The notes beneath the pieces are model-generated. The model did not search any database and was not told where the DNA came from. It saw nothing but the letters and a program-made list of their open reading frames with translations. Positions 1 to 64,000 of a stretch of DNA of 64,000 nucleotides are shown here, in pieces. Source of the DNA: Eledone cirrhosa (taxonomy: Eukaryota); contig OZ024740.1 of assembly GCA_964016885.1 (NCBI GenBank), positions 420,360,001 through 420,424,000 of the forward strand, in the 5' to 3' direction. A program made the position numbers and the translations under genes. How positions within the stretch are numbered: position 1 is the first letter of the stretch; the number at the start of each line of letters is the position of its first letter.

Positions 1-108
1 AAAGTGCCACATAGAGAAATCAAATCAAAATTTTGTTTTACTTCTAATACAGTTCCTATTGAACATCAGCTTACAATCTTTCATATATAAGACACTTACT
101 TATTAGCA

Positions 109-2367
109 CCTATCTCTATTACTACCCCTTCCCCAACATTCATTACTATCTATTACTACCCCTAACATCCACCTATCTCTATAACTACCCCTAACATCCA
201 CCTATCTCTATAACTTCCCCTAACATCCACCAATCTCTATAACTTCCCCTAACATCCACCAATCTCTATAACTTCCCCTAACATCCACCCATCTCTATTA
301 CTTCCCCTAACATCCACCAATCTCTATAACTTCCCCTAACATCCACCCATCTCTATTACTACCCCTAACATCCACCAATCTCTATTACTTCCCCTAACAT
401 CCACCCATCTCTATTACTACCCCTAACATCCACCCATCTCTATAACTTCCCCTAACATCCACCCATCTCTATTACTACCCCTAACATCCACCTATCTCTA
501 TTACTTCCCCTAACATCCACCAATCTCTATTACTACCCCTAACATCCACCCATCTCTATTACTTCCCCTAACATCCACCCATCTCTATAACTTCCCCTAA
601 CATCCACCCATCTCTATAACTTCCCCTAACATCCACCCATCTCTATTACTTCCCCTAACATCCACCCATCTCTATTACTTCCCCTAACATCCACCCATCT
701 CTATTACTACCCCTAACATCCACCCATCTCTATTACTTCCCCTAACATCCACCCATCTCTATAACTTCCCCTAACATCCACCCATCTCTATTACTTCCCC
801 TAACATCCACCCATCTCTATTACTTCCCCTAACATCCACCTATCTCTATTACTTCCCCTAACATCCACCAATCTCTATAACTTCCCCTAACATCCACCCA
901 TCTCTATTACTACCCCTAATATCCACCCATCTCTATTACTACCCCTAACATCCACCCATCTCTATAACTTCCCCTAACATCCACCCATCTCTATTACTTC
1001 CCCTAACATCCACCAATCTCTATAACTTCCCCTAACATCCACCCATCTCTATTACTACCCCTAACATCCACCCATCTCTATTACTTCCCCTAACATCCAC
1101 CCATCTCTATAACTTCCCCTAACATCCACCAATCTCTATAACTTCCCCTAACATCCACCCATCTCTATTACTACCCCTAACATCCACCTATCTCTATTAC
1201 TTCCCCTAACATCCACCAATCTCTATAACTTCCCCTAACATCCACCCATCTCTATTACTACCCCTAATATCCACCCATCTCTATTACTACCCCTAACATC
1301 CACCCATCTCTATAACTTCCCCTAACATCCACCCATCTCTATTACTTCCCCTAACATCCACCAATCTCTATAACTTCCCCTAACATCCACCCATCTCTAT
1401 TACTACCCCTAACATCCACCCATCTCTATAACTTCCCCTAACATCCACCCATCTCTATTACTACCCCTAACATCCACCCATCTCTATAACTTCCCCTAAC
1501 ATCCACCCATCTCTATTACTACCCCTAACATCCACCAATCTCTATTACTTCCCCTAACATCCACCCATCTCTATTACTACCCCTAACATCCACCCATCTC
1601 TATTACTACCCCTAACATCCACCCATCTCTATTACTTCCCCTAACATCCACCCATCTCTATTACTACCCCTAACATCCACCCATCTCTATTACTTCCCCT
1701 AATATCCACCCATCTCTATTACTACCCCTAACATCCACCCATCTCTATTACTACCCCTAACATCCACCCATCTCTATAACTTCCCCTAACATCCACCCAT
1801 CTCTATTACTTCCCCTAACATCCACCCATCTCTATTACTACCCCTAACATCCACCCATCTCTATTACTTCCTCTAACATCCACCCATCTCTATTACTTCC
1901 CCTAATATCCACCCATCTCTATAACTTCCCCTAACATCCACCCATCTCTATTACTACCCCTAACATCCACCCATCTCTATTACTACCCCTAACATCCACC
2001 CATCTCTATTACTTCCCCTAATATCCACCCATCTCTATAACTTCCCCTAACATCCACCCATCTCTATTACTACCCCTAACATCCACCCATCTCTATTACT
2101 TCCCCTAATATCCACCCATCTCTATAACTTCCCCTAACATCCACCCATCTCTATTACTACCCCTAACATCCACCCATCTCTATTACTACCCCTAACATCC
2201 ACCCATCTCTATTACTTCCCCTAACATCCACCCATCTCTATTACTTCCCCTAATATCCACCCATCTCTATAACTTCCCCTAACATCCACCCATCTCTATT
2301 ACTACCCCTAACATCCACCCATCTCTATTACTTCCCCTAATATCCACCCATCTTTATTACTACCCCT
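109..2367. repeat. 29-bp minisatellite (CCCCTAACATCCACC[C/A/T]ATCTCTAT[T/A]ACT[T/A]), roughly 75 copies
   Basis: Directly visible tandem unit with a few variant positions; each unit contains one CCCTAA; C-rich + strand. Confidence 0.97.
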
Positions 2368-2734
2368 CTATGATGTTTCTTATTCAATCTCCTTACCAAC
2401 AACAAACGTCTATCTTACTCTGTCTCTCTTTCTGTAACTCCTTTCTCTACCACCCTTTCACAATCACCCTCACCCCCCATCGTGGCAGTAGTAGCTTAAT
2501 CTCCCTCAAATTCCACCCTACTCTCCTTAAGAATTAAAGAACACTTTGGATAATGTAGTTTGGGATATACTGGTATGGTCCTGAAACTCCTGATGGAGTC
2601 ACAGGGACACCATATTGACATATTGTGTTTGTTGGACATTTTAAACCTGACAGAGATCATCATTTTCCAGGTCTGAATTTAACAGATTTCTTTCAGAGAA
2701 GGATAGAAAGTGAGAAAGAGATATAGAATAAGAA

Positions 2735-2880
2735 TTGACTCAGTACTAGACTGGTACTTTTTTTACCTAATGGATGAAAAGCAAAGTTGACCTCAGTAGG
2801 ATTTGAACTCAGAAAGCAGAGTGCTGAAACGAATACCACAAAACACTCTGATGTTCTAACAACTTTGCCAATTTACTGCC
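2735..2880 (-). mobile_element. Degraded tRNA-derived SINE
   Basis: ctggtactt...ggatgaaaagcaaagttgacctc...gatttgaactc; same family at 3630-3785; reverse B-box (gagttcaaatc). Confidence 0.6.
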
Positions 2881-3169
2881 TTTAAGGATATATTATGTTT
2901 AGAAAAAAAACGGGATGGTCATGGCTAGAATACCTTTGATTATAGTTCTGCTTAATTAGGAGTGATTTAAGGCTAAACAACAACAGCGATTGTTTCATCA
3001 ACTTGTACCACTAAATTCAAGTCTTCTTGTGAGCCTGAAAAAGGCAATGGAAAGCAAATTGAATTTTGTTGTTGCTGTTGTTGTTGTCTAACTGTGTTTG
3101 GCTATTTATGAAGCAGACCTATAAACAAAGGCAGTCCAGTTATGGCCATCCTGCTTTTTCTAGGGATAG

Positions 3170-3480
3170 TGAGAGAAAAGCAGAGCTTGGATGAACTGAG
3201 GGAGAAACTGGGTTTAAGAGGAATCTGAAATGGTGTGCAGGAGAGAAGACTGTGTTGGTACAGACATGTGATATGTATGGATGATGATCGCTGGGTGAAG
3301 AAGTGCCAAGAAATTCCAGTAGAGGTAGACCTGGGTAAAGGTGGTGAAAGCTGATCTCAAATTGCTGAGACTCACAAAGGAGATGAAGAAGGAACACGGC
3401 TAATGGAGAGATACTGTGCTGAAAAGGACCTGTCCAACCCATGCAAGCATGAAAAAATAGATGTAAAAATGACGATGATG
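3170..3480 (+). mobile_element. Old RTE LINE 3' fragment
   Basis: Degenerate ERRLxWxxHV / GRP coding remnants followed by ccaacccatgcaagcatg and a (GAT)n tail like the young RTEs in this window. Confidence 0.65.
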
Positions 3481-3629
3481 TCTAAAAACAGGTTTGTTAA
3501 TTCAAATGTTTATAGTATTTTTACTTTCTGAGTGGATAGTTATGAAAATTTGTAGCATTAGATTAAATATATTTATTAGATGTAGTTAAGTAGGCTAAAA
3601 TAATTGTTTCTATTTTGGCACAAGACCAG

Positions 3630-3785
3630 CAATTACCCCAGTGCATTACTGGTGCTTTATTTTATCAACACCGTAAGGATGAAAGGCAAAGTTAACCTTG
3701 GCGGGATTTGAACTCAAACCGTAAAGGGCCATAACTCTATGCCACAAAGCATGGCGTCCGACCCTCTACTGATTACAGCCAATCC
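3630..3785 (-). mobile_element. Degraded tRNA-derived SINE
   Basis: actggtgctttattttatc...aaggatgaaaggcaaagttaaccttggcgggatttgaactc; paralog of 2735-2880. Confidence 0.65.
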
Positions 3786-4384
3786 AGTCATCTCTCTTTC
3801 AAAGGTGAAACATTTATTTTAGTTTTTCTAATGGCTATAATATAAGCAGCCCACCACACCTGCATCAACAACCACACTACCGATGTTGTCCAAGGTAATG
3901 GTCAATACACCTTGGCACCAGTGATGTCTCCATTTCTACAGCTGAGTGATACTCCAAAAATATGATGTCGTACAGGACCTTAAGGGGTAACCCTTTAGGA
4001 TATTAGTATCAGTTTATATATATTATCAAGAATGACAATAAATGCAGGTGAGTGTTGTGACATGGTTTTACTTCACAGAAGTCAAATAAATTAATATAAA
4101 TAATTGTTACCACATGTTGATGGTCAGTTGGTCACAACTCCCAGACTGGAGTGTGTGGAGAAGAACAGAAATCTTCTCTTGGTAAGGTTCAAGTGTTTCT
4201 TTAGGCTGCCGGTGTTCTTCTTGTTGAGGGCAGAATTGACAGAATTGCCTTGCGTTCTCAAATATATAGTCCCCAGGGGGACGCAACTCCATTTAGTACA
4301 TGGATCTGCCACTGGGAGTCGCGACCATCGCAAAGGGACGCAACTCCTATATGTACCTGAGTTACAGCCGTAAGGGGCCGCTAC

Positions 4385-4600
4385 AACCCTTTAACATTTA
4401 AACCAGCCGTATCCAGTCAGAATTCTCTCCCCTCTTTCTGTTCAAACTGGCCACTCATACTGATGTTAAGATATTATTCTCAAAATAAATAATATCAAAA
4501 TCTCATAGATTTGATATTACTTGAGATAATTATGTGAACTAAAACCTTTATGTGGGAATATAGTAGTATATATAGAGTAATGTGAATGGTAAAGGGTTAA
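4385..4600. mobile_element. MITE, piggyBac-like ends
   Basis: aaccctttaacattt ... aatggtaaagggttaa terminal inverted repeats; three copies in the window. Confidence 0.75.
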
Positions 4601-5384
4601 TGTATTTTTTTTTAAATAGTAGGGTTTAATTGAAGAGAGATTTGACTGCTATTTCTTGTAAGTCAAACGACAACGTGGAGCGCTTCCCTCTTTATTGTTG
4701 AATTCAGAGTATCTCTTAGTTGACATTTAGTTCTCCATCTCAACCCTGATGAAGAAGACCTATGACCAAAAGTATTCCAGCCAGGATTATCCTATCTTTT
4801 TAGAGTTATCTAAGACTATATCATCCTATCTTTTTAGAGTTATCTAAGACTACATTATCCAATATGTCACAGATATGGTTGAATGGTTAAGAGGCCTGCT
4901 TCACAATCATGAGGATTTGTGTTCTATCCCACTACATAACATTGTTCCAATGTAAACACCGAGAAAGTGGACATCTTGAAGCTGATTACTACCTTCTAGT
5001 TACCAACCCGACCATAATCGGCTCTGAAATAAAATTACCTAATTTAAAGGTTTCCAATTTAAAAATCTTCCAACATAATTTTACATTAAGTTACTATCTT
5101 AGTAATGAAATAATTCATACCGTACTGCATTAATTGGATTTGCAATCGTGAGGTTGCGAGTTTGATTCCTGATGTGTCATGTCCTTGAGCAAAACACTTT
5201 ATTTCACATTGTTCTTTCTGTCAGGAGTTGTGACTGGTAGATAGTATCAGCCATGGAAGGAACAGAGAAACATTGTTTTCTTGGTTTGATTTGACAAGCT
5301 CCACCCCACACAGTAAGTGAATGGCGTCTGGGATCTTGTCAATCTTCTCTCTCCTTCTCTCTTCATACATAAAAAAGAGCATGT

Positions 5385-5545
5385 GAAGGCACATGGCTTA
5401 GTGGTTAGAGCATTGGGCTTGTAATCAAAAGGTTACGAGTTCAATTCTCGGACCAGGTGATGTGTTGTTTCCTTGAGCAAGGCACTTTATTTCACGTTGC
5501 TCCAGTTTACTCAGCTGTAGAAATGAGATGATAGGACTGGGGTCC
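5385..5545 (+). mobile_element. tRNA-derived SINE head and body
   Basis: A box TGGCTTAGTGG, B box GAGTTCAATTC, then ccttgagcaaggcactttatttcac core; reverse copy at 49225-49372. Confidence 0.8.
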
Positions 5546-5860
5546 CTATCATTAAATCACCCAAGACACCGCCAATGAGATATACCTTGGAGGGGGGCAG
5601 CTAACCCTGCCTAGGTGTGAGCTGTGACAACAACAACAACAATTTAAAAGAGAAAGAAGTCTTGGTGGTTAATTTCAAGATGGCTTCAGAATAAGTTAGT
5701 ACAGTAGTATTTAAACATGTTTTTGTTAGTTTTTGTTTATGGTTTAATCAGGAGGAAGCTGCAGTATCCATGACAATGGGACCTTCTCTTACTAGTCACA
5801 CTATTAACCTTTTCATGATCATATTTCCAATGAAATACTCTCTATTTTAATTATTTGACG

Positions 5861-6090
5861 TTAATCCTTTGACATTTAAACCAGCCGTATCCGGACACAA
5901 TTCTCTCACCTCTTTCTCTTCAAACCAGCCGTAAATGGCTGCTCATACTTATGTTAAGGTATTGTTCTCAAAATAAATAATATCAAAATCTCAAAGATTT
6001 GATATTATGTGAGATAATTATGTGAGGTAAAGTGTTTACCGTGAAAAATACAATAGTAAATATAGAGTAATGTAAATGCTAAAGGGTTAA
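5861..6090. mobile_element. MITE, piggyBac-like ends
   Basis: TTAAtcctttgacattta ... taaatgctaaagggTTAA; TTAA at both ends. Confidence 0.75.
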
Positions 6091-6369
6091 TAGAAAATAC
6101 CCCTAGTCCAAGTGGTACCCCTCCTTCAACTGGCACCCATGGCACGTGCCATACTTGCTATACCCAGTCTCCTGAAGCTAAGTAATTCTCATATATATCA
6201 GTAAAATTTTCTTCTAGAATATATCAAAATTGTGTCATCCTAAAATATTTCAACTATATACGGTCCAATGATCAGCGGTCACGCTCCTATAACAACTATT
6301 GATTTTAATTTATTGATTCAGTTTGTCTTATTTACTAACAAAATTAGATTTCAACGCTACTTCACAGTT

Positions 6370-6526
6370 GACTGGTTAGCAATAGAAAGAGCAACCAGCT
6401 GTAAAATTATTTGCTACAAAACAACCATGAAAGCATGGAAAAAAATAGACATAAAAATGATGATGATGATGACAATGATGATCATGTTGATGATGACAAT
6501 GATGATGATGATGATGATGATGATGA
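6370..6526 (+). mobile_element. RTE-type SINE/LINE 3' tail with (ATG)n microsatellite
   Basis: caaccagctgtaaaa...aaccatgaaagcatggaaaa...(atg)n. Confidence 0.55.
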
Positions 6527-7008
6527 TTCTGCCCCATCAATTATGTGGTGGGGGTGGGGCTATAAAACTATGTGTATGTGGTATCACGTTCTACCAAGTA
6601 TACACAAGAGGTCTTTGACACAACTGAGGGTCCTCCCAACCCCTTTGTTTGGCAAGCTTTCTACGGCTGGATGCCTTTCCTATCACCAACCACTTTACAC
6701 CGTGTATTGAGTGCATTTGTTGTCTAGATCACCAAACACTAGGGAGGCTTTTACACCTTGACATGACTGAAGGATCCTCCAATATCCTGACTTAAGAATT
6801 AACTTTTGGTAAGTTTGTTAGAATTCATTATGATTTTTTCTAAGCTTCCGTGGGTTGGATGGGTCTTTTCTCTGCCACAGCATCTTGCCATTTGTTGCAG
6901 TCCTTTACCATCTTTATTGTGGATCAGTCCCTGAGATCAGCCTTCACCACTTCTTTCTTGGTCTTCCTCTTCCTCAGTTTGCTTCCCCTTAGATTGCTTG
7001 GCACTTCT

Positions 7009-7220
7009 TTAACCCTTTAGCATTTAAACCAGCCGTATCCGGCCAGAATTCTCTCACCTCTTTCTGTTCAAACTGGCTGTAACCAGCTACTCTTACTTAT
7101 ATCATGGTATTGTTCTCAAAACAAATATAAAATCTCATAGATTTGATATTATGTGAGGTAAAGTGTTTACCATGAAAATATAATAGTATATATAGAGTAA
7201 TGTAAATACTAAAGGGTTAT
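7009..7220. mobile_element. MITE, piggyBac-like ends, inserted in an old minus-strand RTE relic (about 6850-7420)
   Basis: TTAAccctttagcattta ... taaatactaaagggtta. Confidence 0.75.
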
Positions 7221-7714
7221 CTTCTAGATGCATCACACACCTGTACAAATACAGTCTTCTCTCATGTTCACTAGAGTTATTCTCACATCTTGTTTGTGTT
7301 CCATCATGCATGTACACTAACACTACACATTCATGAGAGCATTCTTACCTCATTTCATCTCAGTCTTTAAACATCTTTTCTATCGAATGCTTGTTTCTCT
7401 ACCATGAAACATCAGCTATTATATTTTGGAACATCCTTTATGAATTTGAAAAGGACTAAATCAACTGTAAACAAATTTTACATTTAAAATAACAAAGAAA
7501 GATCTACTTTCTCAAAATATGACTACCATACCTTGCAGTTAACAGAATGTGTATATGAGTTGGATTAGATGGGTTGTCATGTTATGAGACAAGTCAGGTC
7601 AGTTGACCATGTCTTGCTCAAACAGATCTGTATTTTAGCTTGGTTTCTACAGCTGGATGCTCTTCCTAACACCAACCATGTTACATTGTCGACTAGCTGC
7701 TTTTTTTATTGTGG

Positions 7715-7915
7715 CATCAAAATGACCACTTAATAGGGTGGACTGGGTACTTTTTAATGTGTCACCAGCACAACCACCTCACAGGGTGGACTGAGTGCTT
7801 TTTAATGTGTCACCAGCACAACCACCTTACAGGGTGGACTGGGTGCTTTTTAATGTGTCACCAGCACAACCACCTTACAGGGTGGACTGGGTACTTTTTG
7901 TCTTGTCACCAGCAC
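7715..7915. repeat. 48-bp tandem repeat (about 4 copies) derived from a SINE/RTE tail
   Basis: caccagcacaaccacct(c/t)acagggtggactgggtgctttttaatgtgt repeated; preceded by tttctacagctggatgc...cctaacaccaacc. Confidence 0.85.
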
Positions 7916-8104
7916 AAGTTGCCAAGAGTTTATATTAAAAACTAATTTTATTAAATTCATTGACAGATGACATTCTATATAAAAAATACAAAGTAAATAT
8001 ATTGGCAGAAAATTTATTCATAATTTGCAGATAAATTCAATGTCAACAAAAAATTCTCAAGTTTAATTTACAAACGTTATTTTTAAAAAATCTATTTTAT
8101 AGAT

Positions 8105-8337
<233 letters not shown>

Positions 8338-8468
8338 GCAAAAGTTCTATTTAAAATTGTTGGGATACAACAAGTAAATATTTTATAACTGATATAAAGC
8401 ACTCGACAAGTTTTTGGAGTAGATATACGATATTAAATAAATGGAAACTAAATTTATAAAACCATATT

Positions 8469-8533
8469 TATTTCATTATACATATTTCAGGGATACCAAA
8501 TTAAAATATGGTATGCCTTCATCAGACAAAATA
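8469..8533 (-). ncRNA. Type I hammerhead ribozyme (family C)
   Basis: tattttgt CTGATGA aggcatacca..tggtatccct GAAA t atgt ATA atgaaata; stems I and II pair, minimal stem III. Confidence 0.8.
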
Positions 8534-9932
8534 CAATATATAAACAGTTTTATAAATAATTTTGACGTACCCTATTAGATGCAACCATTATTTTTGGAAG
8601 CTGTCTGGATAGTGAGATGTTTATAATTATTTTATTAGTTATAGTGTTAAGCACAGTTAGAAGACGGAGAGAAAGAAAAAACGGAGAGAGAGAAGGAGAG
8701 AGAGAAAAAGAAAACCTGGAGAAATACCGGAGAGAGAGAGGAATGTATGCAGAAAAGAAAGATATAAATAGATAGGAGGAAATGAAAAAGAAAGAAAAAA
8801 GGAAGAAAAAGCAACAGAGAGATAATAATTCATCATACAGATAGAGAAACTCAAGAGAGAGGAGGATATAGTGACAACTTTACGTCATGTCATATTAAGT
8901 TGAGTTAACAATTCATATGAAATGAATAATAAAAATGTAAATATCAATATTCATGAATGGGACATAAATATATAATATGAGAAAATAACATTGTTCAATA
9001 ATGACCATATGTATAGTTTAAAACCTTGAGGTCAATATACCAAAATCTGAGTTAAAACCTTCAAAAGATACCCTATTTATAAAAATACGGATACACATAT
9101 GTATATATATATACACGCATATGTACGTCCTGAAAAAAGAGAAATTATGTCTACTCCAGTCAATAATATAGACACACAAATGATTTCACTTGATCACTTC
9201 TATACATTTCTTGTGTTATAAAAATTTCACAGTATATATACATAAAAATACGATTAATATTCATGTCCTCATATATATGATTACCGTTCATGTATTTAAT
9301 ATTATGCATATCTGCAACACACATCAACATATATACATACAACCATACATACACACACATATGTATAAATAAATATCTGCGTGAGTTTTCCAGCATCGTT
9401 ATGCATATATACAGACACATATACGAACACATAAATAAACCCCATAAACCTTTTATATGCATGTTAATACACATATATGGCCTTTGTATAGAGATAATCA
9501 AATATCAATATATTAATATAGAAATATCAAAGCATTAAATATCTTTAAAACACTATAGAGTATCTCAAGTTAAAATAATATGTTTTATATATTTATTATA
9601 GAAATCTATCCTACCTATATCTCAAACAAGATATTGCAAGGGTAGACATATGAAAGTTATTAGAAGCTATCAGAGTAAAAAAACAAATAAAAAAATAAAA
9701 ATAATTTAAAAGATTTAGAAGACCTAGTGATTCTACGGATGCCCTTATATTTAGTATAGAAATTTATCTTACGTAAATTTTATTTAATACATTGGGAGCA
9801 TATACATTTTAGAGAGTAGTTTATTATATCCTTGTTTATATTTAGGAAGAAAGTTTAAAAAGAAAAAGGTGAAGGAATCTAATGATTTATTGTCAGGTTT
9901 CATATATTAACTAAATTTCTTAATTAATTATA

Positions 9933-10259
9933 CTATATTTTAAATTTATATTTATATTTAAACGTTGAGTTCAATCTATGTCTGCAGCAACTGAATAAAT
10001 TGCTCCTTAAATTAAGGGAATTTTTGGACTTTAATATAAACAATATTTCTTCTACACAAAGATCACAACTCTCTGAAGAGGAATTAAAAGGAGTACCTTT
10101 TGAGACAATATTCCAAATCATCGAATATTTAACATTATCTCGTTTAAGGTGCCAGAGTAGGCTAGATAGCGAAGTTGAAGATTTTTTGTTTGGATCTGTG
10201 AAAGAATTCTTATGATTATTGAAGCGAAGTTTAAATCGCGATGATCACGTCTGACCTAT
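9933..10259 (-). pseudogene. GIY-YIG endonuclease C-terminal fragment of a Naiad-type PLE
   Basis: ORF 9933..10121 plus upstream in-frame IGQT*SSRFKLRF. Confidence 0.85.
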
Positions 10260-10830
10260 CGCGATTCACATACGACCTACCATACATCTTACTTATTTAG
10301 CTCCCTCCGGTAGAGCTTAACCTTCACTGAAAAACACACCGCCCTGGGGTGGCTTTTCAATACACTGACAGTATGCTGACAAAGGACCATCTTCCGTTAT
10401 CTCTTAAGAATATACCCATACCACCAAGGGGTACTTATGAAAAGCAACTTATAACCAGCGTTAACTCGTTTGTAAGGAGAATAAGATGGCGTACATTTCA
10501 CTTCGATAGGCGCCGTAACGCCCCACTAGAGAGTCCATCGAATAATAAGTATGAATTTAGGACATTTAGGAGCCCGTCCCATAACCCTCTACCCCGGCAA
10601 CTAATATAAAAGAGCCCCCTTAGAATATAGACCCCAACTATACAAGCGGAGTTGCTGATGTATACCACAATTTCAAACTGCTAGCCTTGAGTGATACGTT
10701 GATGTAAACAATGATCTTACAATCACATGTTATATGCCTTGATAAGTCCCCCCATGTGGTCGGACGAAACGGCTGTCGGCAATAAACTTGTTATAATGTC
10801 ATAATAGTTCCTTTGTTCTTTTTCACTAAT
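10260..10830 (+). mobile_element. Internally deleted Naiad-type PLE derivative (ORF N-terminus plus hammerhead-bearing 3' end)
   Basis: ATG at 10373: LSLKNIPIP...FVRRIRWRTFHFDR matches the N-terminus of the 814-aa ORF; stop at 10609; hammerhead; then (TA)n. Confidence 0.8.
10730..10785 (+). ncRNA. Type I hammerhead ribozyme, U3-A8 core variant
   Basis: ttatatgcc TTGATAA gtcc..ggac GAAAC ggct GTC ggcaataa; predicted cut after 10777. Confidence 0.75.
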
Positions 10831-10837
10831 ATATAAC

Positions 10838-10897
<60 letters not shown>

Positions 10898-10898
10898 A

Positions 10899-10931
<33 letters not shown>

Positions 10932-10932
10932 A

Positions 10933-11077
<145 letters not shown>

Positions 11078-11188
11078 AATATATATAAATATATATATAA
11101 ATATATATATAAATATATATATAAATATATATATAAATATATATATAAATATATATATAAATATATATATAAATATATATATAAATAT

Positions 11189-11321
<133 letters not shown>

Positions 11322-11324
11322 CAT

Positions 11325-11686
11325 TAGAAAGTGAGGTTTTTTTTACAAAATGAAAAATAACCGAGGTGTCCTACACGAGTGGAAGTATAAAGAAAAAGGG
11401 ATGAAATCGAAAATGCAACTGAAGTCTTATTTTTTTAAAAATATATATATTTATTTGGTTCCTTTACCGGTTTCGCAGTTCTTCTGCTTTTCAAAAGGTG
11501 AGTTGAGATGGAGGGTCTGTGGTTTTTCTCACATCTGATGTGAGAAAAACCACAGACCCTCCATCTCAACTCACCTTTTGAAAAGCAGAAGAACTGCGAA
11601 ACCGGTAAAGGAACCAAATAAATATATATATTTTTAAAAAAATAAGACTTCAGTTGCATTTTCGATTTCATCCCTTTTTCTTTATA
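11325..11686 (-). mobile_element. Fold-back PLE-type terminus: 150-bp palindrome plus 60-nt tail
   Basis: Arms 11386-11535 and 11537-11686 are reverse complements around T11536; TA tracts on both sides. Confidence 0.85.
11574..11611 (+). ncRNA. Minimal hammerhead, U3-A8 core variant (mirror copy on - strand at 11461-11498)
   Basis: cctt TTGAAAA gcag aagaa ctgc GAAAC cg GTA aagg. Confidence 0.72.
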
Positions 11687-11693
11687 TATATAC

Positions 11694-11800
<107 letters not shown>

Positions 11801-11823
11801 TATATATATATACATATATATAA

Positions 11824-11874
<51 letters not shown>

Positions 11875-11892
11875 AATATATATATATATACA

Positions 11893-12290
11893 TATACGGG
11901 GTAACAAATAATAGTTAAATGCAGTCCACTTAGGTATAGTCCAGTTATGGTATTCCAGGTAGTGGATGATATTAACGCTTGGCTTGGTTTGACTCAACAA
12001 GGCGTTTTCATAGTGATGCTGCGGGTATGCCGTAATTCCTATGTTGTAAACACTTGGAGTAATAAGAAATCAGGAAAGAAGGTTGACATGGTTTGCTATA
12101 CAAAAAAGGTTTTTAATCTCATAGCTGACAATTGTTTCTCTGAACTGGTAGGTCTAGAGATCGCTATTCGCTTATTTTCACGTTACTCAATCGCCAATAC
12201 AAAATTATAACCAGTCAGATCTTCGGAGCATGCGAGAATGAAGAGAATACACAGGCAAGAAAAGAATATACAGGCTACTATATATACGGG
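11893..12290 (-). mobile_element. About 390-nt non-coding hammerhead element (retrozyme-like)
   Basis: No recognisable ORF; contains a hammerhead; atatacggg at both ends; TA on the left. Confidence 0.6.
12117..12237 (-). ncRNA. Hammerhead with extended stem II and a U4C core change
   Basis: ctcgcatgct CCGAAGA tctgactggt...accagttcaga GAAAC aatt GTC agctatgag. Confidence 0.65.
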
Positions 12291-14793
12291 AGTGTGTTTT
12301 GTTAGAGATGCCTGTATTTCAGGTAAGGCGGGTCTTCTCTATTACTGAGTACCACCAAAGGTCTCGGTCCAGTGACATTGTCTTGGAGAGGTGTAAGTGT
12401 GTGAGGTCGGAATTTATCAGCTCGTCCCAGGTTTTTCTGGGTCTGCCTACTCCGTGGCTACCATCTATCTTTATTGCCCTGCACTTTGCTATACAGCTGT
12501 CGTCTTTCATGCGCATCACGTGACCATACCAACGTAGCCTCCTTCTCTCAAGTAAACAACATCTGATCCCTCTTATTTCTAATTTTTTCCTTAGTTCGTT
12601 TATGCTTTGCCGTTCACGTATATTACTATTACACATCCAGCGGAGCATGCAAGCTTCGTTCCTCTCTAGTCTGCGTATATCCTCTGCACACAATGCCCAG
12701 GTCTCACTGCCATGCAACATTGCTGTTCGTATGCAGGTATCATACAACCTGCCTTTCATTTTTAGGGAGAACCCTTTAGCGGCTAATAGTGGTATAAGCT
12801 CTCTGAACTTTTTCCATCCAGTTCTGACTCTAGCTACTGTACTTTCAGAGCACCCTCCCCCACTGCTGATTTTGTCACCCAGGTAACGGAAGCTGTCCAC
12901 TATTTCTATAGAACCCTCTGCGCAATTGAAAGAGCTAGTATTTTGTGGGCACTTGCTGCTACTTATTGCACCAGAGCACCGGCCACATGTAAAATCTGTG
13001 TTCTTAGTTAGCTTACCTGTGATCATACTACATCTTTTATGCACCCATACTTTGCATTTAGGACATAAAATGGAGTTTCTACCTACGCCTTTCCTACACA
13101 CTGAGCATGGCCATTTCCCGGAGGGGACCGGCACCTTATTTTCTTTCCTACAAACTAGAACTTTAGTCTTAGCCAGGTTAATTTTAAGGCCTTTTGATTC
13201 TAGGCCGTGCTTCCATGTTTGGAATTTCTTCTCTAGCTCGGCCATTGATTCAGCTATGAGCGTTAGATCATCTGCGTATAGGAGTTCCCATGGGCAGCCA
13301 GTCTTGAACTCCTCTGTTATAGCCTGAAGGGCAATAATAAATAGTAGGGGGCTAAGAACAGAGCCCCGATGGACACCAACTTTCACGCTAAACTCTTCCC
13401 TATATTCGTTGTTAATTCTAACCTTGCTGACTGTTTCTTTATACATGGCTTGTATAGCTCTCACAAGCTATTCGTCAACACCTAGTTTTCTAAGAGCCCA
13501 CCAGATAATGGAATGGGGGACTCTGTCGAAGGCTTTCTCCAAGTCGACAAAGGCTAAGTATAGGGGTTTACTTTTAGCTAGATACTTCTCCTGTAGTTGT
13601 CGTACAATGAAAAGAGCGTCTGTGGTACTTTTGCCTGACACAAACTCGAACTGCATTTCATCTAGATCGATTCTCTCTCTGATTAGTTGCACTATTACTT
13701 TTTCCGTGACCTTCATGACCTGGTCGATTAATGCCTCTATAGTTACTCCTATCTAGGGCGTCTCCTTTACCCTTGTAACAGTTAATGATGCTGCTGCTAC
13801 GCCAGTCCTTCGGAACAACCCCATTCTATATGACTTGGTTTACTATCCGGGTGACCATGGTGTGTCCCACCTAACCAGATGCCTTCAGCATCTCAGCAAC
13901 TATTTCCGAAGGCCCAGCCGCCTTACCCGTCTTCATATCTTTGATTGCCTTACTTATTATACTACCTTCAACTAACACTGCTGGTCCCTCTATTGGATCG
14001 ATCTGGGGGAGACTATCCTTCTCCCATTTATTCTCCTCATTTAGTAGCCTCTCGTAGTGACACTTCAAAGCGACCTTCTTATCAGCGTCAGTGATGGCGA
14101 GTACGCCATCATCATTTAGTACACACTTCTCCCCAACAATATCACAGTTTTCCTTGGCACATTGCCTAGCAATCCTGAACACCTCACGTTTTTGGTCCTC
14201 GCGTTGTAGAACATGCTTGAACTTTCTTTCCTCTGCTTCCCTTCTTGCGAAGTACACTTGTCTCCTAGCTTCCCTCCTGGCCACTTGATAGTCTTCTCTA
14301 CTTACCCCATCCCGCCATACTTTCCAAGCCTGCTTTTTGGCCTTAATCGACTCCTCCACCTTACTGTTCCACCACCATGTTACTCTCCTCCTGCCTATAG
14401 GCCTGCTCCGGCCACAGACTTCGTCTGCCGCCATCAGCAGGTTTGCTTTCAGGAATTCCCACTGTTCCTCTATATTGTACGACTCTAAATGCTCTTCCTT
14501 ACTGTCGAAAGCATCAAGTAATATGCTTTGAAATTTATTTCTGGCTGTGCGGTCCTTTAGCTTCCATATTTTTCTCCTGAGGATAGTCCTCTTCTGCTGT
14601 CGAGTACGTCTCGTCCTGACTATGAGGTCGCTAATTATCAGTCTATGTTGGGAGGTGCATTCTTCATGGGGGAGGGATTTAGTGTTTACAACAGTCACTC
14701 TGTCACGTCTTCTGGTAAGGATATAATCTACCTGGCTGGTATGTTCCCCTGATCTGTAGGTGATCAAGTGATTGTCTCGTTTTTTGAAGTTAG
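12290..14793 (-). mobile_element. RTE LINE, 5'- and 3'-truncated, with stops and frameshifts
   Basis: ORF pieces 13871-14767, 13468-13716 and 12319-13464 (YADD, AFVDLEKAFD) are near-identical to the 42962-47114 element. Confidence 0.95.
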
Positions 14794-14866
<73 letters not shown>

Positions 14867-14873
14867 ATATATA

Positions 14874-15763
14874 TAAATTAATAAAATAATGAATAAACAA
14901 AGAAACAGTTCCTTATATTAAAAAAAATTCATCATTTTACGATCGTTTCTAGGATATATATGTGTTAGAGTTGGTATGCATATTCTATAGATCTATGTAC
15001 AATATTTATACAAACTATCAGAGGGAATATACATACCTACACATATATATGCTGTCTTCAGAAATAATGATATTTGTTTATTGAAAAAAACAAAGATTCA
15101 ATACAATAGGTCTGTTTGGGAACAGGTTTTGAATTGACCAATAGAGAGATAGTGAGGGTCAAGATAGTAATATAGTAGTAGAAGAACCTTAAATTATGGG
15201 TAGAGGAAGGTAGATTTCAGTTTTGGATGGAAAAGAATATTATGAATGAAAGATTATTTTAGGGATGAATATAGGTTGTATGCTGACCTCAGAAATAATT
15301 ATATTTGTTCATTGAATAAAACCAACAAAGATCTAATATATTCTGTCTGTTTGGTAAGAGGTTTAGAATTAACCAATAGAAAGTTAATAATTGGCCAAAT
15401 GGTAAAATAGTAGTAATTGAAGCTTATTTTAGGGGTAGAATAAGGCAGATTTCAGTTTTGAATGGAGTGTGAAGAATGAGAAAGTTATTTTAGGGGTGAA
15501 AATAGGTCAGGTCAGTAAAAGGTATATGAGCAGTTGCTGTTATAAACCAGTAATGCCAATGCAAATATCTAAGGAGACTAAAATTTTATGATAAGAGTGT
15601 TAGTGAAAAAATACATCTATGAAAAGAATATAAATTAATTTAATTAATGGGTATATTTATATTGATAAAATTATACTAATGCATATAGTTATGATAAATA
15701 AGAGTTAGATGTAGTTGAAGAGTGCTGTTAAAGATGAGGGGAAATTAAAATAATATAAAAATA

Positions 15764-15824
<61 letters not shown>

Positions 15825-15840
15825 CACACACACATATACA
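14874..15840 (-). mobile_element. Naiad-type PLE family B, 3' part (continues at 39880-41218 beyond the nested array)
   Basis: Near-identical to 42063-42960; contains a hammerhead and a diverged duplication of about 230 bp. Confidence 0.85.
14929..15070 (-). ncRNA. Hammerhead with long stem II (family B)
   Basis: tcattattt CTGAAGA cagcatatatatgtgt...acacatatatatccta GAAAC gatc GTA aaatgatga. Confidence 0.78.
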
Positions 15841-15915
15841 CATATATATATATATATATATATAAAATATTAAACAAATAATGAATAAACAATTCCTTAT
15901 ATTAAACAAAAAAAG

Positions 15916-16069
15916 TTCATTATTTAACGATCGTTTCTAGGATATATATGTGTTAGAGTTGGCATGCATATTCAACAGATCTATGTACAAAATTATACAA
16001 AATTATACAAACTATCAAGATTAAATATACATACCAACACATATATACGCCGTCTTCAGAAATAATGAA
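15916..16069 (-). ncRNA. Hammerhead with 115-nt stem II (family A, unit 1)
   Basis: TTCATTATTT CTGAAGA [115-nt hairpin] GAAAC gatc GTT AAATAATGAA; perfect 10-bp stem I, palindromic stem III. Confidence 0.8.
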
Positions 16070-16699
16070 ATATATTTATTGATAATAACAACAATTCAAA
16101 CTTTCAGGTCCGTTTGGGAACAAAATTGACCAATGAAAATACAAAAGGTTTAATGCCGTTCGGTGTGTGTATATACATGTAATAACCCTTACACATATTT
16201 TACAAAAATGTATGCACAACCTGTATACTCATACAAAAAGGATGGATGCAAATACAAAATTTCAAGGTTAATGTCTCTGTAAGTTTATAATGCACAGATA
16301 AGATGCGTATAGATACATAAATATGAAATAAGTGTATACACATATTTTCATACTAACACATATCCGTACAATCACACATACACGCGCGTATATGCATAAA
16401 CATACACATAAACTACAAACATACAAACACACACACACCACCACTCACATATATATATATGTGGATATAAAATCCTAAGCACATGGATATTAATTCACTC
16501 ACATAAACACTGGCACACACATTTAGATAAAGATACAGAAATTAGGTGGGAGGGGGGGGGAGAGGTCAGTATTCAACGGTTTGGGCTGCCTGCTTAATAT
16601 AGATGTATCTATAAACTAAGAAAATAAAAAATAATAATAAATAATAAATAAACATTAAAAAGGAAAGAAAAGAAAAAGAAAAAAGAAAAAAGAAAAAAG

Positions 16700-16711
16700 A
16701 AATATATCAAG

Positions 16712-16750
<39 letters not shown>

Positions 16751-16964
16751 ATATATATATATCTATATATATATATACATACATATATATATATATATAC
16801 ACATACATACACACACACACACACATATACATATACACATACACACATACAAACACATACATACATATGCACACATCCACACTTAGAACATAACATACAC
16901 ACACATATATAAACATATACATATACACACATAGATACAAATACACACATACATATAAATACAC

Positions 16965-17041
<77 letters not shown>

Positions 17042-17334
17042 CACTCATACATAGGCATATAATCACACATACTATATAGACACACATATATATACACACA
17101 TACATACACATATACCTACACTTACATACATATATACATACAGATATACACATACATACCTATATATACACACAAATACATACAGACATATATACATACA
17201 TACAGACAAATACTTACGCATCTATATATCGGTATATACATACAAACACCACTACACTCTCACACAACTCAGACATACAAAGAAAAAGGTATATACCCAT
17301 ACACATATACATATACAAATAGAGAAACATATAC

Positions 17335-17396
<62 letters not shown>

Positions 17397-17636
17397 ATAC
17401 ATATACATATACACATACACACATACACATACAAACACATACATACATGTACACACACATAGATATATATACACACACATACACACATACACATACATAT
17501 ATAGTCATACACACACATACACCTACACGAACATACACATACACATATACAAAGATATATATACACACACACACACACATACACACACACACATATATAA
17601 AAAAAAAAAAAAAAAAATAAATAAATAAATAAATAA

Positions 17637-17691
<55 letters not shown>

Positions 17692-18304
17692 CATACACAT
17701 ACATACACACATACATAGACATATATGTACATACATACATATACATAGATACATACACATACATACATACATATATATATACACACACATAGACATATAT
17801 ATACATACACACACAACATACATACACACATATATACTCATACATAGAATTAGATATATAAACATACATACATACGCACTTACATATACTCATATATACC
17901 AATACAAACGCATCCATATATGCGTATATACATAGAAACACCACTACACCCTCACCCAATTCAGATATACAAAGAAAAAGGCATATACATATACATATAT
18001 ACACGCATCAATAGAGATATATATACACATATATATATATATATATATATATGTGTGTACACACATACACTTATATGCATATACCCACACACACATACAA
18101 CCATAAATACACATACAAACACCCACATATATAAATATATACACATATATATATATATACACACACATAGAAAACAGACATGCACACATATATATTTTTT
18201 TACACATATATATACACATATATATACATATACACACCCTCATATATACACATACACATAAGTTATATTATAATAATAAATAATATATATATATATACAC
18301 ATAC

Positions 18305-18353
<49 letters not shown>

Positions 18354-18650
18354 CACACACACACATATGAATATAGACATATAAACACACATAGATATAT
18401 ATACATACATATATACAGATACATATACACACACACACATATACACATTCACATATACATGTGTGTGCATACACACATATATATACATACACACATATAC
18501 ACATAAACACACATATGTGTATACATGCACACACACACATATATCCACATAGATACGAAGATATACGTATAAATAGAGAGACATACATATATATACACGC
18601 ACACACATATACATACATACATACACACACATATATATATATACATATAC

Positions 18651-18720
<70 letters not shown>

Positions 18721-18900
18721 AGACATAGACATACACATACATATACACACATGCATATATACACACATATACACATACATACACACACATATATATATAC
18801 ACACAATCATACATTCTTATTTGCATGCGCATATATGTATTTTTATATTCAGATATAAATACCCAAATATATATACACCTACCTACATATATATTCATAC
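16700..18900. repeat. Complex (TA)/(CA)/(TACA) microsatellite field inside the PLE 3' UTR, repeated in every unit
   Basis: Same pattern at about 23630-25810, 30535-32715 and 37450-39620. Confidence 0.9.
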
Positions 18901-20067
18901 AAACACGCTTACAAACACAGATGATAATAGTATGGGGGAAAGGGGGGGGGGTTGGAGAAGGGGATTATAGTAAATATATGTTTCAAGAAACATAGAATAT
19001 TATCCGTATCTAGATCCAATGTATGTTTATACATAGTATCAGTGTTAGGAAATACAATAAACAAGGAATAAGGCGAAATTTATGCAATTCAAAATAAATA
19101 AGTATACCATTAATTATATGTTAACTAAACTAAAGATAGTTAACATATTGATTTCTAAGGTGTAAATTAGTTAGGTTTATAATATTTGAAGCAGAATTTT
19201 GAAGTTAAATAGTAGTAGAGTATTAATTATAGTATAACTAAATTAAAGTTAATAACTTTATGGTATCAATATTAGGAAATGAATTTAGTAATAGGGAAAA
19301 AACAAATAAAGTATTACATCGGTAGTAGAATATAAAATATAGGTTAATTAAATTAAAAATTATATATTTATTTCTATAGTATATGTTAATTAGGTATATA
19401 ATAAATAAAACAGATATTGTATTTTATCAATAGCAGAATATAATTATATGCAAATAGAAATCAAAATTAATACATATATATATACATATACATACACATA
19501 TATATATACACATATATATACACATATATATATACATATATACACATATACATACGCACATACATACACATACACATATACATATACATATTTTTTCAAA
19601 AATTGCAAAGAATATATTAACTAGGTATAAATCCAAAACACATCCCATTCTATGATTAGATGACATTCTGCAATTCGTCTGTATAAGGATATTAATTTTA
19701 AGCCAATTAAATTAAATTTTTAGGTTGATTAAAATTAAAACCAAATTATAAATATATTTCTAAAATGTATATTAATTAGGTCTATATTACTAAAAATTAT
19801 TTCTCTGTCATTGGATACACTATATTTTGTTATATTTTATCTGTAAAAGAATTATAATAAAAAAAAAAAAAATTATAATAAAAGGTTTAAATAAATTAAA
19901 ATTAATCTATAAATTAAAATACTAAGTATATATTAGTAATATTTAAAGGTTTTTCACAATTTATGATTACATAATATTTTATATTCTCATCTGTAATAGA
20001 ATTTTAATTAAATTAAATTTATAGGTTAACTAACATTTAAATTAAATTAATTTCTAAAATAATGTTA

Positions 20068-22491
20068 TTAATTAGGTTTATAATATTTAAATGTTTTTTT
20101 TAATTTATGATTACACGATATAATTAATTCCTGTCGTTTATTTAATAGGATATCCTTAGATTTCATTATTTCAAATAGTTCTTGGGAACATAATCTACAT
20201 TCATTTCTATTATTTTGATAAGGGGTGGCTCTTTTGAGCACACTCCAGGTCAAATCATATTCTATATTCTTATTTTTATAACTATTGATTTTTTCTGCTA
20301 GAGATGTTGTATTAGCCAGTGCGGCATTTTTAAAACTATGCTTATGGGTATTAAACCTTGTCTTAAAATTGTTAGAGGTAGCTCCTATATATGAGCAAAT
20401 AGAATCTTTAGTTTTAACATTACATTTATAGACTATGTTGTTAACAAGACAATTCCCTTTTAATGGGCAGTTTGCTTTGTTTCTACAGTTACAACCTTTC
20501 GTTAATTCCGTATTTGAGGAGATATTATGGTTAATTTGATGTACTGGTGGTATACTTATGGTTTTCTTACATTTATATGCATTATAGGCACTTATATTTT
20601 GTTTTATGTTATTTGTTGTAGAGTATGAGAATTTAACTGTAGACCTATTTAAGATTTGATGGTATTTGTGGTTTGGCGGGAAGTTTTTCTCTAGGATATA
20701 AAAAAATTTTTTAGCAATATTATCCTTAATTTGTAAATTAAATGGAGCATTATACCAAGTAACCCGTCTATTACGGTTTCTATGTTGTTTATTATTTTTA
20801 TTATTTTTATAGGTTGTATCGTGATTTTTACTAGGAGGATTAATGTTAATGAACTCACCACAACCATTTTTAGTTATATTTGTAGATTTAGGTGTTTTAT
20901 CCTTTTTATTAGGAGTTTTATTAATATGATAAGTAGTTTTTTGAGAGTTACTATACTTTATATTAGAAGATTTGGTATTTTGGGGTATAGTGTGGGTGGC
21001 ATTTAGGTGTGTACTTTTCATTTGGTGTTTGTTGGTAATATTAGGTTGTATGCTTTCAGTATTTTTAGTAGAAGGTATATATTCTAATCTATTTTTGTGG
21101 CCACTTCTATCTAGAGCTTCGTTATAGAAGGTCGCATTTTTATCAAAAACATCTTGGTTAGAAGAAAGGTTAGAAATTCTAAGTGATATATTATATGCAA
21201 GGTTTTTAAGGATAGATTTAGGGTGATTAGATTGTGAGTGTATGTAATGTAAGTTTTGGTTTGGTTTATGGTAAGGTTGGTAGATACCCGTAGCTAAATC
21301 TAAAGTTATATCTAGGAAATTTACTACTTTACTTGTTTTTTCAAAAGTAATATTAAGATTATAATAGTCTTTAAGGAAAGTTCTAATATGTTTTTTGTTT
21401 TTTTCAATTTCTGAAAGGCTAAGGTTGTTAGAAAGAAGAAGACAGTCATCACGATATAAACCACCTTTGAGGTGGGGAAAGGAGGCATTTATGTTGAAAA
21501 GGAGAAAGAGGCCCACAAGATCAGTAATTTGGGCGGAATCACTTGAACCCATAGTAATATCAAAAAGATTACTATATGTGTTTCTGGTCCAGTATTCATT
21601 CTGAAATTCAATAAGTGTTAGTCTAGCATGTGTAATAATATTAATGTCATCCAAAGTTAAGTTAGATCTATTTTTAGCAAATATCAATGCTTTGTTCAGG
21701 AGTATAGGTGATATAGAAGAATAGTAATTATCTATATCAAATTGTAGAAATGAAGCAGAAGATTTACATCTAATATTTTTAAACCAGTTAATTACCTGGG
21801 AGGTGTTTTCCCAGAGTGGTAAAATAACGTATTTTCTTATTTGTGGGATGACTCTATCCAAAATTTTTTTGCTAATTATTCCAATATCTGATTTGGAGGG
21901 ACATATAAGTCTAATAGAAGGATTTGAGTTAAAATTTGATTTATGATCCTTCAGGTTGAAGTGTGGTCTTTTCAATGCCAAAGGTTCAGTTCTATCTTCA
22001 ATGTTTAGTTTTTTTACTATGTTGTGTGTTTTGTTGTTGATGTTGGTGAGTGACCCATTATTAGATTTTTTATAATTTTTTCTGAGTTCTTTATATATGA
22101 ATTCATTATAATGTTCAATATCCATATGATACAAGTTACCAGTTTTGTCCGAGTGGACATGGAATTTTTTAGACTTTTTTAGGTCCAATAGGGTAGAATC
22201 AAGGTCCTTTTGAAAGACGGATTTATACTTTTTAAATTTGAGGTGTTTAATTAAATTAAAAAGGTCTTTCTCGAAGTCTTCAAGTAAAAAGTTGTGTGGT
22301 GGATTCTTGTAAGTATTGAAATCATACATATATTTCCGATCTGCTTGTTTAGATTTTCTATCGAAGTGGTAGGCTCTCCATCTAACCCTTCTGATAAAAT
22401 TATTAGTTTTCTGAATCATAAGGAGTAAGAAGTCATCCTTAGAAGGTATTGGTATGTTTTTTAAAGAGGTTCCTAAATATTGTTTTTCCAT
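20068..22491 (-). CDS. PLE (Naiad-type) reverse transcriptase + C-terminal GIY-YIG endonuclease; first ATG at 22491 (track starts at TTG 22512)
   Basis: SLKNIPIP/RRVRWRA N-terminus, FDIDNYY, ITMGS, GGLYRDD, FLDITL, CNC..CPLKGNC, VY..SYIGAT..R..H, CRLC..E..LN..CNH. Confidence 0.95.
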   Translation of the reverse strand: MEKQYLGTSLKNIPIPSKDDFLLLMIQKTNNFIRRVRWRAYHFDRKSKQADRKYMYDFNTYKNPPHNFLLEDFEKDLFNLIKHLKFKKYKSVFQKDLDSTLLDLKKSKKFHVHSDKTGNLYHMDIEHYNEFIYKELRKNYKKSNNGSLTNINNKTHNIVKKLNIEDRTEPLALKRPHFNLKDHKSNFNSNPSIRLICPSKSDIGIISKKILDRVIPQIRKYVILPLWENTSQVINWFKNIRCKSSASFLQFDIDNYYSSISPILLNKALIFAKNRSNLTLDDINIITHARLTLIEFQNEYWTRNTYSNLFDITMGSSDSAQITDLVGLFLLFNINASFPHLKGGLYRDDCLLLSNNLSLSEIEKNKKHIRTFLKDYYNLNITFEKTSKVVNFLDITLDLATGIYQPYHKPNQNLHYIHSQSNHPKSILKNLAYNISLRISNLSSNQDVFDKNATFYNEALDRSGHKNRLEYIPSTKNTESIQPNITNKHQMKSTHLNATHTIPQNTKSSNIKYSNSQKTTYHINKTPNKKDKTPKSTNITKNGCGEFININPPSKNHDTTYKNNKNNKQHRNRNRRVTWYNAPFNLQIKDNIAKKFFYILEKNFPPNHKYHQILNRSTVKFSYSTTNNIKQNISAYNAYKCKKTISIPPVHQINHNISSNTELTKGCNCRNKANCPLKGNCLVNNIVYKCNVKTKDSICSYIGATSNNFKTRFNTHKHSFKNAALANTTSLAEKINSYKNKNIEYDLTWSVLKRATPYQNNRNECRLCSQELFEIMKSKDILLNKRQELIISCNHKLKKTFKYYKPN

Positions 22492-22832
22492 TGTGATATG
22501 GATGATGGACAATTGAAAGAGCTCAACTAAATGTATATGGGTTTATAAAATCATACATATATATGTATATACATAAATATAAAATTAATACACACATACA
22601 GTACAAAAATACGAATATTTCCGTGAAAATAGGAGCAAAATTATGTAGATAAATCTACCAAGAGTTTACGGTAGTGTCCAATCCGTATGAAGAACTCAAT
22701 GTATTCCGGATATCATGGAAAGAAGAAATGTAATGAAAAATCACTTTCGGTGAAAGATAAACGGTATACAGAGTCAAGATAAAATATTAAACAAATAATG
22801 AATAAACAATTCCTTATATTAAACAAAAAAAG

Positions 22833-22986
22833 TTCATTATTTAACGATCGTTTCTAGGATATATATGTGTTAGAGTTGGCATGCATATTCAACAGATCTA
22901 TGTACAAAATTATACAAAATTATACAAACTATCAAGATTAAATATACATACCAACACATATATACGCCGTCTTCAGAAATAATGAA
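22833..22986 (-). ncRNA. Hammerhead with 115-nt stem II (family A, unit 2)
   Basis: Identical to 15916-16069. Confidence 0.8.
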
Positions 22987-23632
22987 ATATATTTATTGAT
23001 AATAACAACAATTCAAACTTTCAGGTCCGTTTGGGAACAAAATTGACCAATGAAAATACAAAAGGTTTAATGCCGTTCGGTGTGTGTATATACATGTAAT
23101 AACCCTTACACATATTTTACAAAAATGTATGCACAACCTGTATACTCATACAAAAAGGATGGATGCAAATACAAAATTTCAAGGTTAATGTCTCTGTAAG
23201 TTTATAATGCACAGATAAGATGCGTATAGATACATAAATATGAAATAAGTGTATACACATATTTTCATACTAACACATATCCGTACAATCACACATACAC
23301 GCGCGTATATGCATAAACATACACATAAACTACAAACATACAAACACACACACACCACCACTCACATATATATATATGTGGATATAAAATCCTAAGCACA
23401 TGGATATTAATTCACTCACATAAACACTGGCACACACATTTAGATAAAGATACAGAAATTAGGTGGGAGGGGGGGGAGAGGTCAGTATTCAACGGTTTGG
23501 GCTGCCTGCTTAATATAGATGTATCTATAAACTAAGAAAATAAAAAATAATAATAAATAATAAATAAACATTAAAAAGGAAAGAAAAGAAAAAGAAAAAA
23601 GAAAAGAAAAAAGAAAAAAGAAATATATCAAG

Positions 23633-23667
<35 letters not shown>

Positions 23668-23881
23668 ATATATATATATCTATATATATATATACATACA
23701 TATATATATATATATACACATACATACACACACACACACACATATACATATACACATACACACATACAAACACATACATACATATGCACACATCCACACT
23801 TAGAACATAACATACACACACATATATAAACATATACATATACACACATAGATACAAATACACACATACATATAAATACAC

Positions 23882-23956
<75 letters not shown>

Positions 23957-24243
23957 CACTCATACATAGGCATATAATCACACATACTATATAGACACAC
24001 ATATATATACACACATACATACACATATACCTACACTTACATACATATATACATACAGATATACACATACATACCTATATATACACACAAATACATACAG
24101 ACATATATACATACATACAGACAAATACTTACGCATCTATATATCGGTATATACATACAAACACCACTACACTCTCACACAACTCAGACATACAAAGAAA
24201 AAGGTATATACCCATACACATATACATATACAAATAGAGAAAC

Positions 24244-24304
<61 letters not shown>

Positions 24305-24540
24305 CATACATATACATATACACATACACACATACACATACAAACACATACATACATGTACACACACATAGATATATATACACACACATACACACATACA
24401 CATACATATATAGTCATACACACACATACACCTACACGAACATACACATACACATATACAAAGATATATATACACACACACACACACATACACACACACA
24501 CATATATAAAAAAAAAAAAAAAAAAAAAAAAATAAAGATA

Positions 24541-24594
<54 letters not shown>

Positions 24595-25553
24595 CATACA
24601 CATACATACACACATACATAGACATATATGTACATACATACATATACATAGATACATACACATACATACATACATATATATATACACACACATAGACATA
24701 TATATACATACACACACAACATACATACACACATATATACTCATACATAGAATTAGATATATAAACATACATACATACGCACTTACATATACTCATATAT
24801 ACCAATACAAACGCATCCATATATGCGTATATACATAGAAACACCACTACACCCTCACCCAATTCAGATATACAAAGAAAAAGGCATATACATATACATA
24901 TATACACGCATCAATAGAGATATATATACACATATATATATATATATATATATGTGTGTACACACATACACTTATATGCATATACCCACACACACATACA
25001 ACCATAAATACACATACAAACACCCACATATATAAATATATACACATATATATATATATACACACACATAGAAAACAGACATGCACACATATATATTTTT
25101 TTACACATATATATACACATATATATACATATACACACCCTCATATATACACATACACATAAGTTATATTATAATAATAAATAATATATATATATATACA
25201 CATACATATATATATATATATATACATATGTATATATATACATATATATATATATACACACACACACATATGAATATAGACATATAAACACACATAGATA
25301 TATATACATACATATATACAGATACATATACACACACACACATATACACATTCACATATACATGTGTGTGCATACACACATATATATACATACACACATA
25401 TACACATAAACACACATATGTGTATACATGCACACACACACATATATCCACATAGATACGAAGATATACGTATAAATAGAGAGACATACATATATATACA
25501 CGCACACACATATACATACATACATACACACACATATATATATATACATATAC

Positions 25554-25622
<69 letters not shown>

Positions 25623-26974
25623 CAGACATAGACATACACATACATATACACACATGCATATATACACACATATACACATACATACACACACATATATATA
25701 TACACACAATCATACATTCTTATTTGCATGCGCATATATGTATTTTTATATTCAGATATAAATACCCAAATATATATACACCTACCTACATATATATTCA
25801 TACAAACACGCTTACAAACACAGATGATAATAGTATGGGGGAAAGGGGGGGGGGGGGGTTGGAGAAGGGGATTATAGTAAATATATGTTTCAAGAAACAT
25901 AGAATATTATCCGTATCTAGATCCAATGTATGTTTATACATAGTATCAGTGTTAGGAAATACAATAAACAAGGAATAAGGCGAAATTTATGCAATTCAAA
26001 ATAAATAAGTATACCATTAATTATATGTTAACTAAACTAAAGATAGTTAACATATTGATTTCTAAGGTGTAAATTAGTTAGGTTTATAATATTTGAAGCA
26101 GAATTTTGAAGTTAAATAGTAGTAGAGTATTAATTATAGTATAACTAAATTAAAGTTAATAACTTTATGGTATCAATATTAGGAAATGAATTTAGTAATA
26201 GGGAAAAAACAAATAAAGTATTACATCGGTAGTAGAATATAAAATATAGGTTAATTAAATTAAAAATTATATATTTATTTCTATAGTATATGTTAATTAG
26301 GTATATAATAAATAAAACAGATATTGTATTTTATCAATAGCAGAATATAATTATATGCAAATAGAAATCAAAATTAATACATATATATATACATATACAT
26401 ACACATATATATATACACATATATATACACATATATATATACATATATACACATATACATACGCACATACATACACATACACATATACATATACATATTT
26501 TTTCAAAAATTGCAAAGAATATATTAACTAGGTATAAATCCAAAACACATCCCATTCTATGATTAGATGACATTCTGCAATTCGTCTGTATAAGGATATT
26601 AATTTTAAGCCAATTAAATTAAATTTTTAGGTTGATTAAAATTAAAACCAAATTATAAATATATTTCTAAAATGTATATTAATTAGGTCTATATTACTAA
26701 AAATTATTTCTCTGTCATTGGATACACTATATTTTGTTATATTTTATCTGTAAAAGAATTATAATAAAAAAAAAAAAAATTATAATAAAAGGTTTAAATA
26801 AATTAAAATTAATCTATAAATTAAAATACTAAGTATATATTAGTAATATTTAAAGGTTTTTCACAATTTATGATTACATAATATTTTATATTCTCATCTG
26901 TAATAGAATTTTAATTAAATTAAATTTATAGGTTAACTAACATTTAAATTAAATTAATTTCTAAAATAATGTTA

Positions 26975-29398
26975 TTAATTAGGTTTATAATATTTAAATG
27001 TTTTTTTTAATTTATGATTACACGATATAATTAATTCCTGTCGTTTATTTAATAGGATATCCTTAGATTTCATTATTTCAAATAGTTCTTGGGAACATAA
27101 TCTACATTCATTTCTATTATTTTGATAAGGGGTGGCTCTTTTGAGCACACTCCAGGTCAAATCATATTCTATATTCTTATTTTTATAACTATTGATTTTT
27201 TCTGCTAGAGATGTTGTATTAGCCAGTGCGGCATTTTTAAAACTATGCTTATGGGTATTAAACCTTGTCTTAAAATTGTTAGAGGTAGCTCCTATATATG
27301 AGCAAATAGAATCTTTAGTTTTAACATTACATTTATAGACTATGTTGTTAACAAGACAATTCCCTTTTAATGGGCAGTTTGCTTTGTTTCTACAGTTACA
27401 ACCTTTCGTTAATTCCGTATTTGAGGAGATATTATGGTTAATTTGATGTACTGGTGGTATACTTATGGTTTTCTTACATTTATATGCATTATAGGCACTT
27501 ATATTTTGTTTTATGTTATTTGTTGTAGAGTATGAGAATTTAACTGTAGACCTATTTAAGATTTGATGGTATTTGTGGTTTGGCGGGAAGTTTTTCTCTA
27601 GGATATAAAAAAATTTTTTAGCAATATTATCCTTAATTTGTAAATTAAATGGAGCATTATACCAAGTAACCCGTCTATTACGGTTTCTATGTTGTTTATT
27701 ATTTTTATTATTTTTATAGGTTGTATCGTGATTTTTACTAGGAGGATTAATGTTAATGAACTCACCACAACCATTTTTAGTTATATTTGTAGATTTAGGT
27801 GTTTTATCCTTTTTATTAGGAGTTTTATTAATATGATAAGTAGTTTTTTGAGAGTTACTATACTTTATATTAGAAGATTTGGTATTTTGGGGTATAGTGT
27901 GGGTGGCATTTAGGTGTGTACTTTTCATTTGGTGTTTGTTGGTAATATTAGGTTGTATGCTTTCAGTATTTTTAGTAGAAGGTATATATTCTAATCTATT
28001 TTTGTGGCCACTTCTATCTAGAGCTTCGTTATAGAAGGTCGCATTTTTATCAAAAACATCTTGGTTAGAAGAAAGGTTAGAAATTCTAAGTGATATATTA
28101 TATGCAAGGTTTTTAAGGATAGATTTAGGGTGATTAGATTGTGAGTGTATGTAATGTAAGTTTTGGTTTGGTTTATGGTAAGGTTGGTAGATACCCGTAG
28201 CTAAATCTAAAGTTATATCTAGGAAATTTACTACTTTACTTGTTTTTTCAAAAGTAATATTAAGATTATAATAGTCTTTAAGGAAAGTTCTAATATGTTT
28301 TTTGTTTTTTTCAATTTCTGAAAGGCTAAGGTTGTTAGAAAGAAGAAGACAGTCATCACGATATAAACCACCTTTGAGGTGGGGAAAGGAGGCATTTATG
28401 TTGAAAAGGAGAAAGAGGCCCACAAGATCAGTAATTTGGGCGGAATCACTTGAACCCATAGTAATATCAAAAAGATTACTATATGTGTTTCTGGTCCAGT
28501 ATTCATTCTGAAATTCAATAAGTGTTAGTCTAGCATGTGTAATAATATTAATGTCATCCAAAGTTAAGTTAGATCTATTTTTAGCAAATATCAATGCTTT
28601 GTTCAGGAGTATAGGTGATATAGAAGAATAGTAATTATCTATATCAAATTGTAGAAATGAAGCAGAAGATTTACATCTAATATTTTTAAACCAGTTAATT
28701 ACCTGGGAGGTGTTTTCCCAGAGTGGTAAAATAACGTATTTTCTTATTTGTGGGATGACTCTATCCAAAATTTTTTTGCTAATTATTCCAATATCTGATT
28801 TGGAGGGACATATAAGTCTAATAGAAGGATTTGAGTTAAAATTTGATTTATGATCCTTCAGGTTGAAGTGTGGTCTTTTCAATGCCAAAGGTTCAGTTCT
28901 ATCTTCAATGTTTAGTTTTTTTACTATGTTGTGTGTTTTGTTGTTGATGTTGGTGAGTGACCCATTATTAGATTTTTTATAATTTTTTCTGAGTTCTTTA
29001 TATATGAATTCATTATAATGTTCAATATCCATATGATACAAGTTACCAGTTTTGTCCGAGTGGACATGGAATTTTTTAGACTTTTTTAGGTCCAATAGGG
29101 TAGAATCAAGGTCCTTTTGAAAGACGGATTTATACTTTTTAAATTTGAGGTGTTTAATTAAATTAAAAAGGTCTTTCTCGAAGTCTTCAAGTAAAAAGTT
29201 GTGTGGTGGATTCTTGTAAGTATTGAAATCATACATATATTTCCGATCTGCTTGTTTAGATTTTCTATCGAAGTGGTAGGCTCTCCATCTAACCCTTCTG
29301 ATAAAATTATTAGTTTTCTGAATCATAAGGAGTAAGAAGTCATCCTTAGAAGGTATTGGTATGTTTTTTAAAGAGGTTCCTAAATATTGTTTTTCCAT
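26975..29398 (-). CDS. PLE RT + GIY-YIG, copy 2
   Basis: Protein identical to copy 1. Confidence 0.95.
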   Translation of the reverse strand: MEKQYLGTSLKNIPIPSKDDFLLLMIQKTNNFIRRVRWRAYHFDRKSKQADRKYMYDFNTYKNPPHNFLLEDFEKDLFNLIKHLKFKKYKSVFQKDLDSTLLDLKKSKKFHVHSDKTGNLYHMDIEHYNEFIYKELRKNYKKSNNGSLTNINNKTHNIVKKLNIEDRTEPLALKRPHFNLKDHKSNFNSNPSIRLICPSKSDIGIISKKILDRVIPQIRKYVILPLWENTSQVINWFKNIRCKSSASFLQFDIDNYYSSISPILLNKALIFAKNRSNLTLDDINIITHARLTLIEFQNEYWTRNTYSNLFDITMGSSDSAQITDLVGLFLLFNINASFPHLKGGLYRDDCLLLSNNLSLSEIEKNKKHIRTFLKDYYNLNITFEKTSKVVNFLDITLDLATGIYQPYHKPNQNLHYIHSQSNHPKSILKNLAYNISLRISNLSSNQDVFDKNATFYNEALDRSGHKNRLEYIPSTKNTESIQPNITNKHQMKSTHLNATHTIPQNTKSSNIKYSNSQKTTYHINKTPNKKDKTPKSTNITKNGCGEFININPPSKNHDTTYKNNKNNKQHRNRNRRVTWYNAPFNLQIKDNIAKKFFYILEKNFPPNHKYHQILNRSTVKFSYSTTNNIKQNISAYNAYKCKKTISIPPVHQINHNISSNTELTKGCNCRNKANCPLKGNCLVNNIVYKCNVKTKDSICSYIGATSNNFKTRFNTHKHSFKNAALANTTSLAEKINSYKNKNIEYDLTWSVLKRATPYQNNRNECRLCSQELFEIMKSKDILLNKRQELIISCNHKLKKTFKYYKPN

Positions 29399-29739
29399 TG
29401 TGATATGGATGATGGACAATTGAAAGAGCTCAACTAAATGTATATGGGTTTATAAAATCATACATATATATGTATATACATAAATATAAAATTAATACAC
29501 ACATACAGTACAAAAATACGAATATTTCCGTGAAAATAGGAGCAAAATTATGTAGATAAATCTACCAAGAGTTTACGGTAGTGTCCAATCCGTATGAAGA
29601 ACTCAATGTATTCCGGATATCATGGAAAGAAGAAATGTAATGAAAAATCACTTTCGGTGAAAGATAAACGGTATACAGAGTCAAGATAAAATATTAAACA
29701 AATAATGAATAAACAATTCCTTATATTAAACAAAAAAAG

Positions 29740-29893
29740 TTCATTATTTAACGATCGTTTCTAGGATATATATGTGTTAGAGTTGGCATGCATATTCAAC
29801 AGATCTATGTACAAAATTATACAAAATTATACAAACTATCAAGATTAAATATACATACCAACACATATATACGCCGTCTTCAGAAATAATGAA
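29740..29893 (-). ncRNA. Hammerhead with 115-nt stem II (family A, unit 3)
   Basis: Identical to 15916-16069. Confidence 0.8.
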
Positions 29894-30533
29894 ATATATT
29901 TATTGATAATAACAACAATTCAAACTTTCAGGTCCGTTTGGGAACAAAATTGACCAATGAAAATACAAAAGGTTTAATGCCGTTCGGTGTGTGTATATAC
30001 ATGTAATAACCCTTACACATATTTTACAAAAATGTATGCACAACCTGTATACTCATACAAAAAGGATGGATGCAAATACAAAATTTCAAGGTTAATGTCT
30101 CTGTAAGTTTATAATGCACAGATAAGATGCGTATAGATACATAAATATGAAATAAGTGTATACACATATTTTCATACTAACACATATCCGTACAATCACA
30201 CATACACGCGCGTATATGCATAAACATACACATAAACTACAAACATACAAACACACACACACCACCACTCACATATATATATATGTGGATATAAAATCCT
30301 AAGCACATGGATATTAATTCACTCACATAAACACTGGCACACACATTTAGATAAAGATACAGAAATTAGGTGGGAGGGGGGGAGAGGTCAGTATTCAACG
30401 GTTTGGGCTGCCTGCTTAATATAGATGTATCTATAAACTAAGAAAATAAAAAATAATAATAAATAATAAATAAACATTAAAAAGGAAAGAAAAGAAAAAG
30501 AAAAAAGAAAAAAGAAAAAAGAAATATATCAAG

Positions 30534-30572
<39 letters not shown>

Positions 30573-30786
30573 ATATATATATATCTATATATATATATAC
30601 ATACATATATATATATATATACACATACATACACACACACACACACATATACATATACACATACACACATACAAACACATACATACATATGCACACATCC
30701 ACACTTAGAACATAACATACACACACATATATAAACATATACATATACACACATAGATACAAATACACACATACATATAAATACAC

Positions 30787-30859
<73 letters not shown>

Positions 30860-31152
30860 CACTCATACATAGGCATATAATCACACATACTATATAGACA
30901 CACATATATATACACACATACATACACATATACCTACACTTACATACATATATACATACAGATATACACATACATACCTATATATACACACAAATACATA
31001 CAGACATATATACATACATACAGACAAATACTTACGCATCTATATATCGGTATATACATACAAACACCACTACACTCTCACACAACTCAGACATACAAAG
31101 AAAAAGGTATATACCCATACACATATACATATACAAATAGAGAAACATATAC

Positions 31153-31214
<62 letters not shown>

Positions 31215-31453
31215 ATACATATACATATACACATACACACATACACATACAAACACATACATACATGTACACACACATAGATATATATACACACACATAC
31301 ACACATACACATACATATATAGTCATACACACACATACACCTACACGAACATACACATACACATATACAAAGATATATATACACACACACACACACATAC
31401 ACACACACACATATATAAAAAAAAAAAAAAAAAATAAATAAATAAATAAATAA

Positions 31454-31510
<57 letters not shown>

Positions 31511-32121
31511 CATACACATACATACACACATACATAGACATATATGTACATACATACATATACATAGATACATACACATACATACATACATATATATATA
31601 CACACACATAGACATATATATACATACACACACAACATACATACACACATATATACTCATACATAGAATTAGATATATAAACATACATACATACGCACTT
31701 ACATATACTCATATATACCAATACAAACGCATCCATATATGCGTATATACATAGAAACACCACTACACCCTCACCCAATTCAGATATACAAAGAAAAAGG
31801 CATATACATATACATATATACACGCATCAATAGAGATATATATACACATATATATATATATATATATATGTGTGTACACACATACACTTATATGCATATA
31901 CCCACACACACATACAACCATAAATACACATACAAACACCCACATATATAAATATATACACATATATATATATATACACACACATAGAAAACAGACATGC
32001 ACACATATATATTTTTTTACACATATATATACACATATATATACATATACACACCCTCATATATACACATACACATAAGTTATATTATAATAATAAATAA
32101 TATATATATATATACACATAC

Positions 32122-32170
<49 letters not shown>

Positions 32171-32467
32171 CACACACACACATATGAATATAGACATATA
32201 AACACACATAGATATATATACATACATATATACAGATACATATACACACACACACATATACACATTCACATATACATGTGTGTGCATACACACATATATA
32301 TACATACACACATATACACATAAACACACATATGTGTATACATGCACACACACACATATATCCACATAGATACGAAGATATACGTATAAATAGAGAGACA
32401 TACATATATATACACGCACACACATATACATACATACATACACACACATATATATATATACATATAC

Positions 32468-32535
<68 letters not shown>

Positions 32536-33882
32536 AGACATAGACATACACATACATATACACACATGCATATATACACACATATACACATACATACACA
32601 CACATATATATATACACACAATCATACATTCTTATTTGCATGCGCATATATGTATTTTTATATTCAGATATAAATACCCAAATATATATACACCTACCTA
32701 CATATATATTCATACAAACACGCTTACAAACACAGATGATAATAGTATGGGGGAAAGGGGGGGGGGTTGGAGAAGGGGATTATAGTAAATATATGTTTCA
32801 AGAAACATAGAATATTATCCGTATCTAGATCCAATGTATGTTTATACATAGTATCAGTGTTAGGAAATACAATAAACAAGGAATAAGGCGAAATTTATGC
32901 AATTCAAAATAAATAAGTATACCATTAATTATATGTTAACTAAACTAAAGATAGTTAACATATTGATTTCTAAGGTGTAAATTAGTTAGGTTTATAATAT
33001 TTGAAGCAGAATTTTGAAGTTAAATAGTAGTAGAGTATTAATTATAGTATAACTAAATTAAAGTTAATAACTTTATGGTATCAATATTAGGAAATGAATT
33101 TAGTAATAGGGAAAAAACAAATAAAGTATTACATCGGTAGTAGAATATAAAATATAGGTTAATTAAATTAAAAATTATATATTTATTTCTATAGTATATG
33201 TTAATTAGGTATATAATAAATAAAACAGATATTGTATTTTATCAATAGCAGAATATAATTATATGCAAATAGAAATCAAAATTAATACATATATATATAC
33301 ATATACATACACATATATATATACACATATATATACACATATATATATACATATATACACATATACATACGCACATACATACACATACACATATACATAT
33401 ACATATTTTTTCAAAAATTGCAAAGAATATATTAACTAGGTATAAATCCAAAACACATCCCATTCTATGATTAGATGACATTCTGCAATTCGTCTGTATA
33501 AGGATATTAATTTTAAGCCAATTAAATTAAATTTTTAGGTTGATTAAAATTAAAACCAAATTATAAATATATTTCTAAAATGTATATTAATTAGGTCTAT
33601 ATTACTAAAAATTATTTCTCTGTCATTGGATACACTATATTTTGTTATATTTTATCTGTAAAAGAATTATAATAAAAAAAAAAAAAATTATAATAAAAGG
33701 TTTAAATAAATTAAAATTAATCTATAAATTAAAATACTAAGTATATATTAGTAATATTTAAAGGTTTTTCACAATTTATGATTACATAATATTTTATATT
33801 CTCATCTGTAATAGAATTTTAATTAAATTAAATTTATAGGTTAACTAACATTTAAATTAAATTAATTTCTAAAATAATGTTA

Positions 33883-36306
33883 TTAATTAGGTTTATAATA
33901 TTTAAATGTTTTTTTTAATTTATGATTACACGATATAATTAATTCCTGTCGTTTATTTAATAGGATATCCTTAGATTTCATTATTTCAAATAGTTCTTGG
34001 GAACATAATCTACATTCATTTCTATTATTTTGATAAGGGGTGGCTCTTTTGAGCACACTCCAGGTCAAATCATATTCTATATTCTTATTTTTATAACTAT
34101 TGATTTTTTCTGCTAGAGATGTTGTATTAGCCAGTGCGGCATTTTTAAAACTATGCTTATGGGTATTAAACCTTGTCTTAAAATTGTTAGAGGTAGCTCC
34201 TATATATGAGCAAATAGAATCTTTAGTTTTAACATTACATTTATAGACTATGTTGTTAACAAGACAATTCCCTTTTAATGGGCAGTTTGCTTTGTTTCTA
34301 CAGTTACAACCTTTCGTTAATTCCGTATTTGAGGAGATATTATGGTTAATTTGATGTACTGGTGGTATACTTATGGTTTTCTTACATTTATATGCATTAT
34401 AGGCACTTATATTTTGTTTTATGTTATTTGTTGTAGAGTATGAGAATTTAACTGTAGACCTATTTAAGATTTGATGGTATTTGTGGTTTGGCGGGAAGTT
34501 TTTCTCTAGGATATAAAAAAATTTTTTAGCAATATTATCCTTAATTTGTAAATTAAATGGAGCATTATACCAAGTAACCCGTCTATTACGGTTTCTATGT
34601 TGTTTATTATTTTTATTATTTTTATAGGTTGTATCGTGATTTTTACTAGGAGGATTAATGTTAATGAACTCACCACAACCATTTTTAGTTATATTTGTAG
34701 ATTTAGGTGTTTTATCCTTTTTATTAGGAGTTTTATTAATATGATAAGTAGTTTTTTGAGAGTTACTATACTTTATATTAGAAGATTTGGTATTTTGGGG
34801 TATAGTGTGGGTGGCATTTAGGTGTGTACTTTTCATTTGGTGTTTGTTGGTAATATTAGGTTGTATGCTTTCAGTATTTTTAGTAGAAGGTATATATTCT
34901 AATCTATTTTTGTGGCCACTTCTATCTAGAGCTTCGTTATAGAAGGTCGCATTTTTATCAAAAACATCTTGGTTAGAAGAAAGGTTAGAAATTCTAAGTG
35001 ATATATTATATGCAAGGTTTTTAAGGATAGATTTAGGGTGATTAGATTGTGAGTGTATGTAATGTAAGTTTTGGTTTGGTTTATGGTAAGGTTGGTAGAT
35101 ACCCGTAGCTAAATCTAAAGTTATATCTAGGAAATTTACTACTTTACTTGTTTTTTCAAAAGTAATATTAAGATTATAATAGTCTTTAAGGAAAGTTCTA
35201 ATATGTTTTTTGTTTTTTTCAATTTCTGAAAGGCTAAGGTTGTTAGAAAGAAGAAGACAGTCATCACGATATAAACCACCTTTGAGGTGGGGAAAGGAGG
35301 CATTTATGTTGAAAAGGAGAAAGAGGCCCACAAGATCAGTAATTTGGGCGGAATCACTTGAACCCATAGTAATATCAAAAAGATTACTATATGTGTTTCT
35401 GGTCCAGTATTCATTCTGAAATTCAATAAGTGTTAGTCTAGCATGTGTAATAATATTAATGTCATCCAAAGTTAAGTTAGATCTATTTTTAGCAAATATC
35501 AATGCTTTGTTCAGGAGTATAGGTGATATAGAAGAATAGTAATTATCTATATCAAATTGTAGAAATGAAGCAGAAGATTTACATCTAATATTTTTAAACC
35601 AGTTAATTACCTGGGAGGTGTTTTCCCAGAGTGGTAAAATAACGTATTTTCTTATTTGTGGGATGACTCTATCCAAAATTTTTTTGCTAATTATTCCAAT
35701 ATCTGATTTGGAGGGACATATAAGTCTAATAGAAGGATTTGAGTTAAAATTTGATTTATGATCCTTCAGGTTGAAGTGTGGTCTTTTCAATGCCAAAGGT
35801 TCAGTTCTATCTTCAATGTTTAGTTTTTTTACTATGTTGTGTGTTTTGTTGTTGATGTTGGTGAGTGACCCATTATTAGATTTTTTATAATTTTTTCTGA
35901 GTTCTTTATATATGAATTCATTATAATGTTCAATATCCATATGATACAAGTTACCAGTTTTGTCCGAGTGGACATGGATTTTTTTAGACTTTTTTAGGTC
36001 CAATAGGGTAGAATCAAGGTCCTTTTGAAAGACGGATTTATACTTTTTAAATTTGAGGTGTTTAATTAAATTAAAAAGGTCTTTCTCGAAGTCTTCAAGT
36101 AAAAAGTTGTGTGGTGGATTCTTGTAAGTATTGAAATCATACATATATTTCCGATCTGCTTGTTTAGATTTTCTATCGAAGTGGTAGGCTCTCCATCTAA
36201 CCCTTCTGATAAAATTATTAGTTTTCTGAATCATAAGGAGTAAGAAGTCATCCTTAGAAGGTATTGGTATGTTTTTTAAAGAGGTTCCTAAATATTGTTT
36301 TTCCAT
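33883..36306 (-). CDS. PLE RT + GIY-YIG, copy 3
   Basis: One visible difference (KKIHV vs KKFHV). Confidence 0.95.
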   Translation of the reverse strand: MEKQYLGTSLKNIPIPSKDDFLLLMIQKTNNFIRRVRWRAYHFDRKSKQADRKYMYDFNTYKNPPHNFLLEDFEKDLFNLIKHLKFKKYKSVFQKDLDSTLLDLKKSKKIHVHSDKTGNLYHMDIEHYNEFIYKELRKNYKKSNNGSLTNINNKTHNIVKKLNIEDRTEPLALKRPHFNLKDHKSNFNSNPSIRLICPSKSDIGIISKKILDRVIPQIRKYVILPLWENTSQVINWFKNIRCKSSASFLQFDIDNYYSSISPILLNKALIFAKNRSNLTLDDINIITHARLTLIEFQNEYWTRNTYSNLFDITMGSSDSAQITDLVGLFLLFNINASFPHLKGGLYRDDCLLLSNNLSLSEIEKNKKHIRTFLKDYYNLNITFEKTSKVVNFLDITLDLATGIYQPYHKPNQNLHYIHSQSNHPKSILKNLAYNISLRISNLSSNQDVFDKNATFYNEALDRSGHKNRLEYIPSTKNTESIQPNITNKHQMKSTHLNATHTIPQNTKSSNIKYSNSQKTTYHINKTPNKKDKTPKSTNITKNGCGEFININPPSKNHDTTYKNNKNNKQHRNRNRRVTWYNAPFNLQIKDNIAKKFFYILEKNFPPNHKYHQILNRSTVKFSYSTTNNIKQNISAYNAYKCKKTISIPPVHQINHNISSNTELTKGCNCRNKANCPLKGNCLVNNIVYKCNVKTKDSICSYIGATSNNFKTRFNTHKHSFKNAALANTTSLAEKINSYKNKNIEYDLTWSVLKRATPYQNNRNECRLCSQELFEIMKSKDILLNKRQELIISCNHKLKKTFKYYKPN

Positions 36307-36647
36307 TGTGATATGGATGATGGACAATTGAAAGAGCTCAACTAAATGTATATGGGTTTATAAAATCATACATATATATGTATATACATAAATATAAAAT
36401 TAATACACACATACAGTACAAAAATACGAATATTTCCGTGAAAATAGGAGCAAAATTATGTAGATAAATCTACCAAGAGTTTACGGTAGTGTCCAATCCG
36501 TATGAAGAACTCAATGTATTCCGGATATCATGGAAAGAAGAAATGTAATGAAAAATCACTTTCGGTGAAAGATAAACGGTATACAGAGTCAAGATAAAAT
36601 ATTAAACAAATAATGAATAAACAATTCCTTATATTAAACAAAAAAAG

Positions 36648-36801
36648 TTCATTATTTAACGATCGTTTCTAGGATATATATGTGTTAGAGTTGGCATGCA
36701 TATTCAACAGATCTATGTACAAAATTATACAAAATTATACAAACTATCAAGATTAAATATACATACCAACACATATATACGCCGTCTTCAGAAATAATGA
36801 A
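36648..36801 (-). ncRNA. Hammerhead with 115-nt stem II (family A, unit 4)
   Basis: Identical to 15916-16069. Confidence 0.8.
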
Positions 36802-37448
36802 ATATATTTATTGATAATAACAACAATTCAAACTTTCAGGTCCGTTTGGGAACAAAATTGACCAATGAAAATACAAAAGGTTTAATGCCGTTCGGTGTGT
36901 GTATATACATGTAATAACCCTTACACATATTTTACAAAAATGTATGCACAACCTGTATACTCATACAAAAAGGATGGATGCAAATACAAAATTTCAAGGT
37001 TAATGTCTCTGTAAGTTTATAATGCACAGATAAGATGCGTATAGATACATAAATATGAAATAAGTGTATACACATATTTTCATACTAACACATATCCGTA
37101 CAATCACACATACACGCGCGTATATGCATAAACATACACATAAACTACAAACATACAAACACACACACACCACCACTCACATATATATATATGTGGATAT
37201 AAAATCCTAAGCACATGGATATTAATTCACTCACATAAACACTGGCACACACATTTAGATAAAGATACAGAAATTAGGTGGGAGGGGGGGGGAGAGGTCA
37301 GTATTCAACGGTTTGGGCTGCCTGCTTAATATAGATGTATCTATAAACTAAGAAAATAAAAAATAATAATAAATAATAAATAAACATTAAAAAGGAAAGA
37401 AAAGAAAAAGAAAAAAGAAAAGAAAAAAGAAAAAAGAAATATATCAAG

Positions 37449-37483
<35 letters not shown>

Positions 37484-37697
37484 ATATATATATATCTATA
37501 TATATATATACATACATATATATATATATATACACATACATACACACACACACACACATATACATATACACATACACACATACAAACACATACATACATA
37601 TGCACACATCCACACTTAGAACATAACATACACACACATATATAAACATATACATATACACACATAGATACAAATACACACATACATATAAATACAC

Positions 37698-37772
<75 letters not shown>

Positions 37773-38059
37773 CACTCATACATAGGCATATAATCACACA
37801 TACTATATAGACACACATATATATACACACATACATACACATATACCTACACTTACATACATATATACATACAGATATACACATACATACCTATATATAC
37901 ACACAAATACATACAGACATATATACATACATACAGACAAATACTTACGCATCTATATATCGGTATATACATACAAACACCACTACACTCTCACACAACT
38001 CAGACATACAAAGAAAAAGGTATATACCCATACACATATACATATACAAATAGAGAAAC

Positions 38060-38118
<59 letters not shown>

Positions 38119-38318
38119 CATACATATACATATACACATACACACATACACATACAAACACATACATACATGTACACACACATAGATATATATACACACA
38201 CATACACACATACACATACATATATAGTCATACACACACATACACCTACACGAACATACACATACACATATACAAAGATATATATACACACACACACACA
38301 CATACACACACACACATA

Positions 38319-38352
<34 letters not shown>

Positions 38353-38353
38353 A

Positions 38354-38412
<59 letters not shown>

Positions 38413-39371
38413 CATACACATACATACACACATACATAGACATATATGTACATACATACATATACATAGATACATACACATACATACATACATATATATA
38501 TACACACACATAGACATATATATACATACACACACAACATACATACACACATATATACTCATACATAGAATTAGATATATAAACATACATACATACGCAC
38601 TTACATATACTCATATATACCAATACAAACGCATCCATATATGCGTATATACATAGAAACACCACTACACCCTCACCCAATTCAGATATACAAAGAAAAA
38701 GGCATATACATATACATATATACACGCATCAATAGAGATATATATACACATATATATATATATATATATATGTGTGTACACACATACACTTATATGCATA
38801 TACCCACACACACATACAACCATAAATACACATACAAACACCCACATATATAAATATATACACATATATATATATATACACACACATAGAAAACAGACAT
38901 GCACACATATATATTTTTTTACACATATATATACACATATATATACATATACACACCCTCATATATACACATACACATAAGTTATATTATAATAATAAAT
39001 AATATATATATATATACACATACATATATATATATATATATACATATGTATATATATACATATATATATATATACACACACACACATATGAATATAGACA
39101 TATAAACACACATAGATATATATACATACATATATACAGATACATATACACACACACACATATACACATTCACATATACATGTGTGTGCATACACACATA
39201 TATATACATACACACATATACACATAAACACACATATGTGTATACATGCACACACACACATATATCCACATAGATACGAAGATATACGTATAAATAGAGA
39301 GACATACATATATATACACGCACACACATATACATACATACATACACACACATATATATATATACATATAC

Positions 39372-39439
<68 letters not shown>

Positions 39440-39824
39440 AGACATAGACATACACATACATATACACACATGCATATATACACACATATACACATACATA
39501 CACACACATATATATATACACACAATCATACATTCTTATTTGCATGCGCATATATGTATTTTTATATTCAGATATAAATACCCAAATATATATACACCTA
39601 CCTACATATATATTCATACAAACACGCTTACAAACACAGATGATAATAGTATGGGGGAAAGGGGGGGTTGGAGAAGGGGATTATAGTAAATATATGTTTC
39701 AAGAAACATAGAATATTATCCGTATCTAGATCCAATGTATGTTTATACATAGTATCAGTGTTAGGAAATACAATAAACAAGGAATAAGGCGAAATTTATG
39801 CAATTCAAAATAAATAAGTATACC

Positions 39825-39879
<55 letters not shown>

Positions 39880-39896
<17 letters not shown>

Positions 39897-41216
39897 CACA
39901 CACATATATACATACATACATACACATATATATACACACACATACATAGTTACATATACATATAATTATTGGGGGGGGGGATTAAATTTATTAGTGAGAA
40001 ATAATAAATATATAGAGATTTCAAGGAACATATAGTCATAACCTGAAGTTAAGGCATTATATATGTTTACTTAATGGTATCAGTTTTAGGAAAGGAAGCA
40101 TTTATGTTAAAAAGAAGAAAGAGGCCCACAAGATCAGTAATTTGGGCAGAATCACTTGAGCCCATAGTAATATCGAATAGATTACTATATGTGTTTCTGG
40201 TCCAGTATTCATTTTGAAATTCCAATAGTGTTAGTCTGGCATGTGTAATAATATTAATGTCATCCAAACTTAAGTTAGATCTATTTTTAGCAAATATCAA
40301 GGCTTTGTTCAGGAGTATAGGTGATATAGAAGAATAATAATTATCTATATCAAATTGTAGAAATGAAGCAGAGGATTTATTTCTAATATTATTAAACCAG
40401 TTAATTACCTGGGATGTGTTTTCCCAGAGTGGTAAATTAACATGTTTTCTTAGTTGTGGGATGACTCTATCTAAAATTTTTTTACTAATGATTCCAATAT
40501 CAGATTTGGAAGGGCATATAAGCCTTATAGAAGGATTAGAGTTAAAGTTAGATTTATGATCTTTCAGGTTGAAGTGTGGTCTTTTCAGTGCCAAAGGTTC
40601 AGTTCTATCTTCAATATTAAGTCTATTCACTATGCTGTGTGTTTTGTTGTTGATGTTGGTAAGTGACGCATTGTTTGTTTTTCTATAATTTTTCCTGAGT
40701 TCTTTATAAATGAACTCATTGTAATTTTCAATATCCATGTGATATAGATTTCCAGTTTTGTCCGAGTGGACATGGATTTTTTTAGATTTTTTTAGGTCCA
40801 ATAGGGTAGAATCAAGGTCCTTTTGAAAATTAGATTTATACCTCTTAAATTTGAGGTGTTTGATTAAATTAAAAAGGTCTTTCTCAAAGTTTTCAAGTAA
40901 GGAGTTGTGTGGTGGATTTTTATATGTAGTGAAATCATACAAGTATTTCCTATCAGTAGATTTTGTTTTTTTATCGAAGTGGTAGGCCCTCCATCTGACT
41001 CTTCTGATAAATTGGTTGGTTTTTTGTATCATAAGAAGTAAGAAATCATCCTTAGAAGGTAATGGTATATTCTTTAAAGAAGTTCCCAAGTATTGTTTTT
41101 CTGTTAATTTTCACCGAAAATAGTTTTTGAATGCATCTTCTCTTTTCATAATATCCGGATTACATTGAGTTCTTCATACGGATTGGACACTACCGTAAAT
41201 TTTTGGTAGATTTATC

Positions 41217-41218
<2 letters not shown>
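39880..41218 (-). mobile_element. Naiad-type PLE family B, 5' part: 3' UTR piece, internally deleted ORF and inverted terminal tail (41101-41218)
   Basis: 39950-40090 matches 47225-47350; ORF is a close relative of family A; 41101-41218 is the reverse complement of about 41931-42048. Confidence 0.88.
40067..41100 (-). pseudogene. N-terminal half of PLE RT, deleted just before the YRDD motif
   Basis: 340-aa ORF ends ...NASFPK and is fused to 3' UTR at a GGAAA microhomology. Confidence 0.9.
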
Positions 41219-41303
<85 letters not shown>

Positions 41304-41325
41304 CTATATATCTATATATATATAG

Positions 41326-41414
<89 letters not shown>

Positions 41415-41418
<4 letters not shown>

Positions 41419-41462
41419 TAAATCTACCAAAAATTTACGGTAGTGTCCAATCCGTATGAAGA
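41415..41462 (-). mobile_element. 48-nt PLE family A/B terminal stub
   Basis: tagataaatctaccaaaaatttacggtagtgtccaatccgtatgaaga directly after (TA)n. Confidence 0.75.
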
Positions 41463-41769
41463 GCGTTTGTTAAGAAAAGCAACCAGCTGTAGAAACTATA
41501 CCAAAACTGGAACTGTTGTGAATTAGATGTGCCCTTTCCCCTATCCCTTGCAGGTCTAAGGAACAGTAGCTCCAATTATGTAGTGAATTGGTCTGTAATG
41601 GCCCTGTCCTATTCTTACTTGCATGGAAAAATAGGTATAAAATGATGTGAATATACACAAGCACATACAGACATTCATGAAATATATTTAGAAAAATAAT
41701 TCCTCATTGTTTAGGCTTATATCTATATATATATATTTATATATATATATTTATATAAATATATATATA

Positions 41770-41839
<70 letters not shown>

Positions 41840-41891
41840 TATTTATATATATTTATATATATATATATTTATTTATATATATTTATATATA

Positions 41892-41929
<38 letters not shown>

Positions 41930-41933
<4 letters not shown>

Positions 41934-42960
41934 TAAATCTACCAAAAATTTACGGTAGTGTCCAATCCGTATGAAGTACTCAATGTAATCCGGATATCAT
42001 GAAAAGAGAAGATGCATTCAAAAACTATTTTCGGTGAAAATTAACGGAAAACAGAGTCAAGATAAATTAATAAAGTAATGAATAAACAGTTCCTTATATT
42101 AAAAAAATTCATCATTTTACGATCGTTTCTAGGATATATATGTGTTAGTGTTGGTATGCATATTCTATAGATCTATGTAAAATATTTATACAAACTATCA
42201 GAGGGAATATACATACCTACACATATATATGCTGTCTTCAGAAATAATGATATTTGTTTATTGAAAAAACAAAGATTTAATACAATAGGTCTGTTTGGGA
42301 ACAGGTTTTGAATTGACCAATAGAAAGTTAGTGAAGGTCAAGATAGTAATCTAGTAGTAAAAGAACCTTAATTTATGGGTAGAGGAAGGTAGATTTCAGT
42401 TTTGGATGGGAAAGAATATTATGAATGAAAGATTATTTTAGGGATGAAAATAGGTTGTATGCTGACCTCAGAAATAATTATATTTGTTCATAGAATGAAA
42501 CCAACAAAGATTTGATATAGTCTGTCTGTTTGGTAACAGGTTTAGAATTAACCAATAGAAAGTTAATAATTGGCCAAATGGTAAAATAGTAGTAATTGAA
42601 GTTTATTTTAGGGGTAGATGAAGGTAGATTTCAGTTTTGAATGGAGTGTGAAGAATGAGAAGGTTATTTTAGGGGTGAAAATAGGTCAGGTCAGTAAAAG
42701 GTATATGAACAGTTGCTGTTATAAAATAGTAATGCCAATGCAAATATCTAAGGAGACTAAAATTTTACGATAAGAGTGTTAGTGAAAAAAATACATCCAT
42801 GAAAAGAATATAAATTAATTTAATTGATGGGTATATTTATATTGATAAAATTATACTAATGCATATAGATATGATAAATAAGAGTTAGATGTAGTTGAAG
42901 AGTGCTGTTAAAGATGAGGGGAAATTAAAAGAATATAAAAATGATATATATATATATATA
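41930..42960 (-). mobile_element. Naiad-type PLE family B, second copy, 3' end with tail (continues at 47115-48815)
   Basis: Tail + hammerhead + 3' UTR; interrupted at an internal (TA)n by the full-length RTE. Confidence 0.88.
42109..42250 (-). ncRNA. Hammerhead with long stem II (family B)
   Basis: Same fold as 14929-15070, GUA cleavage triplet. Confidence 0.78.
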
Positions 42961-42961
42961 T

Positions 42962-45900
42962 ACCCCCCATCCCTCTCTATACATATAAGATAAATCCCTA
43001 CCAAAATTAATCACAATCGCCAACTCGCTATTTCTGGGATGGCTGTTCTTGCGGTATAAAGTAACGTTCAAATATTTTTCTCGATTCTTCTCTCCATTCG
43101 AATCCATTCATTCAATTACTATTCTATGTCCTAATTTCACACTATATCATATTTTCACCATTCTATATCATATTTTTTCTCTAAAAATCATATTTTCCCT
43201 ATCACCGCATTTTCTCTATCATATTTTCTTAAACAAAACAAATCTTGTATTTTCGTTTATTGTTAAATTAGGCCCAAAATACGGCGATCTTATCTTAAAC
43301 CTTACATTCTTGCTAACAACACATCATCCCTCCCACCCGCCCCCACGCACCACCATTATTACGTGGACCAATCATAAGTCAGAGGCCCATACTATCGCCT
43401 AACTGGTTGCTTTTCGATATGATGGATGGATGGCGGAATTCTGGAGAGTTGAAGAGAGAAAAATGTGGACGAGAATGCAAGCACTCCGCCTTGTTTCGGC
43501 CCAGGATGGCTAACATAACCCCATCCCCCCCTCCGCGCCCCACCGCTCCCACCCTCCAAACGCAATCCAAAACTTCAGAGTTGGTACCATGAATGTAGGC
43601 ACCTTAAAGGGTCGCTCTAACGAGGTTGTAGAAATGCTTGAACGTAAGGAAGTCGATGTTTGTTGTATCCAAGAGACCAGGTGGAGGGGAGGGTCGGCTA
43701 GATTCAGCGTGGGTAAAGAACGATGCTATAAGCTTTTCTGGGTGGGAAATGACAATGGGTTGGGTGGGGTAGGAATCATGGTAGCAGAAAAGTGGGCAGA
43801 TAAGATAATAGACGTAAATAGAGAGAACGACAGAATAATTAAAATAAGACTTGTCCTCAATAAAACTACGGTGACAGTAATATCTGCGTACGCACCACAA
43901 TCCGGACTGCCCGGTGCTATAAAAGACAGATTCTACGAGACACTGATGCTCGCTACCTCCCAAATAACCGACAGTGACTATATAGTTATTGCAGGCGACC
44001 TAAATGGTCACGTTGGACAGCATTGTGACGGCTATGACGGAATCCATGGAGGCTATGGGTTCGGTACTAGAAATGAGGAAGGCTCCAGAATCCTGGAATT
44101 CTGCGACGCAAATAACTTAACTATCTGTAACACTAACTTCAAAAAACGAGACAATCACTTGATCACCTATAGATCGGGGGAACACACAAGCCAGGTAGAT
44201 TATATCCTTACCAGAAGACGTGACAGAGTGTCTGTTGTTAACACTAAATCCCTCCCCCATGAAGAATTCACCTCCCAACATAGACTGATAATTAGCGACC
44301 TCATAGTCAGGACGAGACGTACTAGACAGCGGAAGAGGACTATCCTCAGGAGAAAAATATGGAAGCTAAAGGACCCCATAGCCAGAAATAAATTTCAAAG
44401 CATATTACTTGACGCTTTCGACAGTAAGGAAGAGCAATTAGAGTCGTATAATATAGAGGAACAGTGGGAATTCCTGAGAGCAAACCTGCTGACGGCGGCA
44501 GACGAAGTCTGTGGCTGGAGCAGGCCTGTAGGTAGGAGGAGAGTAACATGGTGGTGGAACAGTAAGGTGGAGGAGTCAATTAAGGCCAAAAAGCAGGCTT
44601 GGAAAGCATGGCGGGATGGGGGAAGTAGAGAAGACTATCAGGTGGCCAGGAGGGAAGCTAGGAGACAAGTGTACTTCGCAAGAAGGGAAGCAGAGGAAAG
44701 AAAGTTCAAGCATGTTCTACAACGTGAGGACCAAAAACGTGAGGTGTTCAGGATTGCCAGGCAATGTGTCAAGGAAAACCGTGATATTGTCGGGGAGAAG
44801 TGTGTGCTTAACGATGATGGCATACTTGCCATCACCGACGCTGATAAGAAGATAGCTTGGAAGTGTCACTACGAAAGGCTTCTAAATGAGGAGAACAAAT
44901 GGGAGAAAGACAGTCTCCCCCACATCGACCCAATAGAGGGACCAGCAGTGTTAGTCCAGGGTAGTACAATAAGCAAGGCAATCAAAGATATGAAGACGGG
45001 TAAGGCGGCTGGTCCTTCGGAAATAGTTGCTGAGATGCTGAAGGCATCTGGTTCGGTGGGACACACATGGTCACCCGGATAGTTAACCAAGTCGTACAGA
45101 ATGGGGTTGTTCCGAAGGACTGGCGTAGCAGCATCATCGTTAACTGCTATAAGGGAAAAGAAGATGCCCTAGATAGGAGTAACTATAGAGGCATTAAATT
45201 AATCGACCAGGTCATGAAGGTCACGGAAAAAGTAATAGCGCAACTAATCAGAAAGAGAATTGATCTAGATGAAATGCAGTTCGGATTTGTGTCAGGCAAA
45301 AGTACCACAGACGCTCTTTTCATTGTACGACAACTACAGGAGAAGTACCTAGCTAAAAGTAAACCCCTATACTTAGCTTTCGTCGACTTGGAGAAAGCCT
45401 TCGACAGAGTCCCCCGTTCCATTATCTGGTGGTCTCTTAGAAAACTAGGTGTTGACGAATGGCTTGTGAGAGCTATACAAGCCATGTATAAAGAAACAGT
45501 CAGTAAGGTTAGAATTAACAACGAATATAGTGAAGAGTTTAGCGTAAAAGTTGGTGTCCATCAGGGCTCTGTTCTTAGCCCCCTACTATTTATTATTGCC
45601 CTTCAGGCTATAACAGAGGAGTTCAAGACCGGCTGCCCATGGGAACTCCTATACGCAGATGATCTAACGCTCATAGCTGAATCAATGACCGAACTAGAGA
45701 AGAAATTCCAAACATGGAAGCACGGCCTAGAATCAAAAGGCCTTAAAATTAACCTGGCTAAGACTAAAGTTCTAGTTTGTAGGAAAGAAAATAAGGCGGC
45801 AGTCCCATCTGGGAAATGGCCATGCTCAGTGTGTAGGAAAGGCGTAGGTAGAAACTCCATTTTATGTCCCAAATGCAAAGTATGGGTGCATAAAAGATGT

Positions 45901-47114
45901 AGTGGGATCACAGGTAAGCTAACTAAGAACATAGATTTTACATGTGGCCAGTGCTCTGGTGCAATAAGTAGCAGCAAGTGCCCACAAAATACTAGCTCCT
46001 TCAACTGCGCAGAGGGTTCTATAGAAATAGTGGACAGCTTCCGTTACCTGGGTGACAAAATCAGCAGTGGGGGAGGGTGCTCTGAAAGTACAGTAGCTAG
46101 AGTCAGAAGTGGATGGAAAAAGTTCAGAGAGCTTATACCACTATTAGCCGCTAGAGGGTTCTCCCTAAAAATGAAAGGCAGGTTGTACGATGCCTGCATA
46201 CGAACAGCAATGCTGCATGGCAGTGAGACCTGGGCATTGTGTGCAGAGGATATACGCAGACTAGAGAGGAACGAAGCTTGCATGCTCCGCTGGATGTGCA
46301 ATAGTAATATACGTGAACGGCAAAGCATAAACGAACTAAGGAAAAAATTAGAAATAAGAGGGATCAGATGTTGTTTACTCGAGAGAAGGCTACGTTGGTA
46401 CGGTCACGTGATGCGCATGAAAGACGACAGCTATATAACAAAGTGCAGGGCAATAAAGATAGACGGTAGCCACGGAGTAGGCAGACCCAGAAAAACATGG
46501 GACGAGCTGATAAATTCCGACCTCACACGCTTACACCTCTCCAAGACAATGTCACTGGACCGAGACCTTTGGCGGTACTCAGTAATAGAGAAGACCCGCC
46601 TTACCTAAATACAAAGTAAAAACCTACTACAGTCAGTAGGCATCTCTATCAAAACACCCCCCGTCCCACCACCTCCACCCCATCCACACCGCCCCTTTCA
46701 ATGTACAGTTATGTTGGTCCCACAACATCCAGGCCGAAACAAATGAGATGGTGTAGGTGTCACGACAAAAAACACACAGTCCACGCTGTAAATGTGGCCG
46801 TGTAGGCAACACGGTAAAAACCTCCCAGCCCCACACTGTAAATGTGGTTGGTGTTAGGAAGGGCATCCAGCTGTAGAAAACCCGCCAGACAGTCCACGCT
46901 GTAATGTGGCCGTGTAGGCAACACGGTAAAAACCTCCCAGCCCCATACTGTAAATGTGGTTGGTGTTAGGAAGGGCATCCAACTGTAGAAAACCCGCCAG
47001 ACAGTCCTATGCGAGCAAGACAACCACTCTTGCCTCAAGTGGGAAAACCCCACGTCCAAACCCATGCAAGCGTGGAACACGGACGCTAAACCTGATGATG
47101 ATGATGATGATGAT
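42962..47114 (+). mobile_element. Full-length RTE-clade LINE (5' UTR, APE-RT ORF with one frameshift, 3' UTR, (TGA)n tail)
   Basis: APE motifs NVGTL/IQET/GDLNGH/QVDY and RT motifs; TA on both sides; duplication of about 112 bp in the 3' UTR (46778-47000). Confidence 0.96.
43589..46608 (+). pseudogene. RTE APE endonuclease + RT with PHD-like finger, broken by a 1-nt deletion at about 45065
   Basis: ORFs 43589-45082 and 45067-46608; gggacacacatgg here vs gggacacaccatgg in sister copies. Confidence 0.92.
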
Positions 47115-47156
47115 GATATATATACATATATATACACACACATACACACACACACA

Positions 47157-47188
<32 letters not shown>

Positions 47189-48815
47189 ATACATATACAT
47201 ATATACATATATACATAGATACACATACATATAATTATTGGGGGGGGGGGGGTTAAATTTATAATAAATATATAGAGATTTCAAGGAACATAGAGTCATA
47301 ACCTGAAATTAAAGCATTATATATGTCTACTTAATGGTATCAGTTTTAGGAAATGATAGTTGTAAGAAGGAAAGTAAAATTATGTAGTTCATCAGTAGTA
47401 GAATATTAATTATAGGTTAACTAAATTAAAAACAGTTTATATATTAATTTCTAAGATGTATATTAATTAGGTTTATAATATTTAAAGGTTTTTCTCAGTT
47501 TGTGATTACACGATATTATTAATTCCTGTCGCTTATTTAATAGGATATCCTTAGATTTCATTATTTCAAATAGTTCTTGGGAACATAATCTACATTCATA
47601 TCTATTATTTTGATAAGGGGTGGCCCTTTTGAGCACACTCAAGGTCAGGTCATAATCTATATTCCTCTTTCTATAACTATTAATTATTTCAGCTAGAGAT
47701 GTTGTATTAGCTAGTGCGGCATTTTTAAAGCTATGTTTGTGGGTATTAAATCTTACCTTAAATTTGTTAGAAGTAGCTCCTATATATGAATAAATTGAGT
47801 TCTTAGTGTTAACTTTACATTCATATACTATGTTATTAACAAGGCAATTTCCTTTTAATGGGCAGTTTGCCTTGTTTCTACAGTTACAACTTTTCGTGAA
47901 TCCTGTATCCGAGGAGATATTATGGTTAGTTTGATGTACTGGTGGTATACTCATGGTTTTTTTTTACATTTATATGCATTGTAGGCACTTATATTTTGTT
48001 TTATGTTTTTGGTTGTTGAGTAGGAGAATTTAACCGTTGATCTATTTAAAATTTGATGGTATTTGTGGTTTGGCGGGAAGTTCTTCTCTAGGATATTAAA
48101 GAATTTTTTAGGTATATTATCCTTAATTTGTAAATTAAATGGAGCATTATACCAAGTAACTCGTCTATTACGGTTTCGATGTTGTTTATTGTTTTTATAG
48201 GATGTATCCTGATGTTTATTAAGAGAATTATTGTTAATGACTTCACCACACACATTTTTAGTTAGATTTATTGATTTAGGTGTTTTAGCTTGTTTATTAG
48301 GAGTTTTATTATTACCATTTATTAGAGTTGTAGGATGAGTGGTTTTTTTGAGAGTTACTATATTGTATATTAGAAGAGTTAGAGAAATTTGGTTTTATGT
48401 TGGTATTTTGGAGTATAGTGTGAGTGGCATTTAGGTGTGTATGTTTCATTTGGTGTTTGTTGGTAATATTAGGTTGTATGTTTGTAGTGTTATTGGTAGA
48501 AGGTATATATACTAATCTATTTTTGTGGCCACTTCTGGCTAGAGCTTCGTTATAAAAGGTCGCATTTTTATCAAATACATCTTGGTTAGACGAAAGGTTA
48601 GAAATTGTAAGTGATATATTATATGCAAGGTTTTTAAGGATAGATTTAGGGTGATTAGATTGTGAGTGTATGTAGTGTAAATTTTGGTTGGGTTTATGGT
48701 AAGGTTGGTAGATACCCGTAGATAAGTCTAATGTTATATCAAGGAGATTAACTACTTTACTTGTGTTTTCAAATGTAATATCTAGACTATAATAGTCTTT
48801 AAGGAAAGTTCTAAT
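47115..48815 (-). mobile_element. PLE family B second copy: rest of 3' UTR and frameshifted ORF C-half (thumb, linker, GIY-YIG), 5'-truncated
   Basis: ORFs 47463-47954 and 47951-48253 homologous to the 814-aa ORF; frameshift in a T run at about 47960. Confidence 0.92.
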
Positions 48816-48911
48816 TATATATATATCTCTTTATATATATATATACATTTATATATATATATATATTTATATATATTTATATTTATATATATATATATAT
48901 ATATAAATATT

Positions 48912-48949
<38 letters not shown>

Positions 48950-48997
48950 TATATATATTTATATTTATATATATATATTTATATATATATAAATATT

Positions 48998-49028
<31 letters not shown>

Positions 49029-49038
49029 ATATATATAT

Positions 49039-49372
49039 CATCATCATTCATCATTTCATTTTACGTCCACTTTTCCTTGATTGCAAGGGTGGGACGGGCC
49101 TGATTCTGGCTTGATTTCTACAGCTGGATGCCCTTCCTAACATCAACCTCATTTACAGTGAGTGCTGGGTGCTTTTTTGCCGTGGCACCTCCACAAGCAC
49201 TTTGCATGATATGGACCCCAGTCCCTATCATCTCATTTCTACAGCTGAGTAAACTGGAGCAATGTGAAATAAAGTGTCTTGCTCAAGGAAACAACACATC
49301 ACCCGGTCTGAGAATTGAACTCACAACCTCTCGATTGCAAGGCCAATGCTCTAACCACTAAGCCATGTGCCT
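49039..49372 (-). mobile_element. Complete SINE: tRNA-like head with RTE-derived 3' tail
   Basis: Head matches 5385-5545; tail gttaggaagggcatccagctgtagaaa...ggacgtaaaatg..(atg)n is shared with the RTE 3' UTR. Confidence 0.8.
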
Positions 49373-49594
49373 CCATTATTTATATATACATATTTATATA
49401 TACATACTTACATTTAAGTAAGTGCCATACTAAGAGTGAGAAATGAAATTTCGTTTTCATTTTTTTTTCAACTTATCGTTTTCGGTATACGTGACCGATT
49501 TAACTCACTCAATATGCAAATTAGGCTGCTCAGCCGTTAATTTTCATGAGGAAAGTATATACTTTCGAACGTTCAACTATCTGGCAGATGGGTA

Positions 49595-49639
49595 AACGGT
49601 GCTGATGATAGCTAACAAGCTTGAAACTAGTACATCGTT
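49595..49639 (+). ncRNA. Minimal type I hammerhead
   Basis: aacggtg CTGATGA tagctaacaagctt GAAAC ta GTA catcgtt; predicted cut after 49632. Confidence 0.85.
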
Positions 49640-49814
49640 CCTGTGTTAGTGTTGAACAAAAAAGTGACGTGGTTGCCTTAACACCGTATGGCATAAATTC
49701 AGGCTGTTCGGTTTGTTGACAAACAAACGAACAAAGCGGCGTTATAATAAACGTCCGCTAAACTGATGCTTGCATATATGTATGTGTACCTGCGTGTATA
49801 TGTATGTGTATATT

Positions 49815-49874
<60 letters not shown>

Positions 49875-50111
49875 TGCTACTGTACGTCTGTATACATATA
49901 TGTATGTACGTATACATACATACTTACATTTAAGTAAGTGCCATACTAAGAGTGAGAAATGAAATTTCGTTTTCATTTTTTTTTTCAACTTGTCGTTTTC
50001 GGTATGCCTGACCGATTTAACTCACTCAATATGCAAATTAGGCTGCTCAGCCGTTAATTTTCATAAGGAAAGTATATACTTTCGAACGTTCAACTATCTG
50101 GCAGATGGGTA

Positions 50112-50156
50112 AACGGTGCTGATGATAGCTAACAAGCTTGAAACTAGTACATCGTT
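50112..50156 (+). ncRNA. Minimal type I hammerhead
   Basis: Identical motif; predicted cut after 50149. Confidence 0.85.
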
Positions 50157-50319
50157 CCTGTGTCAGTGTTGAACAAAAAGGTGACGTGGTTGCCTTAACA
50201 CCGTATGACATAAATTCAGGCTGTTCGGTTTGTTGACAAACAAACGAACAAAGTGGCATTATAATAAACGTCCGCTAAACTGATGCGTGCATATATGTAT
50301 GTGTACCTGCGTGTATATG

Positions 50320-50361
<42 letters not shown>

Positions 50362-50806
50362 TGCTACTGTACGTCTGTATACATATATGTATGTACGTAT
50401 ACATACATACTTACATTATATATATATATATTTATATATATTTATATATATATATATTTATATATATATATATATTAATATATATTTATATATATATATA
50501 TTTATATATATTTATATATATATATATATTTATATATTTATATATATATATATTAATATATATACATATATTTATTAATATATATATATATATTAATATA
50601 TATATATATATATATTTATTAATATATATATATATATTAATATATATATATATTTATATATATATATATTTATATATATTTATATATATATATATTTATA
50701 TATATACATATATTTATTAATATATATATATATTAATATATATATATATATTAATATATATATATATATTTATTAATATATATATATATATATTTATTAA
50801 TATATA

Positions 50807-52993
50807 TGGCACACTTGCCATCACCGACGCTGATAGGAAGGTAGCTTGGAAGTGTCACTATGAAAGGCTACTAAATGAGGAGAATAAATGGGAGAAAGAC
50901 AGTCTCCCCCATATCGACCCAATAGAGGGACCAGCAGTGTTAGTCGAGGGGAGTATAATAAGTAAGGCAATCAAGGATATGAAGACGGGTAAGGCGGCTG
51001 GGCCTTCGGAAATAGTTGCTGAGATGCTGAAGGCATCTGGCACGGTGGGACACACCATGGTCACCCGCATAGTTAACCAAGTCGTACAGAATGGGGTTGT
51101 TCCGAAGGACTGGCATAGCAGCATCATCGTTAACTGTTATAAGGGTAAAGGAGACGCCCTAGATAGGAGTAACTATAGAGGCATTAAATTAATCGACCAG
51201 GTCATGAAGGTCACGGAAAAAGTAATAGCGCAACTAATCAGAGAGAGAATTGACCTAGACGAAATGCAGTTCGGGTTTGTGTCAGGCAAAAGTACCACAG
51301 ACGCTCTTTTCATAGTACGACAACTACAGGAGAAGTACCTAGCTAAAGGTAAACCCCTCTACTTAGCTTTTGTCGACTTGGAGAAAGCCTTCGACAGAGT
51401 CCCCCGCTCCATTATCTGGTGGGCTCTTAGAAAACTAGGCGTTGACGAATGGCTTGTGAGGGCTATACAAGCCATGTATAAAGAAACAGTCAGCAAGGTT
51501 AGAATTAACAACGAATATAGTGAAGAGTTTAGCGTAAAAGTTGGCGTCCATCAGGGCTCTGTTCTCAGCCCACTACTATTTATTATTGCCCTTCAGGCTA
51601 TAACAGAGGAGTTCAAGACAGGCTGCCCATGGGAACTCCTATACGCAGACGACCTGACACTCATAGCGGAATCAATGGCCGAGCTAGAGAAGAAATTCCA
51701 AACATGGAAGCACGGCCTAGAGTCAAAAGGACTTAAAATTAACCTGGCTAAGACTAAAGTACTAGTTTGTAGGAAAGAAAACAAGGCGGCGGTCCCTTCT
51801 GGGAAATAGTCGTGCTCGGTGTGTAGGAAAGGCGTAGGTAGAAACTCCATTTTATGTCCTAAATGCAAAGTATGGGTGCATAAAAGATGTAGTGGGATCA
51901 CAGGTAAGCTAACTAAGAAGATAGATTTTACATGTTGCCGGTGCTCTGGTGCAATAAGTAGCAGCAAGTGCCCACAAAATACTAGCTCTTTCAATTGCGC
52001 AGAGGGTTATATAGAAATAGTGGACAGCTTCCGTTACCTGGGCGATAAAATCAGCAGTGGGGGAGGGTGCTCTGAAAGTACTGTAGCTAGAGTCAGAACT
52101 GGTTGGAAAAAGTTCAGAGAGCTTATACCACTATTAGCTGCTAAAGGGTTCTCACTAAAAATGAAAGGCAGGTTGTACGATGCCTGCATACGAACAGCTG
52201 CATGGCAGTGAGACCTGGGCATTGTGTTCAGAGGATATACGCAGACTAGAGAGGAACGAAGCTTGCATGCTCCGCTGGATGTGTAACAGTAATATACGTG
52301 AACGGCAAAGCATAAACGAACTAAGGAAAAAATTAGAGATAAGAGGGATCAGATGTTGTTTACTCGAGAGAAGGCTACGTTGGTATGGACACGTGATGCG
52401 CATGAAAGTCGATAGCTGTATAACAAAGTGCAGGGCAATAAAGATAGACGGTAGTCACGGAATAGGCAGACCTAGAAAAACCTGGGACGAGCTGATAAAC
52501 TCCGACATCACACACTTACACCTCTCCAAGACAATGTCACTGGACCGAGACCTTTGGCGGTACTCAGTAACAGAGAAGACCCGCCTTACCTAAATATATA
52601 GTAAAACCTACTCCAGCCAGTAGGCATCTCTAACAAAATACACCCCGTCCCACCACACCCACCCCCACCCCATCCACACCACCCCGTTCTATGTAAAGTT
52701 ATGTTGGTGCCGCGCCATCGAGGCCGAAACAAATGAGATCGTGTAGGTGTCACGACAAAAAAACACACAGTCCACGCTGTAATGTGGCCGTGTAGGCAAC
52801 ACGGTAAAAACCTCCCAGACCCACACTGTAAATGTGGTTGGTGTTAGGAAGGGCATCCAACTGTAGAAAACCTGCCAGACAGTCCTATGCGAGCAAGACA
52901 ATCACTCTTGCCTCAAGTGGGACTACCCCCGTCCAAACCCATGCAAGCGTGGAACACGGACGTTAAACGTTGATGATGATGATGATGATGATG
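50807..52993 (+). mobile_element. 5'-truncated RTE LINE with a stop and a frameshift
   Basis: ORF pieces 50937-51809, 51819-52211 and 52180-52593; (TGA)n tail; TA flanks. Confidence 0.95.
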
Positions 52994-53081
52994 ATATATA
53001 TATATATATATATATTAATATATATATATATATATGTTTATATATATATATATTTATTAATATATATATATATATATTTAT

Positions 53082-53119
<38 letters not shown>

Positions 53120-53170
53120 ATATTAATGTATATATATATATATATATTAATATATATATATATATATATA

Positions 53171-53250
<80 letters not shown>

Positions 53251-53260
53251 TATATATATA

Positions 53261-53715
53261 TATATGAAAAAGAACACAAGAGCGTCTACAACATCAAAAG
53301 ATTTTTATTGGCTTACAATGTTTCTTCCTTACGTAACCGTACGATTCGTCAGATCTATAAAGGGGGTTTGATTGGTGTTATGGAGTAAACTAGGACCCAC
53401 ATCCCACCCTCCCGCACCAAAATTAGACTTATCGTCCCCTACTTTTGCTCTTTACTCTCTCTACTTTTTGTTCTTGAATGTTTGGTTGGTAGAGTCCATA
53501 ACACCAATCAAACCCCTTTTATAGCTCTGACGAATCCTACGGTTACGTAAGGAAGAAACATTGTAAGCCAATAAAAATCTTTTGAGGTTGTAGACGCTCT
53601 TGTGTTCTTTTTCATATATACGGCTCTGCTCCAAAGCATAGAGCTAATTATTATGCTGCCAATACCTTAATGGTACACGGGTATACGATACGTAACTCCT
53701 ATTAACCTAAGTATT
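53261..53715 (+). mobile_element. Small PLE-type insertion: inverted arm (53261-53383), spacer, direct arm (53495-53620) and tail
   Basis: Inverted repeats of about 125 bp, each with a hammerhead; TA flanks. Confidence 0.82.
53517..53576 (+). ncRNA. Type I hammerhead (inverted, more degenerate copy at 53303-53361)
   Basis: ttttatagct CTGACGA atcctacggttacgtaaggaa GAAAC att GTA agccaataaaa. Confidence 0.75.
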
Positions 53716-53731
53716 TATATATATTAATATA

Positions 53732-53824
<93 letters not shown>

Positions 53825-53895
53825 TATATATATATATATATTAATATATATATATATATATATATATATTAATATATATATATATATATATATAT

Positions 53896-53958
53896 CATCA
53901 TCATCATCATCATCATCATCGTTTAACGTCCGTGTTCCACGCTTCCATGGGTTTGGAT
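53896..53958 (-). mobile_element. 60-nt RTE 3' stub in (TA)n
   Basis: (cat)n cgtttaacgtccgtgttccacgcttccatgggtttgga. Confidence 0.85.
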
Positions 53959-54105
53959 ATATATATTAATATATATATATATATATATTAATATATATAT
54001 ATATATATATATTAATTAATATATATATATATTAATATATATATATATTTATATATATATATATATTAATATATATATATATATATTAATATATATATAT
54101 ATATA

Positions 54106-54157
<52 letters not shown>

Positions 54158-54196
54158 TATATATAAATATATATATATATATATTAATATATATAT

Positions 54197-54733
54197 ATAT
54201 GAGAGACGTAAAATAAGAAAATTATAAAATTAACTTACTTACTAAAATATCACTTCCAACTAATTAGTTTCTGGAATGGAATAAATATATTTTCCGAAGA
54301 AAATACAGAGAATCATTCCGTCGTCAGGGAAGACTATTCTCATCTAAGTATCCAGGCAAAGCGTGGACTCTGGAAACTTATTAAAAAATAATTCAGTGGT
54401 TAGAAAATAGCAAAGCGTGGACTGAATTCCTAGCCATTGAGAAAATCACTGCCTCTTCGTCGGTGGCAAATTCAAAAAGAATCAATCACGTGACATCGAG
54501 GTCAATCAGTGGAAAGTGGTTTGCTAATAAGACAGCGGCCTGCCTGCTACCATAGCAGCAGTCATGGCCAATATTGCTCGACAAATAATTTGGAGATAAT
54601 TATAAAGAATTAATATCTAGTAACATATATATACATACAGATGCATATCAATCCTAGCAAATATATAAGTTTTGTCTTAGTAACTTTGTGGTTCAATGCA
54701 TGGGGTTGTAGAACAATAATATGAGAGACGTAA
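54197..54733 (-). mobile_element. 522-nt non-coding hammerhead monomer with a 15-nt terminal direct repeat (retrozyme-like)
   Basis: atatgagagacgtaa at 54197 and 54719; no ORF; TA flanks. Confidence 0.78.
54253..54332 (-). ncRNA. Hammerhead with extended stem II capped by cUUCGg
   Basis: cttcc CTGACGA cggaatg..tgtattttcTTCGgaaaatata..cattcca GAAAC taatta GTT ggaag. Confidence 0.82.
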
Positions 54734-54747
54734 TATATATATATATA

Positions 54748-54813
<66 letters not shown>

Positions 54814-54859
54814 ATATATTAATATATATATATATATATTAATATATATATATATATAT

Positions 54860-56853
54860 AATAGTTGCTGAGATGCTGAAGGCATCTGGCACGGTGGGAC
54901 ACACCATGGTCACCCGCATAGTTAACCAAGTCGTACAGAATGGGGTTGTTCCGAAGGACTGGCATAGCAGCATCATCGTTAACTGTTATAAGGGTAAAGG
55001 AGACGCCCTAGATAGGAGTAACTATAGAGGCATTAAATTAATCGACCAGGTCATGAAGGTCACGGAAAAAGTAATAGCACAACTAATCAGAGAGAGAATT
55101 GACCTAGATGAAATGCAGTTCGGGTTTGTGTCAGGCAAAAGTACCACAGACGCTCTTTTCATTGTACGACAACTATAGGAGAAGTACCTAGCTAAAGGTA
55201 AACCCCTCTACTTAGCTTTTGTCGACTTGGAGAAAGCCTTCGACAGAGTCCCCCGCTCCATTATCTGGTGGGCTCTTAGAAAACTAGGCGTTGACGAATG
55301 GCTTGTGAGAGCTATACAAGCCATGTATAAAGAAACAGTCAGCAAGGTTAGAATTAACAACGAATATAGTGAAGAGTTTAGCGTAAAAGTTGGTGTCCAT
55401 CAGGGCTCTGTTCTTAGCCCCCTACTATTTATTATTGCCCTTCAGGCTATAACAGAGGAGTTCAAGACCGGCTGCCCATGGGAACTCCTATACGCAGACG
55501 ACCTGACACTCATAGCGGAATCAATGGCCGAGCTAGAGAAGAAATTCCAAACATGGAAGCACGGCCTAGAATCAAAAGGCCTTAAAATTAACCTGGCTAA
55601 GACTAAAGTTCTAGTTTGTAGGAAAGAAAATAAGGTGGCGGTCCCTTCTGGGAAATGGTCGTGCTCGGTGTGTAGGAAAGGCGTAGGTAGAAACTCCATT
55701 TTATGTCCTAAATGCAAAGTATGGGTGCATAAAAGATGTAGTGGGATCACAGGTAAGCTAACTAAGAACATAGATTTTACATGTGGCCGGTGCTCTGGTG
55801 CAATAAGTAGCAGCAAGTGCCCACAAAATACTAGCTCTTTCAATTGCGCAGAGGGTTCTATAGAAATAGTGGACAGTTTCCGTTACCTGGGTGATAAAAT
55901 CAGCAGTGGGGGAGGGTGCTCTGAAAGTACAGTAGCTAGAGTCAGAACTGGTTGGAAAAAGTTCAGAGAGCTTATACCACTATTAGCTGCTAAAGGGTTC
56001 TCCCTAAAAATGAAAGGCAGGTTGTACGATGCCTGCATACGAACAGCAATGTTGCATGGCAGTGAGACCTGGGCATTGTGTGCAGAGGATATACGCAGAC
56101 TAGAGAGGAACGAAGCTTGCATGCTCCGCTGGATGTGTAACAGTAATATACGTGAACGGCAAAGCATAAACGAACTAAGGAAAAAATTAGAAATAAGAGG
56201 GATCAGATGTTGTTTACTTGAGAGAAGGAGGCTACGTTGGTATGGACACGTGATGCGCATGAAAGTCGATAGCTGTATAACAAAGTGCAGGGCAATAAAG
56301 ATAGACGGTAGCCACGGAATAGGCAGACCTAGAAAAACCTGGGACGAGCTGATAAACTCCGACCTCACACACTTACACCTCTCCAAGACAATGTCACTGG
56401 ACCGAGACCTTTGGCGGTACTCAGTAACAGAGAAGACCCGCCTTACCTAAATACATAGTAAAACCTACTACAGCCAATAGGCATCTCTAACAAAATACCA
56501 CCCCCCCCCCGTCCCACATCCCCACCCCATCCACACCACCCCGTTCTATGTAAAGTTGTGTTGGTGCCACACCATCCAGGCCGAAACAAATGAGATCGTG
56601 TAGGTGTCACGACAAAAAATCACACAGTCCACGCTGTAATGTGGCCGTGTAGACAACACGGTAAAAACCTCCCAGACCCACACTGTAAATGTGGTTGGTG
56701 TTAGGAAGGGCATCCAACTGTAGAAAACCTGCCAGACAGTCCTATGCGAGCAAGACAATCACTCTTGCCTCAAGTGGGACTACCCCCGTCCAAACCCATG
56801 CAAGCGTGGAACACAGACGTTAAACGTTGATGATGATGATGATGATGATGATG
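54860..56853 (+). mobile_element. 5'-truncated RTE LINE
   Basis: ORFs 54873-55178 (premature TAG) and 55227-56450; (TGA)n tail; TA flanks. Confidence 0.95.
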
Positions 56854-56934
56854 ATATATATATTAATATATATATATATATACCTATATATATATTAATA
56901 TATATATATATATATTAATATATATATATATATA

Positions 56935-57036
<102 letters not shown>

Positions 57037-57038
57037 TA

Positions 57039-57085
<47 letters not shown>

Positions 57086-57319
57086 TAATATATATATATT
57101 TCGTTTCTGAATTTGTTTAGCAAGATTCTTTATCTGAAATCGTGTTTTGAAACCGATATTGTTATACTTTGGGAGGATCATGTTGCCAATAAGAAACACA
57201 CGCACCAGTTGCTTTCACTTCAATTTATTATATATTTATAAATTTATAAATTTACAAATCTACAAACTTATAAATTTCTGGTTGGTTGGTTGGTTCCACA
57301 ACCAGATAGTTGTTTATAT

Positions 57320-57366
57320 AGTTCATAGTCCTTTCGTCACACACTCTGTGACCTCTTCAGTGACTG
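57320..57366 (-). ncRNA. Minimal hammerhead in the PLE 3' UTR
   Basis: cagtca CTGAAGA ggtcacagagtgtgtgac GAAA g ga CTA tgaact; short stem I. Confidence 0.62.
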
Positions 57367-57558
57367 GGGATTCCATTCTTTGTTTCTGTGCCTTTCCTTT
57401 CTTCTGTCCTACGCCATTTTGTTTCTGTGTGTGTGTTGTGAGCTCAGTTTGCGCATGCGCCACATCCGGGTGTCTGTGTGTGTTTGTGTTCATTTATCTA
57501 TTTGTTTATTTATTTACATGTTGTTTGTTCTATGTGTGTGTGTGTTTTCATTTTGTCC

Positions 57559-58186
57559 TTAATTGTAAGTTGTGATGTTGCTGTTCCACTCATATTTTCT
57601 ATTTAATTTTGGTTGTAATTCTTTTATGCTTACTGACTCTGTAATTTGCCTAAACATTGCATCTTTTCTGTGTGTGGATTCTATTTTTATTTCTATGTTC
57701 TCTAATTTACCCTTGTGTTCTATCTTAGCATGTTGGTAGAGTACAGATGATTCTTTATTATCTTGAAGGTCTCGCCAGTGTTCATTTATCCGTTCCCCTA
57801 TACTACGAGCTGTCTCACCTATGTACACTATATTTTTGTTTCTACATTGTCCTTCAGTACATCTTATGCTATACACTACATTTCTAGTTTTACAGTTAAT
57901 ATGGGGGCTTATTTTACAGGTTATACATTTCTTATCTATACATGAGGGTCTTTGGAACGGGTATGTCTTGCTAATAAGTGTTTTTACGGAGGTACCTGGT
58001 CTTTCTACTATCTTAATATTGAGTTTATGTTTATTTAGGGCCCTTCTAAATTTGTAGGCTAGTTCGCCTCTAGGGTTTGTATTGATGAACATTACACTCT
58101 GGTATTTATTGCTATCATACCATGAGTTTATTCTATTGGCCTTGTTCCTAGTTCTTTCTACTCTATTCCAAAATTTGCTCCTATAC
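57559..58186 (-). pseudogene. GIY-YIG endonuclease domain of a PLE (RT missing)
   Basis: VVY-x-YIG motif with conserved R, H, E and N residues. Confidence 0.88.
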
Positions 58187-58191
58187 ACCTG

Positions 58192-58231
<40 letters not shown>

Positions 58232-58738
58232 TGCTACTGTACGTCTGTATACATATATGTATGTACGTATACATACATACTTACATTTAAGTAAGTGCCG
58301 TACTAAGAGTGAGAAATGAAATTTCGTTTTCATTTTATTACAACTTATCGTTCTCGGTACGCCTGGCCGAACTCACTCGATATGCAAATTAGGCTGCTCA
58401 GCCGTTAATTTTCATAAGGAAAGTATATACTTTCGAACGTTCAACCATCTGGCAGAAGGGTATACGGTGCTGATGATAGCTAACAAGCTTGAAACTAGTA
58501 CATCGTTCCTGTGTCAGTGTTGAACAAAAAGGTGACGTGGTTGCCTTAACACCGTATGGCATAAATTCAGGCTGTTCAGTTTGTTTACAAACGGACAAAG
58601 CGGGCGTTATAATAAGCGTCCGCTAAACTGATACGTACATATATGTATGTGTACCTGTATGTATATATATATATATATATGCATGCTACTGTACGTCTGT
58701 ATACATATATGTATGTACGTATACATACATACTTACAT
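58187..58738 (+). mobile_element. Third copy of the 517-nt retrozyme-like element (monomer plus terminal redundancy); hammerhead at 58464-58506
   Basis: Homologous to 49871-50416 and ends at the same catacttacat. Confidence 0.85.
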
Positions 58739-58818
58739 ATATATGTATTAATATATATATATTTATATATATTAATATATATTTATATATATATTAATAT
58801 ATATTTATATATATATTA

Positions 58819-58850
<32 letters not shown>

Positions 58851-58861
58851 ATTTATATATA

Positions 58862-60650
58862 TCATCATCATCATCATCATCATCGTTTAACGTCCCTGTT
58901 CCACGCTTGCATGGGTTTGGACAGGGGTTTTCCCACTTGAGGCAAGAGTGTCTTGCTCGCATAGGACTGTCTGGCGGGTTTTCTACAGCTGGATGCCCTT
59001 CCTAACACCAACCACATTTACAGTGTGGGACTGGGAGGTTTTTACCGTGTTGCCTACACGGTCACATTACAGCGTGGACTGTGTGTTTTTTTGTCGTGAC
59101 ACCTACATGATCTCGTTTGTTTCGGCCTGGATGTTGTGGCACCAACATAACTTTGCATTGAAGGGGGCGGTGTGGATGGGGTGGGACGGGGGTGTATTTT
59201 GTTAGAGATGCCTACTGACTAGTAGGTTTTACTTTGTATTTAGGTAAGGCGTGTCTTCTCTGTTACTGAGTACCGCCAAAGGTCTCGGTCCAGTGACATT
59301 GTCTTGGAGAGGTGTAAGTGTGTGAGGTCGGAATTTATCAGCTCGTCCCAGGTTTTTTGGGGTCTGCCTACTCCGTGGCTACCATCTATCTTTATTGCCC
59401 TGCACTTTGTTATACAGCTGTCATCTTTCATGCGCATCACGTGACCATACCAACGTAGCCTTCTCTCGAGTAAACAACATCTGATCCCTCTTATTTCTAA
59501 TTTTTTCCTTAGTTCGTTTATGCTTTGCCGTTCACGTATATTACTATTACACATCCAACGAAGCATGCAAGCTTCGTTCCTCTCTAGTCTGCGTATATCC
59601 TCTGCACACAATGCCCAGGTCTCACTGCCATGCAACATTGCTGTTCGTATGCAGGCATCATACAACCTGCCTTTCATTTTTAGGGAGAACCCTTTAGCGG
59701 CTAATAGTAGTATAAGCTCTCTGAACTTTTTCCATCCAGTTCTGACTCTAGCTACTGTACTTTCAGAGCACCCTCCCCCACTGCTGATTTTGTCACCCAG
59801 GTAACGGAAGCTGTCCTCTATTTCTATAGAACCCTCTGCGCAATTGAAAGAGCTAGTATTTTGTGGGCACTTGCTGCTACTTATTCCACCAGAGCACCGG
59901 CCACATGTAAAATCTGTGTTCTTAGTTAGCTTACCTGTGATCCCACTACATCTTTTATGCACCCATACTTTGCATTTGGGACATAAAATGGAGTTTCTAC
60001 CTACGCCTTTCCTACACACTGAGCATGGCCATTTCCCGGAGGGGACCGGCGCCTTATTTTCTTTCCTACAAACTAGAACTTTAGTCTTAGTCAGGTTAAT
60101 TTTAAGGCCTTTTGATTCTAGGCCATGCTTCCATGTTTGGAATTTCTTCTCTAGCTCGGCCATTGATTCAGCTATGAGCGTTAGATCATCTGCGTATAGG
60201 AGTTCCCATGGGCAGCCGGTCTTGAACTCCTCTGTTATAGCCTGAAGGGCAATAATAAATAGTAGGGGGCTAAGAACAGAGCCCTGATGGACACCAACTT
60301 TTACGCTAAACTCTTCACTATATTCGTTGTTAATTCTAACCTTACTGACTGTTTCTTTATACATGGCTTGTATAGCTCTCACAAGCCATTCGTCAACACC
60401 TAGTTTTCTAAGAGCCCACCAGATAATGGAACGGGGGACTCTGTCGAAGGCTTTCTCCAAGTCGACAAAAGCTAATTATAGGGGTTTACTTTTAGCTAGG
60501 TACTTCTCCTGTAGTTGTCGTACAATGAAAAGAACGTCTGTGGTACTTTTGCCTGACACAAACCCGAATTGCATTTCATCTAGATCAATTCTCTCTCTGA
60601 TTAGTTGCGCTATTACTTTTTCCGTGACCTTCATGACCTGGTCGATTAAT
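58862..60650 (-). mobile_element. 5'-truncated RTE LINE
   Basis: ORF 59240-60460, 3' UTR, (CAT)n; TA flanks. Confidence 0.95.
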
Positions 60651-60651
60651 T

Positions 60652-60704
<53 letters not shown>

Positions 60705-60726
60705 ATATTTATATATATTAATATAT

Positions 60727-60789
<63 letters not shown>

Positions 60790-60811
60790 TATATATATAT
60801 AAATATATATT

Positions 60812-60867
<56 letters not shown>

Positions 60868-60952
60868 AATATATATAAATATATATATAAATATATATAA
60901 ATATATATATATATTTATATAAATATATATATATATTTATATAAATATATAT

Positions 60953-61482
60953 AAAATATTAAAAAAATAATGAATAAAACAATGAAACAGTTCCTTATAT
61001 TAAACAAAAAAAGTTCATTATTTAACGATCGTTTCTAGGACATATATGTGTTAGAATTGGCATGCATATTCAACAGATCTATGTACAAAATTATACAAAC
61101 TATCAAATATAATATACATACCAACACATACATATGCCGTCTTCTGAAGACGGCATATGTATGTGTTGGTATGTATATTATATTTGATAGTTTGTATAAT
61201 TTTGTATAATTTTGTATATAGATCTGTTGAATATGCATGCCAATTCTAACACATATATGTCCTAGAAACGATCGTTAAATAATGAACTTTTTTTGTTTAA
61301 TATAAGGAACTGTTTCATTGTTTTATTCATTATTTTTTTAACATTTTATCTTGACTCTGTATTCCGTTTATCTTTCACCGAAAGTGATTTTTGAATGCAT
61401 CTCTTCTTTCCATGATATCCGGATTACATTGAGTTCTTCATACGGATTGGACACTACCGTAAACTTTTGGTAGATTTATCTA
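60953..61482 (+). mobile_element. Fold-back terminus of PLE family A/B: arms of about 190 bp around T61145 plus 140-nt tail
   Basis: ...gccgtcttc T gaagacggc...; right side runs to ttggtagatttatcta and then (TA)n. Confidence 0.88.
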
Positions 61483-61539
61483 TATAAATATATATATATA
61501 TTTATATATATATATATATATTTATATATATTAATATAT

Positions 61540-61596
<57 letters not shown>

Positions 61597-61633
61597 AATA
61601 TATATATATTAATATATATATATATTAATATAT

Positions 61634-61666
<33 letters not shown>

Positions 61667-61807
61667 AATATATATATATTAATATATATATATATTAATA
61701 TATATATATATATATTAATATATATATTTATATATATATATATATTAATATATATATATATATATTAATATATATATATATATATTAATATATATATATA
61801 TATATTA

Positions 61808-61840
<33 letters not shown>

Positions 61841-61875
61841 ATATATATTAATATATATATATATATATAAATATA

Positions 61876-61909
<34 letters not shown>

Positions 61910-61940
61910 TATATATATATATATTAATATATATATTAAT

Positions 61941-62586
61941 ATCATCATCATCATCATCATCAACGTTTAACGTCCGTGTTCCACGCTTGCATAGGTTTGG
62001 ACGGGGGTAGTCCCACTTGAGGCAAGAGTGATTGTCTTGCTCGCATAGGACTGTCTGGCAGGTTTTCTACAGTTGGATGCCCTTCCTAACACCAACCACA
62101 TTTACAGTGTGGGTCTGGGAGGTTTTTACCGTGCTGCCTACACGGCCACATTACAGCGTGGACTGTGTGTTTTTTTGTCGTGACACCTACACGATCTCAT
62201 TTGTTTCGGCCTGGATGGCGCGGCACCAACATAACTTTACATAGAACGGGATGGTGTGGATGGGGTGGGGGTGGTGGTGGGACGGGGGTGTATTTTGTTA
62301 GAGATGCCTACTGGCAAGGCGGGTCTTCTCTGTTACTGAGTACCGCCAAAGGTCTCGGTCCAGTGACATTGTCTTGGAGAGGTGTAAGTGTGTGAGGTCG
62401 GAGTTTATCAGCTCGTCCCAGGTTTTTCTAGGTCTGCCTATTCCGTGGCTACCGTCTATCTTTATTGCCCTGCACTTTGTTATACAGCTATCGACTTTCA
62501 TGTCCATACCAACGTAGCCTTCTCTCGAGTAAACAACATCTGATCCCTCTTATCTCTAATTTTTTCCTTAGTTCGTTTATGCTTTA
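61941..62586 (-). mobile_element. Short RTE LINE 3' fragment with small deletions
   Basis: (CAT)n, 3' UTR and the last ~90 codons; stop-codon region deleted at about 62314. Confidence 0.93.
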
Positions 62587-62634
62587 ATATATATATATAT
62601 ATATATATTAATATATATATATATATATATATTA

Positions 62635-62670
<36 letters not shown>

Positions 62671-62701
62671 TTATATATATATATATATTTATATATATAT
62701 T

Positions 62702-62734
<33 letters not shown>

Positions 62735-62957
62735 ATATATATATTAATATATATATACATTTATATATATATATTAATATATATATATATTTATATATAT
62801 ATATTAATATATATATATATATATTTACATATATATATATATATATTAATATATATATATATATATTAATATATATATATATATATTAATATATATATAT
62901 ATATATTAATATATATATATATATATTAATATATATATATATATATTAATATATATT

Positions 62958-63008
<51 letters not shown>

Positions 63009-63023
63009 ATATATATATTAATA

Positions 63024-63292
63024 TATACGATATTAAACAAATGGAAACTATATTTATAAAACCATATTTATTTCATTATACATATTTCAGGGATACCATA
63101 TTAAAAATATGGCATGCCTTTGTCAGATAAAATACAATATATAAACAGTTTTATAAATAATTTTGACGTACTATAAATATAAGCGACCATTAAGATAGGA
63201 GGCTGGCTTGGTAGTGAAGTGTTTATTATTTAGTTATAGTGTTAAGCACAGTTAGAAAAAAAGACGGAGAAAAAGAAGAAATGGATGTAAAT
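63024..63292 (-). mobile_element. Tail-less 3' fragment of PLE family C with a mutated hammerhead (63069-63134, core CTGACAA)
   Basis: Homologous to 8423-8680. Confidence 0.82.
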
Positions 63293-63293
63293 A

Positions 63294-63335
<42 letters not shown>

Positions 63336-64000
63336 TATATATATATATATATATATATATTAATATATATATATATATATATTAATATATATATATATAT
63401 ATATATATATTAATATATATATATATATATATATTAATATATATATATATATATATTAATATATATATATATATATATATATATTAATATATATATATAT
63501 ATATATATATATTAATATATATATATATATATATATTAATATATATATTAATATATATATATTTATATATATATATATATATATTAATATATATATATAT
63601 ATATATTAATATATATATATTTATATATATATTTATATATATATATTAATATATATATATATATATTAATATATATATATATTAATATATATATATTTAT
63701 ATATATATATTAACATATATATATATATATTAATATATATATATTTATATATATATTAATATATATATATTTATATATATATATATATTAATACATATAT
63801 ATATATATATTAATATTTATATATATATTAATATATATATATATATATTAATACATATATATATATATATATTAATATATATATATATTAATATATATAT
63901 ATATATATATATATATAGTAATAATAATAAAACATTGCCAGAGAACGTCTCGATGCACCACCTAAGAGAACATTAGTCTACGACCTCTTTTATACCATAA

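Follow-up and report, generated by a model that had tools for sequence, protein, structure and literature searches.

Penelope-like retroelements stacked in TA microsatellites: a tandem array nested within the 3' UTR tract of a related copy in Eledone cirrhosa

Results

Anatomy of the locus

In this study, a window of 64,000 nucleotides (64 kb) from Eledone cirrhosa (assembly GCA_964016885.1, contig OZ024740.1, forward-strand positions 420,360,001 to 420,424,000) was analysed, and all positions below refer to it. We observed that a head-to-tail array of a Penelope-like element (PLE), family A, is nested in the TA tract of a copy of a related family, B. This first B copy (B1, minus strand) abuts an external TA tract with TTT-type interruptions (14794..14875), its insertion target. 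The 3' part of its 3' UTR (14876..15762) displays the shorter, type 1 3' end at about 14876, a hammerhead-like motif and degenerate 235-bp duplications, recognised by TRF on the copy-2 equivalent, and is 95.2% identical to 42062-42962. The left part of its internal TA/CA tract (15763..15864) runs up to the 3' junction of the array, and the right part resumes beyond it (39827..39964), followed by UTR from the G-run onward (39965..40093, minus strand), colinear with 47234-47353. An internal deletion of about 1.55 kb at about 40090, with 5-bp microhomology, ends this colinearity, and B1 resumes in reverse transcriptase (RT) sequence, an N-terminal ORF remnant (40094..41101, minus strand) that extends until just before the catalytic motif and is 9.7% divergent from A. 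An inverted, 5'-truncated copy (41097..41216, plus strand) is fused to the 5' end of B1 at a short microhomology, and its longer, type 2 3' end adjoins TA.

The second B copy (B2, minus strand) comprises a 3' part (41932..42963) with a type 2 end, the hammerhead-like motif and a left tract stub, and a second part (47116..48815) with the right portion of the tract (to 47233), UTR and a frameshifted C-terminal ORF (47463-48815), which is 5'-truncated at 48815 into an external TA tract. A LINE (42964..47115, plus strand) lies between them. Over 888 aligned bases, the left halves of the two B copies show 32 substitutions (3.6%).

Colinearity of the interrupted copies

The preliminary description had placed an array of about 24 kb within the 3' UTR TA/CA microsatellite of B1, and this was confirmed, as the array both starts and stops in TA runs of that tract. 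It had also treated the flanks of the array as colinear halves of one element. On the left, 14873-15782 matches 42062-42962 at the identity given above, and on the right 39846-40096 matches 47116-47356 in the same order and strand; within the proposed right half (39880-41218), however, only 39880-40093 (about 210 bp) is colinear with B2, and the remainder consists of RT sequence that B2 lacks and the inverted end. No uninterrupted B copy was found within the 64-kb window, so that the comparison stands on family A and the other B copy, with both of which the order agrees. Uninterrupted A units run in the same order as B (3' end, hammerhead, UTR, tract, G-run, UTR, stop codon), and tract, G-run and UTR follow one another alike in order and strand in both B copies.

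The flanks could instead be separate fragments placed independently around the array, one a copy 5'-truncated at the tract and the other a copy whose reverse transcription began there. A TA tract is a natural truncation point for insertion into a TA target, and PLE RT can start internally on its own RNA (PMC11167929). The ORF remnants of the two B copies cover separate parts of the coding sequence, so that about 130 bp of UTR, together with the inverted end, are all that links the right half to B. We consider this reading highly improbable. The same order and strand would have to arise by chance twice, the internal starts described lay at sites non-homologous to the target (PMC11167929), and the LINE in B2 is flanked by a 10-bp repeat. 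Taken as a single unit, B1 has the standard PLE form of a main copy with an inverted 5' copy, which recurs at 60955-61480. The junction tracts also bear an element-borne and not an external signature: TTT/AAA/TTAA interruptions were detected in 0/4 junction tracts, where the external rate would give about 8 of them, and in 0/35 A-internal tracts, as against 25/28 external ones. As to the interruptions themselves, an origin as abortive PLE 3'-end copies was not supported, since from 14794 onward the plus strand carries TTT 74 times and AAA 17 times regardless of the strand of the neighbouring element.

The family A array

The array (15862..39826, minus strand; 23,965 bp) holds 3.5 units, namely three full ones at 15862-22778 (6917 bp), 22779-29685 (6907 bp) and 29686-36593 (6908 bp), and a fourth that is 5'-truncated at 36594-39826 (3233 bp). 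Each unit harbors its own 3' UTR TA/CA microsatellite of 2.1 kb (16715..18814 in unit 1), at a position homologous to the tract of B; the flanks of the two tracts are 70% identical (18853-19191 against 47159-47487). Unit 1 has an intact ORF of 807 aa from the first Met (20068..22491, minus strand) with a PLE RT plus a GIY-YIG-type endonuclease at its C-terminus, and the ORF is likewise open at 26975-29449 and 33883-36357. The units differ almost exclusively in repeat lengths, and with its three open ORFs the array is apparently young. Decay and nesting together suggest that B1 is older than A. Two by-products are unusual: the unit reaches 6.9 kb, 2.1 kb of it UTR microsatellite, and the UTR variants alternate from unit to unit as ABAB, a pattern that includes one substitution and multi-base indels. 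The left junction of the array is the same 3' end as that used at 14876 and 60955, and no target-site duplication of the array was readable in pure TA.

Either a single event, in which the RT moved at TA runs from a B RNA template to an A RNA template and then returned, or an array misplaced or over-expanded by the assembler, might produce such an arrangement. A and B are sisters, therefore one RT can be common to both; both junctions are pure TA, and the units are nearly identical, differing mostly in run lengths. Against this, one insertion is a simpler account than two switches, and the LINE in B2 is a plain insertion into such a tract. The array has precise junctions on both sides, the left of them at the 3' end used elsewhere, and random consensus error would not recur in phase as the ABAB substitution and multi-base indels do. 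We therefore give these explanations very little credence and retain insertion of A into B1.

The LINE inside B2

LINEs of the RTE clade have one ORF and lack a separate ORF1. The element at 42964-47115 encodes an AP endonuclease and an RT in one frame with one break, has no separate ORF1, ends in a short trinucleotide-repeat tail and is flanked by a 10-bp direct duplication, so that by its domains, tail and duplication it appears RTE-like. Its RT region contains an inserted PHD finger, which is common among its relatives. It had been called a full-length RTE; the coding region is indeed complete in extent, but it carries a frameshift near 45064, and no other copy reaches its 5' end. The earlier view that this LINE splits the second B copy in the same tract as the array is borne out for the tract, although the TA run is probably different. 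In the best split the array occupies the second long TA run and the LINE the first, with a score of 62.4 as against 53.5 for one shared site, which is thereby disfavoured; this evidence has modest weight because the sequence is of low complexity.

Protein and clade assignment

The open frame of the PLE (EN+) protein (P0001) spans 824 codons; it includes RT motifs and, at the C-terminus, a VY..YIG..F..R module. Pfam gave no match at E 0.001, nor above its own cut-off, and a PDB profile search returned a retron RT (E 0.006) as sole match; the best named relative is an Argonauta protein with 42% identity. The Hydra clade is defined by RWK near the N-terminus, DKT for DKG, CxCx5C, CxxC and CxH motifs, the lack of a CCHH motif, a hammerhead near the 3' end and (TA)n insertion (PMC8557442); of the 27 Hydra families tabulated in the supplement, 26 list the last (PMC8557442). 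P0001 carries RWR (Hydra motifs being RWR/RWK) and DKT. Across 20 aligned sequences, W55, D132 and K133 are invariant and R54 and T134 nearly so, and the CxCx5C linker (C684/C686/C692), CxxC (C782/C785) and CxH (C810/H812) are nearly invariant. All 7 retained PLE 3' ends lie in (TA)n, and the organisation is that of PLEs, with tandem or pseudo-LTR copies, an inverted 5' copy and alternative 3' ends. The 6.9-kb A unit departs from the Hydra length of less than 3 kb, which is a deviation and not an exclusion because the Hydra paper words it as a tendency. Naiad/Chlamys, of which Naiad had first been suggested by the TA preference, were rejected, as their endonuclease is N-terminal and the present one C-terminal. 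Neptune, Nematis and Poseidon, which are marked by a CCHH motif in that domain, were rejected too: in the alignment of P0001 and its relatives no conserved cysteine pair lies between the GIY and YIG halves, so the CCHH motif inside the GIY-YIG domain is absent. Judged by these motifs and by likeness, by eye, to published Hydra proteins, A and B are classified as sister subfamilies (about 10% apart) of one Hydra-clade element, a kinship that the preliminary description had overlooked.

Near the 3' end, A and B share a predicted type I hammerhead-like motif with an unusually long stem II, at 14929..15070 (minus strand) in B1, 42109-42250 in B2 and 15917-16068 in A unit 1, in agreement with the Hydra definition. 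Its core motifs are invariant in 4/4 copies, and 98.5% of cells are paired, with no double compensatory change. A short-stem pattern search did not pick it up because stem II is long. Rfam listed 150 of its 250 matches, and none of those 150 was a hammerhead; they were microsatellite-driven, miRNA-like matches and one tRNA-like match, and ARAGORN found no tRNA.

TA targeting

All 13 retained 3' ends in the window (7 PLE, 6 LINE) adjoin TA tracts, as compared with a background of 10-15%; the LINE copy at 12286-14794, having lost its 3' end, stands outside this count. Two of the 13 lie in the tract of B and the other 11 in external TA. Outside the array, B tracts make up 185 of 4648 perfect-TA bases (4%), which gives 0.44-0.52 expected insertions among 11-13 as against 2 observed (P = 0.07-0.09), an estimate that uses present-day TA lengths, changed since insertion. 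The excess, for this window and n = 2, is not significant. That two independent inserts are nested in a 3' UTR microsatellite which the element itself carries is supported. The earlier proposal that the UTR of B is a landing pad is not upheld, 3' ends being found in TA anywhere in the window.

The rival reading is a true hotspot above ordinary (TA)n, with both endonucleases suited, for example, by TA runs that C interrupts, by element sequence close by or by open chromatin, and the excess speaks for it. The tract survives in two B copies, and both are interrupted there (2/2), by two unrelated enzymes; position-specific internal hotspots are reported for human transposable elements (PMC2836564). 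The two hits, however, probably lie in different TA runs, 11 of the 13 ends chose external TA, and the larger UTR tract of A (1889 perfect-TA bases in the array), though young, is free of insertion in 4/4 units. With so small a sample and excess, we regard a hotspot as quite unlikely.

Discussion

Our data are best explained, with good though not full confidence, by a Hydra-clade element and an RTE-like LINE that both insert into (TA)n, the tract of B attracting them no more than TA of equal length elsewhere. It is likewise probable that the nesting is a consequence of the known (TA)n preference of the inserting element and not of a special landing pad. The anatomy, clade motifs, junctions, TA flanks and youth of the array come from this window; the (TA)n preference, PLE tandems and inverted 5' copies are taken from the literature. 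The A/B element would insert into (TA)n by target-primed reverse transcription, presumably also at these sites. Its own 3' UTR contains a TA/CA microsatellite; therefore any copy that extends through the UTR becomes a possible target. B1 and B2 would have entered external TA tracts first. Afterwards, in the order we infer, the TA-using LINE may have entered the first TA run of the tract of B2, and the young subfamily A the second run of the tract of B1, as, or growing into, the 3.5-unit tandem, with the tract of B presumably serving no better than other TA of equal length.

A bolder reading, which we rate as unlikely, is that the Hydra lineage seeds itself, its UTR offering about 0.2 kb of target in B and 2.1 kb in A, so that each insertion adds more target than it consumes and builds growing nests in which other TA-seekers share, and that the ABAB alternation is the footprint of 1.75 turns of reverse transcription on a 13.8-kb dimeric circular RNA. 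If true, self-seeding would couple a retroelement to its target in a positive feedback, and the dimeric circle would make the circular-template model directly testable and give a handle on how PLE tandem arrays arise. In any case, the locus is a worked example of (TA)n-targeting retroelements stacking into nests, and a warning for annotation, as 24 kb separates the two halves of one copy.

With reference to known systems, the Hydra clade (Craig et al. 2021, PMC8557442; e.g. Hydra-1_Obim, Hydra-1_Ajap) is alike in its single ORF with RT and C-terminal GIY-YIG endonuclease, its RWK-type, DKT, CxCx5C, CxxC and CxH motifs, 3'-end hammerhead, (TA)n insertion, tandems and inverted 5' copy. Unlike the Hydra consensus lengths listed (1080-3045 bp), unit A reaches 6.9 kb, with a 4.2-kb 3' UTR that includes the 2.1-kb microsatellite; stem II spans 115 nt, whereas listed Hydra hammerheads are far shorter; the two 3' ends are about 137 nt apart as against a Hydra tail of 30-40 bp; and three full tandem units contrast with a partial tandem. 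In the literature searched, mostly open-access, nothing relevant came up on Hydra-clade elements that carry their own target or nest in it, and the parts of the octopus repeat literature consulted hold nothing on nesting in TA tracts. In the human nested hotspots (Levy et al. 2010, PMC2836564), younger elements reportedly also enter older ones where the integration motif sits; those comprise hundreds of thousands of events, whereas here there are two, and the motif is a microsatellite also present in the surrounding DNA. The MuTAnT DNA transposons (PMC4486113) reportedly share TA microsatellite targets but are cut-and-paste elements of plants with unrelated enzymes. RTE-clade LINEs with microsatellite tails (PMC6007223) resemble the present LINE in AP endonuclease and RT, a trinucleotide-repeat 3' end and a 10-bp target duplication starting with A, within their range of 7-15 bp (PMC6007223); the LINE here differs in the PHD finger of its RT region and in having 6/6 retained 3' ends in TA. 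Lastly, the circular-RNA, more-than-unit-length model for PLE tandems (Cervera and de la Pena 2014, PMC4209133) is matched by head-to-tail units each with a type I hammerhead-like motif and a short palindromic helix III. A monomer circle predicts identical units, but the present array alternates with period two, and therefore would require either a template that was dimeric or alternated already, or events at the DNA level.

Nested structure of the family B copies

In the window self-alignment, 14873-15782 matched 42062-42962 at 95.2% identity and 39846-40096 paired with 47116-47356, and when the left halves of the two family B copies, B1 and B2, were aligned globally, they differed by 32 substitutions over 888 bases. 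The halves of B1 are separated by the head-to-tail family A array (15862-39826, 23,965 bp, with three complete units followed by an incomplete one of 3233 bp), and the corresponding halves of B2 by a LINE of 4152 bp (42964-47115). Both alignments uphold the preliminary description in that inserts split the halves at the coordinates it gives, but the right half of B1 is colinear with B2 for only about 210 bp, after which B1 skips approximately 1.55 kb at a 5-bp microhomology into RT sequence absent from B2 and ends in 120 bp of a second, inverted copy. Families A and B are the same Penelope-like element (PLE): the two B ORF remnants diverge from A by 9.7% and 9.4% and are 84-92% identical to it as protein.

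Because no intact B copy was found within the window, four indirect tests were used to address whether the halves form one element. Uninterrupted A units display, in the same order and strand, a 3' end, hammerhead, UTR, TA/CA tract, G-run, UTR and stop codon, and the flank past the tract aligns at 70% between A and B; the tract is therefore a 3' UTR part of the element predating the A/B split. TA tracts fall into two classes, external and element-internal: TTT, AAA or TTAA interruptions were observed in 25 of 28 external tracts (the three exceptions lie within another small element) and in none of 35 A-internal ones, and the four tracts at the B break points are likewise without interruptions, about eight being expected from the external rate. 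The LINE probably lies in the first TA run and the array in the second (score 62.4 versus 53.5 for a shared site, weak evidence in low-complexity sequence), so the break points appear staggered, and each B copy would therefore span the other's break. Taken as a single unit, B1 consists of a main copy to which a second copy, 5'-truncated and inverted, is joined; this is the standard PLE form and recurs at 60955-61480. Tandem and inverted structures are described for PLEs (PMC8557442). Judged from these sequence comparisons, we accept that both inserts are nested inside B copies.

Among the external tracts (14794-63917), interruptions are almost only TTT, AAA or TTAA, with TTT outnumbering AAA 74 to 17 on the + strand; the pattern could stem from a single expanding ancestral tract, or from a bias in repair or sequencing.

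Insertion into TA tracts

The LINE in B2, called RTE-like from its sequence, encodes domains for AP endonuclease, RT and a PHD finger; it has one frameshift, a trinucleotide tail and a flanking repeat of 10 bp, and duplications of RTE LINEs are mostly 10-12 bp (PMC6007223). Six further copies were detected at 12286-14794, 50806-52993, 53896-53957, 54860-56853, 58863-60653 and 61937-62585. Divergence among the five longest copies, of which the nested LINE is one, is 2-5%, and the family carries its PHD finger within the RT.

All retained 3' ends of the A/B-type PLE and of this LINE in the window adjoin TA tracts, seven of seven for the PLE and six of six for the LINE (one LINE copy with a lost 3' end was left out), against a TA background of 10-15% of positions; the LINE in B2 is the least clear of them, at 70% alternating. 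Only two of these 13 ends lie inside B's tract. Outside the array there are 4648 perfect-TA bases, 185 of them in B tracts, and with present-day TA lengths used in place of past lengths, 0.44-0.52 hits would be expected there (11 events or 13 ends; P of two or more = 0.07-0.09); the two hits observed are a slight excess on two events. That B's UTR is a special landing pad is not supported by these counts, and the preliminary description was largely right in observation and overstated in interpretation. The far larger tract of A received insertions in none of four units, as expected if A is young. At least two further PLE families in the window are TA-flanked as well. From about 8 kb onwards the window is a nest of TA-seeking elements, which offers many targets besides B's UTR. 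Nesting at motif-bearing positions in older elements is well known (PMC2836564, PMC6911290, PMC4486113).

Several other repeats were noticed. A further Hydra-type PLE relic (8338-10837), with TA on both sides and 38-40% protein identity with A, has part of its N-terminal region inverted and, near 8455-8525, a hammerhead-like core; its 3' end is seen again at 63023-63285. A TA-flanked endonuclease remnant of a canonical CCHH-type PLE occupies 57100-58195 (hammerhead-like core at 57302-57360). A non-coding, retrozyme-like unit of about 517 bp, in tandem at 49381-50417 and 58192-58793, harbors a compact hammerhead-like core and a short TA run of its own. Inverted-repeat fragments lie amid TA tracts at 53266-53613, where both arms have hammerhead-like cores, and at 11400-11682. 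Also present are a minisatellite (149-2367, 29 bp x 76.5 copies) with extreme C-over-G skew and two copies of a short SINE-like element (5384-5552, 49206-49375), whose 5' part is tRNA-like (Rfam tRNA match, 32.6 bits, 5394-5451).

Hammerhead-like motif and 3' ends

A type I hammerhead-like motif is predicted just upstream of the 3' end in both A and B (15917-16068, 14929-15070 and 42109-42250), and a further copy lies at 61142-61300. Its core is invariant in all four copies, 98.5% of cells are paired with no double compensatory changes, folding z-scores are -5.0 and -3.2, the stem II region spans 115 nt and helix III is palindromic. The copies end at either of two 3' positions separated by about 137 nt (14876, 15865 and 60955 versus 41216, 41417, 41932 and 61480). 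In each of the two inverted pairs, the shorter end belongs to the main copy and the longer to its inverted partner. The small inverted pair at 60955-61480 is a third A/B-like subfamily, inverted exactly at the hammerhead core. A degenerate 235-bp tandem duplication, which A lacks, lies in B's UTR (15048-15507, 42228-42686), each unit taking in the 5' side of the hammerhead.

For PLEs, published work describes nicking by the endonuclease with target-primed RT, which may begin at alternative sites within the RNA and so yield two 3' ends (PMC11167929). B1 and B2 would have entered external TA, B1 would have lost 1.55 kb at an unspecified stage, and the LINE and a then-young A would have entered the UTR tracts of the B copies. 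The left junction of the array has a 3' end identical to that at 14876 and 60955, and on the right the array breaks off as a 5'-truncated unit that runs into TA; anatomy, junctions and motifs are the established part of this mechanism.

Periodicity of the array

In the 3233 bp common to all four units, no substitutions and 6 indels separate unit 1 from unit 3; unit 2 and unit 4 show 2 substitutions and 5 indels, against 4-5 substitutions and 10-11 indels in each of the four odd-even pairings. When 12 variable intervals were scored between anchors, they gave, as variant states over units 1-4, four ABAB, two ABAC, one ABCB and five others (two ABCD, and one each of ABCA, ABBB and ABCC). The ABAB alternation concerns UTR microsatellite variants, unit 1 resembling unit 3 and unit 2 resembling unit 4; the array therefore has a 13.8-kb period. 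We reason that single-unit unequal crossover of a partial tandem would not readily produce this period. Copying from a dimeric circular RNA, an extension of the circular-template proposal for PLE tandems (PMC4209133; background in PMC7761336 and bioRxiv 10.64898/2026.07.22.740005), would give it, but at the sole substitution in the ORF, unit 1 goes with unit 2 and unit 3 has the state of B1, contrary to a simple dimer. The transcript of a source already alternating, or duplication and deletion at the DNA level, would also give the period, and the pattern may be an assembly effect. That a self-seeding Hydra lineage, with the target microsatellite in its own 3' UTR, and a dimer-circle origin of the array hold jointly seems to us rather improbable.

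Comparison with the Hydra clade

An open frame of 824 codons, or 807 when counted from the first Met, is present in every unit of the array; its protein has no match in Pfam. Scoring of 8000 candidates yielded 328 homologues, mostly unnamed, with a best identity of 48% among the 120 listed. A 20-sequence alignment revealed conserved RW[RK], DKT, RT core, CxCx5C, CxxC and CxH, together with a GIY-YIG-type module in which no pair of cysteines is conserved. The same features define the Hydra clade of PLEs, which is reported to insert into (TA)n, tabulated for 26 of 27 families, and has listed lengths of 1080-3045 bp (PMC8557442). Within the part of the literature covered, nothing relevant was found on a Hydra element carrying, or nested in, its own target, and the excerpts of two octopus papers (PMC13282606, PMC9115989) do not address the question. 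As a new Hydra-clade member, the A/B element departs from the clade in length, in its UTR microsatellite and in stem II.

Follow-up and report, generated by a model that had tools for sequence, protein, structure and literature searches.

The minus strand of the 64-kb window (the whole stretch of DNA analysed here) carries, between positions 15864 and 39827, 3.47 head-to-tail units of a Penelope-like element (PLE), each of 6.9 kb (Table 1), in agreement with a preliminary description which had recognised a young PLE tandem here. Measured from cut to cut of the ribozymes described below, the three full units span 6908 (36657–29750), 6907 (29749–22843) and 6917 nt (22842–15926); with the truncated unit T0 they give the partial tandem with pseudo-LTRs seen in PLEs. 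This arrangement is ordinary for PLEs and multi-ORF tandems with hammerheads have already been described; the system itself is not new. The leader contains six upstream ATGs, a candidate 73-nt GT-AG intron (22599–22527) and a second family terminus at approximately +195–197 (22648–22646; numbering in nt past the cut). The predicted cut lies upstream of the ATG, as previously described, although at a distance of 351 nt rather than ~340 nt. The 4.1-kb 3′ UTR, which in unit 3 is duplicated internally in places and contains a large, imperfect block of (TA/TG)n, holds (TA)n, the element's own target type; in unit 3, 50 runs of (T[AG])≥6 cover 1600 nt. Many (YI/VC)n 'ORFs' in the window were dismissed as open frames of microsatellite. 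At all three internal boundaries the leader is complete, with neither a (TA)n scar nor a junction scar at +61 or +196.

Table 1. Features of the array and of related copies in the window.
Feature	Position	Strand	Remarks
Whole young array	15864..39827	-	Probable Hydra-clade PLE; (TA)n on either flank
T0, 5′-truncated unit	36658..39827	-	3′ UTR part only, type B; upstream pseudo-LTR, 3170 nt
Full unit 1	29750..36657	-	6908 nt; ORF allele I110; 3′ UTR type A
Full unit 2	22843..29749	-	6907 nt; ORF allele F110; 3′ UTR type B
Full unit 3	15926..22842	-	6917 nt; ORF allele F110; 3′ UTR type A
3′ tail	15864..15925	-	~61 nt past last cut; end is the putative RT start (+61 site)
Leader	22492..22842	-	351 nt, same in every unit (unit 3 coordinates)
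Unit 3 3′ UTR	15926..20067	-	4142 nt
ORF 1	33883..36306	-	807 aa
ORF 2	26975..29398	-	807 aa
ORF 3	20068..22491	-	807 aa, identical to ORF 2
Hammerhead 1	36648..36801	-	Type I, predicted cut 36658/36657; descriptor
Hammerhead 2	29740..29893	-	Type I, predicted cut 29750/29749; descriptor
Hammerhead 3	22833..22986	-	Type I, predicted cut 22843/22842; descriptor and folding
Hammerhead 4	15916..16069	-	Type I, predicted cut 15926/15925; descriptor
Upstream part of host copy (older relative)	39828..41216	-	
Downstream part of host copy (older relative)	14876..15863	-	Rest of 3′ UTR, then (TA)n
Second older copy	41932..48815	-	5′-truncated; 3′ UTR interrupted
Solo inverted pair of family termini	60951..61480	.	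Hammerhead core at centre

Each full unit encodes an intact 807-aa ORF on the minus strand and, as already reported, the three proteins are alike except for one residue: codon 110 is I in ORF 1 (the 36.3-kb ORF) and F in ORFs 2 and 3, the single base difference over the cut-to-anchor segments (3731 nt) of the three units. Residue 110 is I in 19 and F in one of 80 homologs, and is also I in the older relative described below, which argues that F is derived and common to the adjacent ORFs 2 and 3. ORF 1 comprises a telomerase-like RT, a low-confidence linker of 105 aa (median among the 80 homologs, 17), a CxCX5C motif and, at its C-terminus, a nuclease of the GIY-YIG type. With an AlphaFold model of the whole protein (pLDDT 86, pTM 0.84), Foldseek returned TERT structures at ranks 1–8 (E 1.2e-8 to 1.4e-7). 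The nuclease domain model (pLDDT 93) is matched best by the catalytic domain of I-TevI (Z 8.8, rmsd 2.3, 89 aligned; VIA-align), followed by T4 EndoII (Z 7.4) and UvrC (Z 5.9); Foldseek placed GIY-YIG nucleases at ranks 1–7 for this domain, with E 0.25–0.65 and none at E ≤ 0.001, and the Pfam GIY-YIG match (E 0.0073) falls short of the Pfam cut-off. Pfam gave no match for the whole 807-aa protein, nor anything at a meaningful level for six homologs. The nearest database protein (P0001) is 40–45% identical. The RT residues D252, D348 and D349 are invariant in 80/80 homologs, catalytic residues agree with 74–80 of the 80, and codon differences from the older relative comprise 64 synonymous and 27 non-synonymous changes; this retention of catalytic residues and synonymous excess make it plausible that the element can still transpose.

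Judged by its sequence traits, the array is a young, probably still competent EN+ PLE, probably of the Hydra clade; the family is new, the kind already known. A single ORF joining a telomerase-like RT to a C-terminal GIY-YIG is the EN+ layout, and further PLE traits are 5′ truncation, the inverted pieces at 41109–41216 and 60951–61480, the type I hammerhead in the pseudo-LTR at 4/4 boundaries, and an optional tail defined by two termini, here of ~135 nt against the usual 30–40. The Hydra clade is defined by an RWK motif, with GxKF/Y unconserved (PMC8557442, section 11); the motif is RWR here (residues 37–39), with K at column 39 in 43 of the 80 homologs and R in another 27. Also Hydra-like are the change of DKG to DKT (D115-K116-T117), the CxCX5C linker (C667, C669, C675), the CxxC and CxH on either side of E and N (C765, C768, E771, N784, C793, H795), and (TA)n adjoining both array ends and all seven family 3′ ends. 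CCHH is absent; by eye, one Cys lies between the IVY/YIG strands (the C690-region 'KC') and one just before YIG, both unconserved in the homolog alignment (A1). The 6.9-kb unit exceeds the Hydra tendency of < 3 kb, which is a tendency and not diagnostic; the 3′ UTR of the older relative, minus its insertions, is roughly 1.2–1.3 kb. A non-LTR retrozyme was ruled out by the 6.9-kb unit with its 807-aa ORF, retrozymes being short and non-coding. Our search of papers since 2022 found no biochemical study of Hydra-clade PLEs.

A type I descriptor detects four identical hammerhead motifs, with the first nucleotide past the cut at 36657, 29749, 22842 and 15925; one thus lies at each boundary, spaced by 6908, 6907 and 6917 nt, as the preliminary description had it (background: a mean of 0.01 motifs with stem I of at least 8 bp over 100 local shuffles of the window). 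Each consists of a 10-bp stem I, CUGAAGA, a 115-nt stem II region, GAA, a palindromic stem III and a GUU triplet. Rfam called no hammerhead in the 150 matches listed out of 250, nor in the three matches of a second scan, the matches being microsatellite-driven miRNA families under their cut-offs. The core is intact; in folding models, which leave out the tertiary core, the active fold as a monomer lies 3.8–6.6 kcal/mol above the free ensemble, and the hammerhead is predicted to misfold as a monomer. The palindromic stem III is predicted to form a 10-mer duplex at -11.8 kcal/mol, and on folding the ~61-nt tail past the last cut pairs back onto the 3′ strand of stem I. Across five variants of proximal stem II, 5/10 variable pairs stay paired through one-sided changes and none through two-sided changes. 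Any duplication of the unit automatically puts a ribozyme at each boundary, and its presence there is no evidence that multimers form at the RNA level.

The young array is nested in the 3′ UTR microsatellite of an older relative. The upstream part of this host copy contains an inverted leader fragment (41109–41216) and ORF codons 2–339 (92% aa identity to the young ORF), and ends with the start of the 3′ UTR followed by the microsatellite into which the array is inserted; the downstream part has a hammerhead with GUA and a cut before 14937, and ends at the +61 site. The second older copy has a frameshifted ORF (47463–48809) and a hammerhead cut before 42117, ends at the +196 site, and is split in its 3′ UTR, again at the microsatellite, by an RTE-type LINE (~43.0–47.1 kb, plus strand). 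One arm of the solo inverted pair ends at +61 and the other at +196, with (TA)n on both sides. Homologous replacement of an older copy by the array was rejected since the older 3′ UTR continues on either side of it, as was a single old partial tandem comprising both older copies, between which lie (TA)n, unrelated DNA and an inverted piece. Judging by their look, the RTE and SINE-like repeats may be cephalopod. ARAGORN found 0 genes, and a sigma-70 scan was ignored as irrelevant to a eukaryotic element.

The seven family 3′ ends in the window, which derive from about five insertion events, fall at the +61 site (three) and the +196 site (four), with none at the cut; RT thus appears to start on uncut or re-ligated RNA. 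A second Hydra-like family ends 140 nt beyond its own cut. For another PLE, PAc, PMC11167929 demonstrates internal RT initiation on unprocessed RNA, describes hammerhead cleavage as dispensable for insertion in vitro, and reports no RNA-seq ends at the cut. Re-ligated circles, too, would be expected to give ends past the cut, so that a circular template is compatible with the +61 start.

The units are not interchangeable, in that their 3′ UTRs bear microsatellites of two alternating types. The four 3′ UTRs (T0–T3) alternate B-A-B-A, with 30 alignment columns supporting this split against 2 and 1 for the others (25 columns are singleton or other); edit distances are 18 for T0–T2, 13 for T1–T3, and 35–39 for the other four pairs. 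Among 11 variable loci, six favour the 02/13 split, one 03/12 and one (at 18712) 01/23, with three ties; six of eight informative loci is modest support (binomial estimate, P ~0.02 for the named split and ~0.06 for any split). Upstream of the first diagnostic site lie two loci, the most upstream of the variable ones, at which the type B 3′ UTR of unit 2 is nearer to type A, T2 being closer to T3 than to T0 (4 vs 7; 1 vs 3), as is expected of a recombinant T2. Every 3′ UTR difference sits in a homopolymer or short-repeat run, a kind of sequence prone to consensus errors and to recurrent slippage. The ORF variant order along the array is I,F,F; the I/F site adjoins an A-run/T boundary and could itself stem from a consensus error, in which case what remains would be a simple duplication of a 13.8-kb dimer, whatever its route. 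The B-A-B-A alternation cannot have arisen by copying a single unit-length monomer template over and over. Together, the alternation and the I,F,F order fit unequal DNA exchange between the 3.2-kb pseudo-LTRs, or an assembly of merged haplotypes, and suggest that the array grew by DNA duplication and not through the ribozyme.

We consider the best explanation (probability roughly 0.6) to be insertion of a partial tandem followed by unequal exchange, with a slow and conditional ribozyme. The RT-nuclease would nick a (TA)n run and prime RT ~61 nt downstream of a hammerhead at which the RNA is uncut (or re-ligated); copying of a complete unit and a further 3.2 kb of the following one would give a partial tandem, B-ORF-A, with two long pseudo-LTRs. 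These 3.2-kb direct repeats would then allow the locus to grow by at least two unequal DNA exchanges, for example B-A to B-B-A, then B-A with B-B-A to B-A-B-A, yielding alleles I,F,F and seamless junctions. Unequal exchange between the repeats of a transposable element is an established route to tandems according to 10.1101/158386; among titles and abstract openings, we found no paper on PLE arrays arising by unequal crossing-over or rolling circle. The hammerhead would cut slowly, requiring paired palindromic stems III or protein help, with the downstream tail competing for stem I. Read-through RNA may be trimmed by it, yet the array can be accounted for without it.

That the array is in part an assembly artefact is unlikely: two alleles (e.g. 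B-A and B-B-A) would have been fused via the shared 3′ UTR, the true locus having one or two ORFs per chromosome and B-A-B-A being no real arrangement. The I versus F,F difference and the 01/23 locus at 18712 split the array into halves that differ by allele-sized amounts, B-ORF-A is a 10-kb near-exact repeat, and PLE tandems are described as troublesome for assemblies (Craig et al., PMC8557442, section 6). However, the alignments shown contain no N and no seam, both homologs would have to carry a very young insertion, and the ORF-B-ORF-A half still demands at least one multi-ORF allele.

It is rather improbable that the two-unit pattern was copied from RNA in one RT event, either from a 13.8-kb dimeric circle, with the outer hammerheads cut and the middle one skipped, or from a 24-kb uncut read-through of a source that already alternated. 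Such copying explains why the pattern repeats every two units, why the junctions are seamless and why the copy starts 61 nt past a hammerhead, and the palindromic stem III lets any two hammerheads of a transcript pair. Against it, ORF 1 should equal ORF 3, whereas ORF 2 equals ORF 3 and the base in ORF 1 is the ancestral one; RT would have to continue unbroken for 24 kb, and an A/B source array would have to exist beforehand; and T0–T2 and T1–T3 are still 18 and 13 edits apart. The circular form, in which non-adjacent hammerheads would pair via stems III and a rolling RT pass of ~24 kb off the two-unit circle would start 61 nt past the re-ligated junction and export kilobases of microsatellite, is decidedly doubtful; it holds only if the lone ORF difference arose later or stems from a consensus error. 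Were it true, the alternation would be the mark left in the genome by an autonomous PLE that retrotransposed through a rolling circle.

The preliminary description had proposed that read-through RNA would self-process into unit lengths able to circularise or to template further tandem copies, and that the locus is likely an active master; on such a model, rolling-circle RT on a monomer circle would have written the array. An intact hammerhead stands at every boundary, the Hydra rows of Craig File S2 (PMC8557442) have GUU cut sites in 10/26, the re-ligated circle permits a start at +61, and the cleavage-and-circle model is an existing hypothesis proposed in PMC4209133. Nonetheless, a template re-read four times should give identical units with private errors and not the alternation, and the monomer fold is disfavoured; moreover, minimal PLE hammerheads cut poorly in vitro (PMC4209133), 8/9 retrozyme dimers tested failed to cut (10.64898/2026.07.22.740005), and the 64-kb window holds no dispersed identical daughter copy, the nearest dispersed pieces being 86–92% identical. 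Taken with the 0/7 ends at the cut, this makes such an origin of the array very improbable, and it is not supported. That separate copies were inserted one after another into the ends of each other is hardly credible given the scarless boundaries with complete leaders (3/3), even though the family nests in the (TA)n of its relatives, PAc can nick its own pLTR (PMC11167929), and double insertion yields dimers of Drosophila elements (10.1101/158386).

For the questions of how PLE tandems form and what the hammerhead contributes, nature offers a clean test in this locus, with its intact identical ORFs, two putative RT starts that are sharply defined, and differences between units in which the history of the array is recorded. 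It also suggests that the 3′ UTR of a PLE may contain kilobases of (TA/TG)n and so seed microsatellites along with the element's own future targets.

The element resembles members of the Hydra clade (Hydra-1_Obim, Hydra-1_Ajap, Penelope-17_HM; Craig et al. 2021, PMC8557442) in its single ORF with RT and C-terminal GIY-YIG, its RWK-type motif, DKT, CxCX5C, CxxC and CxH, lack of CCHH and (TA)n targets, and in a type I hammerhead whose palindromic stem III is short and whose stem II is bordered by an additional nucleotide at either side. It differs in unit size, more than twice the 1080–3045 nt of the 27 families in File S1, and in a hammerhead of ~154 nt against tabulated sizes of 80–100 nt, flanks included; it was set apart by eye from Hydra-1_Obim as a separate family. 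One type I hammerhead per unit, a palindromic stem III suited to dimeric cleavage, and proposed circular intermediates are shared with the hammerheads of PLEs and with non-LTR retrozymes (Cervera and De la Pena 2014, PMC4209133; the preprint of Li et al. 2026), whereas the unit here is autonomous, and its hammerhead has a long stem I, a very long stem II and no G10.1-C11.1 pair right after the core. With PAc, a Poseidon element of Anolis carolinensis (Frangieh et al. 2024, PMC11167929), it shares tandem repeats, AT-rich targets, a hammerhead unneeded for insertion, and two internal RT starts downstream of the hammerhead that give an optional tail. PAc belongs to another clade, its hammerhead overlaps the ORF start and its RT sites are tens of nt apart, whereas here both sites, as read from genomic ends only, lie in the 351-nt leader ~135 nt apart. 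Finally, the tandem elements of McGurk and Barbash (10.1101/158386), shown, in a text that leaves Penelope unmentioned, for Drosophila LTR elements and double insertions, offer the same path from terminal direct repeats to shared-repeat tandems with seamless junctions.

The array is a head-to-tail series of units of a Penelope-like element (PLE), in which a 5′-truncated unit is followed by three full ones. As the preliminary description had it, the units are 6.9 kb long, the proteins of the three ORFs differ at one residue, and four hammerhead motifs lie at exactly the positions named (36657, 29749, 22842 and 15925), as found with a type I descriptor; the predicted cleavage site also lies upstream of the ATG, at 351 nt rather than about 340 nt. 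The 3731-nt segments comprising the leader, ORF and start of the 3′ UTR contain a single base difference overall, in codon 110. The leader contains six upstream ATGs and, in every unit, a candidate 73-nt GT–AG intron whose removal would delete four of them; leader introns are already known in Penelope. The 4142-nt 3′ UTR has expanded through internal duplication and imperfect (TA/TG)n. The block separates the ORF from the terminal tail and hardly varies among the four copies, from which we infer that it must have been retrotransposed together with the element.

Features in the window (positions counted within it)
Feature	Position or length	Strand	Basis or remarks
Young array, head-to-tail	15864-39827	-	
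Full units, cut to cut	6908, 6907 and 6917 nt	-	spacing of hammerhead cuts
5′-truncated piece upstream of full units (T0)	3170 nt	-	
Terminal tail after last cut	~61 nt, then (TA)n	-	
ORF 1, 807 aa	33883-36306	-	ORF scan
ORF 2, 807 aa	26975-29398	-	ORF scan
ORF 3, 807 aa	20068-22491	-	ORF scan
Candidate leader intron	22527-22599	-	GT-AG
3′ ends at +61	15864, 14876, 60953		n=3
3′ ends at +195-197	41932, 41417, 41216, 61480		n=4; young-unit numbering
Duplication in older 3′ UTR	42228-42686; 15048-15507		235 nt, tandem
Distant Hydra-like remnant	8336-10826		38-40% aa identity
Its inverted N-terminal piece	10376-10591	+	
Its nuclease end	9963-10259	-	then 1.4-kb 3′ UTR
Its hammerhead	core 8525, cut before 8476		30-nt stem II region; element ends in (TA)n
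Inverted pair of family termini	60951-61480		
Non-coding repeat, ~360 nt	49407-50290, 58280-58636	+	cores 49602, 50119, 58470
Inverted pair of another element end	53266-53616		hammerhead-like cores 53352 (-), 53527 (+)
Type I hammerhead match	54200-54340	-	core 54327, cut before 54257; 49-nt stem II region; ends in (TA)n
PLE 3′ fragment, another clade	57100-58190	-	ORF 57559-58092; hammerhead-like core 57360
RTE-type LINE copies	12313-14793, 43589-47117, 50806-52995, 54860-56855, 58884-60653, 61963-62585		
29-nt satellite	107-2367		76 copies, 94% matches
Palindrome, 300 nt	11386-11686		99.7% self-complementary

The full-length protein model (pLDDT 86) has telomerase reverse transcriptases as its best matches (ranks 1–8, E about 1e-8 to 1e-7), and its last 147 aa best match the GIY-YIG nuclease I-TevI (Z 8.8, rmsd 2.3, 89 residues); Foldseek with the nuclease domain also ranked GIY-YIG nucleases top, at non-significant scores. 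Judged by the diagnostic list of Craig et al. 2021 (PMC8557442 section 11), the element fits the Hydra clade: RWR (for RWK), DKT, CxCX5C, and CxxC and CxH around E771 and N784 are present, CCHH is not conserved and the targets are (TA)n, the last two likewise matching the list. As the closest database proteins are 40–48% identical, the family is absent from the databases searched (80 of 118 matches were used for the homolog alignment). From the known range of the clade, the host would probably be an aquatic invertebrate.

The 3.2-kb 3′ UTR segments of the truncated unit and units 1–3 (T0–T3) are of two alternating types, with edit distances of 18 (T0–T2) and 13 (T1–T3) and of 35, 37, 39 and 38 for the remaining pairs. 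By column, 30 support alternation versus 2 and 1 for the other splits (25 are singleton or other columns); the count per locus is modest (six of 11 variable loci for the 02/13 split, one each for 01/23 and 03/12, three tied), and all these differences fall in simple-repeat runs. T2 comes closer to T3 than to T0 at the two variable loci lying furthest upstream. At codon 110, which adjoins a homopolymer, ORF 1 has I, like the older relative hosting the array, whilst ORFs 2 and 3 share F, a residue found there in 1 of 80 homologs. We favour, with a probability of about 0.6, insertion as a partial tandem, which would then have grown at the DNA level through unequal exchange between the long pseudo-LTRs (the repeated 3′ UTR segments). 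Such exchange would explain the alternation and the I, F, F series without extra mutations, as well as the closeness of T2 to T3 at the upstream loci; passages of 10.1101/158386 treat it as an established route from terminal repeats to transposon tandems, and it is discussed for PLE termini in part of 10.64898/2026.07.22.740005.

This reading is weakened by the confinement of all 3′ UTR differences to simple repeats, by the homopolymer next to the I/F site and by the modest locus count. A partial merge of two alleles by the assembler, which would yield an identical sequence string, also speaks against it, but is the less likely explanation. Copying from a dimeric or otherwise long RNA seems improbable, as a clean dimer duplication predicts that ORF 1 equals ORF 3, whereas it is ORF 2 that does so. 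The preliminary description had invoked unit-length or circular RNAs released by the ribozymes, an already existing hypothesis; in its monomer-circle form the column counts argue against it, and we give rolling-circle copying very little credence, since re-reading one monomer circle cannot produce alternating units. Serial insertion of separate copies is least credible, given that scars were looked for at the internal junctions and none is present.

The seven element-sense 3′ ends of the family in the window, representing about five insertion events, lie 61 or about 196 nt past the predicted cut, and none of the seven is at the cut itself. Both inverted structures combine an end at +61 with one at about +196, the familiar PLE pattern of a tail at one end only, with a tail here of ~135 nt; a second Hydra-like family, located at 8.3–10.8 kb in the window, terminates 140 nt beyond the cut of its hammerhead. 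With no end at the cut and all of them downstream, the RNA copied by reverse transcription appears to have spanned the hammerhead unbroken, whether uncut or re-ligated. The two downstream start sites, here deduced from genomic ends, match the pattern in the Poseidon PLE of Anolis carolinensis, for which sections of PMC11167929 report initiation at two internal sites, normal insertion of hammerhead mutants, cleavage that requires protein, and no RNA-seq ends mapped to the cut.

The descriptor returned eight motifs in the whole window (four in the young array, two in older relatives, two elsewhere), against means in 100 local shuffles of 0.01 (stem I of at least 8 bp) and 0.03 (at least 4 bp). 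Young-array hammerheads are uncalled among the Rfam matches listed, probably owing to a stem II span of 115 nt. They retain an intact core within a region of strong predicted folding (z −6.4 and −5.1), but neither of the two minimum-energy folds computed is the hammerhead. In the energy model, the active fold carries a penalty of 3.8 kcal/mol without the tail, 5.5–6.6 kcal/mol with downstream sequence, and 2.7–8.3 kcal/mol in the older copies. For all five variants, base pairing is predicted between the tail and the 3′ strand of stem I (−6.8 to −14.5 kcal/mol, values without a shuffle baseline). The palindromic stem III could form an intermolecular duplex (−11.8 kcal/mol predicted for a 10-mer), corresponding to the dimeric mode described, with low activity, in part of PMC4209133. 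Covariation support for proximal stem II is weak: among five close sequences, five of 10 variable pairs stay paired through one-sided changes and none through two-sided ones. Overall, cleavage may be slow and conditional, and cut RNA would be capless and keep the six upstream ATGs.

The young array is nested in the 3′ UTR microsatellite of the older relative: the left flank (40096–39846) has an 83% match to the first part of the older 3′ UTR, and the right flank (15782–14873) a 95% match to its second part. In a second older copy (48815–41932), an RTE-type LINE occupies the corresponding microsatellite. The older ORF is 92% identical in aa to the young one over codons 2–339, and the 64 synonymous and 27 non-synonymous codon differences among 337 codons would fit selection on a functional lineage. 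The older 3′ UTR also has a tandem duplication ending in a degenerate hammerhead 5′ half. No identical dispersed copy of the young element, whose locus the preliminary description took to be a likely active master, is present within the window.

Several other elements accompany the array. A solo inverted pair of family termini, with arms ending at the +61 and +196 sites, folds back exactly at the hammerhead core with loss of stem I, and looks like a MITE-like PLE by-product. Three (TA)n-flanked copies of a non-coding repeat, two in tandem (517-nt period), have compact Hydra-style hammerhead cores, which are absent from the strict type I descriptor's list for the window; the repeat is possibly a non-autonomous PLE derivative or a retrozyme. 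An inverted pair of another element end is (TA)n-flanked, and a near-perfect palindrome between two (TA)n runs is probably a further fold-back element end. The PLE fragment from another clade has a 177-aa ORF with GIY-YIG above the Pfam cut-off and a CxxxxCxxC linker. The LINE, whose clade we take to be RTE, is present in six copies (90–97% identity), mostly 5′-truncated and (TA)n-bordered, several with (TGA)n tails, and its RT ORF has a PHD-finger-like insert. The satellite at the window start has an extreme C-rich strand skew and is possibly subtelomeric.

Tandems of at least two ORFs with hammerheads in pseudo-LTRs are typical of PLEs according to PMC8557442 (section 6 and Fig. 2 legend), and such tandems also appear in the Fig. 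1B legend of PMC11167929. In File S2 of the former, the cut-site residue is U in 10 of 26 Hydra rows, so that GUU is normal for the clade. The young array differs in its 6.9-kb units, compared with 1080–3045 nt in the 27 Hydra families of Files S1/S2 (PMC8557442), in a stem II far longer than in the Hydra families listed there, and in a protein linker of 105 aa, for which 80 homologs have a median of 17 aa; shrimp PLEs of 6–7.6 kb are reported in part of PMC3124438, clade not stated. Assigned by the motif list, the family appears to be a new and unusually long one within a known clade.
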